NCBI GenBank assembly: GCA_951813565.1
Contig: OX638351.1
Coordinates: forward strand, 4,256,001 to 4,320,000
Direction: 5' to 3'
Source: an uncultured Poribacteria bacterium
Lineage (GTDB): Bacteria > Poribacteria > WGA-4E > WGA-3G
Length of the DNA stretch: 64,000 nt
Below are positions 1-64,000 of this stretch, piece after piece. A model generated the notes under the pieces. The model saw only the letters and a program-made list of their open reading frames with translations, had not been told where the DNA came from and did not search any database. Both the position numbers and the translations under genes were made by a program. The first letter of the stretch is position 1, and every line of letters starts with the position of its first letter.

Positions 1-572
1 ATCTCTACAGCATTGGGGAAGTATTCATCCGCTAAGTTCCATATCCACGCTGCACCATCACCAAGAAACACAATCTCTTGCGTATCTATCGCTTCTTGGT
101 AGATGCCGCTATTGGTTGCTAACGCATATAACTCCTTACCAAAATGTGCCGCATCATTACGCGTTGCGACATAACGGATACTTGTCTCTCTCGCACTTGA
201 CACCGCATCAGAACCACATTGTGGATAATCTCTGTAAACACAACCAACTTTTGTCTCTTTCCACCCATCAGGGGAGTTGGTATGACACCCATCACAACTC
301 ACAGGCCATCGCTCATTTTCTGCGAGTTTTTGAGGTGCCACTTGTTCACAGACGCTCAAATCTTCTGACCATTCACTCACTTTGTGTTGGAGCGTCGTGT
401 GGCTAACTTCTATACCTTGATGCGACAACTCCGATGCCGCTTCTCTATAGTCAAGAAGGGCAGACAGACGACACATCGTTTCAGCAACACGACGCGTGTA
501 TTGACCCAATAACTTCTGTTTGACCTCCCACGGCGCGTGACGATGTCCTTTTTTTCCGAAAACTCGCCTCAT
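1..572 (-). mobile_element. ISKra4/ISLre2-like (UPF0236) DDE transposase, apparently 5'-truncated, running off the window start
   Basis: Manual minus-strand translation is open from ATG 572 to base 1: ...VSCDGCHTNSPDGWKETKVGCVY...EIVFLGDGAAWIWNLADEYFPNAVE. The DG, WKExKVG and GDGAxWIW motifs are typical of this group. Not in the ORF track. Confidence 0.75.
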
Positions 573-875
573 GCTTTACTCGTAGAGGCTCATGTTGATC
601 AAATCTTGAGGGCTGTTGATGACTTTAAAGCTGGTTTAGACGAAAGGGAAGAACCCTACGATAATATTTCTGACATATATGAAAATCTTGGCTACTCTCT
701 GCAACACATCAAGGCATATTTTCATAAGAAAGAAGAGACTCACCTCCACAACAAGAAAGATGTCTACATTTTTGCCTACTTTGCTCGGCGACAAGTAAGG
801 GAATTGGAATATATTGCTCGTGAAGAGGATGATGAGTATAGCGGGAAATATATCTCACGAGGAGGACTCAGTTGA
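537..875 (+). CDS. hypothetical protein (5' end overlaps the transposase remnant; may be truncated)
   Basis: 112-aa ORF whose stop overlaps the next TTG start; no recognisable motif. Confidence 0.4.
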   Translation: MTMSFFSENSPHALLVEAHVDQILRAVDDFKAGLDEREEPYDNISDIYENLGYSLQHIKAYFHKKEETHLHNKKDVYIFAYFARRQVRELEYIAREEDDEYSGKYISRGGLS

Positions 876-1204
876 ATCAGGAAAATGATCATAATGCCTC
901 TCAAATGAAGGCAAGATATCTGTACGGAGCGGATGCTGAATCGCGCCTGAAAGAAGGTATTCAGAAAGTCGAGACAGATCTGAAAGAAGATATTCAAAAA
1001 CTTTAGGTAGATCTAAAAGAAAGAATTCAGAAAGTTGAGACAGATCTGAAAGAAGATATTCAGAAGATCGAGAAAAACGTCATGAACGCTATTCAAGAAG
1101 TCAAGGACAACCATAAGCGGTTAGTATCTCGCATATTTTGGGCTGTGGGTATCATTGTTTTAGTTGCCGGGGGAATAGCGGCTGCTCTAATTAGTAGAGG
1201 TTAG
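872..1204 (+). pseudogene. small coiled-coil protein with 11-residue repeats and a C-terminal TM helix, interrupted by TAG at 1004-1006
   Basis: GGAGG RBS and TTG at 872; reads LKEGIQKVETD-LKEDIQKL*VD-LKERIQKVETD-LKEDIQKIEK...RIFWAVGIIVLVAGGIAAALISRG. Confidence 0.7.
947..1072 (+). repeat. 33-bp coding tandem repeat, about 3.8 copies
   Basis: Unit approximately ctgaaagaagatattcagaaagtcgagacagat at 947, 980, 1013 and 1046. Confidence 0.85.
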
Positions 1205-1274
1205 CAAAAAAGATTTACAACAACTAATTGATTACTTGCAAGAGGGTAAAACATAGATTCGGACAAGATCCAAA

Positions 1275-2186
1275 TCACTCAGCATAATCATCAGGATTAT
1301 TCTTACGCCAATTCGGGAGATACCCTTCTGTATGTCCAAATCCGTAAGAAGGTCCAATCTGGTTTGCACTTGACCAGGGCCACGCTTGTCCACCGATAAG
1401 ACGAAATTCATCACCTTTACCACATAACCAATAGAACATGTGCGCTACATAACGTGCTACGCCGTGTCCACCGTAGGGTGCCATCTGAAAATCAAAATTC
1501 GGTTCCTGTATCCAATCGCGTGTCGGTGGCACTGTTCGCCAATAACTGTATTTGAGCATGTGGCGCAGCCCTGTGGCAGTTGACTCACCGCGCCGATGAA
1601 GGATACTTTGCGAGTGGATAACGAACGACCCCGCTGGTCCATCGCTTGCAACACCTTTCTCAGATATATCCCGACTCGTTGGCGAAATATGTGAACCAGG
1701 CAGAAGTTCCGTTGGTCCCATCTCCAGCGGCGTGTCTTGCGGAAAATAAAATACCTCCACAAAATTGATTTCGGGACCAAAAACGTGATCAGCATCGTGA
1801 TGCCAACCTTGCGCAGGCATCGGACATTCAACCCGATGATTGCTTACCAACACAGGTAAACCAACGTTCTTTCCCAACAACGAACGCAATGCTCCTGCAA
1901 GTTCCCGATTGAGAAGTACATGCTCAATATACCAATCCTCAAGTAGAATAGAGCTCGGTTCATGTGTCCCCCGAATTCGTTCCAAATCCGCATGCGTCAT
2001 GCCATCGGGAATAAAACTCGGATTGATCGGTATATCGCCATTCAGATAATCAAAGGTGCGCTGGTTAATCCTATCAGGGACGACACCTTGAAGTTGGAGG
2101 TAGCCATCACGACAAAATTGCAACACCTGTGAATCGGTGAGGGTTGGTTCGCAATCAAAGGTTCGGTTGGTCTTATCATATTGCAT
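1275..2186 (-). CDS. phytanoyl-CoA dioxygenase (PhyH) family protein
   Basis: F-RDGY N-terminus, WHHD Fe-binding motif, PGSH, distal His (ILHR). Confidence 0.85.
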   Translation of the reverse strand: MQYDKTNRTFDCEPTLTDSQVLQFCRDGYLQLQGVVPDRINQRTFDYLNGDIPINPSFIPDGMTHADLERIRGTHEPSSILLEDWYIEHVLLNRELAGALRSLLGKNVGLPVLVSNHRVECPMPAQGWHHDADHVFGPEINFVEVFYFPQDTPLEMGPTELLPGSHISPTSRDISEKGVASDGPAGSFVIHSQSILHRRGESTATGLRHMLKYSYWRTVPPTRDWIQEPNFDFQMAPYGGHGVARYVAHMFYWLCGKGDEFRLIGGQAWPWSSANQIGPSYGFGHTEGYLPNWRKNNPDDYAE

Positions 2187-2212
2187 CGTTAGGCATCTCT
2201 GGTTTACTGGTA

Positions 2213-3646
2213 TTAGACATGGTTTATCGTGGCAGGTGGCAAACCGAGTTTCTGATATGATTCAGCAGTCGGGAAAATCTTACCAGGATTACAAAGTCCA
2301 GTCGGATTGAAAATCTCTTTAACATTCGCCATCACCTGTAAATCTTCAGGACTAAAGATAAGCGGCATATAATCCATCTTTTCAATGCCGATGCCATGTT
2401 CACCCGTGATTGTGCCACCGACTTCAGCACACACAGTCAGGATTTCTTTGTTCACATGTTCCACCCGTTCACATTGGTCAGCGTCGCGTTCGTCAAAAAG
2501 AACAATCGGATGGATATTGCCATCGCCTGCATGGAAAACGTTGGCAATCGCAATCTGATATTTCTCAGAGATTTCGGAGATACGACGGAGCACTTTGGGT
2601 AACCGAGTGCGCGGCACAACGCCATCTTGCGTGATATAGTTCGGCGCAAGTCGTCCGAATGAACCGAACGCACTTTTGCGAGCCTTCCAAAGCTCCTGAC
2701 GTTCAGCATCATCTTTGGCGTAATTCACTTCGCGAGCGTTATGTTGGTTGAATATTTCCAAGATTTTGTCTGTTTGGTTCTGCATGCCTGCCTCAATACC
2801 GTCCAATTCCGCGATAAGGATTGCTTCAGCATCAAGGGGAAAACCGAACTGAAACGCCTCCTCTAATGCTCGGATAACGAGAGTATCCATCATTTCAAGT
2901 GCCGCAGGAATAATGCCCGCACCTATAATCGTTGACACAGCATTTGAAGCATCGTCCATTTTATCAAAAACGGCAAGCGCAGTCTGATATGCTTGCGGAT
3001 TCCGTGTGAGGCGAACTGTCGCTTTTGTCACGATACCGAATGTGCCTTCAGAACCGATTAGCACGCCGCGCAGGTCATAACCGGGTACTTCTTCAATTTC
3101 CCCGCCAAATTCAATTATTTCACCATCCGGCATCACGACCTCCAGGCCGAGGACATGGTCAGAAGTAACACCATATTTTAAAGTGTGCGGACCACCAGAG
3201 TTTTCAGCGATATTGCCACCGATTGTGCATGCCTTTTGGCTTGATGGGTCTGGCGCGTAGTGGTACCCCTGCGCCTGCACTGCTTGAGACAAAAGGAGAT
3301 TGACAACCCCAGGCTCAACCACTGCGCGTCCGTTTTCAATATCTATCTCAAGGATGCTGTCCATCCGATTGAGTGCGATGATAATCCCACCTTGGACAGA
3401 GAGCATCCCACCACTTAAACCTGTCCCACCACCGCGCGCAATGAACGGTGCGTTATACTTGTTCGCTAATTTAACAATATCCGATACTTGCTGCGTTGTG
3501 TCTGCAAAGACAACGACATCCGGCATTGCTTTAAATGAAGGTGCTGCATCACATTCGTATACCGATAGTGCAGTTGCATCTGTTAGGACATTTTTAGAAC
3601 CGAGAAGTTCAGTGAGTTCTGCGATAAGTTGTTCTTTCTGGTCCAT
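2213..3646 (-). CDS. glcD: FAD-linked oxidase, glycolate oxidase subunit GlcD-like
   Basis: RGGGTGLSGG, PDPSS, GSEGTFG, HAGDGNIHP, GEHGIG and NPGK motifs. Confidence 0.85.
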   Translation of the reverse strand: MDQKEQLIAELTELLGSKNVLTDATALSVYECDAAPSFKAMPDVVVFADTTQQVSDIVKLANKYNAPFIARGGGTGLSGGMLSVQGGIIIALNRMDSILEIDIENGRAVVEPGVVNLLLSQAVQAQGYHYAPDPSSQKACTIGGNIAENSGGPHTLKYGVTSDHVLGLEVVMPDGEIIEFGGEIEEVPGYDLRGVLIGSEGTFGIVTKATVRLTRNPQAYQTALAVFDKMDDASNAVSTIIGAGIIPAALEMMDTLVIRALEEAFQFGFPLDAEAILIAELDGIEAGMQNQTDKILEIFNQHNAREVNYAKDDAERQELWKARKSAFGSFGRLAPNYITQDGVVPRTRLPKVLRRISEISEKYQIAIANVFHAGDGNIHPIVLFDERDADQCERVEHVNKEILTVCAEVGGTITGEHGIGIEKMDYMPLIFSPEDLQVMANVKEIFNPTGLCNPGKIFPTAESYQKLGLPPATINHV

Positions 3647-3873
3647 GGAATTTTCCTTTGTTCCTAATGATAAATTGTGCTATTTCAGATTACCATATTT
3701 TGATTTGTTTGTCCAATTAGAATATTCTGAAGTATTAATTTTTTGGCATTGTATAGTCAAAAATGTTATAATAGAAACAAGTGCTAAATTAATAGCGTTT
3801 AATTCGGGAAAATTCGTTAAATTCTTAATCCTAACAAGGCACGCCAAAGCGTGTGGAAAATGAAGGAGACATA

Positions 3874-4653
3874 ATGCGAAAATTAGCTTTGATATTGGGA
3901 ATTGTCTGTTCAATCGTATGGCTGATGCCACATATTAGTTCTGCTAAGATTGACCCAGATACAGCGGTCGGTGTTTGGCTGTTTGACGAAGGTGCTGGTG
4001 ATGATGTAAAAGATGCTTCAGGTAAGGGCAATGATGGTAAGATTAATGGTGCTAAGTGGAAAGATGGAAAATTCGGTGATGGACTTGAATTTGATGGTGC
4101 ACATTGGGTGTCCATAGAATCAACGCCAGATCTACAGCTTGGAGATAAACATACCATGATGGCGTGGTTTTTTGCCACAGATATTGCAAGTTGGAGACAG
4201 CTTATCGCTAAAAACAACGAATATCTTTTACGTATTGATCCACCTGGAGAAGGTAACAAGATGTCTGCATTTGTCCACTTGGGTGGGTGGGAACCGAGAG
4301 CCTCTGCAAATGTTCCTGATACGGATACTTGGATCCACTTCGCTGCAACTTACGACAGTTCAGAAAACAATAACCAACTTGTTGTTTATGTCAACGGTGT
4401 ACAGGCAGGTGCCAGCACACGTCCCGGCAAAGGTACAGGAAATGCTGATCCTGTTACTATCGGAAGATGGAATAACGGTTCATATTTCTTCGGTATTATT
4501 GATGAAGTGGCAATATTTAAAGATGTACTTACTGAAGATGATTTGAAAACAATCATGGATAACGGTTTAGATAAAGCACTCGGTGGCGTTGCAGCTGTTG
4601 ATGCATCTAATAAACTAACTACAACGTGGGCGAATCTAAAGTCTGATAGATAG
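3874..4653 (+). CDS. secreted LamG/concanavalin-like domain protein with C-terminal KLTTTW motif
   Basis: Signal peptide, GVWLFDEG, WIHFAATYD, YVNG, GIIDEVAIF; ends VDASNKLTTTWANLK; AAGGAG RBS before ATG 3874. Confidence 0.85.
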   Translation: MRKLALILGIVCSIVWLMPHISSAKIDPDTAVGVWLFDEGAGDDVKDASGKGNDGKINGAKWKDGKFGDGLEFDGAHWVSIESTPDLQLGDKHTMMAWFFATDIASWRQLIAKNNEYLLRIDPPGEGNKMSAFVHLGGWEPRASANVPDTDTWIHFAATYDSSENNNQLVVYVNGVQAGASTRPGKGTGNADPVTIGRWNNGSYFFGIIDEVAIFKDVLTEDDLKTIMDNGLDKALGGVAAVDASNKLTTTWANLKSDR

Positions 4654-4767
4654 TTTATCATTATTGTAACGCGTTGTGCCAGTTAACATTTGGTATATTT
4701 ATATTTCACATGTTCCTCTTGTTTGGGTTTGCATTCCGCAACTTTTCCGATAGCTGCTGTCCTCAAG

Positions 4768-4990
4768 GTAGGAGGGAACTCCGATTCCCGACTGCAAACG
4801 TGTCGCGATTCGGAGATCGCTCCTACAAAATATGACAACCTATCTCATAAATTACTTGTAGGGCGAGGTCTCTGTGCCTCGCCATGTCTCAGGATCGAAA
4901 CAACGGGCGGGCACAGGGACCCGCCCCTACAATACAAGTGAACTTCAGTGCAAATAACGAGTAAAACCCAAAAATCGGATTTATGAGATA
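4768..4990. repeat. two inverted REP-like (GTAG-headed) doublets; the second is enclosed by a 12-bp terminal inverted repeat
   Basis: gtaggagggaactccgattcccgac / gtcgcgattcggagatcgctcctac (4768-4826); gtagggcgaggtctctgtgcctcgcc / ggcgggcacagggacccgcccctac (4858-4930); tatctcataaat 4841 / atttatgagata 4990. Confidence 0.8.
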
Positions 4991-5300
4991 CACTCGAACA
5001 ATTGTGAAAAACAACAAAACTTTCACTTAACTGGCACAAGTCGTTATTGTAATGAAAAGTTGGGCGGATATGAACACTTCCGCCTTTCAACCCAATTCGT
5101 TCTATAACAATTACGAATACTATTCAAAATCCGATTTTCCAACCTGAATCTTCTTAACTCTTACCACTCCGAATTTGATCCATAATAATCCCTCTTACCC
5201 ATAGCAGTCTTACTGTTTTTGGCAAGAAAACAGTAAACGTTCCTTGCTATACCTCCAGGTAACATGCTATAATAACTACACGCAAAAAGGAGGATTGGCG

Positions 5301-6037
5301 ATGAGAAAATTTTTTATTTTTATTTGTGGAATCTTAATTGTCAGTCTAAACTCTACTGTTTCTGCTGGTGTTTGGACAGATAATTTTGATGGTAACAACC
5401 TTTCAGATGGATGGTAATTTCGTGACCATAACAACAAACAAACGAAGTATGAAGTAAAGGACGGATTCCTACGAATCACTAATCCGGTAATTGGGGACAT
5501 ACAACAGCCGATAAACCGATGATTGAAAGGGACGTCCCAAATAGTGTTGCGAAAAATATTACAGTGAGCGGGATTTTTACCTCTGATCCTGACAAACCTG
5601 CCGATGCATGGATCGGTATTTTTATTTATAGTGATGACGATTTAAACTATGCGTGTTTGTTGTTCGGAGGAGAATCAAATCAAGCACAAAAGACACTCAT
5701 CGGGAGTATGGTCAAAGCAAATTGGAATAACCACGGACACCCTCAGACCAGCTTTGATGTTCCGATTCATCTCAAACTTGTCAAAGAGGACGATGTCTTT
5801 TCGGGCTATTTCCGCGAGAGCGAAAAGGATGATTAGACTCTCGCTGGAAATAAAATGTGGAACCACAAATTTGATGTTAAACAGGTCGGTATCGGATTCA
5901 TGAACAACTGGGGCGGCAAAACAGTCACTTTTATTGTTGATCAACTCTCTATTGAAGGTGATGGGATTAAACCGTTTCCAGTTGAACCCAAAGGCAAGTT
6001 GGCAACAACGTGGGGAACACTCAAAGCAGCTCAATAA
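5301..6037 (+). pseudogene. secreted beta-sandwich protein with KLATTW tail, carrying three lesions
   Basis: AGGAGG and ATG 5301, signal peptide MRKFFIFICGILIVSLNSTVSA; TAA at 5415-5417, 1-nt frameshift near 5486, TAG at 5834-5836; ends PVEPKGKLATTWGTLK. Joins ORFs 5519-5836 and 5855-6037. Confidence 0.85.
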
Positions 6038-6065
6038 TCACACAGCCTACATTGATTTGAAATGC

Positions 6066-6096
6066 GGCGGGTGTGAAGAACATCCGCCTTTATTAT
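6066..6096 (+). terminator. possible intrinsic terminator
   Basis: ggcgggtgt-gaaga-acatccgcc hairpin followed by tttattat. Confidence 0.4.
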
Positions 6097-6443
6097 GCTT
6101 TAACGTCATTAGATATGTAATCAATAGTATATCAGCTTTTTATCAATGAAATAATTTATACCTAAAAACATATAGTACTACCCCACATTCCGCAGTTGTT
6201 TAATCAGAATTTAATATTTATAGGACAAACCCGTGTCACGAAAGGATCCGTGCCGGATAATAGGAGATTTGGTGCCGTGAATTAAGATTCCACTTGTCAC
6301 TTTTCTTTTTTTCTGGTTCACCTGAAATTGCTTGCTCGATGTAGGTGCCACGCAGGTTTGAGAAATAAATATCGAAAATCGGAAATTCGAAGTGCGGAAT
6401 GTAGGTACTACGTAAATAAACACTAAGGAGAAATATTACCATC

Positions 6444-9400
6444 ATGTCCATCCCAAAAATGTCTGTGAACAACCCTGTTTTAGCGAACATGCTAATGATT
6501 CTTATTATTATTTTTGGGTTGTATGCATGGATAAACCTACCAAGGGAACTCACCCCGGAAATCGCCCTACAAAGTGCTACCGTAACGACACTCTACCCCG
6601 GTGCCTCTCCAGAAGAGGTAGAAAAACTTGTATCTGCTCCAATTGAAGATGCAATTGAGGAAAACGTCAACAAAATCAATTTAATGCTGTCCACCTCTTC
6701 AGAGGGAAGATCGGTCATTTCAGTCGATTTTGATGAGATGAGCGATCGAGAATTCGACAAGGAGATGGAAAATCTACGAACAGCTGTTGAAGGTGTGAAT
6801 GATCTACCGGAAGAGATTTTAGACGATCCCAAAGTTATGGAATTGGATGTTTCTTCTGGTTTTCCGATGCTGACAATTGTTGTCGGGGGAAGCATCTCAG
6901 AAGCGCAAATGCGGGATATTGCTGAAAATTTGAAGGACGAGATATTAGAAGTAAAAAATATCGCTTCAGTTCAAATAGCCGGACTTCGTGAGCGAGAAAT
7001 TTGGATTGAGGTGAACCCAGATCGGTTGAAAGCATATAATCTCCCAATTACTGCTGTTACCATGGCGCTGCAAGCGAGGAATTTAAATTTACCAGCAGGA
7101 ACGATGGAAATAGGGAACACTGAGTTTATGGTACGCACAATGGGAGAATTTCCCAATCCGGACTATATCGGTGATACAATTATCAGAGTTCAGCCAACGG
7201 GAACACCACTTCGCCTACGTGATATCGCCACTGTTTCTGATGACTATGAGGAAGCACGCACACTTTCACGGATTGATGGCGAACCTTCTATCAGTTTAAG
7301 CGTTCAAAAAAAGAAAGAGGGCAACACCATCTCTTTGGTAGCAGAACTTCGAGATTTAGTTAAAGAACGTCAGGCGGATCTTCCTGAGGGTGCCGTGTTG
7401 ACACCCGTCAACGACTATTCTGTGATCTTAAAAGAGAGGTTGGGTATTCTTGAAACAAACGCAATTTTCGGGCTTATTCTCGTTATATTAATGCTTTTCC
7501 TGTTTATCGGTTGGCGAAATGCGTTGTTTGCCGCACTCGGCATTCCAGTAGCGTTTATGGCGACATTTTGGTTCATGTCACTGGCCGGGTATACGCTGAG
7601 CGGCGTAGCACTGTTCGGTCTCATCTTAGTTGTTGGGATTGTTGTTGACGATGCCATTGTTGTTATAGAGAACACCTATCGACACATTGAGGCAGGTGAA
7701 TCGCCAAAAGTTGCTGCTATTCGCGGGGCAGAAGAGGTTGGTTGGCCTGTTTTAGCGGCAAGTTTGACAACAATTGGCGCATTTGGTCCCTTGATGTTTA
7801 TGTCCGGTGTTTCAGGACAGTTCATGCGGATCGTGCCAATAATGGCGATTATCGTCTTGGTGGCTTCTCTCTTTGAAGTCTTCGTTATTTTGCCAGCACA
7901 CGTATCTGAGTGGGGAAAAGCCATAACCCGGACAGGACGCAGTAGACTTGACAACCTCCGCACCCGATCTCCACGTGCTTTTACCTTGAGCATCCTTTTT
8001 ACAGGCTTTTTTGCATGGTTCACCACGATTTTTGACCTTATTCGGAACCGATATGTTAGAATCTTGAAAATAACGATCCGAAAAAGGTATGTATTTGTCG
8101 GAAGTGTTATTTTCATTGGAGTGATTGCGTGCGTCAGTGCTTTTTTAGTACTCGACAAGGAGCTTTTTCCGGGTGAAGATTTTCCGCAATTTTACGTCAA
8201 GGCAGAGATGCCACCGTCCTACGGTATGCAAGAGACAACAGATGTTGTCGCACAGCTTGAAGATGCAGCCAAAACTTTGCCGGAAGATGAGATTGCTGCT
8301 ATTGTCAGCAACATCGGTTTACATACACCTACCTCAGGTCTTTTTGAAGGCGTTACCTACGGTTCTAATTTTGGTGAACTCATCATTGAACTTGTCCCTA
8401 AAGATCAACGCACTCGGAATACTGATGAGATCATCGCGACCTTGAGAAACAAAACTGCTAATATAAGTGGCATTGAAAAACTCAATTTTGTCAAACTCGA
8501 AGGCGGTCCACCACAGGGACAGGATGTTGAGGTGAAGGTGAAGGGCACACGTTTTGAAACGTTAGCAGAAATTGCTGATCGACTAAAGGTAACATTAAGT
8601 CAGATAGATGGTGTTGAAGACGTTCGCGATGATTTTCGTATCGGCAAATCTGAATTGCGAATCTATTTGAAACCTGAAAAAGCAGCCTTATTTGGAATGT
8701 CTACCCTACAAGTTGCACAAACCGTTCGGACCGCTATTGAAGGCGCGAAAGCCACTACCTATCGTGAGGCTGATGAAGCGATTGATGTGATCGTCAAATA
8801 CAACGAAGACAGTTTACAAACGATTGAAGGAATTAGAGATATGTTAATTGCTACACCTACGGGTTTGATTGTTCCCTTAAAAGATGTTGCTGTAATAGCT
8901 AAGGAAAAAGGATATGCGGATATCCGCCGATTTGAAGGTGAACGCGCAATCTCTGTTTATGCTGTCGTTGATAGAACGAAAACCACACCTTTTAAAGTGA
9001 ACCAAGAGTTAATCAGTGCCTTCGCTAATGTTGAAGCATTGTACCCGGGTTATCGGCTCGATTTCCGTGGGGTTTTCGACGAAATACGGGAATCCTTTTC
9101 AGAGCTATGGAAACTATTTATTGTTGGAATTCTTGTTATCTATATGATATTAGGCGCACAATTCAAATCGTTTACGCAGCCAATTATAATTCTTTTTGCC
9201 GTGCCGTTTGGTATGATAGGGGCGATGGTTGGGCTACTCCTTTCCAATGCAACACTCAGTATGGTGGCAATGTTCGGGATTGTCGCGCTTGCGGGAATTG
9301 TCGTGAACGATTCAATTGTGATGATTGATTTTATCAATAAGTACCGAGAACGTGGTTTTAACAGATGGTATGCCATTCTGAAAGGTGGAAGCGTACGTTT

Positions 9401-9671
9401 ACGCCCAATTATTTTAACTTCAGTAACGACAATTTTTGGACTAATTCCGATGGCACTTGGACTTGGTGGAAAATCCCCTATCTGGCAGCCGATGGCAAAT
9501 ACCATCATCTTTGGTCTTGCCTTTGCAACGATTATGACGCTGTTTGTGATGCCTTCCTTGTATGCAATCACAACAGACCTACGCGGGGTTTTCCTTAAAG
9601 ACCCAGAGGCGCGGTTCCGCACTGTTTCAGATGAAGAATTGTTAGGTGCTGCTGTTCCAGCTGATGATTAA
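6444..9671 (+). CDS. RND efflux transporter permease (AcrB/AcrD/AcrF family)
   Basis: 1075 aa; YPGASPEEVE, GIVVDDAIVV and RLRPIILTS motifs. Confidence 0.95.
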   Translation: MSIPKMSVNNPVLANMLMILIIIFGLYAWINLPRELTPEIALQSATVTTLYPGASPEEVEKLVSAPIEDAIEENVNKINLMLSTSSEGRSVISVDFDEMSDREFDKEMENLRTAVEGVNDLPEEILDDPKVMELDVSSGFPMLTIVVGGSISEAQMRDIAENLKDEILEVKNIASVQIAGLREREIWIEVNPDRLKAYNLPITAVTMALQARNLNLPAGTMEIGNTEFMVRTMGEFPNPDYIGDTIIRVQPTGTPLRLRDIATVSDDYEEARTLSRIDGEPSISLSVQKKKEGNTISLVAELRDLVKERQADLPEGAVLTPVNDYSVILKERLGILETNAIFGLILVILMLFLFIGWRNALFAALGIPVAFMATFWFMSLAGYTLSGVALFGLILVVGIVVDDAIVVIENTYRHIEAGESPKVAAIRGAEEVGWPVLAASLTTIGAFGPLMFMSGVSGQFMRIVPIMAIIVLVASLFEVFVILPAHVSEWGKAITRTGRSRLDNLRTRSPRAFTLSILFTGFFAWFTTIFDLIRNRYVRILKITIRKRYVFVGSVIFIGVIACVSAFLVLDKELFPGEDFPQFYVKAEMPPSYGMQETTDVVAQLEDAAKTLPEDEIAAIVSNIGLHTPTSGLFEGVTYGSNFGELIIELVPKDQRTRNTDEIIATLRNKTANISGIEKLNFVKLEGGPPQGQDVEVKVKGTRFETLAEIADRLKVTLSQIDGVEDVRDDFRIGKSELRIYLKPEKAALFGMSTLQVAQTVRTAIEGAKATTYREADEAIDVIVKYNEDSLQTIEGIRDMLIATPTGLIVPLKDVAVIAKEKGYADIRRFEGERAISVYAVVDRTKTTPFKVNQELISAFANVEALYPGYRLDFRGVFDEIRESFSELWKLFIVGILVIYMILGAQFKSFTQPIIILFAVPFGMIGAMVGLLLSNATLSMVAMFGIVALAGIVVNDSIVMIDFINKYRERGFNRWYAILKGGSVRLRPIILTSVTTIFGLIPMALGLGGKSPIWQPMANTIIFGLAFATIMTLFVMPSLYAITTDLRGVFLKDPEARFRTVSDEELLGAAVPADD

Positions 9672-9841
9672 AATTTAATACTTAACAATCTTTGCAGTGA
9701 AGAAGCAAGACAGTATGCTTCTTGCAACAACTCACTCAGGTAGCAATTGACAATTTATTTTTAGAAGTGCCCAGATATGTTATGATTCTAATATGAATGA
9801 AATAGTCTGAATGATGCCACAATGAGCATGGAGAATATAAA

Positions 9842-11119
9842 ATGGCAACGTTAGAAGGTTTCAGAGTGAGAAATTTCGGAGTTCTCAAGGATGTGACACT
9901 CGGTCGTCTTTGGGACAGACAGAAGGAAGAAGCACTAACTCCAATGACTGCAATAATCGGAAAAAATGGGGTCGGTAAGAGTGCTTTATTTGATGCTTTC
10001 GGTTTCTTGTCCGATGCGCTTAACTTTAATAATATTGAGGAGGCTTGTGATGCACGTGGACGTGGCGGCTTTAATAAAATGCGAACGCAAGGGGCAACAG
10101 TTCCTATTGAATTTGATGTGTACTACAGAGAACACGGAAATGCCAGACCGATTACATACCAAATTGCCATTGCCATGGACAAATTTGGACGTCCTTATGT
10201 GCTGCGAGAACGTCTTCGACAGAGGCGTAAGGGACAGAAGCGTGGTTGGCCCTTTTCTTTTTTAATGTTAAATGACGGTAATGGTGTAGCATGGAAAGGT
10301 GAGCAAGTAGGACTTCAAATTATCGAAGAAACAGAAGATTTTGATCTTTTCAAAGAATTGAGAAAAGAAAGAGAATCTGGAGAAACAGAAAATATTGAAT
10401 TAGATGATCCTCGAAAACTTGGTATTGCTACACTTGGTGCCTTAAAACAACATCCCCGAATCGCTGCTTTTCGTAGATTCATTGAAGGGTGGTATCTCAG
10501 TTACTTCACTCCCGATGCAGCACGTAGCCTGCCACTTTCGGGACCACAAGAACACTTAAATATTCACGGAGATAACCTTGGCAACGTTGTGCAATTTATG
10601 GAACGCGAACATCCACAACGTTTCAAAGCGATTCTAAAGAAAATCGCTGATAAAATACCAGGGATAGATCAAATTGATACAGAAAAAACGAGTGACGGTA
10701 GATTGTTATTAAGATTTAATGATAAAGGCTTCCAAGATCCTTTTTACGCGCAGCAGATGTCCGATGGGACACTTAAATTATTCGCCTATCTGTTGATGCT
10801 TGAAGATCCAACTCCACCTCCGTTTATTTGTATTGAGGAACCGGAAAACGGCTTGTACCATAAACTATTAGAAATTCTCGCTACCGAATTCCGAGAACAT
10901 GCAACGGGACTTAAAGGTGGCTCACAGGTTTTTGTTACGACGCATCAGCCATACTTTGTTGATGCATTAGGCCCGAAAGAGGTTTGGATTCTGGAAAAGG
11001 GCGAAGATGGGTTTTCTAATATTCGTCGAGCAAGTGAAGATACGCTCGTGAACAACCTTGTTGAGGAGGGACTTCCCTTGGGTGGACTTTGGTACAGTGA
11101 CTATCTCGATCCGAGGTGA
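9842..11119 (+). CDS. ABC-type/AAA_21 ATPase (AbiEii/OLD-like)
   Basis: Walker A GKNGVGKS, signature MSDGT, Walker B IEEPENGL, H-loop TTH. Confidence 0.9.
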   Translation: MATLEGFRVRNFGVLKDVTLGRLWDRQKEEALTPMTAIIGKNGVGKSALFDAFGFLSDALNFNNIEEACDARGRGGFNKMRTQGATVPIEFDVYYREHGNARPITYQIAIAMDKFGRPYVLRERLRQRRKGQKRGWPFSFLMLNDGNGVAWKGEQVGLQIIEETEDFDLFKELRKERESGETENIELDDPRKLGIATLGALKQHPRIAAFRRFIEGWYLSYFTPDAARSLPLSGPQEHLNIHGDNLGNVVQFMEREHPQRFKAILKKIADKIPGIDQIDTEKTSDGRLLLRFNDKGFQDPFYAQQMSDGTLKLFAYLLMLEDPTPPPFICIEEPENGLYHKLLEILATEFREHATGLKGGSQVFVTTHQPYFVDALGPKEVWILEKGEDGFSNIRRASEDTLVNNLVEEGLPLGGLWYSDYLDPR

Positions 11120-11122
11120 TAA

Positions 11123-11773
11123 ATGCACTTTGAAATACTTGTTGAAGACTTGTCAGGCAAGGCAACACTTGACATTTTAATGCCTAAGATTATTGGAAAA
11201 CAACATACGTGTAGAGTTATTAGTTACCGAGGAATCGGTCATATTCCTAAAGACCTCAAGAGTCACACCGATGCACATAATCGTATTTTGCTTGATCGTT
11301 TGCCTGAACTACTCAAAGGGTACGGAAAGACATATATCAACAATCCTGCCAAATATTCAACAGTGTTGATTGTGGTATGTGATTTAGATGATAAATGTTT
11401 GAAAAAAATTCGTCAAAAACTTCTTGATATGTTAAATGAGTGTAAACCCGAAATAGAAACCCGGTTTTGTATTGCCGTGGAAGAGGGTGAAGCATGGTTT
11501 CTTGGCGATCTCTCCGCTATCAAGAAAGCTTATCCAAAAGCCAAAAACAATATACTTAACCGTTACCAGAACGACTCCATTTGTGACACGTGGGAACTTC
11601 TGGCTGATGCAATATTTGTGGGAGGTTCAAGTAAATTAAAAATAAGAGGGGGGCAGGCTGTTGGTAGGGAAAAATCAACATGGGCAGAGAAAATAACTCC
11701 ATATATGGATGTCAGTAAAAACAAGTCAAAAAGTTTCTGTTATTTTCGTGATAAAATCCGAGAACTAATCTGA
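11123..11773 (+). CDS. DUF4276-like protein (TOPRIM-like motifs)
   Basis: ILVED, VCDLD, EGEAWFLGD and SKSFCYF motifs; 3 bp downstream of the ATPase. Confidence 0.75.
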   Translation: MHFEILVEDLSGKATLDILMPKIIGKQHTCRVISYRGIGHIPKDLKSHTDAHNRILLDRLPELLKGYGKTYINNPAKYSTVLIVVCDLDDKCLKKIRQKLLDMLNECKPEIETRFCIAVEEGEAWFLGDLSAIKKAYPKAKNNILNRYQNDSICDTWELLADAIFVGGSSKLKIRGGQAVGREKSTWAEKITPYMDVSKNKSKSFCYFRDKIRELI

Positions 11774-11950
11774 ATATCCTCATTAAACTCTCAATTGATT
11801 GAAAGTGAATTGACGGTAAAGTTCAATCCTTACCCTTTTTCTTGAAAAAAGAAATTTACCATATTCTTAACAAATTCTTGAGAAAACAAGAACAACGGTG
11901 AAGAGGGAAAGATTTAGCTGAGCTGGTTATGGATAGCATCCTACCTTTAG

Positions 11951-12190
11951 TTAGGCGAAGGTATAGTTTTGCAATTCTAACTCTGAAGGAAAAATTGTTA
12001 AAGGGTTTGCTGTGCCTGAAGCAATATGGAATGTATCCTCCAGTCTTACTCCGCCTGTTCCAGGGACAGAAAGAACTGGGTGTCCGACGGTTACAGTCAT
12101 TCCCTCACGAATTTGAATGCCGGAATCGCCAGGGTGGATTGTAGGCGCTGGTGTCTCCTCAAAACTTAAACCGATGCTATGACTTATACC
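11951..12190 (-). pseudogene. C-terminal remnant of an M24 (Xaa-Pro peptidase-like) protein
   Basis: Manual translation GISHSIGLSFEETPAP...REGMTVTVGHP...GGVRLEDTFHI...*; no start codon, truncated at a MITE end. Confidence 0.75.
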
Positions 12191-12278
12191 AAATTAACGA
12201 GAATTGCATTGTTTTCATTGCCGATGGTAAGGGCGGGCACAGAGACCCGCCCCTACGATTTAGGGTAATTTGGTATAA
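12184..12278. mobile_element. MITE with TATACCAAATTA ends carrying a REP-like hairpin
   Basis: 13-bp perfect inverted repeat ttataccaaatta / taatttggtataa; internal gggcgggcacagagacccgcccctac. Confidence 0.7.
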
Positions 12279-12402
12279 CATCATATAGCACATATTCAAA
12301 TATGTCAAATTTTCGACCTGTTTTACTTTGCACACCCTATTGCAATATCCCCTCAAATATGCTAAACTATTGAATACCGTTTATGTAAATGAAGGAGAGA
12401 GA

Positions 12403-13422
12403 ATGAAAACAACAGTTAGTATTGTAGACGATGCATTTTATATTAATGAGGAAATCACCTATCAGGGACGATCCTACGAAGGCAACAAGATTGAAGGTTT
12501 GCTGCTTAACAGTCGCATGGTGCAAGGCATTTTTGATGATCGGAACTCGGAAACTATACACCGATGGGAATATCCGGACACAGGCAAATGGGATACCGAA
12601 CGTAACACACGTGAATTTTTAGCTGCGATGCCAACATGGCGTGCACACGGCGTGCTGGCATTCACTATTAACCTGCAAGGTGGCAGTCCTGAAGGCTATT
12701 CTAAATCTCAACCTTGGCACAATTCTGGGATAGAAGCGGATGGAAGCCTAAACACAGATTATCTTTCACGACTCCAAAGAATAATTGATTTTGCGGATGA
12801 ACTTGGAATGGTTGTTATTCTCGGCTATTTCTATTTTGGGCAAGACCATCGACTCACCGATGAAGATGCAGTAATTCGTGCTACGGCCAACGCTACCCAA
12901 TGGCTCTTTGATAACGGCTATACTAACGTTATTGTTGAGGTTAACAATGAATGCAACGTAAGATATTCCCATGAGATTCTACAACCACAAAGGGTTCATG
13001 AACTAATTGAGCGGGTAAAATCTACAACGCAAAACGGAAGGAAATATCTGGTTGGGACAAGTTATGGCGGTGGTCGCGTGCCGTTAGAAAATGTTGTTCG
13101 CGCCTCAGATTTTCTGCTTGTTCACGGTAACGGAGTCAAGGACCCGAACCGAATCGTTGAAATGGTACAACAGACGCGCAAAGTGCCAGGATATCGTCCA
13201 ATGCCGATCCTATTTAACGAAGATGACCACTTCGATTTTGACAAACCATTTAATAACTGCATCGCTGCTATCAGTCAATACGCTTCATGGGGCTATTTTG
13301 ATCCGGGTGAAAATGACTACCATCACGGATACCAATCTGTACCTGTGCAATGGCAGATTAACACACCAAGAAAACGTGGCTTTTTTCAATTAATAAGCAA
13401 GATCACAGGACATAACGCTTAG
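12403..13422 (+). CDS. putative glycoside hydrolase (clan A-like TIM barrel)
   Basis: ADELGMVV, EVNNE acid/base-like motif, ILFNED; AAGGAG RBS. Confidence 0.55.
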   Translation: MKTTVSIVDDAFYINEEITYQGRSYEGNKIEGLLLNSRMVQGIFDDRNSETIHRWEYPDTGKWDTERNTREFLAAMPTWRAHGVLAFTINLQGGSPEGYSKSQPWHNSGIEADGSLNTDYLSRLQRIIDFADELGMVVILGYFYFGQDHRLTDEDAVIRATANATQWLFDNGYTNVIVEVNNECNVRYSHEILQPQRVHELIERVKSTTQNGRKYLVGTSYGGGRVPLENVVRASDFLLVHGNGVKDPNRIVEMVQQTRKVPGYRPMPILFNEDDHFDFDKPFNNCIAAISQYASWGYFDPGENDYHHGYQSVPVQWQINTPRKRGFFQLISKITGHNA

Positions 13423-13437
13423 AAAGGAATACTAAGA

Positions 13438-14205
13438 ATGCCAGAAGGAATTCAACCGTACCATTTTGCCATTGCAATTGGTGTTATTATTTTGATCGCG
13501 ACAAGTGTCCGAATTCTCAAAGAATACGAACGCGCTGTTATCTTCCGATTAGGACGACTCACAGGCACACGCGGTCCTGGTCTCGTGCTGATGATACCGT
13601 TCTGGATTGAACGGATGCAACGTATTAGTCTAAGGGCTATCGTCAATGATGTAACCCCACAAGATGTAATTACAAAAGACAATGTATCCGTTAGTGTCAA
13701 CGCAGTACTGATGTTCAGAGTAATCGAAGCAGATAAGGCAGTTATTGAGGTAGAAGACTTCGGATTTGCAATTGGTCAGATCGCACAAACAACACTCCGA
13801 AGTGTGCTTGGACGCGCAGAACTTGACGACCTATTATCTGACCGAGACAAACTAAATCAGGATTTAGAGGAAATTATTAAAAAGCAGTGTGAACCGTGGG
13901 GAGTTGAAGTACAAGCAATGGAAATTAAGCACGTTGACCTACCAGTAGAAATGCAACGGGCAATGGCAAAACAAGCAGAAGCGGAACGGGAACGAAGAGC
14001 AAAAGTAGTGCATGCTGAAGGTGAATTTGAATCTGCAGATATCCTAACCAACGCCGCTGAAATCCTGAGTAAAACACCTACCTCTATACAATTACGATTT
14101 CTACAGGCATTGGTAGAAGTGAGCGCGGAGAAAAATTCAACTGTCATCTTCCCAATTCCGATTGATTTATTGACCCCATTTCTGAATAAGGAGGAGAATG
14201 AATAA
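13438..14205 (+). CDS. SPFH/stomatin (slipin) family protein
   Basis: [33 protein letters not shown]. Confidence 0.93.
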
Positions 14206-14226
14206 GAAAAAGATATAATGCTTTAA

Positions 14227-15282
14227 CTACCAGTCCTCATCAAAGAAAGGCGTACTGGGGTAGTTGTAAACATTACCCTCATAGTTTCGGAGTTGGATTT
14301 CATCGTCATCAAAAGCGACAACTGGATCAGGCATTAATGCTATTTTACCGCCGCCGCCTGGCGCATCAATCACATAGTGCGGTACACCCAGTCCAGAAAT
14401 ATGTCCACGTAACGAAGCGACAATATCTAATCCCGTTTTAACTGCTGTCCGGAAATGGTCTGTGCCAACTACAAGGTCAGCTTGATAGATGTAATACGGC
14501 TTGACACGAATCCGCAATAACGCCTTCATCAGTTCTACCATCACCGCTGGATCGTCATTCACACCTTTGAGCAACACTGTCTGGTTGCCGAGTGGAATTC
14601 CCGCATCAGCTAACATACCGCATGCTTTTTCCGTTTCAGGTGTAATTTCACGAGGATGGTTGAAATGTGTGTTGATATAAAAAGGGTGGTATCGTTTTAG
14701 AATTGTGCACAACTCAGGGGTAATTCGTTGTGGCAATGTTACCGGCACTCGTGAACCTATTCGGATGATCTCCAAATGTTCTATAGCACGCAATCCACCT
14801 ACGATCATCTCAATTTTCTTATCTGTCAACATTAGTGGGTCACCACCAGAAATAATAACATCTCGAATCTCTGGGTGAGATTGAATATAAGCAAGTCCGG
14901 TCTCAATATTATTTTCTGAAATGGAATGCGGGTCACCGACCTTCCGTTTGCGAGTGCAAAAACGGCAATAAATAGGACACATATAATTGACATAAAAGAG
15001 GGCACGGTCAGGGTATCGGTGCGTGACATTTGGCACTTCACTATCGTCTTCTTCGTGAAGCGGGTCCTCTACACCTGTGCTGATTAACTCACGGGTATCT
15101 GGGACTACTTGTTTCCAAATAGGATCCCCCGGTTTTTCTATAAGACTGAGATAATAAGGGTTGATGCGGATCGGAAATTCTTTGTGGATGCGCCGCATCT
15201 CTTCTACGTCAACGTCAAATACAGCCGCGAGTTTTTCTGGTGTGTTAACAGTATCTCTAACAAGTTGTTTCCATTCTTCCAT
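14227..15282 (-). CDS. kamA: KamA family radical SAM protein (lysine 2,3-aminomutase-like)
   Basis: HRYPDR, CPIYCRFC, SGGDPL, HFNHP, NQTVLLKGVND, PGGGGK (PLP lysine). Confidence 0.85.
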   Translation of the reverse strand: MEEWKQLVRDTVNTPEKLAAVFDVDVEEMRRIHKEFPIRINPYYLSLIEKPGDPIWKQVVPDTRELISTGVEDPLHEEDDSEVPNVTHRYPDRALFYVNYMCPIYCRFCTRKRKVGDPHSISENNIETGLAYIQSHPEIRDVIISGGDPLMLTDKKIEMIVGGLRAIEHLEIIRIGSRVPVTLPQRITPELCTILKRYHPFYINTHFNHPREITPETEKACGMLADAGIPLGNQTVLLKGVNDDPAVMVELMKALLRIRVKPYYIYQADLVVGTDHFRTAVKTGLDIVASLRGHISGLGVPHYVIDAPGGGGKIALMPDPVVAFDDDEIQLRNYEGNVYNYPSTPFFDEDW

Positions 15283-15566
15283 ATATGCGATCCTCTAACA
15301 AATATAATTGATACGCTTACTGGGATACTTTCAGGAGAAAGTTAAATTATTACGTTTCCTTTATCTGTTTTAAGCGTTACAAATAAGTAACTGAGTAATT
15401 TTTACCAAAATTTTTTAAACAATAAGAAAAATAAACCGTTTCTCTACATAAACGAATTCATGATACATTTATTTAAGCCAGAAGTCAAGGGAAATATTGG
15501 CAGTTAGGTGTGTAAATATTTGGTTACATAGGTTCAATTTGCAATGATTACGCGGCGTTTTCCACT

Positions 15567-16284
15567 GTAGGGCGGGGTCCCGGGGAATGCCAAAAGGCAT
15601 TCATACCGTTGATTTGGTGCCCCATAGGCGTCAATTTAAGAAATAACGCGTTTGTAGTTGCGCAATTCATTGCCAAATCAACGCCAAATACGCTTATGGT
15701 ATTTGGCGCCTCGGACATTCTGTAGGAGCGACCTCCTGGTCGCGACCCGACAAATACCATACGGGAATGCCATAAAGGCATTCATACCGTTGATTTGGCG
15801 TTGATTCGAGGTCGTGCCTACAAGAAGAAAATGTGAATCATTGGCCATGCAACAAGCAATCAGGCACTAAATTGACAGTTATGGGCTGGGTCGCTGTGCC
15901 CCGCCCCATAGGTGTAAACTTAAGGATTTTAACCTCTGTTTTTCTGTTTCAGCCCGCCAAATGCGTTATGCACGTTTGGCGTTGATTTGGACATGGTAGT
16001 AGGCACGCGCCGCGTGCCGTCCACAAGTGAATAGATTACGGCGGACGGAGTATGCCTACTACTTTGCATTGCACATCTTTTCTTAAGTTGACACTATGTG
16101 TCTCCTGTGTTTAACCCAATAGGTGTAAACTTAAGGATACACCTTCTTGTGGGAGGGGTTTTCAACCCCGATTTACTTGGTTGAATCTCGAAAATCGGTC
16201 GGACAAGGTCTCCCTCCCACAAGAGAAAATCCAGCATTTTTTTCTTAAGTTTACACCTATGGGGTCGCTGTGCCCCGCCCCTAC
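15567..16284. repeat. mosaic of REP-like palindromes, three CATAGG...TTAAG MITE units and 34-bp micro-elements
   Basis: MITE units at 15623-15883, 15907-16098 and 16118-16261; micro-elements at 15582, 15674, 15763 and 15956. Confidence 0.85.
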
Positions 16285-16519
16285 AATAGGAGTTGTGCGG
16301 ATTTCTACAAAAACTTTACACACCCTAAAGAGGGTTTCCGTTTTGTGCGTTATGTCTTGATTTGGTAACATAAACAGTGAACCAATTTCTTATATCGACT
16401 CCCGTTTGAAAAAATTGTCCAAAGTTTAGTAACATTTAAAAATCTTGTAAAATAACAATTAATGTAATATAGTTAAACATTATGGGAAATTGTGGAAAAG
16501 AGGTATTCATAACGTTACC

Positions 16520-16549
16520 TTGACATTCTTTAGTTTAATGTGTTACTCT
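16520..16549 (+). promoter_or_regulatory. candidate sigma70 promoter for disA
   Basis: TTGACA-18 bp-TACTCT with extended -10 TG. Confidence 0.45.
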
Positions 16550-16566
16550 TATTTTAACAGTGGGAG

Positions 16567-17682
16567 GTGAGAGTCGTGCTCAAAATTCCAACCGAAAATC
16601 AGAAGGAACGTGAACTCGTCGCCACCTTGAAACTACTATCCCCGGGCACTTCTCTACGAGAAGGTATTGATTATATTATCCAAGCCAAGACGGGGGGATT
16701 GATAGTTGTTGGGGATACGCCCGAAATCCTAAATTTGACGGAAAGTGGCTTTCGGATTAATTGCCCGTATACACCGACACGCCTATCCGAGTTAGCAAAA
16801 ATGGATGGTGCTATTATCCTTTCATCGGATATGAAACGGATAGTGCGTGCTAATGTCACTTTAATGTCAAACACATCTGTTGTCTCAAATGAAACTGGAT
16901 TACGCCATCGTGCAGCAGAAAAATTTGCTAAGGAAACTGGGCATATATTAATTGCTATTTCAAGGCGTCGAAATACACTTACACTATACACGAGAAATCA
17001 GCGTTATATTTTTCGTGAACGTCCAGTTCTGATCTCCGGTGCCAACCAAACCATGCTTGCACTAACCCAATACGTTAAAACCATGCAGCATGTTGTTGCC
17101 ACACTAAACTGGGCAGAACTAAACGGGACAGTAACTTTATCTAATGTAATTATGGCTATTCAAGTCTGTGAACGGGTTAGACGAACAGAACACGAATTAA
17201 ACCGATACCGGATCGAATTAGGCACAGAAGCACAATCCCTTCAACTCATCCCATCAGCATTATTAACAGAAATTGAAAGAGCTTTGCTCATCATTAAAGA
17301 TTATTATAGAGAGGAAGAAAGAGACGAATATCAAGCATTTGAACATATTCTTGGACTTAGCGCGACTGACTTAGCTGCAGAGAGTAGTATAAGTGAAGCA
17401 CTTGGCTATCCACGGGATTTTAACGACTATGTAGAAATATTAGCACCGCGCGGGTATCGAATGCTAAGCCAAATACCGCGTATTCCGATGAGTATAGTTG
17501 AAAATATCGTCCAAAACTTCAAAACGTTAGATGCAATCATCACATCAAACATTGGTGCGCTCCAAAACATTAAAGGTGTTGGAAAAACGCGCGCAACAGC
17601 AATTAAAGAGGCGCTTGTTCAAATGAAAACAGGAACATCACAACCGCAGGTTTTAGCATTACCTATTTTTGATTGGGATTAA
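16567..17682 (+). CDS. disA: DNA integrity scanning diadenylate cyclase DisA
   Basis: PGTSLREG, DGA and RHR catalytic motifs, PRGYR linker, C-terminal HhH (IKGVGKTRA). Confidence 0.92.
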   Translation: MRVVLKIPTENQKERELVATLKLLSPGTSLREGIDYIIQAKTGGLIVVGDTPEILNLTESGFRINCPYTPTRLSELAKMDGAIILSSDMKRIVRANVTLMSNTSVVSNETGLRHRAAEKFAKETGHILIAISRRRNTLTLYTRNQRYIFRERPVLISGANQTMLALTQYVKTMQHVVATLNWAELNGTVTLSNVIMAIQVCERVRRTEHELNRYRIELGTEAQSLQLIPSALLTEIERALLIIKDYYREEERDEYQAFEHILGLSATDLAAESSISEALGYPRDFNDYVEILAPRGYRMLSQIPRIPMSIVENIVQNFKTLDAIITSNIGALQNIKGVGKTRATAIKEALVQMKTGTSQPQVLALPIFDWD

Positions 17683-17786
17683 AAAGGGGAGTCTTAATTT
17701 TGAGGGCATAGAATATACCTGCGTGATTAACAACAGTAGACATAAATATCATTCAAATTTGAAATTTATAGGATAGGAGTTTAATT

Positions 17787-19130
17787 ATGAAACAATTTCA
17801 TGTTACTTTAGAGCGGAAAATGTTATTAAAACGTTATCAGTTATTCAGTAGGGTTCTTTTTTCTTGTTTGTTCATTTTTCCGATTTTTCTTGCCGCATGT
17901 GGCGCAAAACTCGGAACAATTCAACAGCAAGATGTTGACACACAACTAACCCAAGCAGAAAAGGCGATCAAATCAGCTCGTGAAGTAAATGCGCCTTCCC
18001 TTGCTTTTGAGGAGTTTGAGCAAGCAGAAACCTATCTCGAAAAAGCAAGAGAAGCATTGGACGAAAACAATGGGGTTGACGCACTTCGATTTGCTACCCA
18101 AACTATCACTCATGCGAAAATTGCCCAGCGAAAAGCAGTGCATAACACAAAAAATGCTGAATTAAACGCTAACATCTTAGAAAAAGATGCCCTCATTGTT
18201 GAACTTAGAAAAGATATTAATACGAAAAAAACTGAAATTACAGGCTTAGAAAATGGAATCCAGCAACTTCGTGAGAATGAAACGGGACTCCAACGAACTA
18301 TTCGCACACTTGAAAATGAAAAACGTGAGCTGGCGGATACTGGCAAAATCAGTGAGCGAAAAGCTACTGAGCTTAATGAGGTACTGAAATCGCTTCAAGC
18401 AAGAGTCGCGCGTTCTGAAACAGATGTCCATAATTACGGCTTGCAAGTGAAGGAACTCTCTCGGAAGCTTGAAGTTGCTGAAACGATGGCTAAATCGGCA
18501 AGTAAACAAAAACGCGCTGTAGTCGCTGAGGCTGAATCTCTCAGAAAACAGTTACGGGAACAAGCTAAGGTTTACACTGGTATGTTGGAAAAAGCCAAGA
18601 AGCAGAATATCGCAGCTGAACATCAGGAATATATGAAAAAGACAGCAGAGCAATCACGCGAATTCTCGAAACAACTGCCAAGTAACAAATCCCCACGCAC
18701 CCGTCGGACATCGCTTTCTACTGCACAAATTAATGCTGGAAAAGCAGTGCTTAGTAAATGGGAAAAAGAATGGAATAGCAAAAATGTTGATACACATCTT
18801 GCGTTCTACATCCCAAATTTTACTGTCAAAAAAATTCTTGTTCAAGAAAGCAAAGAAAATGAGAGCATCATTGACCCCAGTCAAATTGCGGCTGCCTTTC
18901 GTGAGATGAACGCACAATCTTGGGGAAAAAAAGAGAGTTTTTCTGAAGTAGAACAAGAAAGTGTCATCGGAACTTATAGTTTCAGTCGATTAGTTACGCC
19001 GGCTCAAACAGAGGATGATACCGCTTTATACGATTACTGGACCAGAGAAGTATGGTGCCATCAGGTTCAAGGTGAATGGAAAATTTATCGAGAAACTTGG
19101 CAAATTTATGAAAATATTCCCGAACTGTAA
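17787..19130 (+). CDS. lipoprotein with DUF4398-like helical domain, long coiled coil and NTF2-like C-terminal domain
   Basis: Lipobox LAAC; heptad-rich middle; W..EW...N....L.FY ... WKIYRE C-terminus. Confidence 0.6.
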   Translation: MKQFHVTLERKMLLKRYQLFSRVLFSCLFIFPIFLAACGAKLGTIQQQDVDTQLTQAEKAIKSAREVNAPSLAFEEFEQAETYLEKAREALDENNGVDALRFATQTITHAKIAQRKAVHNTKNAELNANILEKDALIVELRKDINTKKTEITGLENGIQQLRENETGLQRTIRTLENEKRELADTGKISERKATELNEVLKSLQARVARSETDVHNYGLQVKELSRKLEVAETMAKSASKQKRAVVAEAESLRKQLREQAKVYTGMLEKAKKQNIAAEHQEYMKKTAEQSREFSKQLPSNKSPRTRRTSLSTAQINAGKAVLSKWEKEWNSKNVDTHLAFYIPNFTVKKILVQESKENESIIDPSQIAAAFREMNAQSWGKKESFSEVEQESVIGTYSFSRLVTPAQTEDDTALYDYWTREVWCHQVQGEWKIYRETWQIYENIPEL

Positions 19131-19136
19131 GGAGGT

Positions 19137-20564
19137 TTGCAGATGAACAATTTTCCAAACGCTACACAGAACACTTCTAAAATTACTTTGCCAGATTCCC
19201 TTAAATGGGGAGGAATCGTAGTTTTAATTGCTATTTTCGCTATAGGAGGCTTCCTACTCACGCGTTCCAGTGAAACGCCAGCCGGATTTTTAGCGAAATG
19301 GAAGAATGCGATTGAATCCGGGAATCTTACAGATTACCGTGCTCTCTGGTCAAAAAATGATAGAGATCGGCTTAATTCAGATTATGAGGACACCGCTCAG
19401 CTTTTTGAAGATGAAATCCAAATTGAAGTCAATATTGCTAATGCTGTAGATAAAACACGTAAGAATCCTCAAAATCCAAATTACTTGAGCATTGAAGAAA
19501 TCCCTATCCTTGTGCATACCGATGGCGAGCCAGTGATTCAATTAAGAACGCTTACTATTGCCAAAACAGGACTCATTCGACAACGCTGGAAACTCATTAG
19601 AGATGAAGTCGTAAATCAAGAATTTGGTTCTGATCTCTCCGCATTTGAGGTGGTAAGTTCGGAAATTTCAGTTGCAAACGGAACGCAATCTAACAGTCCT
19701 GTTGCCCCGTTAGTTATAGAGTGGAAAAAAGCGCTTGAGTCTCAAGATGAAAAGAAGTACATCTCACTTTGGGATAAATCATCTCGACAAAAGCGAAAAA
19801 CTAATTTTCAACTTGCTCGCCTGCAGCTCTCCCAAGAGGCGGATGTTGATTTAAGCCAAGCGACCTATTCCCTTGTTGCACACTCAAAAACTCGACACGT
19901 AGTTGACAATATAAGTGTTACAATCCGTAGCGGTAGCACAATCATAGAAACACAATCCCGTACGCTAACGATTGAGAAGAAAGGTTTCTTTTTTAGACGC
20001 TGGAAGCTTATTAATGATGCGGTCGGAGGCGATGGTATTACAGATCAGCCTATTTCCCAACACGACCAACCGGATGTTGACGCTATGTCAGAAGAAGCCG
20101 CCTCAGGTATCTACAACGGTGATGCGCCAATTGATACACAACTCAAAGTAAGCCAGATTCTCGGTAAATGGCAGAGATCATGGGAAGAGAAAGACCTTGA
20201 TACCTATATGTCTATCTATGCCGAAAGAGCGCTCATCACCCGCGTCACCGTGCGAGATGGAAAGGAGACACCTATCTATTTGAGAAAAAAACAACTCCGA
20301 CAGAAAATGAAGCAGTTAAATCAACGTTACTCCGATATTCAGGTTAAGATATCTAATCTGGAGATTAACGGGGATCGGGCTGTCGCTGACACTACATTTT
20401 TGCAAGAATTCAAGGGGACACCTGCATCGGGCAGTCGTCCAGCATATTCCGATTTTGGTACCAAAAAATTGATCCTAATGATTGATCCTGCTGATGGATA
20501 TTGGAAAATATATGCCGAAACGTGGAGTCGTTACGAGGATGTTCCTAAATATCCCCAAAACTAA
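19137..20564 (+). CDS. membrane-anchored protein with three NTF2-like repeats
   Basis: One N-terminal TM; three units WKNAIE..RWKLIRD, WKKALE..RWKLIND and WQRSWE..YWKIYAE. Confidence 0.6.
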   Translation: MQMNNFPNATQNTSKITLPDSLKWGGIVVLIAIFAIGGFLLTRSSETPAGFLAKWKNAIESGNLTDYRALWSKNDRDRLNSDYEDTAQLFEDEIQIEVNIANAVDKTRKNPQNPNYLSIEEIPILVHTDGEPVIQLRTLTIAKTGLIRQRWKLIRDEVVNQEFGSDLSAFEVVSSEISVANGTQSNSPVAPLVIEWKKALESQDEKKYISLWDKSSRQKRKTNFQLARLQLSQEADVDLSQATYSLVAHSKTRHVVDNISVTIRSGSTIIETQSRTLTIEKKGFFFRRWKLINDAVGGDGITDQPISQHDQPDVDAMSEEAASGIYNGDAPIDTQLKVSQILGKWQRSWEEKDLDTYMSIYAERALITRVTVRDGKETPIYLRKKQLRQKMKQLNQRYSDIQVKISNLEINGDRAVADTTFLQEFKGTPASGSRPAYSDFGTKKLILMIDPADGYWKIYAETWSRYEDVPKYPQN

Positions 20565-20641
20565 AATCTATTTAACAATGAATTAGATGGTAGAAACGGA
20601 TATTTGCTATTCCCGGTAGGAACAATGTCTAATCAACACAA

Positions 20642-21055
20642 ATGCACACTGAATACCGAACCAAACGAAAGATAGAATTTGCCGATACGGATATGGCAGG
20701 TATCGTCCATTTTTCGCGATTTTTTATCTTCATGGAGGCTGCAGAACACGAATTTCTACGCAGTTTAGGAACCACTGTCGCCACTGAATGGAATGGAGAT
20801 AAAATTGGGTGGCCTCGACTTACCGCCTCCTGTGAATATCTTAGCCCACTACGATTTGAAGATGAAGTGGACATCCGACTTTGGGTGTCTAAAAAAGGGA
20901 CAAAGTCACTCACATATCAATTTCACTTTACCCACGAAGGTAAAGATATTGCGCGCGGACAACTCACGACAGTCTGTTGTATTACAAATCCGGGTGAAAA
21001 AATACGCGCCATTCCCATCCCTGAGTTCATCATTTCACAAATTGTCGTACAGTAA
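20642..21055 (+). CDS. acyl-CoA thioesterase (4HBT hot-dog family)
   Basis: FADTDMAGIVHFSRF motif. Confidence 0.9.
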   Translation: MHTEYRTKRKIEFADTDMAGIVHFSRFFIFMEAAEHEFLRSLGTTVATEWNGDKIGWPRLTASCEYLSPLRFEDEVDIRLWVSKKGTKSLTYQFHFTHEGKDIARGQLTTVCCITNPGEKIRAIPIPEFIISQIVVQ

Positions 21056-21116
21056 TATTCGTCCGTGTCTTGTGCTGTAGTGCCAAAATCCCATCTAAAA
21101 TCGCCTTCCAAAAAAT

Positions 21117-21830
21117 ATGAAAGAAACTACAGATAAAACACATCAGCTTAAAATTTCAAACCTGTCTAAAGACTTTGGAGACATTCAGGTTTTACGAGAT
21201 ATTTCATTCAGCTTCAGTTCAGGAACGTCAGTGGCTATTACTGGTCCTTCCGGGTCTGGCAAAAGCACACTCTTGCACATCATTGGCACCTTAGAAAATC
21301 CTTCAGACGGACAAGTTGAGATTAACGGCACTGACCCCTTTAAACTTTCTGAACCCGAACTCGCACGCTATCGGAATGCTGTAATTGGGTTTGTGTTCCA
21401 AGATCATCATCTCCTTCCACAATATTCTGTGCTTGAAAATGTACTCATCCCAACACTTGCCTTTGAACAAGAGGCTGATGCGCCACAACTCGCGCAAGAA
21501 ATCATCAGACGTGTAGGGCTGACTGATCGCATTTCACATCGTCCTGCGGAACTTTCTGGTGGTGAACGTCAAAGAGTTGCAATCGCCCGCGCCCTCATCA
21601 ACAAACCGAGTATTCTTCTCTGCGATGAACCAACTGGCAACCTTGATACAACCACTGCTGGGACCATATCGAATCTGCTTTTTGAACTGCACCGTGTAGA
21701 ACGAAACATCTTAATCGTTGTAACGCACAACCTTGAATTTGCTGGCAGGTTTGAAAACCGTCTTAAACTTACTGATGGTGTGTGCACTTTAGAAACGGTG
21801 AGTGGTGAACAATCTGAAAAAAATGATTGA
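21117..21830 (+). CDS. ABC transporter ATP-binding protein (LolD/MacB-like)
   Basis: GPSGSGKS, LSGGERQR, DEPTGNLD. Confidence 0.93.
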   Translation: MKETTDKTHQLKISNLSKDFGDIQVLRDISFSFSSGTSVAITGPSGSGKSTLLHIIGTLENPSDGQVEINGTDPFKLSEPELARYRNAVIGFVFQDHHLLPQYSVLENVLIPTLAFEQEADAPQLAQEIIRRVGLTDRISHRPAELSGGERQRVAIARALINKPSILLCDEPTGNLDTTTAGTISNLLFELHRVERNILIVVTHNLEFAGRFENRLKLTDGVCTLETVSGEQSEKND

Positions 21831-21835
21831 TATGA

Positions 21836-24800
21836 GTGGTGTTCACAATTATGCGTACATTTTGGAGAACTGCAAAACATTATTGGCAAATTCATCTTAT
21901 TGTTGCACTTTGCACTGCTGTAGCAACAGGTGTGCTTGCTGGTGCGTTGATTGTAGGAGATTCCATGCGGGGTAGCCTGCGCGATATTACGTTGGAACGC
22001 CTCGGCACAATTCAGCACACGCTCATCGCCGACCATTTTTTTCAACCAGAGATATTAAATCGACAGAATATGGTGCCAGCAATTCTGCTGAACGGAACCG
22101 TTGTTGCATCAGAAACCGATGCTCGTGCTTCAAAGGTTAATATCTACGGTATCAAAAATAACTTCTTCAGTTTGTGGAAACAGGACGCTGTTCCCAATTT
22201 AAGTGACGCATCCGATAAACCATTTGCAGATATTGTTATTAACGAGGCACTTCAAAAGGAATTGAATGTACAGGTCGGGGATGCAATAATAGTTAATATT
22301 CCACAAACATCTGAAATCCATCCAGAATTCCTACTCGGTAAGCGAGACGCCGCCGATGTCATCCAAAAACTACGTGTAGTTGTCAGTGATGTTATTCCTA
22401 CTGAGAATGTGGGGAGATTTAGTCTCCATGCACATCAAAGCCTTCCGCTGAATGCATACATCTCACTCCCTATTTTGCAAAAAGCACTTGCGCAATCCGG
22501 TAAAGTAAACGCACTGTTTTCTGCTGATGCTGATCCAATTACATCAGACACTTTAACTTTGACATTAGGGGAACTTGGCTTATACATTACTGAACACGAA
22601 AATCACATTGACCTACAAAGTTGGCACTACCTTCTTGAGCCAGTGTTATCGGAAGTAGCATTATTGGTCGCATCAGAAAATAGCATTCCAGCACTTCCTA
22701 CCTTAACCTATCTTGCAAACACAATGTCTGTTATTAACGAATCCGAAAATGAAACTGCAGATGAATCCGCAAATGTGCCGTATTCCTCAATTCTTGCGCT
22801 TCCTATTGACAATATAGGGTTTACAGCACTTCTGCGTGAATTCATGACTGAAGATGAACAGGCTGCTTATGCTCAGGCACAACAGCAAGAACGCAAAAGA
22901 CGCGCATCAAAGAAAAGAGAAGAAATCAAAAATGTTGAAATAGAAAGCAGCAGAATAGAAAAAGAGATCACTGAACTTAAAAATACAAAACGGGCACTCA
23001 GAAGTACCCCAGAATATAAACAAAAATTGGCTGAAGTAGAAAGTGCACTATCAGAAGTGAAAAAGAGAATTGACACACTCAATCTCCCAATTGAACCTTC
23101 TGAAATTTACCTCAATACGTGGGCAGCGGACAACCTCGGAGCGAAAGTCGGGAATAAAATTAACATTACCTATTTTCGCGTCAATCCTCAAGAAAACTAC
23201 ATTTCAGAAACAGCTCAGTTTCTATTAAAAGGTATCGTGCCTATTGAAGGTATTGCTGCAGACACAAACTTAATTCCTGATTTTCCCGGTATTCACGACA
23301 AAGCCGATATATCCGAATGGGAACCGCCTTTTCCTTTTGACAGCAGCCTTATTCGTGACAATGACAAAGAATATTGGGATGAGTACAAAGCAACTCCGAA
23401 AGCGTTTGTTCCTATAGATATCGGCAAACGTCTTTGGCAAAATCGATTTGGTGACCTTACCACTATTCGGATGGGAACTGCACCAGGACAGGATATAGGC
23501 GCAACGAGGACACTTTTTGAAAACGAATTCCTCAAAATGATTAAGCCGGAACAGATTGGATTCCAATTCATACCTCTCCAAGAAGAGGGACTTAAAGCAT
23601 CTTCTGGTTCCACAGATTTTGGAATGCTATTTAGCAGTCTAAGTTTTTTTATTATATTAGCTGCTGCAACGCTTGTTAGCACAATCTTCGCCATTGGTGT
23701 TTCGCAACGGTCGCGTGAAATCGGTATACTACAGGCTGTTGGCTACCCACTGGCCAAAATCCGACGTCGTTTTCTTTTTGAGGGAATCTTTATTGCAAGT
23801 ATCGGAAGCCTATTGGGATGTCTACTTGCTATTGGATATGCACGGTTGATGATATTTGGCTTGCAAACGTGGTGGTTACCGGCTATCGGCACCCCTTTTA
23901 TCGATCTCCATATAAGCAGATGGAGTTTACTTATCGGCATCCTTGTGACACTTGCAGTTGTTACATTTTTCATCCGCCATGTTATCAAAAGACTTGGCAA
24001 GGCACCAACTGCAGCACTCCTTTCAGGGGAGACCGATTTTGATGAGACATCCCGCAAATATAAACCGCAAACTGTCAAAGTGTCAAGAATTGAGACAACA
24101 AGAATTTCAATATTTATCATTGGTCTCTTTTTTGGCACCATGGATAGGGGAAAACTCTTTACGGGAGATTGGAGTGGAATTATTATTGTTATCTTACTGG
24201 CAGCTTGCGGACTATTTGGTATCCGTTTAGCACGTCGAAGAGACGATGGAACAAACCCTAACCTTACCCTCAAAAACATAAAAATAAGTACTATTTTCTT
24301 CTGTATTGGACTCGTTGTTGGTGTATTAGTAGGTTATTTTCCCTTTGGTAGAAGCATTTCTGACGCAGTTATTACATTTTTTGAGCATCCAGTAGTAAAA
24401 TTTTTAATACTTACAATTACAATCCTTTCCTTGGGTTGGTTAATTTTTGACAGATGGTTAGGTTCACAGAGGGTCCCGAAACGTCTAAGCCGTCTGAGGT
24501 TTGGACTTAAAAATGCAGCATGGCAACCGCAAAATAGCCAAGGTTCTATTATAATCATGAGTTTAGCGTGCTGTATTATTGTTGCTGTCGGGGCAAACCG
24601 TCATGATGCTGCACCAGAGACTGAATATGCTTTTGTTGCCGAATCTTCTCTACCTTTACATCACAGTCTAAATACACCTGATGGAAGATATGAACTCGGA
24701 TTTAATGAAAAAGCTTCTGAATTACTGTCTACATCAGAAGTTTTTCCGTTTCGCGTCTTACCGGGGGAAGATGTTAGTTGTCTTAATCTCTACCAACCCA

Positions 24801-25597
24801 AAAAGCCGCAGATTTTAGGGGCATCAGATGCTATGCTAAACGAGAAGCCATGGCAAAGTCTAAAATTGGATAACGATCAAGCAAGGAAAATACACGCTAT
24901 CGGTGATGAGAAGTCGTTGCGTTGGATTCTTCATCATGATCCAAAGGAAGATTTTCTTATCCAAGATGAGTTTGGAAAATCGTTATTGTTGGAGCTTGAA
25001 ACGGTGGAAAACAGTCTTTTTCAGAGTCAATTGATTATCTCCGAAACCGATTTCACTAAATACTTTCCGAGTCAAAGCGGGTATCAATTTTTTCTTATCA
25101 AAACACCGCCTGAACTGCGAAAAGAAACATTGCAGACACTTGAGAAAAGTTTGGAGGACTATGGCTTTGACGTGACGTCAGCATCAGAACGGTTAGTAAG
25201 CTATCGTGCTGTTGAAAACACCTATATCTCCACTTTCCAAAGTCTTGGAGGGTTAGGCGTACTACTTGGCACTTTCGGTTTAGCACTGGTACTATTTAGA
25301 AACATCATTGAACGTCGGGGGGAATTAGCAACTTTGCGCGCCTTCGGTTTCCAACGGCAGCTGCTTTCCAGAATGTTGCTCCTTGAAAGCTGCTTCCTTC
25401 TAACTATTGGTATGCTTATCGGGATTGCAGCTGGACTTATAGCCGTTCTCGGTTCACAAGGACATTTGCCATCATTCCCATGGATTTCTCTTGCGATTAC
25501 CTTGTTATTTATCTTTGGGTTTGGTATAATTGCAAATAGTATTGCTGTTGCTGTGGCACTCCGAAGCCCGTTGTTGTTAACCTTGAAAACAGAATAG
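21836..25597 (+). CDS. large FtsX-like ABC transporter permease
   Basis: 1253 aa with two FtsX-type units (QRSREIGILQAVG; ERRGELATLRAFG). Confidence 0.88.
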   Translation: MVFTIMRTFWRTAKHYWQIHLIVALCTAVATGVLAGALIVGDSMRGSLRDITLERLGTIQHTLIADHFFQPEILNRQNMVPAILLNGTVVASETDARASKVNIYGIKNNFFSLWKQDAVPNLSDASDKPFADIVINEALQKELNVQVGDAIIVNIPQTSEIHPEFLLGKRDAADVIQKLRVVVSDVIPTENVGRFSLHAHQSLPLNAYISLPILQKALAQSGKVNALFSADADPITSDTLTLTLGELGLYITEHENHIDLQSWHYLLEPVLSEVALLVASENSIPALPTLTYLANTMSVINESENETADESANVPYSSILALPIDNIGFTALLREFMTEDEQAAYAQAQQQERKRRASKKREEIKNVEIESSRIEKEITELKNTKRALRSTPEYKQKLAEVESALSEVKKRIDTLNLPIEPSEIYLNTWAADNLGAKVGNKINITYFRVNPQENYISETAQFLLKGIVPIEGIAADTNLIPDFPGIHDKADISEWEPPFPFDSSLIRDNDKEYWDEYKATPKAFVPIDIGKRLWQNRFGDLTTIRMGTAPGQDIGATRTLFENEFLKMIKPEQIGFQFIPLQEEGLKASSGSTDFGMLFSSLSFFIILAAATLVSTIFAIGVSQRSREIGILQAVGYPLAKIRRRFLFEGIFIASIGSLLGCLLAIGYARLMIFGLQTWWLPAIGTPFIDLHISRWSLLIGILVTLAVVTFFIRHVIKRLGKAPTAALLSGETDFDETSRKYKPQTVKVSRIETTRISIFIIGLFFGTMDRGKLFTGDWSGIIIVILLAACGLFGIRLARRRDDGTNPNLTLKNIKISTIFFCIGLVVGVLVGYFPFGRSISDAVITFFEHPVVKFLILTITILSLGWLIFDRWLGSQRVPKRLSRLRFGLKNAAWQPQNSQGSIIIMSLACCIIVAVGANRHDAAPETEYAFVAESSLPLHHSLNTPDGRYELGFNEKASELLSTSEVFPFRVLPGEDVSCLNLYQPKKPQILGASDAMLNEKPWQSLKLDNDQARKIHAIGDEKSLRWILHHDPKEDFLIQDEFGKSLLLELETVENSLFQSQLIISETDFTKYFPSQSGYQFFLIKTPPELRKETLQTLEKSLEDYGFDVTSASERLVSYRAVENTYISTFQSLGGLGVLLGTFGLALVLFRNIIERRGELATLRAFGFQRQLLSRMLLLESCFLLTIGMLIGIAAGLIAVLGSQGHLPSFPWISLAITLLFIFGFGIIANSIAVAVALRSPLLLTLKTE

Positions 25598-25617
25598 CCT
25601 GTGAAGAACACACAACC

Positions 25618-25931
25618 CATAGGTGTCAACTTAAGGATATATCCTCTTGTGGGAGTGAATCAACGCAGCATGCCGGACGGGGAATGCCAACAGGCATTCA
25701 TACCCGCTGAATACCAAAAGCGTATTCAGCGTTGATTTGGCCAAATGCCTAAATGGCATTTGTAGCGTTGATTTCTTGATTTGGCGCATGCTGCGTTGAT
25801 TTGGATGAATACCACAGGTGTATTCATCGTTGATTTGGATTTAATAGGTTGAGCTTCACAATATCGGGCGGACCAGGTCTCCCTCCCACAAGAGACAATC
25901 TGGTAATTATGTGCTTAAGTTGACACCTATG
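25618..25931. mobile_element. IS231/IS186-like MITE filled with nested micro-elements
   Basis: 18-bp perfect inverted repeat cataggtgtcaacttaag / cttaagttgacacctatg. Confidence 0.8.
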
Positions 25932-25974
25932 GTCAGTAAAGAACACAATCCGAAACGTGGTACAAGAAGTGAGT

Positions 25975-26565
25975 ATGATGCGTTCTGTTTGGACAATTCC
26001 CGCAATTTTTATATTCCTTTTCCCGCTTCTAACACAGGTGGGTTGTTCAAGTGACACGGAAAAGGCTACTGCTTCGGCCATGAATCACACAGAACAGGGG
26101 TGGCATGCTTACAGATCAGGTGACTATACACAGGCGCTGCTCAGTTTTGAACGGGCTCTCAATATTGATCCGGAATTCGCAGATGCACATAATGGTGTTG
26201 GATGGAGTCATCTGAGTCTTTCGCTCACGCTACCATTAGTACAAGAAGCCTTTCAAAATGCTGTGCGCTACGATGCGTCTAACGCTGACGCATGGGTTGG
26301 CTTGGCAAATGTGCTCTACTTAAGGTACAAAGATAGTTCTGATTTCAACGCCGCTATCCGAGCAATTGATAATGCACTACAAGCAGACGCACAATACCTC
26401 TACCGACATGATTATCAGTCCAACGCTGAACTGTTTGCGCTGAAAGCTGCATGTTATTTCTATCTCGGTCAGAATCAATTAGCAAAACAAGAGGTTGACA
26501 AAGCACTAAAAATTGATGCTGAAAACAGAGCAGTCATTGTGCTACAAAATATGTTGAAGGAATAA
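25975..26565 (+). CDS. TPR-repeat lipoprotein
   Basis: Signal peptide with VGC; TPR motifs (FERALNIDPEFADAH). Confidence 0.85.
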   Translation: MMRSVWTIPAIFIFLFPLLTQVGCSSDTEKATASAMNHTEQGWHAYRSGDYTQALLSFERALNIDPEFADAHNGVGWSHLSLSLTLPLVQEAFQNAVRYDASNADAWVGLANVLYLRYKDSSDFNAAIRAIDNALQADAQYLYRHDYQSNAELFALKAACYFYLGQNQLAKQEVDKALKIDAENRAVIVLQNMLKE

Positions 26566-26593
26566 TCTATAATTTAAAATTTGGGAGATAAAT

Positions 26594-27499
26594 ATGTCAC
26601 AAAATGTTATTACATCTACAAATTTAACGAACTTTACGCCAGCGCACCGTGGCAAAGTCCGTGATCTTTATGACCTCGGAGATGAATTTCTGATTGTGTC
26701 TACCGATAGAATATCAGCCTTTGATGTTGTCTTACCCAACGGTATTCCAGATAAAGGAAGGGTTTTAACCGGATTGTCCAAGTTCTGGTTCAATTACACC
26801 AACTCTGTTGTAGAAAACCACGTTATAGCAACGGACGTTGAAGAATATCCTGAAGCGTTACATGTTGATGCCGAACTCTTAAATGGACGTTCAATGCTTG
26901 TCCGCAAAGCAAAACGTGTTGATGTTGAATGTGTTGTACGTGGTTATCTCGCAGGTTCAGGATGGGCGTCGTATCAGAAAACGGGCGAGATATGTGGGCA
27001 AAAACTGCCAGCGGGATTACGCGAATCGGAACAGTTACCGGAACTTCTTTTTACACCAACAACAAAGGCGGAGCAAGGTGAGCATGATGAACCTATCTCT
27101 ATTGACCAAATGCGTGATGAAGTCGGCACCGATCTAACGGATCAACTGATAGAAATCAGTTTCGCACTGTTCAGAGCAGCAAGTCAACATGCTGAAAAAT
27201 CAGGTATCATTCTCTGTGACACAAAATTTGAATTTGGTCAATGTGACGGTGAGTTGATACTAATAGATGAAGTATTCACACCGGATTCATCGCGTTTTTG
27301 GCCAGCAAATCTGTATGAACCTGGGAAGCCACAGCAGAGTTTTGATAAGCAGTTCGTTCGGGACTATCTCTCTGAGATCGGTTGGAACAAACAACCACCT
27401 GCACCTGAATTACCAGACGCCGTAATCAGTAAAACCAGTGAAAAATACCGAGAAGCGTATAAGTTGATAGTTGGTGAGGAACTGCAAGAACTTTCTTGA
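26594..27499 (+). CDS. purC: SAICAR synthase
   Basis: GKVRDLY, DRISAFD, ECVVRGY, DTKFEFG, TPDSSRFW, DKQFVRD. Confidence 0.97.
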   Translation: MSQNVITSTNLTNFTPAHRGKVRDLYDLGDEFLIVSTDRISAFDVVLPNGIPDKGRVLTGLSKFWFNYTNSVVENHVIATDVEEYPEALHVDAELLNGRSMLVRKAKRVDVECVVRGYLAGSGWASYQKTGEICGQKLPAGLRESEQLPELLFTPTTKAEQGEHDEPISIDQMRDEVGTDLTDQLIEISFALFRAASQHAEKSGIILCDTKFEFGQCDGELILIDEVFTPDSSRFWPANLYEPGKPQQSFDKQFVRDYLSEIGWNKQPPAPELPDAVISKTSEKYREAYKLIVGEELQELS

Positions 27500-27526
27500 A
27501 ATAACACCAATCAAAAGCGGTGCCCT

Positions 27527-28006
27527 TTATTCCACATAAAAAAGATGGCTACGCTCAAAGAGTCCATCAAGAAAAATTTCAACAAACCACTCACCTGTTG
27601 CGAATTGGTCACCGCTTAACCCACCTTTTGGGGCATCAATGTAAAACCATGTGATTTTTTCGCCAGTTGTTGAAGAAATAGTCCTTTCTTCGTTCCAAAA
27701 TGGCGGATCGTCCAAGTCGTCTTCAGGTGAAAACCACGAAACTTCTACTGTATGTGATTCGTCTATATTTTCCCATAAAAGCCATAAATACACTTGGTCG
27801 TTTACTTCAGCACTAAACGTATCCGTGATACCGTCTGGGCGGTCTTCGTGAACTGAAAGTGCCAAAACTGATTCTAAAATATTAGGTTCTCCGCGTCCGA
27901 GGTCAATTGCACCACTTCCCCCTGAAGTAGTTTCATCGCAACCATTCAAAACAACTAAAAAGGGTAGCAACATTACCGCAAAAAATAATGTGTATATTCG
28001 CTTCAT
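27527..28006 (-). CDS. hypothetical lipoprotein (Ig-like domain)
   Basis: Lipobox LNGC; beta-rich, GEWFVEIFLDG. Confidence 0.65.
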   Translation of the reverse strand: MKRIYTLFFAVMLLPFLVVLNGCDETTSGGSGAIDLGRGEPNILESVLALSVHEDRPDGITDTFSAEVNDQVYLWLLWENIDESHTVEVSWFSPEDDLDDPPFWNEERTISSTTGEKITWFYIDAPKGGLSGDQFATGEWFVEIFLDGLFERSHLFYVE

Positions 28007-28381
28007 CAGATATTCTCCTTAATCATATTGGACTTAGTTTTTCTTGATAAATCATTTATTTAAACGTTTGTTTGTTAATGTTTGTTTACACTTTCCACTA
28101 AACTCCCAAATAATTCACACGAGATAGTATACCAGAAATATTCAGTGCTTTCAAGGAACTCCCTTCAAGAGGCAGAACCATTCAATTTTCCAATAATTTC
28201 TGCCTATACCAAAACTCTAAAAATCCGCACCAACCGCCATGCTGACAACAAAGTACAGGCACATCCGAGATCCAAAAACGCGTCCACCCCAACTTTTTCT
28301 GCAAACTTATTGTCCATATATTGGATATCTATTGTCCGACAAACTACAAAAACTTCTTATCACTATACAGAATTAGGTATA

Positions 28382-29536
28382 ATACCAAATTAACGTGAGT
28401 CATATTGTGTTTTCCATTTTGCAAATCCACTGAAAACCGACATGTTCTTGCACCTTCTTTCTGTTTTTGGAGAACCACTGACACCTTTTCACAAGCACTT
28501 CTTCAAGGTCTGATAGCGTTCTAAAAACTTTATTGGCAACCACCTCTCGCAACAGAGGCCATAGCCGTTCGGCAGGTTGAAGTTCCGGTGTATACGGCGG
28601 TAAAAAGAATAACTCAATACCTTGTGGGACATCTAAATCCTTACCCGTGTGAAAACCGGCACGATCTAATAAGAGGATTATCTGTTTCTTGCCTTCCGGG
28701 TTTACATCCCGAGCAAACTCTGCCAACGCAAGGTTCATCACTTCAACACTCACACTCGGCATCAGAAGCCAATAGGTTTCACCCGTCTGTGGGACGGACA
28801 AAACCGAAACCATAAAGCCATTTATATGACGGACACACCAGGGCTGTCGGTCTTTCACCTTGCTTCGCCCAGACACGCCGATGAACCGGCAATAATCCCA
28901 CGCGTGCCTCGTCTTCTGCCCAGACTTCTACCGATTTCTCCGGGTGCTGACCTTCAAGCTCAGCTACCCGCTCCCTAAGTTTTTTTTAATGCTTGCTGCT
29001 CATCTGGTGTTGCAGCTGACTGATGTTGAGGACGAGGTGTTTGTAAAGTATAACCGAGACGCTTGAGATATTTCCAACCTGACACATTACTGACAGGACG
29101 CTTGAGTGTCTCGGATATCCACGCAGCCACCTTCGGACCTGTCCACAGACCGCCATCAGCAGGAGGCGAAGAAAGTGCAGCTTCAAGGGCTGCTTGCTGT
29201 GTTTCATCCAAAATACGCTGGCGTCCATTGTTTTTGCGTTTGTCTCGCATAGCTGCTTCGCCTTCAGCGTTGTAGCGTTTGAGCAACTTCCGAACCCAGT
29301 CCGGCGTGCATCCTACAATCTCAGCAACTTCGCGAGGTGTTCGCGGATGTGTGGTATCAGCAAGAAGCCAAATAATATGCCAGTGCGTCCGTTCAATAGG
29401 ACATTCACATTCAAGATACCTTTGTTTCAGAACTTCTACTGAAAAGTGAGGGGAAACCCCATGTTTTTTATTTTTCATCTGATCACAATAACACATCCAA
29501 AAAATAAATGCAAGAACAATCATATTAATATGGTAT
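28382..29536 (-). mobile_element. IS630-family element, transposase disrupted
   Basis: Inverted repeat ataccaaattaa / ttaatatggtat; orfA 29478-28975 (HTH) joins the DDE frame across an A8 run; EDEAR, LDRAGFH and PPYTPELQPAERLW motifs; an extra C near 28792 breaks the DDE frame. Confidence 0.9.
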
Positions 29537-30040
29537 AATATAAGTATGAAAAAACATAACCGATCCCAAACACATAAACAACCAGATACCCTAAAAATCG
29601 TAAACAACTATTAAATGCAAAGACGCCAACGCAAAACTTATCAAAATAAATATGGACAACAAGAGGAAAAACGTGTGCCTCAATACAGATGAGAAATATC
29701 AAAAATAAAATTTTTCCAAAATAAGAAAAATTCCTATAAACTTATACAGAGACTGGTTTTATAGCCAATTTAAAAAAGTTACCACGGTATGGAAAAAGTT
29801 ACCGTATGGTAACTTTTTAAGTAAGAGCAATCTCCGAATCTCGACTTGACGACTGAAACGAATAAAAAACTGAAAATTGAATGGTTCTGGTGTTCCAAAT
29901 AAATGATTGACAAAGGCGACTATAGCCTGTAAAATTATATTCAAAAGGCATAATTGAAACACATGTTGTCAGACTTCCATTTGTCTGATTGCAGGTATGT
30001 AATGGTAATGACCATGTTTTTCAATCATTAAGGAGTATAT

Positions 30041-30844
30041 ATGTCAACAAAAACGCGAATTGTTTTCGTCGCAGGAAGTGCAAGTCATGGTAGTGGTTCG
30101 CATGAGCATCCGGGTGGATGTGCCTTCTTAGCAGATCAGTTGAACGATGCTGTCGACGGTATGGAGGCAGTCGTTCATCAGGGATGGCCAAAAGATCCGA
30201 CAATTTTATCTAATACAGATGCAATTATAGTTTATTCAGACGGCGGTGGTGGACATCTTAGCATTCCTCACCTTGACCAGATTTCTGCATTAACAGCACA
30301 GGGTATGGGATTGGCGATGCTCCACTATGCAATTGAAGTGCCGAAAGGTGAACCAGGAAATTGTTTTTTAGATTGGATAGGCGGGTATTTTGAAACACAT
30401 CTCTCTGTCAATCCACATTGGACAGCAAAATTTACGGCTTTTCCAGAACATCCCGTAACACGCGGCTTGATCCCGTTTTCATTGGATGATGAATGGTATT
30501 ATCACATGCGGTTTCGTGATAATATGCAAGGTGTAACCCCTTTGTTGAGTGCTATAGCGCCAGAGTCAACACTGCAGAGACCCGATGGCCCTCATAGCGG
30601 TAATCCTCATGTTCGCGCATCCGTTGCAAAAGGTGAACCGCAGCATTTGGGGTGGTGTGTAGAACGTCCGGACGGCGGACGCGGATTTGGATTTACCGGT
30701 GGACATTACCATAAGAATTGGGGTGATGACAATCTCCGTAAGTTTATCCTTAATGCTATCGCTTGGACAGCAAAGGTAGAGATTCCTGAAGATGGTATAT
30801 CTACACCGACACCGACAGAAGTAGCGTTGAATTCGTATTTGTAA
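30041..30844 (+). CDS. ThuA-like (trehalose utilisation) domain protein
   Basis: SHGSGSHEH, HPVTRG, DEWYY, GRGFGFTGGH. Confidence 0.85.
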   Translation: MSTKTRIVFVAGSASHGSGSHEHPGGCAFLADQLNDAVDGMEAVVHQGWPKDPTILSNTDAIIVYSDGGGGHLSIPHLDQISALTAQGMGLAMLHYAIEVPKGEPGNCFLDWIGGYFETHLSVNPHWTAKFTAFPEHPVTRGLIPFSLDDEWYYHMRFRDNMQGVTPLLSAIAPESTLQRPDGPHSGNPHVRASVAKGEPQHLGWCVERPDGGRGFGFTGGHYHKNWGDDNLRKFILNAIAWTAKVEIPEDGISTPTPTEVALNSYL

Positions 30845-30910
30845 TGGTGAGATTTTAGTTATTCCATAGATGATGTAAACAGAAGAACGGTGCTATCTCA
30901 GGAGACAAAC

Positions 30911-31765
30911 ATGGATCAGGAACAACTTGATTATCTTTTTGATCTGCAAGGATATTTAATTTTAGAGAATGCGATTTCAGAGGAAGACCTGAATAAGATA
31001 AACGAATGGATTGACGCGCATTGGGCTTACGTTGAAGAACCGTGGGAACCCAATTCCGAGGATAGAGGTATTCCTCGCTGGATCGGCAATATTGAGACAC
31101 ATACCTATAATATCGAAAATGGTGTCAATTTCCAGAATATCATTGAGGGTGGGGATGTATTTGAAAAGTTAATTGACCATCCTGCGTGGATAAATCTGGT
31201 TCGGAAATACATCCATGAGGTTAATGGCGTTTCTATCCATGAGAATTTTCTGAACGTGCGCGGTCCCGGTGGTTTTATCCACATCCACTGCGGAGGACAT
31301 GTGCCGTTGAGTTATCTGACATTCCGTCAGATCAATACTGGTGAATGGTTGGTAGGACAGATTAATGTTTTAATGGCACTCAACGACATCGGTCCGGGAG
31401 ATGGTGCACCTGTGCTAATCCCTGGCAGTCATAAATGTTCTGAGATTCACCCGCGTTTGAAACACGATGGAAAGGGGATAGTTTATGACGGTTATAGTGG
31501 CAAGCCTGCAGGAACAGCCTTCGCAACGCAGGAGGTGCATCTCAAGGCGGGGGATGTGGTAATGTTCACAGATGCAATCACGCACGGTTCAGCAGAACGG
31601 ACAAATCCTGGGTATCGTCGGTCAATTGTCTATCGCTATTCTCCAAAGTATGTTCGTGAACGTTTTGATTATCCGCATTCAAATGAGTTGTTGGCACGTC
31701 TGACTCCCGATCAACGCAAGATTATCCAACCGAATGCACCGCGAAGACCGCCACTGGTTGCGTAA
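30911..31765 (+). CDS. phytanoyl-CoA dioxygenase family protein
   Basis: FDLQGYL, PGSHK, AGDVVMFTDAITHGS. Confidence 0.8.
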   Translation: MDQEQLDYLFDLQGYLILENAISEEDLNKINEWIDAHWAYVEEPWEPNSEDRGIPRWIGNIETHTYNIENGVNFQNIIEGGDVFEKLIDHPAWINLVRKYIHEVNGVSIHENFLNVRGPGGFIHIHCGGHVPLSYLTFRQINTGEWLVGQINVLMALNDIGPGDGAPVLIPGSHKCSEIHPRLKHDGKGIVYDGYSGKPAGTAFATQEVHLKAGDVVMFTDAITHGSAERTNPGYRRSIVYRYSPKYVRERFDYPHSNELLARLTPDQRKIIQPNAPRRPPLVA

Positions 31766-31777
31766 TATTCTGACAAT

Positions 31778-33292
31778 ATGAAAACTCCACAAAAAACGCT
31801 TTGGGGCGGACGTTTTAGCACAAGCCTCACCACAGAAACAGTTGCTTTCACACACTCCATTGAGGCAGATACCCGCCTCATCGCATACGATATCTGGGGA
31901 AGCCAAGCACATGCGATTATGCTTGCACGGCAAGAAATCATCTCCAATACTGATTTACGAGAGATTTTGCGATGGCTCCGTAAGGCAGAAGAGGATTATC
32001 AAATCGGCAACTTCACCCTTGACCCGAATAAAGAAGATGTGCACATGAACGTTGAGTCTTACCTGATTGAGAATGCTGGACGTGAATTTGGAGGAAAACT
32101 CCACACTGCTCGTTCTCGCAATGACCAGGTACTCGTAGATGCACACCTCTATATTCGGGATGAGATTCTGAATATCCAGCGTGGCATCTCTACGTTGTGC
32201 GATGCGTTTTTAAGCATTGCCAAAGAACATGTTGCCACCGTCATGCCCGGCTATACACACACACAACATGCGCAACCGATCAGTCTCGGTTTCTGGGCTA
32301 CCGCTCATGTTAGCATGTTCCTAAGAGACCAGAAGCGGCTGCAGGCTGCTTACGAACTCGCCAATATGAACCCGCTTGGTGCGTGTGCCTTAGCTGGCAC
32401 GACCTTCCCAATTGACCGACATCTGACAACAGAACTGCTCGGTTTTGACACCCCACATGAACATGCACTTGATGTTATCAGCAGTCGAGATTTTATTGCA
32501 GAAACCCTCTTCGCGTTGTCGCTTGTGATGGCGAATCTTTCTCGGATCAGCGAAGAAATTATCTATTGGACAACTTACGAATTTGGGATGGCAGTGCTTG
32601 ACGATGCGTATAGTTCAGGAAGTTCTATCATGCCTCAGAAGAAGAATCCAGACATTGCCGAACTCACGCGGGGACGCACAGGACGCGTCTACGGGGCGTT
32701 ATTAGACTTGTTGACGAACCTTAAAGGCTTACCGATGGGATATAACCGCGATTTTCAGGAGGATAAACCGCCACTTTGGGAGGCATTTGATGTTGTAAAG
32801 GCTTGCCTCGGAATACTTCCCGGACTTCTCAAAACCACAGATTTTAAGACAGAACGGATGGCTGAATTGGTAAATGCTAACTTTGCTACAGCGACAGAGT
32901 TAGCGAATTATCTCGTTAGAGAACATCAAGTCAGTTTTCGGGAATCCCATGAGATTGTAGGATGGCTTGTGGGAGAATTAGTGCGTCAAGAAAAGACGTT
33001 CACTGAGTGGGAGTTAACCCAAGCACTTTTGAAACAAAAAGATATTGACATACCGATTTTACAACTGAAACAGATACTGGATGCGGAATTGGCGCTTCAG
33101 AATAACCAAAGTCTTGGTGGCACATCACCTGCTGAAGTGAGTCGAATGATAGAGAGTTTTGAAGAACAATTGAATGCAATTGCAATGCATATCTATGCCT
33201 GTCAAACGCAAATTGAGGATGCACACCAAGAAACCAACCGAATAGTTGACGAAGTATTGGGTGATTCAAATGTTCCTACGCAAGGAGGATAA
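31778..33292 (+). CDS. argH: argininosuccinate lyase
   Basis: LWGGRF, EDVHMNVE, HTARSRNDQ, GSSIMPQKKNPD. Confidence 0.97.
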   Translation: MKTPQKTLWGGRFSTSLTTETVAFTHSIEADTRLIAYDIWGSQAHAIMLARQEIISNTDLREILRWLRKAEEDYQIGNFTLDPNKEDVHMNVESYLIENAGREFGGKLHTARSRNDQVLVDAHLYIRDEILNIQRGISTLCDAFLSIAKEHVATVMPGYTHTQHAQPISLGFWATAHVSMFLRDQKRLQAAYELANMNPLGACALAGTTFPIDRHLTTELLGFDTPHEHALDVISSRDFIAETLFALSLVMANLSRISEEIIYWTTYEFGMAVLDDAYSSGSSIMPQKKNPDIAELTRGRTGRVYGALLDLLTNLKGLPMGYNRDFQEDKPPLWEAFDVVKACLGILPGLLKTTDFKTERMAELVNANFATATELANYLVREHQVSFRESHEIVGWLVGELVRQEKTFTEWELTQALLKQKDIDIPILQLKQILDAELALQNNQSLGGTSPAEVSRMIESFEEQLNAIAMHIYACQTQIEDAHQETNRIVDEVLGDSNVPTQGG

Positions 33293-34010
33293 AAGATTGA
33301 GAAACAGATTAATTGTCGCATTAGATACCGACGACGGTGAAGATATTGATTGGCTATCTGGAACGCTTATAGAGTTAGTGCCGTGGGTTAAAATCGGTTT
33401 TCAAGCATTCAGTACCCTTGGAACTGAGTCTTTTCCCTGGCTCAGTGGAAGAGGTCATCTAATTTTTCTTGACCTGAAGTTTCATGATATACCGAATACG
33501 GTTGCACGAGATGTCGGCACGATGACAAAACACGGTGCACACATGATTAACATGCACGCCTCCGGTGGGCTTGAAATGATGCAAGCCGCAAGGTTCAGTG
33601 CTGATGATGCTGCGGACGATGCAGGAATTCCGAAGCCAATTCTTCTTGGCGTAACAATTTTGACGAGTATAGATGAGCCAGGGTTTAAGTCAAGCTTCGG
33701 TTCAGAACGGCAACTGACTGAACAAGTGGTTTTTCTTGCAAAGCAGTCTAAAGAAGCAGGTTTAGACGGTGTTGTCGCATCGCCTCTGGAAATTGAACCG
33801 ATACGGAAAGCATGCGGCGATAACTTTCTGATTGTCACACCGGGTATCCGTCCGAAATGGGCAGACCCAGGAGACCAACGCCGTATTACAACACCCGCGG
33901 AGGCGATTAACCGTGGCGCTGATTTTATCGTTGTCGGCAGACCGATTATTGAAGCGGAAGACCCGTTAGAGGCTGCCGGAAAAATTTTGGACGAAATGAG
34001 AGGCATGTAA
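33270..34010 (+). CDS. pyrF: orotidine 5'-phosphate decarboxylase
   Basis: LIVALD, FLDLKFHDIPNT, VTPGIRP, VVGRPI. Confidence 0.96.
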   Translation: MFLRKEDKRLRNRLIVALDTDDGEDIDWLSGTLIELVPWVKIGFQAFSTLGTESFPWLSGRGHLIFLDLKFHDIPNTVARDVGTMTKHGAHMINMHASGGLEMMQAARFSADDAADDAGIPKPILLGVTILTSIDEPGFKSSFGSERQLTEQVVFLAKQSKEAGLDGVVASPLEIEPIRKACGDNFLIVTPGIRPKWADPGDQRRITTPAEAINRGADFIVVGRPIIEAEDPLEAAGKILDEMRGM

Positions 34011-34014
34011 CATT

Positions 34015-35451
34015 ATGAACATTGTTTGTATCTGTTTAGACACGTTTCGAGCCGACATCATCGGCGAAGGCAAGAAATATAGCCACGTGCAAACGCCCAA
34101 CCTTGATGCGTTTGCATTGGAGAGTGTGCGTTTCACAAGGGCATTTGGAGAAGGACAACCGACGCTTCAGGTGCGCCGTGGCAACTTTACAGGAATGCGG
34201 AGTTTTCCGTGGAAATATAACTTTGATCGGCGTGGACACTGGCATCACGCACCCGGTTGGCATAAGATTCCACCAGAGCAAGATACCATCGCCGAAGTGC
34301 TTTTAGAGCGCGGTTATTTGACTGCTCTTATAGCAGACACGTACCACATGTTCAAACCGACAATGAATTTCTCACGCGGATTCGCCCATTTCGATTTTAT
34401 CCGTGGACAAGAATCGGACAATTGGCATAGTGGTGATCCGAGGTTGGTTGAGGGCATCCTCCGCAACCATGTCCGTGAACCGATCAATTGGCAACGCCAT
34501 GTAGGACTTGTGAACTATTTACTATCGCAACGGCATCGGAAATCGGACGATGACTATAGTTGTGCACGCGTTTTCCGTGCAGCAGCTGATTGGCTTCAAG
34601 ATAATCACACCGTCGGCCCATTCTTCTTATGGGTAGATAGTTTCGACCCGCATGAACCTTGGGATCCCCCAAAATCCTACGCAGATATCTATCTTCCTGA
34701 CTATTCTGGCAAGGATTTTATCACACCCGGTAGTGCAAACGAAGGTGGAGGACCTACTGCGGAGGAACGTGACCGAATTGAGGCACTCTACCTTGGCGAA
34801 GTGACGTTCGTTGATAAATGGGTTGGTGTATTATTGGATAAAATTGAGCAGCTAAATATCCGTGATGAGACGCTTATTGTGGTGATGTCTGACCATGGCA
34901 CGCAGCTTCGCGACCACGGAAGTTTCGGCAAGGGTGCAAACAAGTTGCATCCATTCAATACGCAACTAAACTTGATGATTCGGCATCCAGAAGGACCTCA
35001 TGACAAAGATATTTCAGCGTTTGTGCAGAACCATGATCTAATGCCGACACTACTAAATCTTGTTGGTATTCCGTGCAGTTGGACGGATGGTGAAGATATG
35101 TGGCAACTCGTTACACAAGAAAAAGCGTCCCTCCGCGAACGAATTATCAATGGGTGGGCAGGTTTTGCAACGGGCAATGCTGTGGGACGCGTTAGTGTGC
35201 GCGACAACCGTTGGAACTTCTGCACTTCGGTCGGTTATAAAGACGAAAAAGGTGATCAACTTTTTGATGTTAGGAATGATCCGGAAGAAAAAGAGAATGT
35301 TGCGAGTGATCATCCTGAAGTTGTAGCAGATCGAAGGCGAGATGTAGAGGCGTTGATAGGGCAAACGTTGCCCGGACATTTCATTGAGGTGTGCGATCCT
35401 GGGCATGCACCAATGCGGGTGTGGCTGCAGAATAAGTTGGCAGAGATGTAA
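34015..35451 (+). CDS. sulfatase-like hydrolase (alkaline phosphatase superfamily)
   Basis: DTFRAD, TPNLD, FDPHEPWDPP, SDHG; nucleophile motif is atypical (TLQVR). Confidence 0.85.
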   Translation: MNIVCICLDTFRADIIGEGKKYSHVQTPNLDAFALESVRFTRAFGEGQPTLQVRRGNFTGMRSFPWKYNFDRRGHWHHAPGWHKIPPEQDTIAEVLLERGYLTALIADTYHMFKPTMNFSRGFAHFDFIRGQESDNWHSGDPRLVEGILRNHVREPINWQRHVGLVNYLLSQRHRKSDDDYSCARVFRAAADWLQDNHTVGPFFLWVDSFDPHEPWDPPKSYADIYLPDYSGKDFITPGSANEGGGPTAEERDRIEALYLGEVTFVDKWVGVLLDKIEQLNIRDETLIVVMSDHGTQLRDHGSFGKGANKLHPFNTQLNLMIRHPEGPHDKDISAFVQNHDLMPTLLNLVGIPCSWTDGEDMWQLVTQEKASLRERIINGWAGFATGNAVGRVSVRDNRWNFCTSVGYKDEKGDQLFDVRNDPEEKENVASDHPEVVADRRRDVEALIGQTLPGHFIEVCDPGHAPMRVWLQNKLAEM

Positions 35452-35535
35452 TAAAATTTATTGTAGCGCAGGGTCTCTATACCCTGCGATTACCAATTTG
35501 ACCAAAGACTCAACATTCTAAAAATGTATTGGTAT

Positions 35536-35670
35536 TTATAGTAAATTTTACAATTAACTTTACATGTCATTCAGCGCGCTTACAAAGCACCAACCCAATG
35601 CTGAACGTGTGGACGGCACGCGGAGCGTGCCTGCTACCATGTGTAAATATATTTTTATATTGCACTATAA
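35536..35670. mobile_element. TTATAGT...ACTATAA-bounded MITE-like element with REP-like cargo
   Basis: Ends ttatagt / actataa; internal gacggcacgcggagcgtgcctgctac; related ends at 52955-53116 and 61578-61780. Confidence 0.55.
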
Positions 35671-35672
35671 TT

Positions 35673-37640
35673 TTATCTGCTTAGAGGTTTTTCTAAATCC
35701 CAGATCAGAATTGATCCGTCATAACTTCCACTGACGAGGGATTTGCCATCCCGTGAAAACTCAAATTTTGTTGGCAGTCCCGCATCACCTGTACGGAATT
35801 CGTGGCGAAGTGTTCTTGTGTCTACATCCCAAAGACGAATTAAACCTCCATGGTATCCGCTTACAACTGTTTTACCATCAGGTGAAAACTGCAGAACTTG
35901 AGGGCTGCCCCTTGCTTGAATAAAATCACCAATGTATTGATGCGTATCTGTATCCCAAATCAGCAATGTGCCATCCGATTGACCAGTAATGAGTATACTG
36001 CTATCCGGTGAAAATGCAAAAGTCGTGACGGCGCCATTAGAATCCAAAGTCAGTGGAGTTTTCTGCTGTTTGTCAAGGTCCCATAGGTATGCTATACCAT
36101 CTTTGCTTCCACTCGCAAATTTTTTGCCATCCGGTGAAAATGCGACATCATTGACGTTTTCAGTATGTCCATCAAGTTCAGTGAATAATCGACGGTTCGG
36201 AACATCCCATAATCTGACTTTGCCTTTCCAGTGGCCGCTTGCGACAATTTTATCATCAGGCGAGAATGCCAATGCTGTAACAAAATTGCCGTCTTTTTTC
36301 ATGGGTTCGTAGAAACGCTGCTTTTCCATATCCCATATCCTAACTTCACCCCAACATCCTGTCGCAGCAATCTTCCCATCGTTGGAGAATGCTGCTGCAA
36401 AGGCAAGCCAAGGTTGTTTTGTATGTCTAAGCTGTTCTGTATTCGTCTCTAAATTCCATACTCTTATTACACCGTCAAATGAACCAGAATACAACATTTT
36501 TCCATCAAAGAACTTTAATGCCTTTACTGAACCTGTATGCCCTTGTATCGTCAGTATTTCTTCTCCGGTTGTAACATCCCACACCTTTGCTGTTCCATCT
36601 TGGCTTCCGCTTGCAAGTCTTTTACTATCTGCTGTCCAGTCTAACCCTTTAACAGGAAGCGTATGTCCCATTAGAGTACGGTCCACCTGTTTATTATCTA
36701 TTTCCTTCTTTTTATCACCTGTAAGAGAACGTAAGACACTTGGTAACGTAGGTTTCTTGTCACCGTTATCTGTTTCTTGGCTGGAAAGATCAAAATCCCA
36801 TAAGATGATTTTGCCTCCTGTATCCCCACTGGCGAAAGTTTTGCCATCGGGTGAAAAAGTGATGGCTTCAACATTTCGTGTATGTCCTTTGTATTCAGAT
36901 AATTCATCTCCTGTTTCAACATCCCAAGAGAAAAGTTTTGTTTGTCCGCCGACAAGTGTTTTGCTATCTGATGAGAAAGCCAAAGTCCAGGCGCGACTAT
37001 TATTCAAAGTATGTTGGAGTTCTCCAGTGGACGCATCCCATAAAAATACTGTGTCTCTGCCAGCACTTGCAACCGAGTGTGCGTCTGGTGAAAGTGCTAA
37101 TCCGTTAAAAAGAGACTCTTGTGGCCCAATGAAGTGGAACATCTCGCGTCCCGTAGCAACTTCCCACATGTGATATTCAACACTGCGGTACCAACTGGCG
37201 CAAGCAAGCATCGTGCCATCCGGTGAAAAAACTAATACTTTTACTCTGCCTACATCTTGTTTTAAGACAGAAACACGTTCACCAGTGGTTGTATCCCACA
37301 GTTCAACAGCACCCCCGAGGACCCAATTCCCCAGTGCAAGTGTTTTGTTATCTGGCGCGAAGGCAATAGTATTTGCAGTCTGTACCCCGCGTGGTTGTAC
37401 TTTTAAAAGTGTAATTTCTGCACCGGTGTGCGCATCATAGATCCAAACTCCAATGTCAGATGCAACTGCCAAACGGGAACCATTCGGTGAAAATTTTACA
37501 TCATTTATTTTTCCTTTTCCAAGCCGCACCATTGCCCCTTGCGGTAAGTGCCATTGTGTATAATCCTGAGTTAATCCTATTGATAGAAATGTACTCGTAG
37601 TTAGTAGCAGTAGAATGTTGAGAAATACAATTTTTTTCAT
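35673..37640 (-). CDS. secreted WD40-repeat protein
   Basis: Signal peptide; many GH...FSPDG...WD repeats. Confidence 0.93.
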   Translation of the reverse strand: MKKIVFLNILLLLTTSTFLSIGLTQDYTQWHLPQGAMVRLGKGKINDVKFSPNGSRLAVASDIGVWIYDAHTGAEITLLKVQPRGVQTANTIAFAPDNKTLALGNWVLGGAVELWDTTTGERVSVLKQDVGRVKVLVFSPDGTMLACASWYRSVEYHMWEVATGREMFHFIGPQESLFNGLALSPDAHSVASAGRDTVFLWDASTGELQHTLNNSRAWTLAFSSDSKTLVGGQTKLFSWDVETGDELSEYKGHTRNVEAITFSPDGKTFASGDTGGKIILWDFDLSSQETDNGDKKPTLPSVLRSLTGDKKKEIDNKQVDRTLMGHTLPVKGLDWTADSKRLASGSQDGTAKVWDVTTGEEILTIQGHTGSVKALKFFDGKMLYSGSFDGVIRVWNLETNTEQLRHTKQPWLAFAAAFSNDGKIAATGCWGEVRIWDMEKQRFYEPMKKDGNFVTALAFSPDDKIVASGHWKGKVRLWDVPNRRLFTELDGHTENVNDVAFSPDGKKFASGSKDGIAYLWDLDKQQKTPLTLDSNGAVTTFAFSPDSSILITGQSDGTLLIWDTDTHQYIGDFIQARGSPQVLQFSPDGKTVVSGYHGGLIRLWDVDTRTLRHEFRTGDAGLPTKFEFSRDGKSLVSGSYDGSILIWDLEKPLSR

Positions 37641-37861
37641 TTTCTGGCTCCTAATAGGGATCTATTTTAGAGATATAGATTATTATGTTACTTAATTTAC
37701 CACGCTGTTTCTCTGAAAACAAGATGTATTTACATATTATATCGTATCTTTTTTCGTGTAAACATGTTGGAAGAAGAGAGGCAACCAAAAACTGCTTGCA
37801 ATATATCCGATCAAATTGTAAAATACGCACAAGTTTTACGAACTTTCAGGAGAATCTCTAA

Positions 37862-38812
37862 ATGCTAAAAGCAGGATTTATTGGTGCTGGAGGACGCAGC
37901 CAAGGTGCACATTATCCGAGTGTCAACCGTCTTGAAGAAGATGTTGAAATGTCCGCAGCGTGCGAACTTGACGAAGGCAAACTCGCGCAGGTCGCGCAAA
38001 AATATGAGTTTCCGCATACGTTCACAGACCATCATAAGATGTTGGATACAATGGATTTAGACGTTGTTTATTGTGTGATGAACGAGAAATGGATTTTGCA
38101 ACCAGCGTTAGACTGTCTGAATGCGGGAAAACATATATTTATTGAAAAACCGCCGGGCGCAACGAGCGATGAGACACAACAATTATTGGAAGCAGCCGTC
38201 GCCAACGATGTCTACTGTATGGTCGGCTTTCAACGGAGATTTGCCGCTGTCACACGCGAAGCGATGCGCCGTGTCGCAGAAAAAGGCCCCGTCTCATTAG
38301 CAGTCACAACATTTAACAAGCAGATGATCGGTGGTAATAGAGAATTTACCACAACGCTTTGGAATGATGTCTGTCACGTTGTTGATTTGCTCCGTTATAT
38401 GGCAGGTGGTGAACCAGTTGAAGTTACAGCACATCGCGACATTTTTGGTGCTGAACAACGCAATTTTTACACCGCTTATGTCCGTTTTGATAATAATGTC
38501 ACAGGTGTTGTTTTCGGTAATCGTGCATCAGGTGGACGTGTGCTGCGCTCTGAGTTGCATGGTGTCGGTATCGGATGTTACATGAAAATCCCCGAAGAAA
38601 TCGAAATTTATGAGAACAACAACAGGCATGTAATGGGAGGTTGGGAAGTTGATGGTGTTGACCAGCGCGATTCGCCAAGTTACGAAGGTGTGCTTACAAT
38701 GCACCAACACTTCGTTGACTGCGTCCAGAACAAAAAAGTTCCGCTTACCGATCTCCGTGATGTCATTCATTCTATTCACCTTGTTGACCAAATAGAGGGT
38801 CCCTTACCTTAG
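37862..38812 (+). CDS. Gfo/Idh/MocA family oxidoreductase
   Basis: GFIGAGG, AGKHIFIEKP, GFQRRF, H..DL. Confidence 0.9.
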   Translation: MLKAGFIGAGGRSQGAHYPSVNRLEEDVEMSAACELDEGKLAQVAQKYEFPHTFTDHHKMLDTMDLDVVYCVMNEKWILQPALDCLNAGKHIFIEKPPGATSDETQQLLEAAVANDVYCMVGFQRRFAAVTREAMRRVAEKGPVSLAVTTFNKQMIGGNREFTTTLWNDVCHVVDLLRYMAGGEPVEVTAHRDIFGAEQRNFYTAYVRFDNNVTGVVFGNRASGGRVLRSELHGVGIGCYMKIPEEIEIYENNNRHVMGGWEVDGVDQRDSPSYEGVLTMHQHFVDCVQNKKVPLTDLRDVIHSIHLVDQIEGPLP

Positions 38813-38836
38813 AAGAAAATTAGGAGGACTAAAAAG

Positions 38837-39700
38837 ATGCTTGATGAACGCCATCTCCAGCATCAAATCACTGACGAACAGCTCTGTGCGTTAAATGCAG
38901 ACGGATATTTCACCGTTGAAGACGCACTACCTTTGGAACTTGTTGTCCAGTTAGAGCAACGAGTTGACGCTATCTATAAAACACATTTAGATGCTGAATA
39001 TGACCCATACACCAAAAAACGGATGACACCACACGACAACTTTTTCTATCCGAATTTTCTTGGTAAAGACCAAATCTTTGTCAATGTTTTGGATTGGTAT
39101 AAAACCTTTCCAAAAGTATGGGGTATTTTGGGATGGAATATCTACTCTTACCATAGTCATTTTATTATTACACCGCCACGACCCGAATCTTTACGCGGTA
39201 AAACGTCACCACTCGGTTGGCATCAAGATAGTGGTCGTGTTAACATTGAGATAGAGAGTTCGCCTCGCCCACGTCTATCAATCAAAGTTGTCTATTGGCT
39301 TTCAGATTGCTCAGAGTCGGGACGCGGAAATTTTTATGTTATTCCAGGAAGCCATCTGTGGGATACATTTGAACGACCACAAGACGGTTCGGTCCCTGAA
39401 GGTGCTACTGCCGTTTGTTGTAAACCGGGTGACGCTGTCTTTTTTGATAGACGTATATGGCATGCGCGTAGTCAAAATGATTCGAACATCACACGGAAAG
39501 GGCTTTTTTACGGATACGGATACCGATGGTTACGCAGTAAAGACGATATGACGATCCCTTCAGGCTTATTTGAACAAAACGATCCGATCCGACAACAACT
39601 TCTTGGAGGCGGCACCAATGCCAATGGACATTTTTCTCCAAAGGATGTGGATGTGCCTTTGAAGGTCTGGCTTGAAGAGAAAGGTGTTATCTCAATATAA
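38837..39700 (+). CDS. phytanoyl-CoA dioxygenase family protein
   Basis: WHQD, PGSH, PGDAVFFDRRIWH. Confidence 0.88.
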   Translation: MLDERHLQHQITDEQLCALNADGYFTVEDALPLELVVQLEQRVDAIYKTHLDAEYDPYTKKRMTPHDNFFYPNFLGKDQIFVNVLDWYKTFPKVWGILGWNIYSYHSHFIITPPRPESLRGKTSPLGWHQDSGRVNIEIESSPRPRLSIKVVYWLSDCSESGRGNFYVIPGSHLWDTFERPQDGSVPEGATAVCCKPGDAVFFDRRIWHARSQNDSNITRKGLFYGYGYRWLRSKDDMTIPSGLFEQNDPIRQQLLGGGTNANGHFSPKDVDVPLKVWLEEKGVISI

Positions 39701-39704
39701 CACC

Positions 39705-39733
39705 TTGACATTATATCAAGTCTGTGGTATGCT
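39705..39733 (+). promoter_or_regulatory. sigma70-like promoter with no adjacent ORF
   Basis: TTGACA-17 bp-TATGCT with extended -10 TG. Confidence 0.55.
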
Positions 39734-39793
39734 TTAATCGCATCGTGGGCGCAAGGGGGCTACCACTCCCTGCCTACGGTGTTTCCACCTCTT

Positions 39794-40652
39794 GTAGGAG
39801 GGGTTTTAAACCCCGATAAACGCTTGGAGTTCGTAGTCGTGCAATTCATGGCACCTCTTACATTTCTTGTAGGAGCGCTTTGTAAGCGCGATGCATAGTA
39901 GCCAGCGCGCTCCGCGTGCTGGCCGTCGCGCCTTTTGTGGAAGCACTTTAGTAAGAAGCGCGCGATATATTGTTGCTGAAAACGGTTCACACATCAGTAT
40001 AAATTCGTTTTCAATAATACAGAGTGATAAAGTTTGTAGGTTGGGTTGGGTAGAGTTTGCGAAACCCATAAATCAACGCTATGAATGCCTTTATGGCATT
40101 CAGCCAAATCAACGCAGCATGCGCGTATGGCATGCTGCGGGCGTCAATTTAAGGATTTATTTCAGGTTTCACACATTTTAACCCAAACAACACCGGAACC
40201 CAATTGTAGGGGCGGGTCTCCGGTGAATGCCAAAAGGCATTCATACCCGGTGAATGACTAAAGACGAATGCGCTTGGTAGAATACGCTTTTGGTATTCTA
40301 CATGATTCGCCATGGTTCATACCGTTGATTTCTTGATTTGGTGCCCGCCAGTTGTTTGAATACATCAGCAATGGCGGGGCACAGAGACCCCACCAAATGC
40401 CAAAAAGCGCATTTGGCGTTGATTTGGCCCTACAAGGTGTGCCAGGATTTATCCCCTAAATTGACACCTATGGGGGTAGAGTTTGCGAAACCCAACCTAC
40501 TTATAACTAATGTAAGAGGCGCAATGAATTGCGCGACTACAAACGCTGATATTCTTAAAATCCGCGAAATCTGTGTAATCCGTATCATCTGTGATTCAGA
40601 CAACAAAATCCAACACAAAGAGGTTGACGGCACACGGAGTGTGCCTACTACT
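39794..40652. repeat. mosaic of REP-like palindromes, an IS231-like MITE (40067-40472) and micro-elements
   Basis: 19-bp direct repeat at 40048-40066 / 40474-40492; GTTGATTTG elements at 40070, 40105, 40222-40340 and 40392. Confidence 0.85.
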
Positions 40653-40719
40653 TTTAATCGCACATCTAAATCGGTTATTTATAAACTACCGTATTAAAAC
40701 CAATTATTGAGGTATAAAA

Positions 40720-41736
40720 ATGTTTCAAAACCTATCGATTCAATCTATTGGGGTTGCACTGTTAATAGCAGCGCTTATGATTCCATTAGCTTTAGCGGAG
40801 AATGAAGTGGAAAAACCGAAAGAACTTAAAGTGGGCATGATAGCCCCAGATTTTACGTTGAAAGATGAAACCGGGACCGAACGTAGTCTCAGTGAATTCT
40901 TAGGAAAGAAAAGCGTTGTCCTCGCCTTTTATCCGAAAGACTTTACCGGTGGCTGAACAGCCGAACTCCAGTCGCTCCGGGATAAATTGAGCGACATAAA
41001 AGAAACCGAAACTGTCTTGTTCGGTGTCAGTGTAGACAACGTTGAGTCGCATAAAAAATTTAAAGAACAAGAAAAGTTCGGATTTTCATTGTTGGCGGAT
41101 ACTGAATTTGAGGTAAGCAAGCAGTACAGCGGGGTTATGGAAAGGTTTAACGCTTCAAAACGGACGACTTTCATTATTGATAAGGCAGGATATATCCGTG
41201 CAATTGATAAAAAAGTCAAAGTGCAGACGCATGGTGAAGATGTTGTAAAACTGCTTAAGAAAGCACTGCCAAAAATAGAAGTTGGGCAGCCTGCTCCCGA
41301 TTTTATCGCCAGGGATGGCGCAGGAAAAACACACCAACTCAGCAAGTTACAGGACAAAAAGAACGTGGTTTTAGCGTTTTATCCGCGTGATTTTGGGCGT
41401 GGCTGAACGGCTGAAGTTTGCTCGCTCCGTGATGAGTCGAGTAGTTTTGCTGAACAGGATGTCCAGGTCTTTGGGATTACTATCAATGATGCTGAGTCAC
41501 ATCAGAAATTTTCGAAAGAAAATGAACTGAATTTTCCACTGCTGATGGATACAGAAAAGAATCTTGCCTTACTCTTTGGTGCTGCTGCAGAAAAATCCGA
41601 CAAACGTTTCAAGCGCTTGACGGTAATCATTGACAAAGCAGGAAAAATCGTGAAAATTGACAAAGAGGTCAATCCAAGCACACACGGGTCAGATTTAGTG
41701 GATTTCTTCAAAACCGTTGATGCGTCAAAAGAATAA
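40720..41736 (+). CDS. secreted tandem peroxiredoxin (BCP/PrxQ-like), probable selenoprotein with two Sec
   Basis: ORFs 40720, 40987 and 41545 share one frame; UGA at 40954-40956 (FYPKDFTGG-U-TAEL) and 41404-41406 (FYPRDFGRG-U-TAEVC) fall at the peroxidatic Cys positions; 338 aa. Confidence 0.88.
40971..40995 (+). promoter_or_regulatory. candidate SECIS hairpin 1
   Basis: GTCGCTC-cgggataaatt-GAGCGAC, starting 14 nt after the UGA. Confidence 0.65.
41420..41442 (+). promoter_or_regulatory. candidate SECIS hairpin 2
   Basis: gCTCGCTC-cgtgat-GAG(t)CGAGt, same offset after the UGA, with a bulged U. Confidence 0.6.
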
Positions 41737-41739
41737 TTG

Positions 41740-42351
41740 ATGACACGTAAGACTTTCTCGGCATTTCCTGCTTGGGTTGCTTTGGGAACTTCTGTAATTT
41801 TTAGTCCGTTTATTGTACCGATTGTAACGGCTATATTTGTTGTCCAAAAACATGCGACTACAAATCAAGAAGTGATGCTTTGGCTTGCAATTGTGGCAAC
41901 ATTTGTTACGGTGCTACCGATATTGGCAATAGTTTTGCTATTTCGGTTTTCGAAGGTGAGTAATTTACATCTCCGTGCCAAAGAAGAACGACTAATACCG
42001 CTCTGCTTCACGTTAGTCAGCATGATTATAGGAACCATAATCCTTTACAAGATTGGGGCAAGTTCCAAGATCATTTGGGCGTGCATAGCTTATATTGTAA
42101 ATAGCGTTGTGTTTTCTGCTATTACACCACTATGGAAAATTAGTTTTCATACCAGTGTTACAACCGGCTGTATAATGGTCTTAGTGTTCCTTGTAAATTC
42201 TAATTTAGTGTGGCTTTTTCTTCTTGTTCCACTTATAGCATGGGCAAGGGTTTACCGTGAACGTCACACACCTCTTCAAACGGTCATCGGCACGCTGTTA
42301 GCAATTGTTAACACGATGCTTGTTTTTTATTTTCTACCGATTTCTGGATAA
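41740..42351 (+). CDS. multi-pass membrane protein, PAP2-like
   Basis: Hydrophobic helices; WKISFH and WARVYRERHT motifs. Confidence 0.7.
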   Translation: MTRKTFSAFPAWVALGTSVIFSPFIVPIVTAIFVVQKHATTNQEVMLWLAIVATFVTVLPILAIVLLFRFSKVSNLHLRAKEERLIPLCFTLVSMIIGTIILYKIGASSKIIWACIAYIVNSVVFSAITPLWKISFHTSVTTGCIMVLVFLVNSNLVWLFLLVPLIAWARVYRERHTPLQTVIGTLLAIVNTMLVFYFLPISG

Positions 42352-42401
42352 AGTTCGTTGGTCGGGTTAAGGTGAAGAAAGTCAAATATAGTTGTTTCAC
42401 A

Positions 42402-43217
42402 CTATGGAACATTCAATGACGTTTTAATTAAAGGTAGTAGATTATCCCAGTCACATTGTAAGCAAAAATAATTACTTTCACCGATACGTTTTACTTCGCC
42501 ATTACATTCAGGGCAACTTGTGAGACGCTCAGTTTCATCAATATCTGTTTCAGATAACGGTGGAAACATCAGCAGTTGTCCTATTGGCAGAGCAGGTTCT
42601 CGACTGGCGATATGTTGTTGCACAGCTTCAATTACCTCTTGTGCATTTAAATGGAGTGGTGGTGGTGCATTTTCTGTCAGATCAATAAAGCTGCTCCGGT
42701 AAAATCGAATGGTCTCAGCATCATTGACGCGACGCATGAACACCGTAAATTTACATGGGGCTACCAAAAAAGCAGAAGAATCTAATATGTGGTGCTTCGC
42801 GCTTAAAGAAAGTTCATAGCCACCATATTCAAAGATGGAATTGCCTTGGTCCATCCAAATAGTATCTGGAGTATTCTGAAACACCTCATGGAGTTCATAC
42901 GAACGAGTGACCGACAGAATTAAGACGTATCGCTGATACGGATACTGTGATAGAAGTTCAACTGGCAGAAAAGATTGAGGTTCAGAAATTTGTTGGAGAA
43001 ATGTTGTAAATGCTTTATATGCTGCTTCCTCAGCCCTTCGTAAAACCGAAAGATTCTGTCTCTGAAAGTTGAGCGTACGCCCCTCCGACTGTGAAATCGC
43101 TGCCTCACTGATGTAAAGTTCTGTTTGGACATCAACGTCTACAGTGCTATTTAGACTACTGGGAATATGGAGACGCTGCACCGATTCTTCAGTGGTTTTG
43201 AGGACAAAAGGTAACAT
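42402..43217 (-). CDS. hypothetical protein with C-terminal zinc ribbon
   Basis: CPEC...CLQC at the C-terminus. Confidence 0.65.
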   Translation of the reverse strand: MLPFVLKTTEESVQRLHIPSSLNSTVDVDVQTELYISEAAISQSEGRTLNFQRQNLSVLRRAEEAAYKAFTTFLQQISEPQSFLPVELLSQYPYQRYVLILSVTRSYELHEVFQNTPDTIWMDQGNSIFEYGGYELSLSAKHHILDSSAFLVAPCKFTVFMRRVNDAETIRFYRSSFIDLTENAPPPLHLNAQEVIEAVQQHIASREPALPIGQLLMFPPLSETDIDETERLTSCPECNGEVKRIGESNYFCLQCDWDNLLPLIKTSLNVP

Positions 43218-43440
43218 AGCAATCCGTTTTACACCGTAAACTTATAGATACAGCAATTGTAACACATCCCGTTTTTCTGTTCAACCCAAAATCCTTATCT
43301 ACATTTTATTTGTATCTTCTGCTGCTATGTGCTATACTATTTATAGGCGTTACGCCAACTATATATCTTCGGTTTTCGTATGTCCCTGATGCATACCAAG
43401 CTTTATTCCATTGAACTGAAATTAAGAAAGGACACAGATT

Positions 43441-44187
43441 ATGTCAGGACACTCTAAATGGTCAACAATTAAACATAAAAAGGCGGCAAACGATTCTAAA
43501 CGTGGCAAACTTTTTTCCCGGTTAATTAAGGAAATTACGGCTGCCGCACGTCTTGGTGGTGGAGATGTTGACATGAATCCCCGCCTTCGTACCGCAATTT
43601 CAACAGCAAAGTCAAGTAACCTTCCTAATGATAACATTGAAAAGGCGATTCTTCGTGGCACTGGCGAGCTTGAAGGAGAATCTTTAGAAGAAGTCGTCTA
43701 TGAAGGATACGGGCCCGGCGGTGTCGCGCTCATAATAGAGGTGATAACTGACAACCGTAATCGTACCATTGCCGCCGTTCGACATGCGCTGAGCAAGTTT
43801 GATGGTAGAATCGGTGAACGCGGATGTGTCGCATGGGGATTTGATAAATGCGGACTCATCGTTGTTGATGCAGATAGTATTGATGAAGAAGAGTTGTTTA
43901 TGGTCGCTGCAGATGCTGGTGCTGAAGATTTAACACCCTTGGAAGGGACTATTGAAATTATCACACCATTCGAACAGTTTGATAACGTCGTCACTGCTAT
44001 TCAATCCACTGACGCAACCATTCAATTAGCAGAAATCAGCATGATTCCTCAAAATACCGTTAAACTTGAAGGTAAAGAGGCAGAACGTATGCTACGACTC
44101 ATGGGGACGTTGGACGAACTGGACGACGTGCAGAAAGTTTACGCTAACTTTGACATTCCAGACGATATCCTTGAAGCAGCAGCGTAA
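43441..44187 (+). CDS. yebC: YebC/PmpR family protein
   Basis: MSGHSKWSTIKHKK, YEGYGPGG, TDNRNRT. Confidence 0.97.
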   Translation: MSGHSKWSTIKHKKAANDSKRGKLFSRLIKEITAAARLGGGDVDMNPRLRTAISTAKSSNLPNDNIEKAILRGTGELEGESLEEVVYEGYGPGGVALIIEVITDNRNRTIAAVRHALSKFDGRIGERGCVAWGFDKCGLIVVDADSIDEEELFMVAADAGAEDLTPLEGTIEIITPFEQFDNVVTAIQSTDATIQLAEISMIPQNTVKLEGKEAERMLRLMGTLDELDDVQKVYANFDIPDDILEAAA

Positions 44188-44205
44188 TTATAGGATCCAT
44201 TGTTA

Positions 44206-44706
44206 ATGATTATTCTTGGGATTGACCCCGGTATTGCAAATACAGGTTACGGTATCGTTCAATCCAACGCAAGCCGCGTCCAACCACTTCACTTCGGAAA
44301 TATCCAAACCAGCTCAAAAACTGTATCAGAGAAACGTTTAAAAAAAATATATGATACTGTAACCGAATTGATTGCCCAGTTTGACGTAGAATCCGTAGTA
44401 CTTGAAGATGTTTTCTTCAACAAAAACGTTAGCAGTGCGTTTAGCGTTGGCGAAGTAAAAGGGATAGTAAAATTGGCAGCGGTGAACATAGGAACTCCTG
44501 TGGCAACCTATACACCATTACAAGTTAAACAATCTGTCGTTGGGTACGGGAAAGCAACAAAGATTCAGGTACAAAGAATGGTTCAGGCACTACTTAAACT
44601 TAAAGAATTACCACAACCCGACCACGCTGCTGATGCTTTAGCTGTCGCAATTTGTCACGCCCGTTCCCACAAAATGATCCAACTGCGACAAAAATATGAA
44701 AAGTAG
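44206..44706 (+). CDS. ruvC: Holliday junction resolvase RuvC
   Basis: ILGIDPG, PDHAADALAVAICH. Confidence 0.96.
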   Translation: MIILGIDPGIANTGYGIVQSNASRVQPLHFGNIQTSSKTVSEKRLKKIYDTVTELIAQFDVESVVLEDVFFNKNVSSAFSVGEVKGIVKLAAVNIGTPVATYTPLQVKQSVVGYGKATKIQVQRMVQALLKLKELPQPDHAADALAVAICHARSHKMIQLRQKYEK

Positions 44707-44739
44707 ATTTCACTAAACGCTGAAAGGAAACACATCAGC

Positions 44740-45336
44740 ATGATTGCTCATGTAAAAGGAACGCTTGCCTATATAGGTACAAAAGAGGTAGTCGTAGATG
44801 TGAACGGTATCGGCTATTTAGTTGAAGTTGCTGAGCGAACACTCAGCGGATTACCTGCCATTGGCGAACCTGTTACGTTTTATACCTACTATAACCAAAA
44901 TCGGGAAAATGAAATTAAACTTTACGGGTTCACTTCACGAGACGCTCTCAAAATGTTTGAAATGGCACTCACCGTCAAAGGCGTTGGTCCGGCACTTGCA
45001 CAAAATATAGTTACAAGACTATCACCTTCACAATTCCAACAAGCTGTTCTTAAAGAAAACATGGCAATTTTAATGCGAGTCCCTCGGTTGGGTAAAGAAC
45101 TCGCGCAGCTTATCGTCCTAAAGCTGAAAAGAAACATCGCCAAAATCAAATTAGAAGAAAAAGTTGACGTTGACGGCGTAGGTTCAACGCATCAAGAAGT
45201 TATTAATGTACTGGTTAACCTTGGAGCATCAGAACTTGAGGCTGAACAAGCGGTAGAAAAGGCGCAAGAATCTCTTGGTGAGAATGCTGAGCGTGATGCT
45301 CTGGTGAAGGAAGCACTCCGATATATCCGAAATTAA
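44740..45336 (+). CDS. ruvA: Holliday junction branch migration protein RuvA
   Basis: MIAHVKG, VDVNGIGY, LYGF, VKGVGP; gene order. Confidence 0.94.
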   Translation: MIAHVKGTLAYIGTKEVVVDVNGIGYLVEVAERTLSGLPAIGEPVTFYTYYNQNRENEIKLYGFTSRDALKMFEMALTVKGVGPALAQNIVTRLSPSQFQQAVLKENMAILMRVPRLGKELAQLIVLKLKRNIAKIKLEEKVDVDGVGSTHQEVINVLVNLGASELEAEQAVEKAQESLGENAERDALVKEALRYIRN

Positions 45337-45431
45337 TCTTTTTATTATCACAGATAATGTGAATTTTGCTAAAATGCAAAACACACTTTAAAACGAAACT
45401 GTTATGAACATCCTTATGTCAGGACAACAAA

Positions 45432-46472
45432 ATGGATAAATTTGATATTCATGATAATAGTGAAGATGATTTTGGGTACAGCCTACGTCCAGAAACTTTA
45501 GATGAATTTATCGGACAAGAAAAAGCCAAAGAACAGCTTCGTATCCACATTGACGCTGTAAAAAGTAGACGTGCTGCAAAAAGTAAGCGTACTGTAAAAA
45601 GTAAGGATTATGTGTTAGAACATGTCCTCCTCGTAGGTCCCCCAGGGTTAGGTAAAACCACGCTTGCCAAAATCATTGCTAATGAATTCGGAACGAATTT
45701 CAAACAGACAATCGGTCCAGCCCTGGAACGTCTTGACCTCGCCTCCACATTGACCAGTCTTGAAGAAGGTGATATTCTATTTATTGACGAAATCCACCGA
45801 ATGAAAAGGATAAGTCAAGAGTCACTTTACCCTGTTCTTGAAGAATTTGAACTCGATCTGGCTATTGGTCAAGGACCCGGCTCAGATGTTGTACAAGTTG
45901 ATATTGAACCTTTTACACTGGTGGGTGCAACAACGCGTGAAGGCATGCTTGAAGGGCCTTTTCGCACCAGAATCGGAATCTACATACATCTTGATTACTA
46001 CACACCTGAAGATATCCAACAAGTCATCCGTATCAACAGCGCAAAACTCAATATTGAAATAGAAGAAGACGCAGAATACGCTTTAGCACTGCGCGCACGC
46101 GGCACTATGCGAATTGCAAATAAGCTGCTTGCTAACGTCAGAGATTATGCACAAGTTAAAAGTGGTGGTGTTTTGACGCTTGATGTTGTAGAGGAAGCAT
46201 TGGAATTCTTCGGTATTGATGAAAAAGGTTTAAACGCACAAGACTACGCGTATTTCCGTGCACTAATTGAGAATTTCAAAGGTCGCGCAGGGAAAAAAGC
46301 ACTCGCTGTTGCTCTCAGTGAAGACGAGCGAACTATCTCTGAAGTTTATGAGCCACACTATATTAAAGAGGGATTCTTGATGCTTACACCAAGCGGGCGT
46401 GTCGCAACGGATGCGGCTTATAAATACTTCGGATACCCAACTCACAATCAGCCTACACTTTTTGACGTATGA
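45432..46472 (+). CDS. ruvB: Holliday junction helicase RuvB
   Basis: LRPETLDEFIGQ, GPPGLGKTT, FIDEIHR, FTLVGATTR. Confidence 0.95.
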   Translation: MDKFDIHDNSEDDFGYSLRPETLDEFIGQEKAKEQLRIHIDAVKSRRAAKSKRTVKSKDYVLEHVLLVGPPGLGKTTLAKIIANEFGTNFKQTIGPALERLDLASTLTSLEEGDILFIDEIHRMKRISQESLYPVLEEFELDLAIGQGPGSDVVQVDIEPFTLVGATTREGMLEGPFRTRIGIYIHLDYYTPEDIQQVIRINSAKLNIEIEEDAEYALALRARGTMRIANKLLANVRDYAQVKSGGVLTLDVVEEALEFFGIDEKGLNAQDYAYFRALIENFKGRAGKKALAVALSEDERTISEVYEPHYIKEGFLMLTPSGRVATDAAYKYFGYPTHNQPTLFDV

Positions 46473-46531
46473 CCACTTTTATATTTCACAATTCACTCCA
46501 AGTGTGTCTTTATTTTTAATAAAATGATGAT

Positions 46532-47560
46532 ATGAAACTGACAGATTTTGATTACGATCTGCCTCCTGATCGGATAGCGCAAGTACCATTACAGCGTAGA
46601 GACGCATCACGACTCATGGTTATTGATCGAAACACACGGGAGTTTCATCATACACAATTTTCACAGATAGGAGAATTTTTACCAAACCGCTCACTGTTAG
46701 TTTTGAACGACACAAAGGTGATCCCCGCGAGGTTAATCGGAAACAAAAGAGAGACTGGTGGAAAAATTGAATTACTTCTTATTCAAGAAAAGGAACAGGA
46801 CACATGGGAAGTCCTCGCGAAACCTCGTAGAAGCCTGAGAGTGGGAACGAAGTTAGTATTCGGTGATGGTATTTTGAAGGGAAAAGTCTTAGATAAACCT
46901 GACACAGGAAATTGCATCGTCCATTTTACCTATAATGCAACATTTTCAGAAGTTATTGCTGAAATAGGGATGACACCTTTGCCGCCTTATATTCGCCGTT
47001 CACCGAACGAAGAAGATAAGATGCGCTATCAGTCGGTTTATGCTTCTACAGAAGGTGCAATTGCCGCGCCAACAGCAGGCTTGCACTTTACGCCAGAGTT
47101 GCTTGAAGAATTGAGAGGCAATGGTATACAAACGGTAATGCTAACGCTGCACGTGGGAATAGGGACATTTCAACCGGTTAAGGTAGAGAACGTCCAAACC
47201 CACAAGATGCATGCTGAATATATACGCCTTGCTGAGACAGAAGCAAAACAAATTCGCAAGGCACGCGAAGCGGGTACAAAAATTGTTGCTATCGGCACAA
47301 CGGTAGTAAGGGCACTCGAAACCGCTGGTGCGGACAGAACAATAAAACCTTTTAGTGGGTATAGTGAACTTTTTATTTATCCCGGTTATCAATTTAATAT
47401 CGTAGATGTATTGCTTACCAATTTTCATCTACCCAAATCAACATTACTAATGCTTGTAAGTGCCTTCGCTGACAGAATTTTAATACAGAAAGCTTATGAG
47501 GAAGCACTGTTACATGAATACCGATTTTTCAGTTACGGCGATGCAATGCTAATTCTATAA
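46532..47560 (+). CDS. queA: S-adenosylmethionine:tRNA ribosyltransferase-isomerase
   Basis: FDYDLP, PLPPYI, AAPTAGLHF, TNFHLPKSTL, FFSYGDAM. Confidence 0.97.
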   Translation: MKLTDFDYDLPPDRIAQVPLQRRDASRLMVIDRNTREFHHTQFSQIGEFLPNRSLLVLNDTKVIPARLIGNKRETGGKIELLLIQEKEQDTWEVLAKPRRSLRVGTKLVFGDGILKGKVLDKPDTGNCIVHFTYNATFSEVIAEIGMTPLPPYIRRSPNEEDKMRYQSVYASTEGAIAAPTAGLHFTPELLEELRGNGIQTVMLTLHVGIGTFQPVKVENVQTHKMHAEYIRLAETEAKQIRKAREAGTKIVAIGTTVVRALETAGADRTIKPFSGYSELFIYPGYQFNIVDVLLTNFHLPKSTLLMLVSAFADRILIQKAYEEALLHEYRFFSYGDAMLIL

Positions 47561-47579
47561 AAACAGAAGGAGAAATATT

Positions 47580-47891
47580 ATGGCTGAAGGTGGCTCTTTA
47601 ATGAGTTTGCTTTTTATGATTGTCCCTCTGATACTTATCATGTATTTTCTGATGTTTCGCCCCGAACAGAAGAGACGAAAAAAGCATCAGAATATGCTTG
47701 AGAATCTATCAAAAGGCGATGAGATCGTAACCAATGGTGGGTTGCACGGGAAAATTCTCGGTCTCAACAACGATAAGAAGTTTATTTTACTCTCTATCGG
47801 TGAAATAAACAATCAGGAGGTTAAAGTTCAAATATCGCTAAGTGCTGTTGCCTTTCTCAAAAAAGGTGGAGAACTTATTGAAGGGGAGTAG
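47580..47891 (+). CDS. yajC: preprotein translocase subunit YajC
   Basis: TM helix, RPEQKRRK, GDEIVTNGGLHG. Confidence 0.93.
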   Translation: MAEGGSLMSLLFMIVPLILIMYFLMFRPEQKRRKKHQNMLENLSKGDEIVTNGGLHGKILGLNNDKKFILLSIGEINNQEVKVQISLSAVAFLKKGGELIEGE

Positions 47892-48513
47892 AATGTGTTA
47901 TCAATAGCTGATAGCACTCACCTTCGTAGGTTATCAAACGCGCGCGGGTTTTTTCTGGCAACACAAGTAGATCATTGTTGTGCAGAACGATTCGCGCTGT
48001 TTTCTTTGCAGAATCAATAATTTTTAACGTTGCGGCCCCTTTTTCGCCCTTGAATCGATAGAAACAGATCGCTTCTCCAATCATTTCAACCGAACTGTTG
48101 TTTTCTATGATGCGAAGTTGGTAATCTACCTGAGTTTTTATCTTCTCTGCTTCTAAAATGATGGCTGCTGTATCTTTGTGTGATGATGTCTTACAAATTG
48201 CTATCTCAACCTTGTCCGACTGAGTAAGAACTTCATAAGTCGTGTGGTGCGGAATATAGGCAACACATGCATCTCCATCAAAAACATCTGCGCGCTCACC
48301 TAAAATCCCATTCGCCTTGTTACCGTTATGACCTACCAATAGCGTGCATTGCCCTTCTAATGCAATCAAGCCTACTTCACAATCATCAGAGTGATCAAAA
48401 AATGTTGATTCGGGGGCAAGATTGAGAATGCCGAACTGCAGATTTGTGATGTCTAACTCGCCAGGGTTTATTAGGTGAGTGTATCCTTCAGCAGTTGAAT
48501 AATGCTTAGACAT
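47875..48513 (-). CDS. IolB-like cupin protein (shortened)
   Basis: GERADVFDG...AYIP N-terminal half resembles 5-deoxy-glucuronate isomerase. Confidence 0.6.
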   Translation of the reverse strand: MSKHYSTAEGYTHLINPGELDITNLQFGILNLAPESTFFDHSDDCEVGLIALEGQCTLLVGHNGNKANGILGERADVFDGDACVAYIPHHTTYEVLTQSDKVEIAICKTSSHKDTAAIILEAEKIKTQVDYQLRIIENNSSVEMIGEAICFYRFKGEKGAATLKIIDSAKKTARIVLHNNDLLVLPEKTRARLITYEGECYQLLITHSTPLQ

Positions 48514-49102
48514 TGGCATCAGATTCAAATTCCATTAATTGTTCAACAAGACTCGCCAATGGAAGTCCGACAACGTTGAAATAACACCCTTCAATCCGTT
48601 TCACAAACGCTGCCCCGCGCCCTTGAATTCCGTACGCTCCGGCTTTATCCGCAGCTTCTCCACTGTCAATATAGGCAACAATCTCTGAATGGCAAAGTTC
48701 TCTAAATTGGACGTTTGTCACTTCTGCCCAGGTTTTTTCTCTTTGTAATTTAGCATCAATTACTGCGACACCGGTTACGACTTTATGGCAGGTGCCACTA
48801 AGGCGAGTCAACATTTCCTGAGCATGTATCGTGTTCTTCGGTTTGCCAAGGAGTTCATTTTCCAATGAAACCAAAGTGTCAGCACCAATAACAATCCCTT
48901 CGGTATGGTACTCTACCACTGATCTTGCTTTCTGGAGAGCAAGTTCTTGGGTCACTACTTCAGAGGTTGCATTTTTGTTTGATGTAATTTCTGGTATGTT
49001 GCTGGGGAATATCTCAAATTTCAACCCAATTTGAGATAATAGATCGGCGCGGCGCGGGGAAGCAGAAGCTAAGATGAGCCGTGGAAACTTCAACATAGAC
49101 AT
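48506..49102 (-). CDS. maf: Maf family nucleotide pyrophosphatase
   Basis: LILASASPRR, IGADT, LGKP, DKAGAYGIQ, NVVGLP. Confidence 0.95.
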   Translation of the reverse strand: MSMLKFPRLILASASPRRADLLSQIGLKFEIFPSNIPEITSNKNATSEVVTQELALQKARSVVEYHTEGIVIGADTLVSLENELLGKPKNTIHAQEMLTRLSGTCHKVVTGVAVIDAKLQREKTWAEVTNVQFRELCHSEIVAYIDSGEAADKAGAYGIQGRGAAFVKRIEGCYFNVVGLPLASLVEQLMEFESDANV

Positions 49103-49109
49103 GGTACTG

Positions 49110-49385
49110 TTATTTTAGGCAATACCATTGAGCGCTGTTTCTATCCTGAATCTGCAATAGTTCCGCGTCTATTAATTCAGTGATGCCTTTATCAATCTCT
49201 GTTTTTGAAAATCCGACTTTTGAGAGAAGCTCATCGCGATTCGGTGTTTGGAACCACTCTGATTTTTCAAGAGAATCTGATTTTCCTCGAAAAACTTCCA
49301 GAGCACTATAAAGCCGCAAAGTTTTTGCAGAAAGTCCAACGAGTGGGTTTATATTAGCGTAGAATTCAACTGATTGTGTTTGCAT
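49110..49385 (-). CDS. small hypothetical protein, possible winged helix
   Basis: 91 aa, directly upstream of maf on the same strand. Confidence 0.55.
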   Translation of the reverse strand: MQTQSVEFYANINPLVGLSAKTLRLYSALEVFRGKSDSLEKSEWFQTPNRDELLSKVGFSKTEIDKGITELIDAELLQIQDRNSAQWYCLK

Positions 49386-49642
49386 TTTTCCGCCCTCAAT
49401 AACTATAGATTACCTGGTACATTAGTAATAACGCCTTTATCAAAAAATTGGTTACAAAAATATAACTTTGTACAGAATATTTGCCAATTCTGTATTGTAG
49501 TTGCACAATTCACGCGTCCTTACATTTTGTAGGAGCGACCTCCTGGTCGTGACATATTTCCTAATCCACGGAATCTACGTAATCCGACAAATCTGAGATT
49601 CAAACAATTACCAATTACTTACACCTCATCTTAAAATCGGAC

Positions 49643-49671
49643 TTGACAAAAATGTTTGCATAGGGTAAAGT
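49643..49671 (+). promoter_or_regulatory. candidate sigma70 promoter
   Basis: TTGACA-17 bp-TAAAGT, 36 bp before the ATG at 49708. Confidence 0.5.
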
Positions 49672-49707
49672 ATCACAAATCCTGATATTGGCAAATGGAG
49701 AGTAAAG

Positions 49708-50967
49708 ATGTCAGAGCGTTTAGCAATAGATGGGGGAACACCTATTATCGCAGAACCGATTCCAGGGGGAATGCACGGACCGAGTGTCATAGACGAACGT
49801 GAAATTGATGCTGTTACAGAAGTCCTACGAAGTGGAAAACTCTTTAGATTTGTTGAAAATTCTAATGTAGCCGCCTTTGAGCAAGAAGCGGCAGCACGTC
49901 TCGGTGTCAACCATGCTTTGATGGTGAATTCCGGCACATCGGCTATCATCTGTGCACTCACAGGCGTAGGCATTGGTCCGGGTGATGAAGTTATTTTACC
50001 CGGCTATACCTTTATCGCAACTGCAGCTGCTATCGTCGGCGTTGGGGCGATTCCCGTCATTGCAGAAATCGACGATTCGCTGGGATTGGATCCAGCTGAT
50101 GTAGAACAGAAAATAACACCACACACCAAAGCAATTTTACCTGTTCACATGCAGGGTGTGCCGTGTCGTCTTGAAGCAATTCTGGAGATCGCACAAAAGC
50201 ACAATCTCAAAGTTGTTGAAGATTGTTGCCAATGTGTAGGCGGACAGTATAAAGGGAAATATGCTGGTACTTGGGGCGATGCAGGTGCATGGAGTTTAAA
50301 CTACTTCAAGATAATTACGTGTGGGGAAGGTGGTTTAGTGTTTTCTGATGATTACGACACTTATGAACGTGCCGCGTTTGCTTCTGAACCCGGTCTCCCA
50401 ATGTGGATGAGCGATTCCGAATGGCAAAACAAACCATTCTCTTGTCAAACCTATCGACCTGGCGAAATTTTAGGCGCTATTGCACGCGTGCAGCTCTCAA
50501 AACTGGATGATATTCTGGGACATACGCGTCAGCTTAAAAAGGCGTTTATTGCTGAACTCTCTGAAAACCCAAAAGGGTACATACGCCAACATGTAGATGA
50601 TCCAAGCGGAGAGTGTGGCATTAGTGCCGCGATTATCGTGCGCGACGTTGAACTCGCCAAAAAGTATACCGAGGCACTCAGAGCAGAAGGATTAGGTGCA
50701 GGCACCGCCTACAACGAAGGTTTCCCTGACAGACATATTTATACCTATTGGGATTCCATTCTGTTTAAGCATTCACCGAACGAGGCAGGTTACCCGTGGA
50801 GTGACCCGCGATACAAAGGAAATGTTGAATATTCGCGGGAAATGTGTCCAGAAACGCTTTCTATTCTCGGTCGTGCGTTAAGGTTTGGGTTTAACGTAAA
50901 TATGCAGGAGGATCATACACGGTTAATGGCAGCCGCTATCAATAAAGTTGACGATGCCCTGGGATAA
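49708..50967 (+). CDS. DegT/DnrJ/EryC1/StrS aminotransferase
   Basis: NSGTSA, GPGDEVI, VEDCCQ, SLNYFKIITCGEGG. Confidence 0.92.
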   Translation: MSERLAIDGGTPIIAEPIPGGMHGPSVIDEREIDAVTEVLRSGKLFRFVENSNVAAFEQEAAARLGVNHALMVNSGTSAIICALTGVGIGPGDEVILPGYTFIATAAAIVGVGAIPVIAEIDDSLGLDPADVEQKITPHTKAILPVHMQGVPCRLEAILEIAQKHNLKVVEDCCQCVGGQYKGKYAGTWGDAGAWSLNYFKIITCGEGGLVFSDDYDTYERAAFASEPGLPMWMSDSEWQNKPFSCQTYRPGEILGAIARVQLSKLDDILGHTRQLKKAFIAELSENPKGYIRQHVDDPSGECGISAAIIVRDVELAKKYTEALRAEGLGAGTAYNEGFPDRHIYTYWDSILFKHSPNEAGYPWSDPRYKGNVEYSREMCPETLSILGRALRFGFNVNMQEDHTRLMAAAINKVDDALG

Positions 50968-50995
50968 AACAGCGTTCAAGTTGAGCCTCTAAGCA

Positions 50996-51763
50996 TTATT
51001 GGATAGAGGTTGAGATAATATCAGTGCGTCTTGAGATTTCAACAAATCCTAACTTTTGTGCAGTCCGAAGCGAAGCAACGTTTTCTGCACCGCAACTCCA
51101 GACAGGAACCTTGCCAATAGCCTGAATCTGTTGTGCAACGAGAGATGCAGCTGAGGTAGCATAGCCCTTTCCTCGCCATTCCTCTAATGTGAATATACTT
51201 ATACCACCATGCAAATCCGTGTGGGCATAAGTACGGGCAATAGAGACAATGCTATCGTTCACAATTGCAGCAGCAACGAGACCATCTGTTAATACCTCTT
51301 GAGGTGTTTGAAAAGAGTATCCCTGAACTCCCGCTGAAGCCTTTGCTAAATGTTCTACATCTGCCAAAGTTAATAATCGAACCTCCTCATTAGAATAAGG
51401 ACAAACGGGCTTTAATAGAGCTTGATGGATTTCAACATTATACTTAATAGATATGCCTGTTTTTGCTGTTAAATATTGCCCAAGGGTTTCGGCATATACT
51501 GGGTCAACGTTGATAATGAGACGTTCCAAACCTGTCTGAAATTCTAACAAATGCCACAAAGCATCTACGTTTGTAGCAAAGCAGAACGCATCATCATCAT
51601 AAAACGTATCAATAACTAAAGCAGCGGTTATGTGTGGAAGATCACCGAAGACATAAGCACGACACATCCCCTGTTTCAGACAGTCTAAAACATTCAACGT
51701 TCTCGGCGTATCACCGATAACATCTGCTAAAATAAGACATTCTTCAGGTGTTAGTTTTTCCAT
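50996..51763 (-). CDS. GNAT family acetyltransferase
   Basis: WRGKGYA, NVASLRTAQKLGF. Confidence 0.88.
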   Translation of the reverse strand: MEKLTPEECLILADVIGDTPRTLNVLDCLKQGMCRAYVFGDLPHITAALVIDTFYDDDAFCFATNVDALWHLLEFQTGLERLIINVDPVYAETLGQYLTAKTGISIKYNVEIHQALLKPVCPYSNEEVRLLTLADVEHLAKASAGVQGYSFQTPQEVLTDGLVAAAIVNDSIVSIARTYAHTDLHGGISIFTLEEWRGKGYATSAASLVAQQIQAIGKVPVWSCGAENVASLRTAQKLGFVEISRRTDIISTSIQ

Positions 51764-51789
51764 TGTTTTGATGAAAGGATTATTTGTGA

Positions 51790-52584
51790 ATGAAGATTAC
51801 GATTTTGGGTTCAGGTACTTCAACAGGTGTACCTGAGTATAAATGTGAGTGCGAAACCTGTCAAGATTCTATGCAGGTTGGGTCAAAAAACTATCGCACG
51901 CGTTCGTCTGTACATATTGAAAAGGATGGAAAACATCTCCAATTTGACCTCGGTCCAAACTTCATGGATCAAATTAATCGGAATAAGATTGAATGGATAG
52001 ATGCAGTCATCTTTACGCACTGTCATGCAGACCATATCAGCGGAACAAACGACATCGTGATGCCGTGCCGAAAACAACGGATGGATATGCCTATATATGG
52101 TCCTGAACAGACAATTGAGATTCTGCAACGCAACTTCTATTATATGTTTACCAAAGAGACGTTCCAAGGCGGCGGTGTAGGACACTTACTACCGAACGTT
52201 GTTGATGGGAAATTCCAGTTGCACGGTTTTGACATTACACCTATTCCAGTAGAACATGGAAACGTTGATACAAACGGCTATCGAATTGACAACTTCGGGT
52301 ACATACCAGATATAAAACTATTACCAGAAACATCGCAAGCACTGCTTGAAGGGATAGAAGTATTAGTAATTGATGCCTTAAGTTTCAATCCGGGCCATCC
52401 AACACATCAATCGGTTGGACAGGCATTGGAGATTAGTGCAGCCTTACAACCGAAAGAGACCTATTTTACGCATATTATGCACCGACTTGACCATCGGTAT
52501 TTCAAGGATCAGTGTGCGGAGCAGAACATTGAACTCCCCGATAACGCCTACCTCGCCTATGATGGGCAAGTGATTATGTTGTAA
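51790..52584 (+). CDS. MBL-fold metallo-hydrolase (PhnP-like)
   Basis: LGSGTSTGVP, CECETC, THCHADH, AYDG. Confidence 0.92.
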   Translation: MKITILGSGTSTGVPEYKCECETCQDSMQVGSKNYRTRSSVHIEKDGKHLQFDLGPNFMDQINRNKIEWIDAVIFTHCHADHISGTNDIVMPCRKQRMDMPIYGPEQTIEILQRNFYYMFTKETFQGGGVGHLLPNVVDGKFQLHGFDITPIPVEHGNVDTNGYRIDNFGYIPDIKLLPETSQALLEGIEVLVIDALSFNPGHPTHQSVGQALEISAALQPKETYFTHIMHRLDHRYFKDQCAEQNIELPDNAYLAYDGQVIML

Positions 52585-53428
52585 TACCAAATTAACGGGA
52601 TTTGTTTCATTTTTCTGGATAGACAGCGCGCTTACATGAGGATTAAAAATATATTTCGGTAATTTCTAACGATAGACATCTTGTTTTATCTTTTTCTTGT
52701 GTGAGGTTCATTATCTTGTTGTCTGAATCACGGAAGGCACGGAGTTCACGGAAGTCCTTTCTATTCATTTATGTTTCTTCTAATCAGAAATAGTAATGAA
52801 ACGGAAATGCTTCTGCGTCTTCCGCGTTCTCTGCGCCTTCCGTGATTCAGACAGAAAAGGGATCAGATTACCGAATTAATAACTTAATCTTCATCAAAGC
52901 GCGCCTACAAGTTGAAGCAAGTTAATTGAGGGGTGTGCATAAATAATTCCGATGTTATAGTAAAACCTATAATTACTGGGACACTTCTGTAGCGCAACCT
53001 TTTAGTTTGCGTCTCATAAGGCACAAACTAAAAGGTTGCGCTACAACTTCTATTGTCTATTATCTTTCCAAGACAAGTTTATCAAAGTGTCCCAATAATT
53101 TCAAAGTTCACTATAAATATGTGCTTAAAGGTAGTCCGCACACGCCGTGGGTTTCCGTCCACAAGTTCAAAGAGGCGCAGCATGCCACACGGGGAATGCC
53201 ATAAGGCATTCGGACCGTTGATTTGGCGCATGCTGCGTTGATTTGGCAATGAATTGCGCGACTACAAACGGCATTTCTATAAATCAAGCGGCGCCTGGCG
53301 TCTGTCCCTGTCTGTGTTGATGCGCCAAATATTTATGCACACTCCTCAGTTAATTTGGTATAATTAGTTTGCAGTTATCGGTTAAAGCAATCAACACCGA
53401 ATACCATAAGCGGATTCGGTGTTGATTT
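52584..53428. mobile_element. nested stack of MITE-like elements, REP doublets and micro-elements
   Basis: Inverted-repeat pairs 52584/53361, 52636/52894, 52721/52852, 52927/53348, 52955/53116 and 52989/53044. Confidence 0.85.
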
Positions 53429-53473
53429 TTGGCAAACGAAAATCGTTTCAGCAATTACAGTAGTATCTATTCT

Positions 53474-55354
53474 TTATCTTCCCCAACCCATCTGCGGTCT
53501 TTGTCGCCGTTGTAGGATGACTCGGTCACCCTCAGTGATTCCGCTTTTGACGATTACAACTGTTTCGTTTTGCATGCCAGTTTCAATAGGTGTTTCAATG
53601 CCTTTGCCGCCGTTGTCTAACATGACAAACTTTCCTTTTGAAACACTTACCTGCGCTTGAACGCCATCAGCTTTCTTTTCATCATTGACTAAGAGTGAGA
53701 CAGTTGCGGGCCCGGGGATAATACCGCGTTGCGAAGCATCCAAGTCGATTGTAACGCTACCATTTCCAACGCTTTCAACGGTTCCGTTAAATGTTTTCTC
53801 ACTGATAGTCTGCATAGCAACCGGTTTTCCTACTTTGAAAGGTGACGTGTTTCCTACCTGAGCGACAACGGTAGCAGAATTCTTGTTAATTACAGCATCA
53901 ATGGGGATCAACAATACGTTCTTTTCTTCGTAAGTAATGATGTCAACATCGGCACTCATTCCAGGGCGGATGTCATGAGCTGTATCAACTACCTCTATCA
54001 TCACCTCAAACGAGATAATGTTATCTTGCTGTCGACCACTTTGGGAAATCTCATACACCTGACCGTTAAACCTTTTTGTTTGAAAGGCATCAATCTTGAT
54101 ATCTGCAGCTTGACCCTCATCAAGCCGTTCCATATCAACTTCGTTGATAAAGGTTTTGACAACCATTTTTGATAGGTCCGCAATGGTCATAATCGGTGGA
54201 CTCTGCGAAAAAGCTGAACGTCCAGATGTTACAATCTCACCCTGTTCTATCTCAAGTTGCGTAACAGTGCCGGACATAGGTGCTTTAATTACCGTCCAAG
54301 CAAGTCGTTCATCCTGATTCTTCAAGCTACTTTGCCGGCGAAGGAGATTGGCATCGGAACTGACTCTGGATTGTTCCGTCAACAATTTCTCATTATTAAT
54401 TGTTAATTGAAGTTCCTGCAACTGTGTTTCGGCATTATCCAAACGAATTTGACTCTCCTCTTCCGCCTTAGCGCGCGTTTTTTTAAGGTGTCCAAGGTTT
54501 AATTCTTGGTATTGCAACTGTGCTTCACGCGTCTTAATAGCTGTTTTACGTGCTTGAATGGTACGCTCTTGTGATTTGATGGTTTGTTTCTGCGATTCCA
54601 CCCGTTTAGTCGCATTTTTGTATTGTGAGTCTGAACTGGCATGCCGAGATTCAGCGTCTTCTAACGTCTTTTTGGAAACCAATTCTTCCTCAAAAAGGGA
54701 TTTATTTCTTTCAAATTCTGACAAGGCAGTGTCCAATGCAACCTTTGCAGATTCAAGCGATGTTTCATATTCTGCAAGTGATAACTTCGCTTGCTCAAGT
54801 GAAATTCCTGCCTGCTCCAAAGCAATCTTATCTTGTTCTAACGAATTCTTTGTTGCCTGGATGTCGGTTTCAGCTGAGCTTATCCGTGTTAACGATTCCG
54901 CTTTGGTTGTTTCAAGACTGGCTTCAGCGATTTTAACAGCAGCTTTTTTCTGCGTAAGATCGCTGTTTAAACGTTCTTTTTTGAGTTCTATATTTAATTC
55001 TGACTGCATTAACTGTGCTTCAGCTGCTTTAACATCCGCCTGAGCCTGTTTCTGTTCCTCTACATATATTTTGGGGTCAAGCTCAACCAAAATATCGCCT
55101 TCTTCAACGGGATCGCCATCATTGACGTGGAGTCTAACGACTTCCCCTTCAACGTTGGATTTTACTTCTACATCAATGAGTGGTTCTAAATTGCCGGTCG
55201 CTCTGATAGTCATTCGGAAATCACCGAGTTTGACAATCTCAATTTTGGGTGCAAGTGCTGGGTCAACTCCGTTTTTGCCACGACTAAGTACAACCCATCC
55301 TACCGCCCCAATAAGAACGACAATGATAGCAACAGTAATAATTAACTTTTTCAA
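53474..55354 (-). CDS. MacA-like periplasmic adaptor (membrane fusion protein) with long coiled coil
   Basis: N-terminal TM, VEGEVVRLHVNDGD, IKAPMSGTV, RPGMSADVDI. Confidence 0.9.
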   Translation of the reverse strand: MKKLIITVAIIVVLIGAVGWVVLSRGKNGVDPALAPKIEIVKLGDFRMTIRATGNLEPLIDVEVKSNVEGEVVRLHVNDGDPVEEGDILVELDPKIYVEEQKQAQADVKAAEAQLMQSELNIELKKERLNSDLTQKKAAVKIAEASLETTKAESLTRISSAETDIQATKNSLEQDKIALEQAGISLEQAKLSLAEYETSLESAKVALDTALSEFERNKSLFEEELVSKKTLEDAESRHASSDSQYKNATKRVESQKQTIKSQERTIQARKTAIKTREAQLQYQELNLGHLKKTRAKAEEESQIRLDNAETQLQELQLTINNEKLLTEQSRVSSDANLLRRQSSLKNQDERLAWTVIKAPMSGTVTQLEIEQGEIVTSGRSAFSQSPPIMTIADLSKMVVKTFINEVDMERLDEGQAADIKIDAFQTKRFNGQVYEISQSGRQQDNIISFEVMIEVVDTAHDIRPGMSADVDIITYEEKNVLLIPIDAVINKNSATVVAQVGNTSPFKVGKPVAMQTISEKTFNGTVESVGNGSVTIDLDASQRGIIPGPATVSLLVNDEKKADGVQAQVSVSKGKFVMLDNGGKGIETPIETGMQNETVVIVKSGITEGDRVILQRRQRPQMGWGR

Positions 55355-55468
55355 AACCTATTCCTCCTATAATGTTTGGAAGGTGTATAACAAACGGACA
55401 CCCCGAAAATATAAACTGTCTGAAATCCATAGTCCTATCTGTCCGTATGTTTAACCATTCATAATGAT

Positions 55469-56785
55469 CTAATCCGTTCGAAGTGCTTCAACAGGTGTGA
55501 GTTTTGCCGCCTTGTGTGCAGGGTAAAGCCCAAAAAACACGCCAATAGCGACAGATACAAGCAAAGCAATGAACATTGTTTCAAATGAAATAACTGAAGG
55601 CCAGTTACTGCCTTCCCACACAAACTTGGAAATGAGTGCAGCAGTGCCTTGCCCCATAAAAACACCTAAAATTGACCCAAGAATTCCTCCCATTAAAGTT
55701 AGAACGGATGCCTCAATCAAGAATTGCGTTATGATGTCGTTGAAGGTTGCGCCGAGTGCTTTACGCAGTCCAATTTCTTTCGTGCGGTCAGTTACGGATA
55801 CGAGCATGATATTCATCACACCGATACCTGCAACCATCAAAGCAATCCCCGCTATACCGCCCATTAAGGCTTTCATGACTAAACCAACTTTATTGGCAGT
55901 TGCCAATTCCTCTTCGGCCGTCCAATAGTTATATTCCTCGCCTGTGTTGTTGTGTATTCTACCTAAAATCTGTTTTGAATCCGATATTGCAAGCGGAATT
56001 GTGTCTATGTCTACAGCTTCGACGCGAATCCGTTCAACATCTTGGCGCCCTTTAAAACGTTCTTGGAGTGTAGTTATCGGAATGATGAACCTATCATCCC
56101 AACCGGTAGTGTCCATGGCATCGCCCTTCTCTTCCATCACACCGATGACCTTAAGGCGCACCTCATATAGTCCACTCTTACCCCGCCAATAAGTAGGTCG
56201 AGAAGCTTTTATCTCTTTCCCAACCGGGTCTTGATTGAGAAATACCTCTTCCGCAATTTTAGAACCGATCACAGCAACGCTGCTGGCAGCTTCTACCTCA
56301 TCCGCGTTGAAAAATCTACCGCTTGAGGTGTACCAGTTGTGCGAACGATCATACCCAGCTGTTGACGCAACAATTCGGGATTCTTTCTTACGTCCTTTGT
56401 AGCTCACGCTCCAGCCCGGCATATCATCTTCTGCAACCACATCAACGATACCGCGTGCATTCTTTAAGATTTCAAAAGCATCATCTGTTTCCAAATGCTC
56501 AGCGCGGTTTCTACGCCAACGACTCCTGCCTCTGACAGCTTCACCTGCTGCTCGACTTAATGTACCTGATTGCTTATCCCAATCATCTTTATAGATTTCA
56601 ACAATCTTTGTGCCGCCAGTCCGTTCAATCTCTCGTAATACCATAGCCGCGGAACCGTCACCAACAGACACCATACTGACGACAGAACCAACGCCGACAA
56701 TTATTCCTAAAATTGTCAGGCTGGAGCGGAGCGGGTTTCGTCGCAAACTGGTGATGCCTAAAATAACACATTCAAATAAGTTCAT
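55469..56785 (-). CDS. MacB-like ABC permease
   Basis: RSSLTILGIIVG, GIGVMNIMLVSV..RTKEIGLRKALGA. Confidence 0.92.
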   Translation of the reverse strand: MNLFECVILGITSLRRNPLRSSLTILGIIVGVGSVVSMVSVGDGSAAMVLREIERTGGTKIVEIYKDDWDKQSGTLSRAAGEAVRGRSRWRRNRAEHLETDDAFEILKNARGIVDVVAEDDMPGWSVSYKGRKKESRIVASTAGYDRSHNWYTSSGRFFNADEVEAASSVAVIGSKIAEEVFLNQDPVGKEIKASRPTYWRGKSGLYEVRLKVIGVMEEKGDAMDTTGWDDRFIIPITTLQERFKGRQDVERIRVEAVDIDTIPLAISDSKQILGRIHNNTGEEYNYWTAEEELATANKVGLVMKALMGGIAGIALMVAGIGVMNIMLVSVTDRTKEIGLRKALGATFNDIITQFLIEASVLTLMGGILGSILGVFMGQGTAALISKFVWEGSNWPSVISFETMFIALLVSVAIGVFFGLYPAHKAAKLTPVEALRTD

Positions 56786-56797
56786 TTAGACCTCCTC

Positions 56798-58099
56798 TTA
56801 CTCAGTGCGGAGTGCTTCTATCGGGGAAAGGGCGGACGCTTTTAGTGCAGGATAGAGTCCAAAAGAGATACCAATCAACGCAGAAAATGAGACGGAAATA
56901 ATAACCCACTGCATAGAGATGACTGAGGGCCAATCCGGCACCATCTTGACGATCTTCACAGCAAGAAGTGCCATACCTTCGCCTGCGAGATAACCTATCC
57001 CAACACCGATAGCACCACCTATAATGCACATCACAATTGACTCTATAAGAAACTGTAGCATAATATCTAAGCGTTTAGCGCCAAGTGCTTTCCGAAGACC
57101 GATTTCACGCGTGCGTTCACTAACTGCTACCAACATCATATTCATTATTCCAATACCACCGACAAGCAGCGAAAAACCAGCTATACTACCCAACGCAATT
57201 TTTATCACTTTACTAATTTTATCTAACTGCGCCATACCTTCACGCATATCTCTGAGACTGAAGAAATCATCCTGATTCTTATGGCGTGTTCTCATGACTG
57301 CTTTCACCTCTTCTATTGCTTTCGGAACATCGTCAACGGTGTTGGCGTGAACAGATAACATTACAATGTGATCGTTACCGGTAAAACGCTCTTGTGCCGT
57401 TGTGATGGGGATGAAAACCATATCGTCAAGGTTCCATCCAAATCGAAGACTTCTGCCACGGCCTTCCATTGTTCCGACAACGGTAAAACGTTCAGCGATC
57501 CGGACATGATCCCCTCTGCCATATCTATCAAATCTGCCTCCACCTCTACCGATTTTGATTTCCTCGTTTATAGGAGATCTGTTACCGAATAGGTTAAATG
57601 CAACCTCAGTGCCTAAAACGCAAACTTTCGCTTTGTTTTCAATATCCTCATCGGAAATAAAACGTCCTTCCTGAATTTTCCAGTCCATCGCTTCCGAAAA
57701 TGAGGAATTAACACCATTATAACCGCTGCGAGTTTCAGACCCATCATTAGTTTGAATCTGGACACCCCGCCATTCTGGAATTCTGGGGACAACGACTTTC
57801 ACCGATGGACATTCCGCCTCAATAGCTAATACGTCTTCGTACTTGAAATATTCGTTGCTACGGTTCGGCATCCAACGACTTCCAACTCGCTTGTAGCTGC
57901 TGCGATACATTGTGAATTGGTTGACACCACCCAGTTTTTGGGCATCTTGTAACACAATTTCTTTAGCACCATCACCGATTGAGATCATCGCAAGCACAGA
58001 GGCAACACCGATGATAATACCAAGCATTGTTAGCAACGATCGCAGTTTATTGCTACGAATTGCAGAAACCCCAACGGATAATCCCTCAAATATGCGCAT
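56798..58099 (-). CDS. MacB-like ABC permease
   Basis: RSLLTMLGIIIG, ERTREIGLRKALGA. Confidence 0.92.
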   Translation of the reverse strand: MRIFEGLSVGVSAIRSNKLRSLLTMLGIIIGVASVLAMISIGDGAKEIVLQDAQKLGGVNQFTMYRSSYKRVGSRWMPNRSNEYFKYEDVLAIEAECPSVKVVVPRIPEWRGVQIQTNDGSETRSGYNGVNSSFSEAMDWKIQEGRFISDEDIENKAKVCVLGTEVAFNLFGNRSPINEEIKIGRGGGRFDRYGRGDHVRIAERFTVVGTMEGRGRSLRFGWNLDDMVFIPITTAQERFTGNDHIVMLSVHANTVDDVPKAIEEVKAVMRTRHKNQDDFFSLRDMREGMAQLDKISKVIKIALGSIAGFSLLVGGIGIMNMMLVAVSERTREIGLRKALGAKRLDIMLQFLIESIVMCIIGGAIGVGIGYLAGEGMALLAVKIVKMVPDWPSVISMQWVIISVSFSALIGISFGLYPALKASALSPIEALRTE

Positions 58100-58330
58100 T
58101 TCTTGTCTCCAAAGACTTATAAAAAGATTAAACTTTCATGCCTTGTAATTTAGACAGAAAAAAGCAGATAAGGTTCGGACAATTAGAAAAAGGTGAGAAT
58201 ACTATCTCCTTCCTTATTTGCCAAGAGTTTAATGATGTTATTTGGAACACAATTATGCTATTTTTGACGTTTTAATTAGAAAAAAGGTTTATTGTAAAGT
58301 GAATGTGATTAAATTGTGTATAAAACTTAT

Positions 58331-58360
58331 TTGACAAAATTCAACGAAAACTGGTATAAT
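58331..58360 (+). promoter_or_regulatory. consensus sigma70 promoter
   Basis: TTGACA-18 bp-TATAAT with extended -10 TG. Confidence 0.7.
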
Positions 58361-58402
58361 GTGATATAGTGATAATTTGTTTAACTTAAATCGGGGAGCA
58401 GG

Positions 58403-59311
58403 ATGAATACTATTGGTCAGAGTTTTGGTGGAAACTGGACAGAGCAAAAGTTGGATTGTGTGCGGAAATATCTGAAAGCTTACACAACGATTATGAATAA
58501 GCAGCCATTTAAATTTGCTTATATAGATGCCTTTGCAGGAACTGGCTATCGTGAACTCATGCTTGATGAAGATGAAAGTGAAACATTATTTCCAGAACTT
58601 GACTCTCAAGAGGTAATCAACTTTCGGCAAGGTTCGGCACGTAATGCTCTGGAAGCAGAACCGCCGTTTGAGAAATATATTTTTATAGAAGAAGATAAGG
58701 AAAATTACTCCGAACTGGAAAAACTCACCGAAGAATTCTCTAAAAAAAATATTGAGTGTAGACGTACGGATGCAAATGAATATTTGACTGATGTTTGTAA
58801 TAAGAATTGGGAACAACATCGGGCGTTAGTATTTCTCGATCCATTTGGTATGCAGGTAGAATGGAAGACAATAAAATTAATTGCCGACACACAGGCTATT
58901 GATTTATGGTTACTTTTCCCAATTGGCACCGTCAACAGGTTGCTAAAAAGGAATAGTGATATTCGTCAGTCTATACGGGAAAAACTAAACCAATTTTTGG
59001 GTGAAGAAGGTTGGTATAAGGTGTTCTACAAACTGGCTTATGAAAATTCACTATTTGGTGAAGTTGAGCGATGGGAAAAAGTTGGTAATATATTTACAGA
59101 AATTGAACAATACTTCATGAAGCGACTACAAGGAATTTTTACTGGTGTAGCAACTAATCCACTTTCTCTACGCAATTCGAAAAATGTTCCATTGTACCTG
59201 TTGTGTTTTGCAGCTGGGAATCCAAAAGGTGCCCCAATTGCAGTTAAAATTGCAGAAGACATCCTTTTAAAAGAGTTGTGCCAAGGATCCTCATTACAAC
59301 AGTTAGATTAG
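58403..59311 (+). CDS. tcmP: three-Cys-motif partner protein (SAM-dependent methyltransferase-like)
   Basis: WTEQKL..YL, YIDAFAGTG, FLDPFG. Confidence 0.85.
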   Translation: MNTIGQSFGGNWTEQKLDCVRKYLKAYTTIMNKQPFKFAYIDAFAGTGYRELMLDEDESETLFPELDSQEVINFRQGSARNALEAEPPFEKYIFIEEDKENYSELEKLTEEFSKKNIECRRTDANEYLTDVCNKNWEQHRALVFLDPFGMQVEWKTIKLIADTQAIDLWLLFPIGTVNRLLKRNSDIRQSIREKLNQFLGEEGWYKVFYKLAYENSLFGEVERWEKVGNIFTEIEQYFMKRLQGIFTGVATNPLSLRNSKNVPLYLLCFAAGNPKGAPIAVKIAEDILLKELCQGSSLQQLD

Positions 59312-59332
59312 AATTTCCATAAGGAGCAATAA

Positions 59333-60073
59333 ATGGCAACCTTATCTTCAAAAATCGAATGGACTGAATCTACTTGGAACCCTGTGCGCGGCTGTACTCG
59401 TGTATCTGAAGGGTGTAGGTTTTGTTACGCTGAACGCATTGCAGCACGGTTTTCTGGTAAAGGCTTGGCTTACGAAGGTTTTGCAAAAAACACTAAAGCT
59501 GGACCACAATGGACACATAAAGTTGACCCTATTCGCGCTTTACTTAATGAACCATTAAAATGGAAAAAACCCCGCCGAATTTTTGTTAACTCTATGAGTG
59601 ATCTGTTCCATGAAGAGATCAAATTGGATTATATTCAAGAAGTTTTTTCTGTGATGGAAGAGGCGAGTTGGCATAAATTCCAAGTTTTGACAAAACGAGC
59701 ATGGCGGCTTTTGGAATATAGTCCGAAGTTGCCGTGGCCTTCGAACGTTTGGATGGGGGTTAGCGTTGAGGATAACCGCGTGATGGATCGGATTGACGAT
59801 TTACGTCAAACGGGTGCGAAAATTAAATTTCTTTCGCTTGAACCACTTATTGGTCCTCTCCCGCATTTGGATTTGAGTGGTATAGATTGGGTTATCGTGG
59901 GTGGAGAGTCTGGTCCCGGTGCCCGCGAAATGAAGGAGGAATGGGTTGTTGACATCAAAGACCAGTGTGAAAAAGAAAATGTGTTATTTTTCTTTAAACA
60001 GTGGGGTGGCACGCGCAAATCAAAAACGGGTAGAGAGTTGGATGGACAAACTTATGACGAAATGCCAGGATAA
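59333..60073 (+). CDS. DUF5131 / phage Gp37-Gp68 family radical-SAM-like protein
   Basis: IEWT..TWNP..GC...SEGC..CYA, FVNSMSDLFH, WVIVGGESG, FFKQWGG. Confidence 0.92.
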   Translation: MATLSSKIEWTESTWNPVRGCTRVSEGCRFCYAERIAARFSGKGLAYEGFAKNTKAGPQWTHKVDPIRALLNEPLKWKKPRRIFVNSMSDLFHEEIKLDYIQEVFSVMEEASWHKFQVLTKRAWRLLEYSPKLPWPSNVWMGVSVEDNRVMDRIDDLRQTGAKIKFLSLEPLIGPLPHLDLSGIDWVIVGGESGPGAREMKEEWVVDIKDQCEKENVLFFFKQWGGTRKSKTGRELDGQTYDEMPG

Positions 60074-60078
60074 GGAAT

Positions 60079-61380
60079 TTATTCAGTACGCAATGCCTCA
60101 ATAGGTGAAAGTGAAGACGCTTTTATTGCTGGATATAACCCAAAAGAGATACCGATTAACGCTGAGAACGATATTGAAATCAAAACCCATTCTGTTGAAA
60201 CAACCGAGGGCCATTCAGGCACAATTTTGGCGATTTTAACAGCGAGAAGTGCCATTCCCTGCCCAGCAAAGACGCCCAGACCAATTCCTATCAGTCCTCC
60301 CAAACCACACATCACAACTGCTTCCATTAGGAATTGAATAAGAATGTCAAATCGTTTTGCGCCCAGAGCCTTCCGCAGTCCTATTTCACGCGTCCGTTCG
60401 CTGACAGCAACCAGCATCATGTTCATAATACCGATACCACCGACAAGCAGCGAAAAACCAGCAATACTACCCAACGCTATCTTAATCACTCTGCTGATTT
60501 TCTCCAACTGCGCCATACCTTCACGCATATCAAAGATTCTGATGAAATCATCTTGGTTCCTGTGCCGCTTGCGGATGACTGCTTTTACTTCTTCTATTGC
60601 CTTCGGAACATCTTCAACAGTGTTTGCATAAACGACAATATCCTGTATCCGATCATCGCCAGTAAAACGTTCTTGCGTGGTTGAAAACGGCATAAAGACA
60701 AGACCGTCGTAACTCCAACCAAATCGGAGACTTCTGCCTCTTGGTGTCATTGTTCCTACAACCGTAAAACGTTCGGTTGATCGCTTGCGGTCCCTACGGC
60801 CGTATCGGTCATAACGTCCGTCACCTTTTGCGATTTTTATTTCCTGGCCGAGCGGAGATTTATCACCGAATAAGTCAGTTGCAATCTCATCTCCAAGTAC
60901 ACAGACAGTCGCAGCATTTTCCACATCTTCATCAGAAATAAATCGTCCCTCTTGAATTTTCCAGTCCATTGAAGTATGATAGGTAGCATCTACACCATTA
61001 TATCCAGCACGGGTTTGCGTGCCTCCTGCAGCTTCAATTAACGCACCTCTCCATTCTGGAATTCTTGGGGTCACTGCCTTCACGGACGGACATTCAGCCT
61101 CAATTGCCAACACATCGTCGTATTTCATGTACTCGTTACTACGGATTCTAACCCATTGCGATCCTACCCGTTTATACCATGTGCGATAGATAGTAAACTG
61201 GTTTGCCCCTCCCAGTTTTTGAGCATCACGCAAAACAATCTCCTTCGCACCATCACCGATTGAAATCATTGCAAGCACAGACGCAACGCCGATGATAATC
61301 CCAAGCATTGTTAGCAATGATCGCATCTTATTAGAGCGAATGGCGGTGATCCCGACAAATAGTGCCTCTATCAATTGCAT
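60079..61380 (-). CDS. MacB-like ABC permease
   Basis: Close paralogue of 56798-58099. Confidence 0.92.
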   Translation of the reverse strand: MQLIEALFVGITAIRSNKMRSLLTMLGIIIGVASVLAMISIGDGAKEIVLRDAQKLGGANQFTIYRTWYKRVGSQWVRIRSNEYMKYDDVLAIEAECPSVKAVTPRIPEWRGALIEAAGGTQTRAGYNGVDATYHTSMDWKIQEGRFISDEDVENAATVCVLGDEIATDLFGDKSPLGQEIKIAKGDGRYDRYGRRDRKRSTERFTVVGTMTPRGRSLRFGWSYDGLVFMPFSTTQERFTGDDRIQDIVVYANTVEDVPKAIEEVKAVIRKRHRNQDDFIRIFDMREGMAQLEKISRVIKIALGSIAGFSLLVGGIGIMNMMLVAVSERTREIGLRKALGAKRFDILIQFLMEAVVMCGLGGLIGIGLGVFAGQGMALLAVKIAKIVPEWPSVVSTEWVLISISFSALIGISFGLYPAIKASSLSPIEALRTE

Positions 61381-61577
61381 TTTATTCTCCGAAAATTTTA
61401 AGATATTGACAATATATAAAAATTTTAGACACCTGATGGCAAGCGTGCTTTGTAAACATAACGATCTACAATTGCAATTAATGTGTTGAAATTCAATCTT
61501 GTTTTCAACTTTAGACGTGATTATAAAAATAGGTTTATTGGGATAGGTTCAAGGTGTGGAATATATTTGAATTCTTT

Positions 61578-61780
61578 TATATTGAAATTCATAATTATTT
61601 GGACATTCTGTTCTTATGCGGATTTCAAACACACGGTAAATGTCCGAGGCGACAAGTCATGGTGAATACCATACGCGTATTCGCCCAAGTGCGCTTGGCG
61701 TTGATTTGGCAATGAATTGCGCGACTACAAACGCCGCTAACCTTAAGAAAATGTCCAGTTATTTTTCGATTTTACTATAA
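61578..61780. repeat. MITE-like element containing a REP interrupted by a micro-element
   Basis: gaggc[61651-61708]gcaatgaattgcgcgactac; right end ttttactataa. Confidence 0.65.
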
Positions 61781-61791
61781 ACTGATAGTAC

Positions 61792-63093
61792 TTATTCTTT
61801 TCGTAGGGCTTCAATAGGGGAAAGCATAGATGCTTTGATTGCTGGATACAATCCAAAAGATATTCCGATTGCAGCGGAAAATAATACTGAAATCAAAACC
61901 CACTGTGCAGAAACAACTGCAGGCCATTCAGGCACAATTTTAGCGATCTTAACTGCGATAACTGACATGCTTTCACCAACGAAAATACCTAAACCGATAC
62001 CTATAATTCCGCCGACTGCACACATTGTAATTGACTCAATGAGAAATTGAAACATTATGTCAAGTGGTTTTGCGCCGAGTGCTTTCCGCAAACCGATCTC
62101 ACGCGTGCGCTCTGTTACTGCAACTAACATCATGTTCATAATGCCAATACCGCCAACAAGCAATGAAAAACCAGCGATACTACCCAATGCGATTTTAATC
62201 ATCTTGCTTATTTTTTCCAGCTGCCGTATGCCTTTCCGCATCTCATAGATTTTGACGAAATTGTCTTCGCCTTTATGCCGGCTGCGGATCACTTCTTTTA
62301 CTTCTCGAACTGCATTAGGAACATCCTCAACAGTGTTTGCGTAGACCACGATTTCTTGAATCTTATCATCACCAGTGAAACGTTCTTGAGTGGTTGTTAT
62401 CGGAAAAAAGACCATGCTATCAAAACTCCAACCGAATCGCAGACTTCTACCTCTTGGCATCATTGTGCCTACAACCGTGAACCTTTCGGTTATACGTCTA
62501 CTACGTCTCTTTCCCCGATGATCATAATATCTTACACGCCGGGCCATTTTTATCTCCTGCCCAAGAGGAGATTTGTTGCCGAATAGATCGGTTGCCACCT
62601 CATCGCCAAGCACGCAAATTTTGGCTGCGTTTTTTACGTCTTCATCTGTAATAAATCGTCCATCTTGCAGTTTCCAATCCATTGCAGTTTTAAAAGATGA
62701 ATCTACACCGTTATATCCAGCACGGGTTTCAGCACCACCAGGGGCTTGGATTAATATTCCTTTCCAATCTCGTATCCTTGGGGTGACATCACTCACCGTG
62801 GGACATTCCGCTTTAATGGCAAGCACATCGCCGTAGTTTAGATATTCCTTTGTGCGGATTGGGATGTTGTGTTTTCCAAGTTTTTTCTTTGACCTGCGGT
62901 ATAAAGTGAACTGGTTCGCACCACCGAGTTTTTGTGCATCTTGCAGGACAATCTCTTTTGCGCCATCTCCGATAGCTATCATTGCAAGCACTGCCGCTAT
63001 ACCGATTATTATGCCAAGCATCGTTAGTAACGAACGCATCTTGTTGGCACGTATCGCGGCGATTCCAATGGATAGCCCTTCAATTAAACTCAT
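61792..63093 (-). CDS. MacB-like ABC permease
   Basis: Close paralogue of the two preceding permeases. Confidence 0.92.
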   Translation of the reverse strand: MSLIEGLSIGIAAIRANKMRSLLTMLGIIIGIAAVLAMIAIGDGAKEIVLQDAQKLGGANQFTLYRRSKKKLGKHNIPIRTKEYLNYGDVLAIKAECPTVSDVTPRIRDWKGILIQAPGGAETRAGYNGVDSSFKTAMDWKLQDGRFITDEDVKNAAKICVLGDEVATDLFGNKSPLGQEIKMARRVRYYDHRGKRRSRRITERFTVVGTMMPRGRSLRFGWSFDSMVFFPITTTQERFTGDDKIQEIVVYANTVEDVPNAVREVKEVIRSRHKGEDNFVKIYEMRKGIRQLEKISKMIKIALGSIAGFSLLVGGIGIMNMMLVAVTERTREIGLRKALGAKPLDIMFQFLIESITMCAVGGIIGIGLGIFVGESMSVIAVKIAKIVPEWPAVVSAQWVLISVLFSAAIGISFGLYPAIKASMLSPIEALRKE

Positions 63094-63136
63094 ATAAACT
63101 TCTCAACTTTCGCATATCATTACACAAAATACGTGT

Positions 63137-63228
63137 GTCATAGGTACCCACTACCTAAAGGTAGGGGCTTGTGCTTCCTCGCGACTGCGGTTTTCGCTTA
63201 GCGTCCACCGTCTTATTGTCGCTCCACT
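63137..63228 (-). ncRNA. IS200/IS605 right end; 3' part of predicted TnpB omega/reRNA
   Basis: Minus strand aagcccctacctttaggtagtgggtacctatgac subterminal hairpin downstream of the tnpB stop. Confidence 0.6.
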
Positions 63229-64000
63229 TTAGGCAGCCAAGCCTGCCCGTTTGATATTGATAGCAGCGTTGGTGTCTCTGTCGTGGTGTGACCCACATTC
63301 GGGACATGTCCACTGCCTATCAGAAAGAGAGAGTTCTTTGTTATGGTATCCACAATCACTACAAGGTTTTGTTGTTGCTATCCATTGCGAGATTCGCACA
63401 AGTTTTTTGCCGTGCTTCGCACACTTCTGTTCCAATATCTGAAGAAACTGGTAGAAAGAATGGTCAGAAACTTTACGTCCCCATAATCGTTTCATACCGT
63501 CAAGGTTCAGCGTTTCAAAAATGAGTGTGTCAAACTCTACACAAAGTTTTGAGGCAAGTTTCCATTGCCAATCTTCTCTTTGTCGTGCCACCTTTCTGTG
63601 TTGTCTTGCCAAAGCACGACACACACGATACCAATTGCTTGAACCTTTAACCTTACGACTCAGTGTTTTGTTTAGAGATTGCAGCGTCTTGAGTGATTGC
63701 TTGAAAAATTCTGGTGATTCTATCTTGTTGCCTTCGTCGCTTGTGAGGAATGTTTTGTTTCCGTAATCAAATCCTGCGCTCTTACCCGTCTTAGACTTAG
63801 GTTCGGAATCGTCAACATTCTCGCACGAAAAGCATATCCAATAGTCACCGCACCTATCGCGTTTGATGGTGATTGTCTTGATAGTTCCTTTGAAATCACG
63901 GTGTTTGTGGTAGGAAAACCATGTGTCTATACAATTGATTTTGATACGCTTATCTTCCAATGTATAGCCAGCTTGAGTGAATGTCATAGAATTGTATTTG
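63229..64000 (-). CDS. tnpB: TnpB RNA-guided endonuclease (N-terminus beyond the window)
   Basis: RuvC-I GFDYG, RuvC-II IFETL, CSDC/CPEC zinc finger, RuvC-III DRDTNAAINI; frame open to base 64000. Confidence 0.93.
   Translation of the reverse strand, partial: KYNSMTFTQAGYTLEDKRIKINCIDTWFSYHKHRDFKGTIKTITIKRDRCGDYWICFSCENVDDSEPKSKTGKSAGFDYGNKTFLTSDEGNKIESPEFFKQSLKTLQSLNKTLSRKVKGSSNWYRVCRALARQHRKVARQREDWQWKLASKLCVEFDTLIFETLNLDGMKRLWGRKVSDHSFYQFLQILEQKCAKHGKKLVRISQWIATTKPCSDCGYHNKELSLSDRQWTCPECGSHHDRDTNAAINIKRAGLAA

Follow-up and report, generated by a model that had tools for sequence, protein, structure and literature searches.

A 34–35-nt hairpin-and-tail unit, apparently mobile and limited to one Poribacteria genus, sits base-precisely at C^G steps

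A short hairpin followed by a constant tail recurs along a 64,000-nucleotide stretch of a Candidatus Poribacteria genome (the window), raising the question of what this unit is and how it reaches its sites. A sequence-only reading had proposed a structure-defined, site-specific minimal mobile element, inserted at C^G steps and into itself and moved in trans by an unknown enzyme. Each part of that interpretation is supported by the analysis reported here, with corrections on the host, on self-insertion and on the origin of the copies.

The unit is a 34–35-nt non-coding hairpin, then a constant single-stranded tail, GTTGATTTG(G). Two classes were distinguished: class A has a 9-bp stem, a 7–8-nt loop and the tail GTTGATTTG, and class B consists of GGG, a 7-bp stem, a 4-nt loop, a 5-nt spacer and the same tail. 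In the window, GTTGATTTG occurred 14 times against 1.48 expected, a count reached in 0 of 100 shuffles; 12 of the 14 matches were sites of the sequence-only reading, and those at 38381 and 47434 were chance 9-mers within ORFs, without a hairpin. At least 15 copies had been claimed, and about 19 unit-like copies were found when variant tails (15800, 25767, 40069, 40324 and 53421) were counted; the stems GCAGCATGC/GCATGCTGC, GCTGAATAC/GTATTCAGC, GATGAATAC/GTATTCATC and GCCAAATAC/GTATTTGGC were present as originally written. Genome-wide, GTTGATTTGG occurred 562 times, compared with 32 for the reversed control, and a perfect hairpin lay directly 5' of 412 of 649 tails, compared with 9 of 77 reversed motifs and 252 of 2000 random places.

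Folded as single-stranded DNA, the units formed the hairpin and left the tail unpaired, at −6.5 to −10.7 kcal/mol (z −2.7 to −4.3). Arm pairing across 42 distinct arm pairs was 94.7%, compared with 78.3% in shuffles (maximum 82.5%), and four stem positions showed two or three Watson–Crick pair types, a covariation consistent with an element defined by its structure. Mismatches counted in search of the folding strand numbered 7 for G.T and 4 for A.C. On the opposite strand, the constant flank reads CAAATCAAC and contains no GTAG. A left inverted copy of the tail was present in only 3 of 388 units; hence the unit has no TIR. The genome also contains 13 full palindromes of the form AATCAAC-hairpin-GTTGATT, one of which, AATCAAC-ACCGAATAC-loop-GGATTCGGT-GTTGATT, lies at 53389..53428 (+). 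These palindromes, together with a MITE-like host repeat that has GAATCAAC...GTTGATTC around unit arrays, would suit a tyrosine recombinase acting on folded hairpins in the manner of integron attC sites, with core sites formed by the tail and, where present, its inverted copy. We regard this as highly improbable, given the rarity of the left copy, the lack of a tail-like core in empty targets such as gaggcgcaatg, and the length of attC sites, which far exceeds 34–35 nt.

The host belongs to a Candidatus Poribacteria genus of sponge symbionts; its nearest relatives are Candidatus Poribacteria MAGs, and the 8 runs holding the stretch are sponge metagenomes, none of them recorded as RNA. A search of the host genome for a Photo_RC or photosystem gene found none. 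Because the host is a poribacterium and not a cyanobacterium, the likeness to cyanobacterial small dispersed repeats (SDRs) drawn earlier stands as an analogy only. The hairpin-and-tail family is limited to this one genus, within which copy number ranges from 1 to 357, and is absent from the sister genus. About 520 structured copies were found in the genome, with only 20 of 519 units inside ORFs of at least 200 codons, though such ORFs make up 78.7% of the genome. An Rfam search with the unit returned no match, and a literature text search for its motifs found no cyanobacterial repeat paper.

Exact deletion of the unit restored an 18-mer found intact elsewhere in 255 of 388 cases. A deletion off by one base in length restored it in 0–11 of 388, and same-length shifts of 3–5 nt in 58–61, while a junction moved one base to the right fitted about equally well (247 of 388). 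As had been proposed, there was no target duplication beyond one ambiguous G; junction homology was limited to one base, the second base being uncorrelated. Tabulation of the flanks at 99 distinct sites bore out the suspected C^G bias, with C at −1 in 90%, G at +1 in 91%, C at −2 in 61% and C at −3 in 53%, and C^G was also found at 47 of 61 sites in independent metagenome contigs. Class A units follow CCC or GGC.

Site specificity was clearest at REP-A, a GTAG-type REP with 285 copies, of which 174 were empty and 80 filled at gaggc^gcaatg, always at a single position and in a single orientation, by at least six kinds of filling from different sub-families. In the window, this fixed site is occupied by a class A unit GCCAAATAC/GTATTTGGC at 15674..15707 (−), by a class A unit at 53177..53245 (+) whose loop CACAC^GC encloses a class B unit (53191-53225), a pair unchanged in a near-identical strain (L236), and by a 58-nt composite ending in the tail at 61651..61708 (+), which has at least 10 near-identical genome copies. 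An intact REP-A copy, gaggcgcaatgaattgcgcgactacaaac, at 40515..40546 (+) represents the unfilled target. Removal of a unit had also been said to restore two other motifs. This was confirmed for gagacccc^gccctac (8 filled and 9 intact in the genome), which lies inside a GTAG REP stem and holds a class A unit ACCAAATGC/GCATTTGGC with an 8-nt loop at 40392..40426 (+). The case for gtctcc^gtgcccgcc was weak (3 filled, 1 intact; sister form 12 filled, 0 intact); this REP loop contains a 119-nt composite of a class B hairpin, a multi-hairpin insert and a long tail at 40222..40340 (+), found many times over the genome. A solitary class A unit, GCCAAATGC/ACGTTTGGC with one imperfect pair, lies between tttcagccc^ and ^gacatggtag at 15956..15989 (+).

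Hairpin loops form a second kind of target. All 47 insertions into class A loops were class B units, each pointing the same way as the outer unit, and class B was also found in REP-B loops. The class B unit at 15582..15616 (+), composed of GGG, stem GAATGCC/GGCATTC, a 4-nt loop, spacer ATACC and tail GTTGATTTG, sits within a GTAG-type REP loop, gtagggcggggtccc^gtgcccc. Another, at 15763-15797, occupies the loop CATAC^GC of a degenerate outer class A unit at 15749..15808 (+), which retains its 5' arm GACAAATAC, loop and tail-like GTTGATTCG, with the 3' arm absent. An outer class A unit GCAGCATGC/GCATGCTGC at 25665..25803 (+) carries in its loop CGGAC^GC a 105-nt nest (25679-25783), comprising a class B hairpin, a class A unit (25706-25739) and a long-tail GTTGATTTCTTGATTTG unit (25740-25783); contigs from 2 runs skip the 34 nt from 25705 to 25740, with a paralogue as a possible source. 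The proposal that the element inserts into itself is thus upheld for class B into class A loops, the only self-insertion detected.

Many units are instead tandem neighbours. A class A unit GATGAATAC/GTATTCATC at 25804..25837 (+) follows the preceding tail directly, in the middle of a palindromic, MITE-like host repeat. The minus strand bears a class B-like variant with tail GTTGATTTA and spacer ATAGC at 40069..40104 and a class A unit GCAGCATGC-CATACGC-GCATGCTGC with its tail at 40105..40138. Genome-wide, neighbours within 120 nt were direct in 130 cases and inverted in 26, and arrays reached 9 identical units with a period of 34–35 nt. These arrays have no spacers, and a CRISPR array was rejected; the unit was likewise rejected as a MITE, having neither TIR nor target-site duplication. 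True MITEs with target duplications are present in the genome. A large share of the copies comes from tandem duplication or from riding in bigger repeats, not from separate insertions: a 98%-identical 134-nt stretch including the 15582 unit occurs in five copies, and, of the 45 filled REP-A copies listed, about 25 carry one of two fillings.

Such recurrence of composites as blocks would also be expected if the unit were not mobile now and formed a module of BIME-like intergenic mosaics that arose in a handful of old events and has since multiplied solely by being carried along in REPs, MITE-like repeats and tandem arrays. A 950-nt mosaic between a radical-SAM gene and disA is absent en bloc in the five nearest species, and pieces of it are unchanged across four runs from four studies, in keeping with that account. 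It is nevertheless rather unlikely, as different sub-families fill the same REP-A position, the distinct target contexts number 99, copy number varies so widely inside one genus, and single units differ between strains that have 0–4 mismatches in 500–880 nt of flank. Across 58 contig pieces (29.4 kb), otherwise at most 1.5% different from the genome, three whole-element differences between near-identical strains were found: a 34-nt unit present in the genome only, at cccc^g (L258), a 34-nt unit in the contig only (L298), and a 71-nt class B composite in the contig only, at the loop site catac^gc (L268). These are short-read contigs through repeats, where a mis-assembled path is possible. Together with the exact-excision test, these differences argue for the mobility claimed in the sequence-only reading.

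The same comparison revealed slippage products, namely an 8-nt tail duplication polymorphic between strains and a 27-nt tail-less hairpin indel. Units could be copied into new places without a dedicated enzyme if replication or repair switched templates at stalled hairpins, and could then spread among repeat copies through gene conversion, slippage and unequal crossing-over; the clear tandem growth, the preference for hairpin-rich repeats and hairpin loops, and the failure to find an enzyme all fit this explanation. Template switching, however, normally gives variable end points and longer microhomology, whereas the unit has base-exact boundaries at the 99 distinct sites, a single base of junction homology and a fixed orientation. 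We therefore consider it unlikely.

A sequence of 34–35 nt is too short to encode anything, and none of the resident Y1, RAYT or IS605 elements was tied to the unit; movement in trans is the reading that follows, as originally proposed. The genome has 10 Y1-family genes. Its three RAYT-like genes are flanked by other REPs, and among 30 RAYT loci of the genus, 20 had no tail-like motif, 9 had one and 1 had two far from the gene, none being flanked by units. RAYTs were equally frequent in the sister genus, which lacks the unit (64 of 65 genomes). RAYTs and GTAG-type REPs co-occur in the unit's genome, the GTAG REPs being separate families. IS200-like genes were unlinked as well: 46 of 65 sister-genus genomes had them, and several high-copy genomes gave no hit at E <= 1e-15. 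The unit is also unrelated to the ends of the resident IS605-like element, of which the genome has 4 full and about 20 tnpB-only copies. No multi-copy element of at least 500 nt in the genome ends in the tail. A Pfam Y2_Tnp search of the genome gave no match, with the search's control silent too. Regarding orientation relative to replication, the cumulative GC skew was not V-shaped, and the IS605 control was likewise without bias.

Our preferred reading, at somewhat less than even odds (about 0.45), is that the units are genus-restricted non-coding mobile elements moved as folded single-stranded DNA by a trans-acting HUH/Y1-type nuclease. In this scheme, an IS200/IS605- or RAYT-like enzyme would recognise the hairpin and the adjacent constant 9–10 nt, cut both ends and rejoin them. 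Viewed on the other strand, the unit has REP anatomy, a constant leader ending in CAAC and then the hairpin, with both cuts 3' of C; copies multiply further by tandem duplication and passage within larger repeats. According to the literature consulted, HUH enzymes bind subterminal hairpins, making use of a short stretch located 5' of the foot of the hairpin, and RAYT cleavage of single-stranded DNA falls after a C close to the hairpin. The same sources describe IS200/IS605 elements as having hairpin ends that are not inverted repeats, cleavage a few bases from the hairpin, a single-stranded intermediate and insertion 3' of a short target motif, without target duplication. The unit likewise inserts 3' of a short motif without target-site duplication. 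Against an HUH enzyme, the unit is one hairpin, without left and right ends matching an autonomous element, both ends being required by IS200/IS605 derivatives; the unit also lacks GTAG, and no enzyme is linked to it.

The unit family is a new variant of REP/SDR-like micro-elements. Like REPs and REPINs, it is a short, intergenic, non-coding hairpin with a constant short foot sequence, lineage-specific and present in hundreds of copies. Unlike REPs, it lacks GTAG and has a constant part of 9–10 nt ending in CAAC; unlike a REPtron, it has no cognate RAYT flanked by it; and its direct tandems differ from the inverted doublets of REPINs. Its base-precise insertion into REPs and other units is absent from the excerpts of REP descriptions consulted. 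Helitron/IS91-type termini have a hairpin that lies about 10 nt short of the 3' end, and they insert at a fixed dinucleotide without duplication, features that the unit shares, but these elements are kilobases long, and the unit has no coding partner and spans tens of nucleotides. In organelles and giant viruses, nested palindromic elements (double-hairpin elements and the like) are short hairpin modules that land in hairpin loops, their own included; the unit differs in host, sequence, constant tail and two classes with separate target rules.

In papers citing their description, the SDR families are restricted to heterocyst-forming cyanobacteria, and the 21-nt SDR5, given as confined to Nostocaceae, sits within HIP1, separating its 3rd base from the 4th. 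Elhai et al. are said to have described SDR1-8 of these cyanobacteria in 2008 (Genome Res 18:1484) as self-nested hairpins kept by compensatory change, with the mover unknown. Compared by description only, both kinds are dispersed, tens of nucleotides long and confined to one lineage, with covarying hairpins, self-nesting and a fixed point in another short repeat; the unit differs in its poribacterial host, length (34–35 versus 21–27 nt), constant 3' tail and C^G target in place of HIP1. RNA intermediates were reportedly suggested for SDRs by the same authors, and a unit transcript reverse-transcribed or reverse-spliced into DNA would suit that analogy; the stem covariation fits an RNA fold and a DNA fold equally. 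This route appears very unlikely, since units run with their flanking genes at 82 loci and against them at 74, without orientation bias, and show no Rfam match and no poly-A or other retro-element marks, and none of the 8 runs is recorded as RNA.

Another possibility, which we hold to be improbable though not negligible, is an undescribed single-stranded DNA integration system. Here, the hairpin and 9-nt tail would suffice in cis, and targeting would be read from DNA structure, class A at C^G after CCC or GGC and class B only in exposed hairpin loops, in one orientation. The protein responsible would be either a co-opted host nuclease or an enzyme that belongs to none of the known RAYT, IS200/IS605 and recombinase families. 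At 34–35 nt, the unit ranks among the smallest DNA elements that appear mobile; if such a system were real, few known autonomous-looking transposition substrates would be as small as 34 nt, and this one would be the first outside cyanobacteria.

The window contains 14 occurrences of the tail motif GTTGATTTG, where 1.48 are expected, and 0 of 100 shuffles reach that count. Twelve of these occurrences fall on sites at which the sequence-only reading had placed a unit composed of a hairpin and a constant tail; the matches at 38381 and 47434 lie in open reading frames, carry no hairpin and were set aside as chance matches. The stems that it had listed were seen again on reading the five window clusters, and its figure of at least 15 copies stands at about 19 unit-like sequences when copies with variant tails are counted. 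Folded as single-stranded DNA, the units form the hairpin and leave the tail free (−6.5 to −10.7 kcal/mol, z −2.7 to −4.3), and the nested 69-mer at 53177 adopts a hairpin-in-loop fold (−18.4 kcal/mol, z −4.1).

Counts were then made across the whole 5.43-Mb single-contig genome, revealing 649 occurrences of GTTGATTTG and 562 of GTTGATTTGG, versus 32 for a reversed control. A perfect hairpin lies immediately upstream of the tail in 412 of the 649, whereas the reversed motif has one in 9 of 77 occurrences and randomly chosen positions in 252 of 2000. Since about 125 matches to the bare 9-mer are expected by chance (scaled from the window shuffle result), we estimate approximately 520 real unit copies; the core CGTTGATTTGG is present 519 times. 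Two classes were distinguished. Class A units (34–35 nt in total) consist of a 9-bp stem, a 7–8-nt loop (CATACGC, CAAACGC, CACACGC, CGGACGC and others) and the tail, with main sub-families defined by the arm pairs GCAGCATGC/GCATGCTGC (67 copies), GACAAATGC/GCATTTGGC (44 copies, with a fixed A·G mismatch), GCCAAATGC/GCATTTGGC (37 copies), GATGAATGC/GCATTCAGC (21 copies) and GCTGAATAC/GTATTCAGC (13 copies). In class B units (35 nt, 135 simple copies found), GGG precedes the 7-bp stem GAATGCC/GGCATTC with its 4-nt loop, and the spacer before the tail is ATACC or GGACC.

The hairpin is maintained through covariation. Pairing holds at 94.7% of positions across the 42 distinct class A arm pairs, compared with 78.3% (maximum 82.5%) for shuffled 3' arms, and stem positions 3, 4, 5 and 8 each occur as two or three Watson–Crick pair types. 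The conserved feature is thus the hairpin itself rather than its sequence, bearing out the earlier description of the element as structure-defined. A test for the folding strand gave 7 G·T against 4 A·C pairs, with a detector that is more tolerant of wobble pairs than of mismatches, and an Rfam search of the unit returned no relevant match, only a single stray miRNA-family match far under threshold. We consider movement by an RNA route very unlikely.

The insertion point was defined most clearly in REP-A, a GTAG-type REP (...gaggcgcaatgaattgcgcgactacaaac) with 285 genome copies, of which 174 are intact, 80 filled and 31 degenerate. In all 80 filled copies a unit sits exactly at gaggc^g (^ marking the insertion point) in one orientation throughout, and the fillings are of at least six kinds, drawn from class B and several of the class A sub-families and including nested or composite forms. 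For a genome-wide excision test, 388 simple units were collected by iterative peeling, 364 at first and 24 once an inner unit had been removed, and each was deleted to see whether an 18-mer (9+9) existing intact elsewhere in the genome was recreated. Exact deletion did so for 255 of the 388 and a frame one base rightward for 247; frames shifted by 3 or 5 bases gave 58–61, corresponding to in-phase deletions inside tandem arrays, and changing the deleted length by one base gave 0–11. These counts fix the unit ends to within one base. The yield of units exposed by peeling (24, versus 2–26 for shifted deletions and 20–26 except at +6) did not discriminate and was not used. The claim that removing a unit restores an intact motif without target duplication is supported for most of the units tested, with no duplication past one ambiguous G; a two-base duplication was rejected, since position 2 of the unit shows no correlation with position 2 beyond the tail.

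The proposed preference for C^G steps was likewise recovered. Across 99 distinct 6+6 contexts, C precedes the junction (−1) in 90% and G follows it (+1) in 91%; −2 and −3 are C in 61% and 53%. In metagenome loci, of which 123 with the arm-plus-tail pattern were collected, a simple hairpin was found in 61 of 136 matches; C^G...G is seen at 47 of these 61 and a preceding tail at 9, in a count that is only partly independent as many loci come from near-identical strains. Targets are class-specific and include exposed loops. Class A units insert after CCC or GGC, namely in REP-A, in the stem of a second REP (gagacccc^gccctac), in a MITE-like host repeat at the 3' foot of its small GGGGTT..AACCCC hairpin, and immediately 5' of GTAG. 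Class B units target loops, both that of the second REP and class A loops of the form C-N3-C^GC. All 47 units found within class A loops are class B and all 47 are oriented as the outer unit, with 0 of 47 inverted despite the symmetry of the C^G step; the loops rebuilt by excision are common intact loops, such as atgccacac^gcgcatgct (13 filled, 14 intact). Placement of the unit at C^G is therefore base-precise, oriented and duplication-free. A hairpin recombinase as the agent of such placement appears highly improbable.

Part of the copy number reflects secondary amplification through slippage and hitch-hiking. Neighbouring units no more than 120 nt apart are direct in 130 cases and inverted in 26. 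Some arrays repeat an identical unit up to nine times and others alternate two-unit blocks; they are centred in a palindromic MITE-like repeat and are tandem duplications; larger composites repeat block-wise, the 134-nt stretch with the unit at 15582 having five copies at 98% identity. Two REP-A fillings account for about 25 of the 45 filled copies, out of 80, that were listed. Because of this tandem and block-wise growth, independent insertions are far fewer than 520; they are still many, given the 99 distinct contexts. Enzyme-free template switching plus conversion would generate copies with no dedicated mover, and we regard it as unlikely; that the unit is only a passenger of other sequences is quite unlikely. 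The MITE-like repeat, with ends cccataggtgtcaacttaagg..., is found in the window at 15622–15645, 15900–15925, 25617–25900 and 40139–40160, with unit arrays at its centre. Its arms (cttgtgggag-tgaatcaac / gttgattcg-ctcccacaag) end in a sequence similar to the unit tail, which on this resemblance may derive from the repeat. A long form of the tail, GTTGATTTCTTGATTTG, is an 8-nt duplication that varies between strains (metagenome locus L225).

We compared the window with the five nearest genus genomes having a measurable spacer, in which the flanking genes are 83–93% identical. Between disA and a radical-SAM (lysine-2,3-aminomutase-like) gene, the spacer measures 1284 nt here and holds four tails, and in all five it is about 360 nt with no unit; a 950-nt intergenic repeat mosaic (~15499–16449) has grown at one point and is missing from them. 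For strains, 58 pieces from the 123 metagenome loci (29.4 kb, 95 tails) aligned end to end on one genome place with at most 1.5% mismatch. A 34-nt class A unit at ttcaacccc^g is present only in this genome (L258, 0 mismatches in 877 nt). Two elements are present only in the metagenome contig: a 34-nt unit belonging to a different sub-family, between two units (L298, 2 mismatches in 687 nt), and a 71-nt double class B composite in the class A loop catac^gc (L268, 4 mismatches in 506 nt). Other differences include slippage products (27 and 8 nt), an unrelated indel of 43 nt, and 6–13-nt indels at two further loci. These hint at ongoing gain and loss between strains, in short-read contigs that cross repeats and may follow a wrong path via a paralogous junction. 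Logan contigs from four runs of four studies, covering 15300–26100, break at repeats, so that alleles and paralogues are inseparable, including at a 34-nt skip (25705→25740) with sides of only 24–28 nt.

Other small elements also vary in this population. A 377-nt MITE-like insert with a duplicated TATAAA-type target (5106964–5107959 of the genome, outside the window) is absent from near-identical metagenome contigs, and a 166-nt MITE-like insert (4390500–4390984, also outside) was seen in a first-pass comparison only; both belong to the ordinary cut-and-paste type and are active in this population. A 43-nt stretch beside REP-A (window 53270–53312), containing the palindrome gcggcgcctggcgtc, is absent from a near-identical strain and may be another small mobile hairpin module.

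The host is poribacterial. A cyanobacterial origin was rejected, as the genome lacks the photosystem reaction-centre gene Photo_RC and its relatives are Poribacteria, the closest DisA loci being from Candidatus Poribacteria MAGs (70–78% identity). The window is found in runs that are sponge metagenomes or carry the label of a single organism. The 12-mer GCGTTGATTTGG is present in 40 of 40 genus genomes at 1 to 357 copies, the counts being minima for the many genomes that are fragmented MAGs. It stays at background in 65 genomes of the sister genus (0–4 copies, controls 0–2) and in three other families of the order, has 11 copies in one single-genome genus, and gave 0 matches in viral contigs. 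Units avoid genes, with only 20 of 519 in open frames of at least 200 codons, which cover 78.7% of the genome. With respect to the genes on either side their orientation is unbiased, 82 loci being co-directional and 74 opposite. Cumulative GC skew has a minimum at 0.49 Mb and a maximum at 5.05 Mb with a small range and no clear two-replichore pattern, so origin and terminus cannot be placed by skew. In a test of replication-strand bias made on this pattern, the IS605 control showed no bias either.

A mover was sought among the ten Y1_Tnp matches in the genome, comprising five IS605-type tnpA, two IS200-like genes (one broken) and three genes resembling RAYT, the REP-associated HUH nuclease (one broken). 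The two intact RAYT-like proteins exceed the NCBIfam cut-off for REP-associated tyrosine transposase. No units flank the RAYT or IS200-like genes of this genome, each of which has its own hairpin repeats. Another REP family besides REP-A, GTAGGAGCGACCTCCTGGTCGCGAC (window 15722–15748), flanks two of the RAYT-like genes, of which one is interrupted by a stop, and GCTGGCGAGGTTTCCTAACCTCGCC flanks the third; these loci look like classical REPtrons, in a Poribacteria genome. REP-A, located in the window at 15651–15673 plus 15708–15719, 40515–40546, 53246–53270 and 61709–61733, reads GTAG TC GCGCAAT TC ATTGCGC on the other strand; since no RAYT gene adjoins the copies inspected, it is an orphan REP family.

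RAYT was rejected as the mover on the absence of both flanking and genus-level association, and is present in 64 of 65 unit-free sister-genus genomes. RAYT homologues occur in 29 of 40 genus genomes; at 30 genus RAYT loci, tail-like motifs number none in 20, one in 9, and two, far from the gene, in 1. A high-copy genome with 206 copies has weak partial matches only, and closed genomes with 42 and 31 copies have no match at E ≤ 1e-10. The IS200-like Y1 protein was also rejected, being present in 46 of 65 sister-genus genomes that lack the unit; it was not found at E ≤ 1e-15 in four high-copy genus genomes. The resident IS605-like element has unrelated hairpin ends, excluding the unit as its end; it is present as 4 full and about 20 tnpB-only copies at 90–96% identity. 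One copy lies at window 63137–64000 and runs past the window end, with tnpB followed by tnpA just beyond and a right end ...CCCCTACCTTTAGGTAGTGGGTACCTATGAC. Among 333 repeated intervals of at least 500 nt, 0 look like a coding element ending in the tail, and the few tails near interval ends lie within repeat mosaics. IS91-type Y2_Tnp gave no match in this genome, and the control genomes were silent too. The suggestion of a mover acting in trans, with no enzyme assigned, is thus left standing, as the RAYT, IS200-like and IS605-like genes all lack a link to the unit.

We tentatively propose, with a probability of roughly 45%, that the unit would travel as folded single-stranded DNA, cut and rejoined by a trans-acting HUH-type nuclease. 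Published accounts give as hallmarks of IS200/IS605 and REP/RAYT a hairpin plus short constant sequence at the ends, seamless joints and a minimal 5' target motif, and the ends, joints and target motif of the unit share these. The complementary strand of the unit has the layout of a REP, with the hairpin preceded by a 9-nt leader that ends in CAAC. RAYT is described in the same accounts as cutting at C|T or C|A, with an attacking 3' base that has to be C, and both complementary-strand junctions of the unit similarly lie 3' of C. Loop targeting in a single orientation further fits folded single-stranded target DNA. Against the HUH proposal, the unit has one hairpin and not two ends, lacks GTAG, and has no linked gene.

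The unit resembles REPs and IS200/IS605 ends in its working, yet tests of membership place it in neither. The small dispersed repeats (SDRs) of cyanobacteria, as reported, are closest in behaviour, being tiny, hairpin-forming and self-nesting, with an unknown mover, and they too insert at a fixed point of another short repeat; host phylum, length, tail and target all differ. Among the best-ranked matches of a literature search, restricted to main texts outside subscription, no such Poribacteria repeats were described, and a motif search of the literature found no description of the unit. The family also shows that self-nesting micro-elements are not confined to cyanobacteria.

To our knowledge, the moving unit and its cut sites are not known for most REP-like or SDR-like micro-repeat families. 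Coming from a closed genome, the data on this family are unusually clean, with base-precise ends, two classes that differ in target rule, strict orientation, loop nesting and hundreds of sister sites in filled or empty form. The family defines exact oligonucleotide substrates and target rules for tests on the ten Y1-family proteins of the genome. The units break short-read assemblies through the mosaics that they construct, which are of kilobase scale and intergenic (~950 nt at 15.5–16.4 kb of the window). As these mosaics are missing in sister species, the units shape genome architecture in this uncultivated symbiont of sponges.

Follow-up and report, generated by a model that had tools for sequence, protein, structure and literature searches.

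A tandem peroxiredoxin gene of sponge-associated Poribacteria whose two in-frame UGA codons probably encode selenocysteine

The window analysed here is a 64,000-nt stretch from the genome of a sponge-associated Poribacteria bacterium. On its forward strand, which carries all features described below, positions 40720..41736 read as a single frame of 338 codons closed by TAA. The only in-frame stops within are two TGAs, i.e., codon 79 (40954..40956) and codon 229 (41404..41406). A mechanical ORF listing reports three pieces in one common frame (40720-40956, 40987-41406, 41545-41736), and the initial annotation was right, in coordinates and features, to read them as one frame broken by two TGAs only. 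An in-frame TGA 4 codons 5' of the ATG closes the frame upstream, and a Shine-Dalgarno-like GAGG (40709..40712) lies 7 nt before the ATG. Read through the TGAs, the site motifs are PKDFTGG-U-TAELQSLRD (site 1) and PRDFGRG-U-TAEVCSLRD (site 2).

Right after the stop of this peroxiredoxin (Prx) gene begins a gene for a 204-aa, PAP2-superfamily-like membrane protein (41737..42351). Its Atlas matches are PAP2 clusters at 0.97, and its Pfam PAP2 match (E 0.011) stays under the cut-off. The PAP2-like gene is found immediately 3' in 67/80 related loci and in 0/13 loci at 61-66% identity, which makes it a genus-specific neighbour; it is probably co-transcribed with the Prx gene. Two outgroup loci are flanked by shikimate-pathway, EF-P, GNAT and PhyH genes. 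Neither the gene context here nor these two loci showed a DsbD-, CcdA- or thioredoxin-type neighbour, and therefore no redox partner is proposed. Exact RNA contigs from two RNA libraries (runs X1, X2) cover 40865-41015, i.e., across the first TGA, and 41084-41237. They are a weak hint of transcription, since they are short, have a depth of about 4 and may stem from DNA carry-over; gene parts left uncovered in these runs carry no information.

Profile searches identify two AhpC-TSA (PF00578) stretches (232.7 bits, E 9.4e-70), the Pfam stretches being residues 38-161 in domain 1 and, as Redoxin, 188-321 in domain 2. We place domain 1 at residues 35-185 (40822..41274) and domain 2 at residues 186-338 (41275..41733). 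The top NCBIfam match is NF006960 (BCP thiol peroxidase) with 187 bits, summed over two stretches, against a cut-off of 140, while the top PDB match is Bcp1 (3drn, 2.8e-24), which aligns to residues 36-182. An AF2 model of the read-through protein reaches a pLDDT of 90.4 and a pTM of 0.84, and Foldseek comparison of this model with BCP/AhpE chains gives TM values of 0.84-0.91.

Motif and profile alignment place both TGAs at the peroxidatic-Cys column of a BCP/PrxQ-type domain, with Prx-like sequence continuing after each, as initially described. The active site of domain 1 is complete (P72, T76, U79, R148), and T76, C(U)79 and R148 are invariant in an alignment of 49 sequences (A3). The same alignment shows C(U)229, C234 and R299 to be invariant in domain 2, where P222, U229 and R299 are present and Gly226 occupies the Thr position. 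This Gly is found in 71/93 distinct orthologues (as DFGRGU, DFGRSU or DFGTGU); other families retain Thr, and order-level relatives read PKDFTGGU in domain 2. Domain 2 also has the U-x-x-x-x-C arrangement, whose Cys234 (TGC, 41419..41421; 5 residues past Sec229) is the probable resolving Cys. Its position holds Cys in 92/93 distinct orthologues, encoded by TGC in 90. In domain 1, the corresponding residue is Gln84 in this genome and varies among orthologues (Q, C, R, K, N, S, E), with U-x-x-x-x-C in 27/93 distinct orthologues. That is, the earlier claim that domain 2 lacks the Thr and domain 1 a resolving Cys holds for this genome and genus, but it does not extend to the order-level relatives with Thr or to the 27 orthologues with a domain-1 Cys. 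With no Thr of PxxxTxxC, the predicted peroxidase activity of domain 2 is less certain in this genus.

The first 26 residues (40720..40797), which end in A-L-A before Glu27, form a probable Sec-type signal peptide or N-terminal anchor. The hydrophobic N-terminus is conserved among orthologues, with mostly small residues at -3/-1; the n-region of this protein contains no Lys or Arg. In the AF2 model, residues 2-27 form a helix of low confidence, and residues 22-32 are disordered. From these residues export is plausible, be it by signal peptide or with the segment as anchor. Of the exported two-Sec, two-domain peroxidase proposed initially, the two domains and a UGA at both peroxidatic positions, read as Sec by means of a downstream hairpin, are supported; export is plausible from the N-terminus.

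Both TGAs and no other stop are kept in 116/120 related loci, which correspond to 93 distinct sequences and reach down to about 50% identity; none of these has Cys or any other codon at the two sites. Orthologues of the tandem, again with two TGAs, occur in 23/24 same-genus and 13/16 same-order genomes. Site 1 is TGA in all 37 tandem loci of one comparison, and site 2 is TGA in all 40 sequences of alignment A1, which includes single-domain relatives. The coding sequence is strongly conserved past each TGA. Exceptions are a locus with an internal TAA (L057), a same-genus genome without the gene (G009) and variants that have lost one site, i.e., L058 with Ser at site 1 and Sec at site 2 as well as P0016 and P0022 with Gly at site 2.

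No close orthologue with Cys at the Sec columns was found above 50% identity. Cys does align with these columns in distant homologues, namely at both in a metagenomic protein (P0030) and at residue 79 in PDB 2ywn. Among the full-length database entries examined, W stands at both sites in nine, and a tenth combines W at site 1 with G at site 2; the full-length matches carrying W share 50-78% identity. We infer that the W results from code-4 calling of TGA on short contigs. Gene callers either split the gene or write Trp, and Poribacteria proteomes are systematically mis-annotated at such genes.

The genome encodes the complete machinery for selenocysteine (Sec) insertion, with selA, selB, selC and selD each above curated cut-offs. 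The tRNA-Sec gene (selC) scores 78.1 bits against a cut-off of 47 and has the anticodon TCA; selB (344 bits) adjoins it directly. selA scores 607 bits and selD 372 bits, and selD itself contains one TGA. At the same time, TGA is a normal stop in this genome, where it terminates 440/2265 long ORFs, and it also terminates the tandem Prx gene itself in 11/93 distinct orthologues. A genome-wide scan for in-frame TGAs gave 198 candidates, most of them repeats or neighbouring genes that share a frame. The genome contains about 16 further credible selenoprotein candidates, whose hairpins differ in sequence and mostly have 3-6-nt loops. The scan uses a crude coding-score filter, missed selD and thus gives no selenoproteome size.

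Both TGAs are followed by SECIS-like hairpins. Hairpin 1 (40971..40995) starts 14 nt past its TGA and folds at -10.6 kcal/mol, with a 7-bp stem (arms 40971-40977/40989-40995) and the 11-nt loop CGGGAUAAAUU. Hairpin 2 (41419..41443) starts 12-13 nt past its TGA and has a 9-10-bp stem (arms 41419-41427/41434-41443), i.e., 9 bp with a one-base bulge, and the 6-nt loop CGUGAU; the respective 60-nt fold reaches -15.8 kcal/mol, and the Cys234 codon lies within the 5' arm. At both sites the apical loop follows 21 nt after the UGA. The element TCGCTCCG, which the initial annotation had reported for both hairpins, is indeed present at an identical offset (columns 19-26 of alignments A1, A2). An Rfam scan of 40600-41900 (E up to 1) returned no match, a result uninformative for bacterial SECIS.

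We compared both hairpins with the consensus bSECIS model, which in Figure 2A of PMC13188914 comprises a loop of 3-9 nt, a stem of 4-16 bp, a G within the first two positions of the loop, 16-37 nt between UGA and loop, and an MFE of at most -7.5. Site 2 agrees with this model (6-nt loop, G at loop position 2, 21 nt spacing, -15.8 kcal/mol). Site 1 fits in stem, G at loop position 2, spacing (21 nt) and energy (-10.6 kcal/mol), but its 11-nt loop exceeds the upper bound of 9. This loop is a peculiarity within this genus. Within one genus, the site-1 loop went from 6 to 11 nt as Glu changed to Lys or Asn.

Single-sequence folds are no better than chance, with z-scores of -1.59 for site 1 (13/200 shuffles as good) and -0.66 for site 2 (49/200). 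Since they do not beat shuffles, support for the hairpins beyond chance comes from the comparison of relatives only. Here, the pairing of site 2 is kept in 94.6% of cells vs. 32.8-46.2% with slid partners, and that of site 1 in 82.7% of cells (37 sequences) vs. 21.6-49.8%. RNAalifold finds a consensus of 9 pairs at site 2, in which pair 18-38 changes from C-G to U-A in 2 sequences and pair 21-34 is G-U in 26, A-U in 11 and U-A in 3. This covariation is thin, i.e., the 2 pairs with double changes are matched by 59/500 shuffles, and the sequences are related. For site 1, no RNAalifold consensus is obtained across all 37 sequences because the genus (11-nt loop) and outgroup (6-nt loop) forms use different 3' arms; the outgroup families are able to form the 6-nt-loop version.

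Constraint at the RNA level is also seen in codon usage. Averaged over the gene, the pairwise synonymous-difference fraction is 0.46, and it falls to 0.11 at codons 85-91 and 235-241, such that the synonymous troughs lie on hairpin 1 (codons 85-91) and hairpin 2 (codons 234-242) with equal constraint at both. Leu at +7 is encoded by CTC in 92/92 Leu-bearing sequences at both sites, compared to 17% of Leu codons genome-wide, and Ser at +6 by TCG in 85/93 (site 1) and 64/93 (site 2), compared to 9%. The 36-nt windows past the two TGAs fold at -9.4 and -9.8 kcal/mol, compared to -4.5 +/- 2.7 kcal/mol for the background of the gene. For the 11 orthologues that end in TGA, the 36 nt past the terminal TGA reach a mean of only -5.6 kcal/mol.

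The two domains are 45% identical (E 2e-43). In the tree, a domain-1 clade (99/99) is sister to a clade that unites domain 2 with single-domain forms (97/95), the sister node being supported by 97/86. The best explanation is that a gene which already contained Sec was duplicated once, in an ancestor of these Poribacteria, and that this duplication gave rise to both domains and both hairpins. TCGCTCCG is common to the hairpins because it encodes S-L-R of paralogous domains that were duplicated together with their hairpin. We therefore reject the lineage-specific SECIS shape that had been suggested from this shared element: it was inherited by paralogy, the hairpins of the genome's other selenoprotein candidates differ, and site 2 fits the general model. 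Also rejected was P0030 as a Cys form of the same fusion, since the tree shows an independent duplication.

Given these observations, we consider it very probable that 40720-41736 is one real gene for two fused BCP/PrxQ peroxidase domains with UGA-encoded Sec in both. The three checks put forward in the initial annotation (Sec machinery in the genome, UGA kept in relatives, Cys at these columns in homologues) all turned out in its favour. If the TGAs were real stops instead, the locus would be a broken gene or three small genes with the 78-, 139- and 63-residue ORFs (or nothing) as products. The three pieces of the ORF listing, the extra internal TAA of L057 and the insignificant single-sequence folds agree with this, yet we give it virtually no credence: the 116 of 120 loci that keep both TGAs have no other stop and no frameshift, conservation is strong past each TGA, and RNA-level constraint sits exactly after both. 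Furthermore, judged by the model, the pieces cut the thioredoxin fold of both domains mid-domain, and the second piece requires a TTG start 10 codons past the TGA. If a suppressor tRNA or near-cognate decoding assigned UGA to Trp, Gly or Cys instead, either locally or throughout the genome, this would account for the W that public gene callers put at both sites of orthologues, and selenium at the sites is predicted from sequence. Such a reassignment is nevertheless very improbable given that TGA ends 440 long ORFs, and even this gene in 11 orthologues, that the selA/selB/selC/selD set is complete and that both UGAs are followed by hairpins under purifying selection. Moreover, the UGAs occupy catalytic Cys columns, where Trp or Gly would kill the enzyme, and the W entries are what code-4 calling on short contigs is expected to produce.

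A further alternative retains Sec insertion but lets only one site be decoded efficiently. The gene would then act mainly as a selenium-dependent switch, in which low selenium leads to a stop at codon 79 or 229 and sufficient selenium to the full protein, with domain 2 serving domain 1 as a non-peroxidatic redox or resolving module. Gly at the domain-2 Thr position of the genus alongside a nearly invariant Cys234, the freely varying resolving position of domain 1 and the natural single-site-loss variants (L058, P0016, P0022) point this way, and the confident, fixed two-domain model (pTM 0.84) permits domain cross-talk. Against it, order-level relatives keep PKDFTGGU in domain 2, Arg299 is invariant as expected for a true peroxidatic site, and both hairpins are equally constrained. 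Overall, we regard this alternative as unlikely.

Under the favoured two-Sec reading, SelB with Sec-tRNA(Sec) would be recruited twice, once per coding-region hairpin, such that each UGA is decoded as Sec and the TAA ends translation. Two successive Sec insertions are likely inefficient, with truncated products. The hydrophobic N-terminal segment probably directs the protein across the inner membrane or anchors it there. Each domain would reduce peroxide, its selenolate being converted to selenenic acid. In domain 2, Cys234 may resolve this to an intramolecular selenenylsulfide, as in PrxQ-type enzymes, which a thioredoxin-fold partner would then reduce. Domain 1 has no resolving Cys and would be a 1-Cys-type site in need of an outside thiol or, possibly, of domain 2. 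One may go further and picture a self-contained two-selenium relay in a fixed pseudo-dimer, where Sec229/Cys234 recycles the domain-1 selenenic acid through a Se-Se or Se-S bond between the domains, where the Thr, otherwise universal in the active site, became dispensable in domain 2 owing to the low pKa of Sec, and where the whole evolved for cell-envelope peroxide defence in sponge symbionts. Such a relay would be a catalytic cycle new to peroxiredoxins; we deem it rather improbable.

The known mechanism of Sec insertion is unchanged by the finding. The gene would add a conserved, phylum-wide bacterial protein that requires two independent SECIS-directed Sec insertions. Its origin lies in the joint duplication of a catalytic domain and its in-frame SECIS, and it offers a natural system for studying two-UGA decoding efficiency. 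The transition of the site-1 loop further illustrates the evolution of an RNA signal embedded in conserved codons. If the protein is exported as its N-terminus suggests, Poribacteria spend selenium on redox defence of the envelope. Such proteins, whose entries are cut at the TGA or contain Trp, will escape sponge metaproteomics based on standard gene calls.

The one-domain peroxiredoxin PrxU of Eubacterium acidaminophilum (NCBIfam NF040737) reportedly likewise has Sec as its peroxidatic residue. PrxU belongs to a different Prx subfamily; the Poribacteria protein (P0001) scores 111.2 bits against the NF040737 cut-off of 270 and is not a member. P0030, the Cys-only tandem (375 aa, metagenomic), resembles the Poribacteria protein in its signal-peptide-like N-terminus and two BCP domains and has CxxxxC in both domains, with Cys aligned to both Sec columns. 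It is only 33% identical to the Poribacteria protein and lacks a UGA, and its own two domains are closest to each other (100/99).

Closer in type is the Sec-containing Prx family (COG1225/Bcp, PF00578, TxxU). According to the tables consulted, it carries one Sec and occurs in marine and other bacteria (PMC1088965, Tables 1-3; PMC13188914, Table 1). Its one-domain members have been known since 2005 (PMC1088965), and the BCP-type Prx is a long-known, abundant marine selenoprotein family (PMC1088965; PMC13188914). As far as these sources describe it, the family shares with the Poribacteria tandem the BCP/PrxQ fold, a peroxidatic Sec that follows PxxxTxx, a hairpin in the coding region past the UGA and widespread Cys homologues. 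The single-domain Poribacteria relatives L059 and L060 are plain COG1225 Prx members, and domain 2 of the tandem groups with them. In contrast to the one Sec reported for the family, the tandem has two domains, two Sec codons, two hairpins and an export-like N-terminus and, in this genus, has lost the Thr of domain 2 and the resolving Cys of domain 1. Our searches of the literature found no two-Sec tandem peroxiredoxin; the enzyme type is known, and its doubled form with two selenocysteines seems not to have been described. Other bacterial proteins with 2-3 Sec do exist. Table 1 of PMC13188914 includes a Prx-like thiol:disulfide oxidoreductase (UxxU), MbdU, the HUGP/GUXX-star fusion and arsenite methyltransferase fusions. 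Common to these and the Poribacteria tandem is more than one SECIS-directed UGA per bacterial gene. Going by that table, however, they have two Sec in one motif or are fusions of unlike domains, whereas the Poribacteria tandem consists of a duplicated catalytic domain, each copy with its own SECIS.

The tandem peroxiredoxin gene (40720-41736, + strand) forms a single frame of 338 codons that ends in TAA and has only two internal stops, both TGA. TGA 1 (40954-40956, codon 79) and TGA 2 (41404-41406, codon 229) are located in the peroxidatic-Cys columns of domain 1 and domain 2, respectively. A mechanical ORF listing cuts the gene into the pieces 40720-40956, 40987-41406 and 41545-41736, and a GAGG can be read 7 nt upstream of its ATG. 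Pfam finds two AhpC-TSA/Redoxin stretches in the read-through protein (E 9.4e-70). Together with the 338-codon frame, this bears out the initial annotation that three ORFs are one frame broken by two TGA at the peroxidatic Cys. Among NCBIfam models, the read-through protein best matches the BCP-type thiol peroxidase NF006960 (187 bits, cut-off 140, two stretches); PrxU (NF040737), the model for Sec-peroxiredoxins, stays below its cut-off in the same profile search (111 vs 270 bits). Among solved structures, BCP/AhpE proteins of archaea and mycobacteria are the closest (3drn at 2.8e-24).

Domains 1 and 2 share 45% identity (E 2e-43). Writing U for the residue encoded by TGA, the active-site residues are P72, T76, U79 and R148 in domain 1 and P222, G226, U229, C234 and R299 in domain 2. 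That is, the U-x-x-x-x-C motif proposed for domain 2 is present with C234, and the conserved Thr is, as also proposed, replaced in this genome, namely by G226. The AlphaFold2 model of the tandem protein (49-sequence alignment) reaches a pLDDT of 90.4 and a pTM of 0.84, where the latter implies a defined mutual arrangement of the two modelled domains. Residues 2-27 are predicted as a low-confidence helix and 22-32 as disordered. Foldseek relates the model to single-domain BCP/AhpE chains (TM 0.84-0.91 on target), with no two-domain chain among the matches listed.

The genome, a single contig of 5.43 Mb, was searched for selA, selB, selC and selD, and all four were found. selA scores 607 bits, selD, which has one in-frame TGA itself, 372 bits, and selB (344 bits) directly adjoins the tRNA-Sec gene (78.1 bits, cut-off 47; tRNA-SeC with anticodon TCA according to ARAGORN). 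Judged by its gene content, the source organism is thus predicted to be able to make selenoproteins. Elsewhere, TGA is an ordinary stop and terminates 440 of 2265 long ORFs of this genome.

Next, we studied whether both TGA are conserved, as the initial annotation had asked for. There were 220 relatives, and the best 80 of them are all Poribacteria or "uncultured bacterium". A six-frame search of 40 relatives (24 same-genus and 16 same-order genomes) identified a tandem orthologue interrupted by precisely two TGA in 23/24 and 13/16 genomes, respectively. Within the genus, the search found no tandem orthologue in G009; the remaining three same-order genomes, all of one genus, encode a single-domain form with one TGA. 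We further fetched 120 loci, with some genomes counted twice (as relative genome and as named record). Both TGA and no further stop are found in 116 of them, corresponding to 93 distinct nucleotide sequences. The others are a locus with an extra internal TAA (L057), two single-domain loci and a paralogue (L058, i.e., G014:C108) in which Ser replaces the first TGA and the second is kept. No orthologue among the 120 loci shows Cys or another sense codon at either site, the Ser being that of the paralogue. Among ten near-full-length database proteins of 50-78% identity that we examined, nine carry Trp in both positions; in the tenth, P0016, Trp occupies site 1, and domain 2 is degenerate with Gly in place of the second Sec. 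Trp at the TGA sites would be the outcome expected from code-4 gene calling on short contigs. Exchange with Cys is found at larger distance: P0030, a metagenomic tandem protein of 375 aa and 33% identity, has Cys at both Sec columns. Natural variants that lost one site comprise L058 and the proteins P0019, P0016 and P0022; in some forms, domain 2 is degenerate and Gly occupies the Sec column.

Each TGA is followed by a putative hairpin on the + strand. At site 1, 40971-40977 can pair with 40989-40995 (7-bp stem, 11-nt loop), and at site 2, 41419-41427 with 41434-41443 (9-bp stem with one bulged base, 6-nt loop). At both sites, 21 nt separate the UGA from the start of the apical loop, which reads C-G-(G/U). 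The single-sequence folds are no better than those of dinucleotide shuffles (z of -1.59 for site 1 and -0.66 for site 2); support for the predicted hairpins is comparative. Over 40 sequences, 94.6% of the site-2 cells are paired (32.8-46.2% when partners are slid), and 82.7% over 37 sequences at site 1 (21.6-49.8%). RNAalifold independently recovers the site-2 helix, including pair 18-38 (C-G to U-A in 2 sequences) and pair 21-34 (G-U in 26, A-U in 11 and U-A in 3 sequences); it yields no site-1 consensus over the whole 37-sequence set. The number of doubly changed pairs at site 2 is reached by 59/500 shuffles. We take covariation as weak evidence for the hairpins, since it is modest in amount and the sequences are related.

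Codon usage was compared among the 93 orthologues. The synonymous difference, i.e., the fraction of same-residue pairs with different codons, has a gene mean of 0.46 and drops to 0.11 (7-codon mean) at codons 85-91 and 235-241, where residues are 92-100% conserved. Counted from the TGA, Leu at +7 is CTC in 92/92 Leu-bearing sequences at each site, compared to a CTC share of 17% genome-wide and 18% at the remaining Leu positions of these genes. TCG, which is used least of all Ser codons (9%), encodes Ser at +6 in 85/93 (site 1) and 64/93 (site 2) sequences. A third dip at codons 22-31 was discounted, because its columns are poorly conserved, which skews the measure towards close relatives. The 36 nt from +12 show mean folding energies of -9.4 (site 1) and -9.8 kcal/mol (site 2), compared to -4.5 +/- 2.7 for windows elsewhere in these genes. 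In 11/93 orthologues TGA also terminates the tandem gene, and the mean fold after it is -5.6 kcal/mol. The consensus bacterial SECIS of PMC13188914 (Fig. 2A legend) calls for a 3-9-nt loop with G within its first two positions, a 4-16-bp stem, a spacing of 16-37 nt and an MFE of -7.5 or lower. Site 2 agrees with all of these, and site 1 with all save its 11-nt loop. In DNA run X3, contig depth climbs from about 41 to 588 across the hairpin region of site 2 (41405-41471), as expected if the constrained stretch is near-identical across many strains or paralogues in the sample.

Both hairpins share TCGCTCCG, which codes for a Ser-Leu-Arg found in both domains; this sharing follows from the paralogy of the domains. 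A tree of 42 domain sequences groups every domain-1 copy into one clade (99/99) and all domain-2 copies plus the single-domain forms into a second one (97/95). The two are sister clades (97/86), and a long-branch Cys protein has an uncertain placement beside the domain-2 clade. The simplest reading of these sequences would be that a Sec-containing gene was duplicated along with its hairpin. In other families of the order, a 6-nt-loop hairpin of the same form is possible at both sites. Within the genus, the site-1 Glu codon that formerly supplied the 3' arm has become Lys or Asn and the pairing has moved onward to Leu-Ser-Asp/Glu codons, resulting in the 11-nt loop.

A crude genome scan for in-frame TGA flanked by coding signal on either side yielded 198 candidates. 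Redox or metal motifs are present in about 18 of these, including the two TGA of the tandem gene, FdhA, three HMA-domain GMT-U-xx-C proteins, several UxxC thioredoxin-fold proteins and a MoeB/ThiF-like protein. Their hairpins are unrelated in sequence, with loops of mostly 3-6 nt. The lineage-specific SECIS shape suggested by the initial annotation is thereby not supported, i.e., the shared sequence reflects paralogy and the other candidates have unrelated hairpins. The GMT-U-xx-C motifs (own contig C1, 4462776(-), 4462206(-) and 360117(-)) are of heavy-metal-associated type; an in-frame TGA takes the place of the first Cys codon and is followed by a stable hairpin (-12.5 to -20.3 kcal/mol), which makes them candidate Sec-containing metal-binding domains. 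Eight further candidates of this crude coding-score scan (C1:4232556(-), 2853863(+), 1718165(-), 3198568(-), 660557(-), 5150303(+), 5151710(+), 4467097(+)) comprise a MoeB/ThiF-like PS-U-xEAGVLG, two DESC-U paralogues, a U-GSC protein, FdhA (NCSRA-U-H) and three UxxC Prx-like genes, two of them adjacent. A repeated gene-like element with an in-frame TGA between coding-like segments occurs in 14 places (e.g., C1:58444(+), 918493(+), 5137312(+)). Its 25-residue TGA context is near-identical across copies (one or two residues aside), and it is probably an insertion sequence or repeat family rather than a selenoprotein.

Residues 1-26 of the tandem protein are hydrophobic with A-L-A immediately before Glu27, a pattern kept in orthologues, and we infer that the protein may be exported or membrane-anchored. 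Directly after the stop codon begins a gene for a multi-pass membrane protein of 204 residues (41737-42351, +), which is PAP2-like by Atlas features (0.97) and under the Pfam cut-off for PAP2 (E 0.011). Among 80 related loci, a PAP2-like gene is directly 3' of the Prx gene in 67, with 0/13 at 61-66% identity; two outgroup loci of the latter group have unrelated housekeeping genes as neighbours. The gene context of the own, related and two outgroup loci names no reductant. The 1-kb non-coding stretch 5' of the gene holds a REP-like repeat (40509-40546) whose inverted partner lies at 39829-39871; the two form an inverted pair of 43 nt, separated by 630 nt. Its 26-nt core has 68 exact genome copies (174 with up to 2 mismatches), and its k-mer depth is about 300x that of the flanks in one DNA run. 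Two poly-A "transcriptomic" metagenome libraries each provide one short exact contig inside the tandem gene at depth of about 4 (40865-41015, spanning TGA 1, and 41084-41237). This is a weak hint at transcription, as the contigs could be DNA carry-over.

Overall, we are highly confident that this is a real, conserved selenoprotein gene with Sec decoded at both sites; our confidence in export and in the details of the chemistry is lower. This analysis adds codon-level support for the two SECIS elements, the site-1 hairpin shift within the genus, the probable joint duplication of a domain with its own SECIS, natural variants short of one site (L058, P0016, P0022), and the loss of the active-site Thr from domain 2 in this genus. 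In the open literature we found no description of a tandem two-Sec peroxiredoxin, and the term 'double selenoprotein' only in PMC13188914. The papers found that mention Poribacteria along with selenoproteins or selenocysteine concern, judged by a passage or by title and abstract, [NiFeSe] hydrogenases and sponge microbiomes. According to PMC13188914, a 2026 review, 2-3 Sec occur in only a small subset of its 119 selenoprotein families/subfamilies. Its Prx family (PF00578, TxxU) is entered with one Sec, whereas the tandem protein carries two Sec codons.
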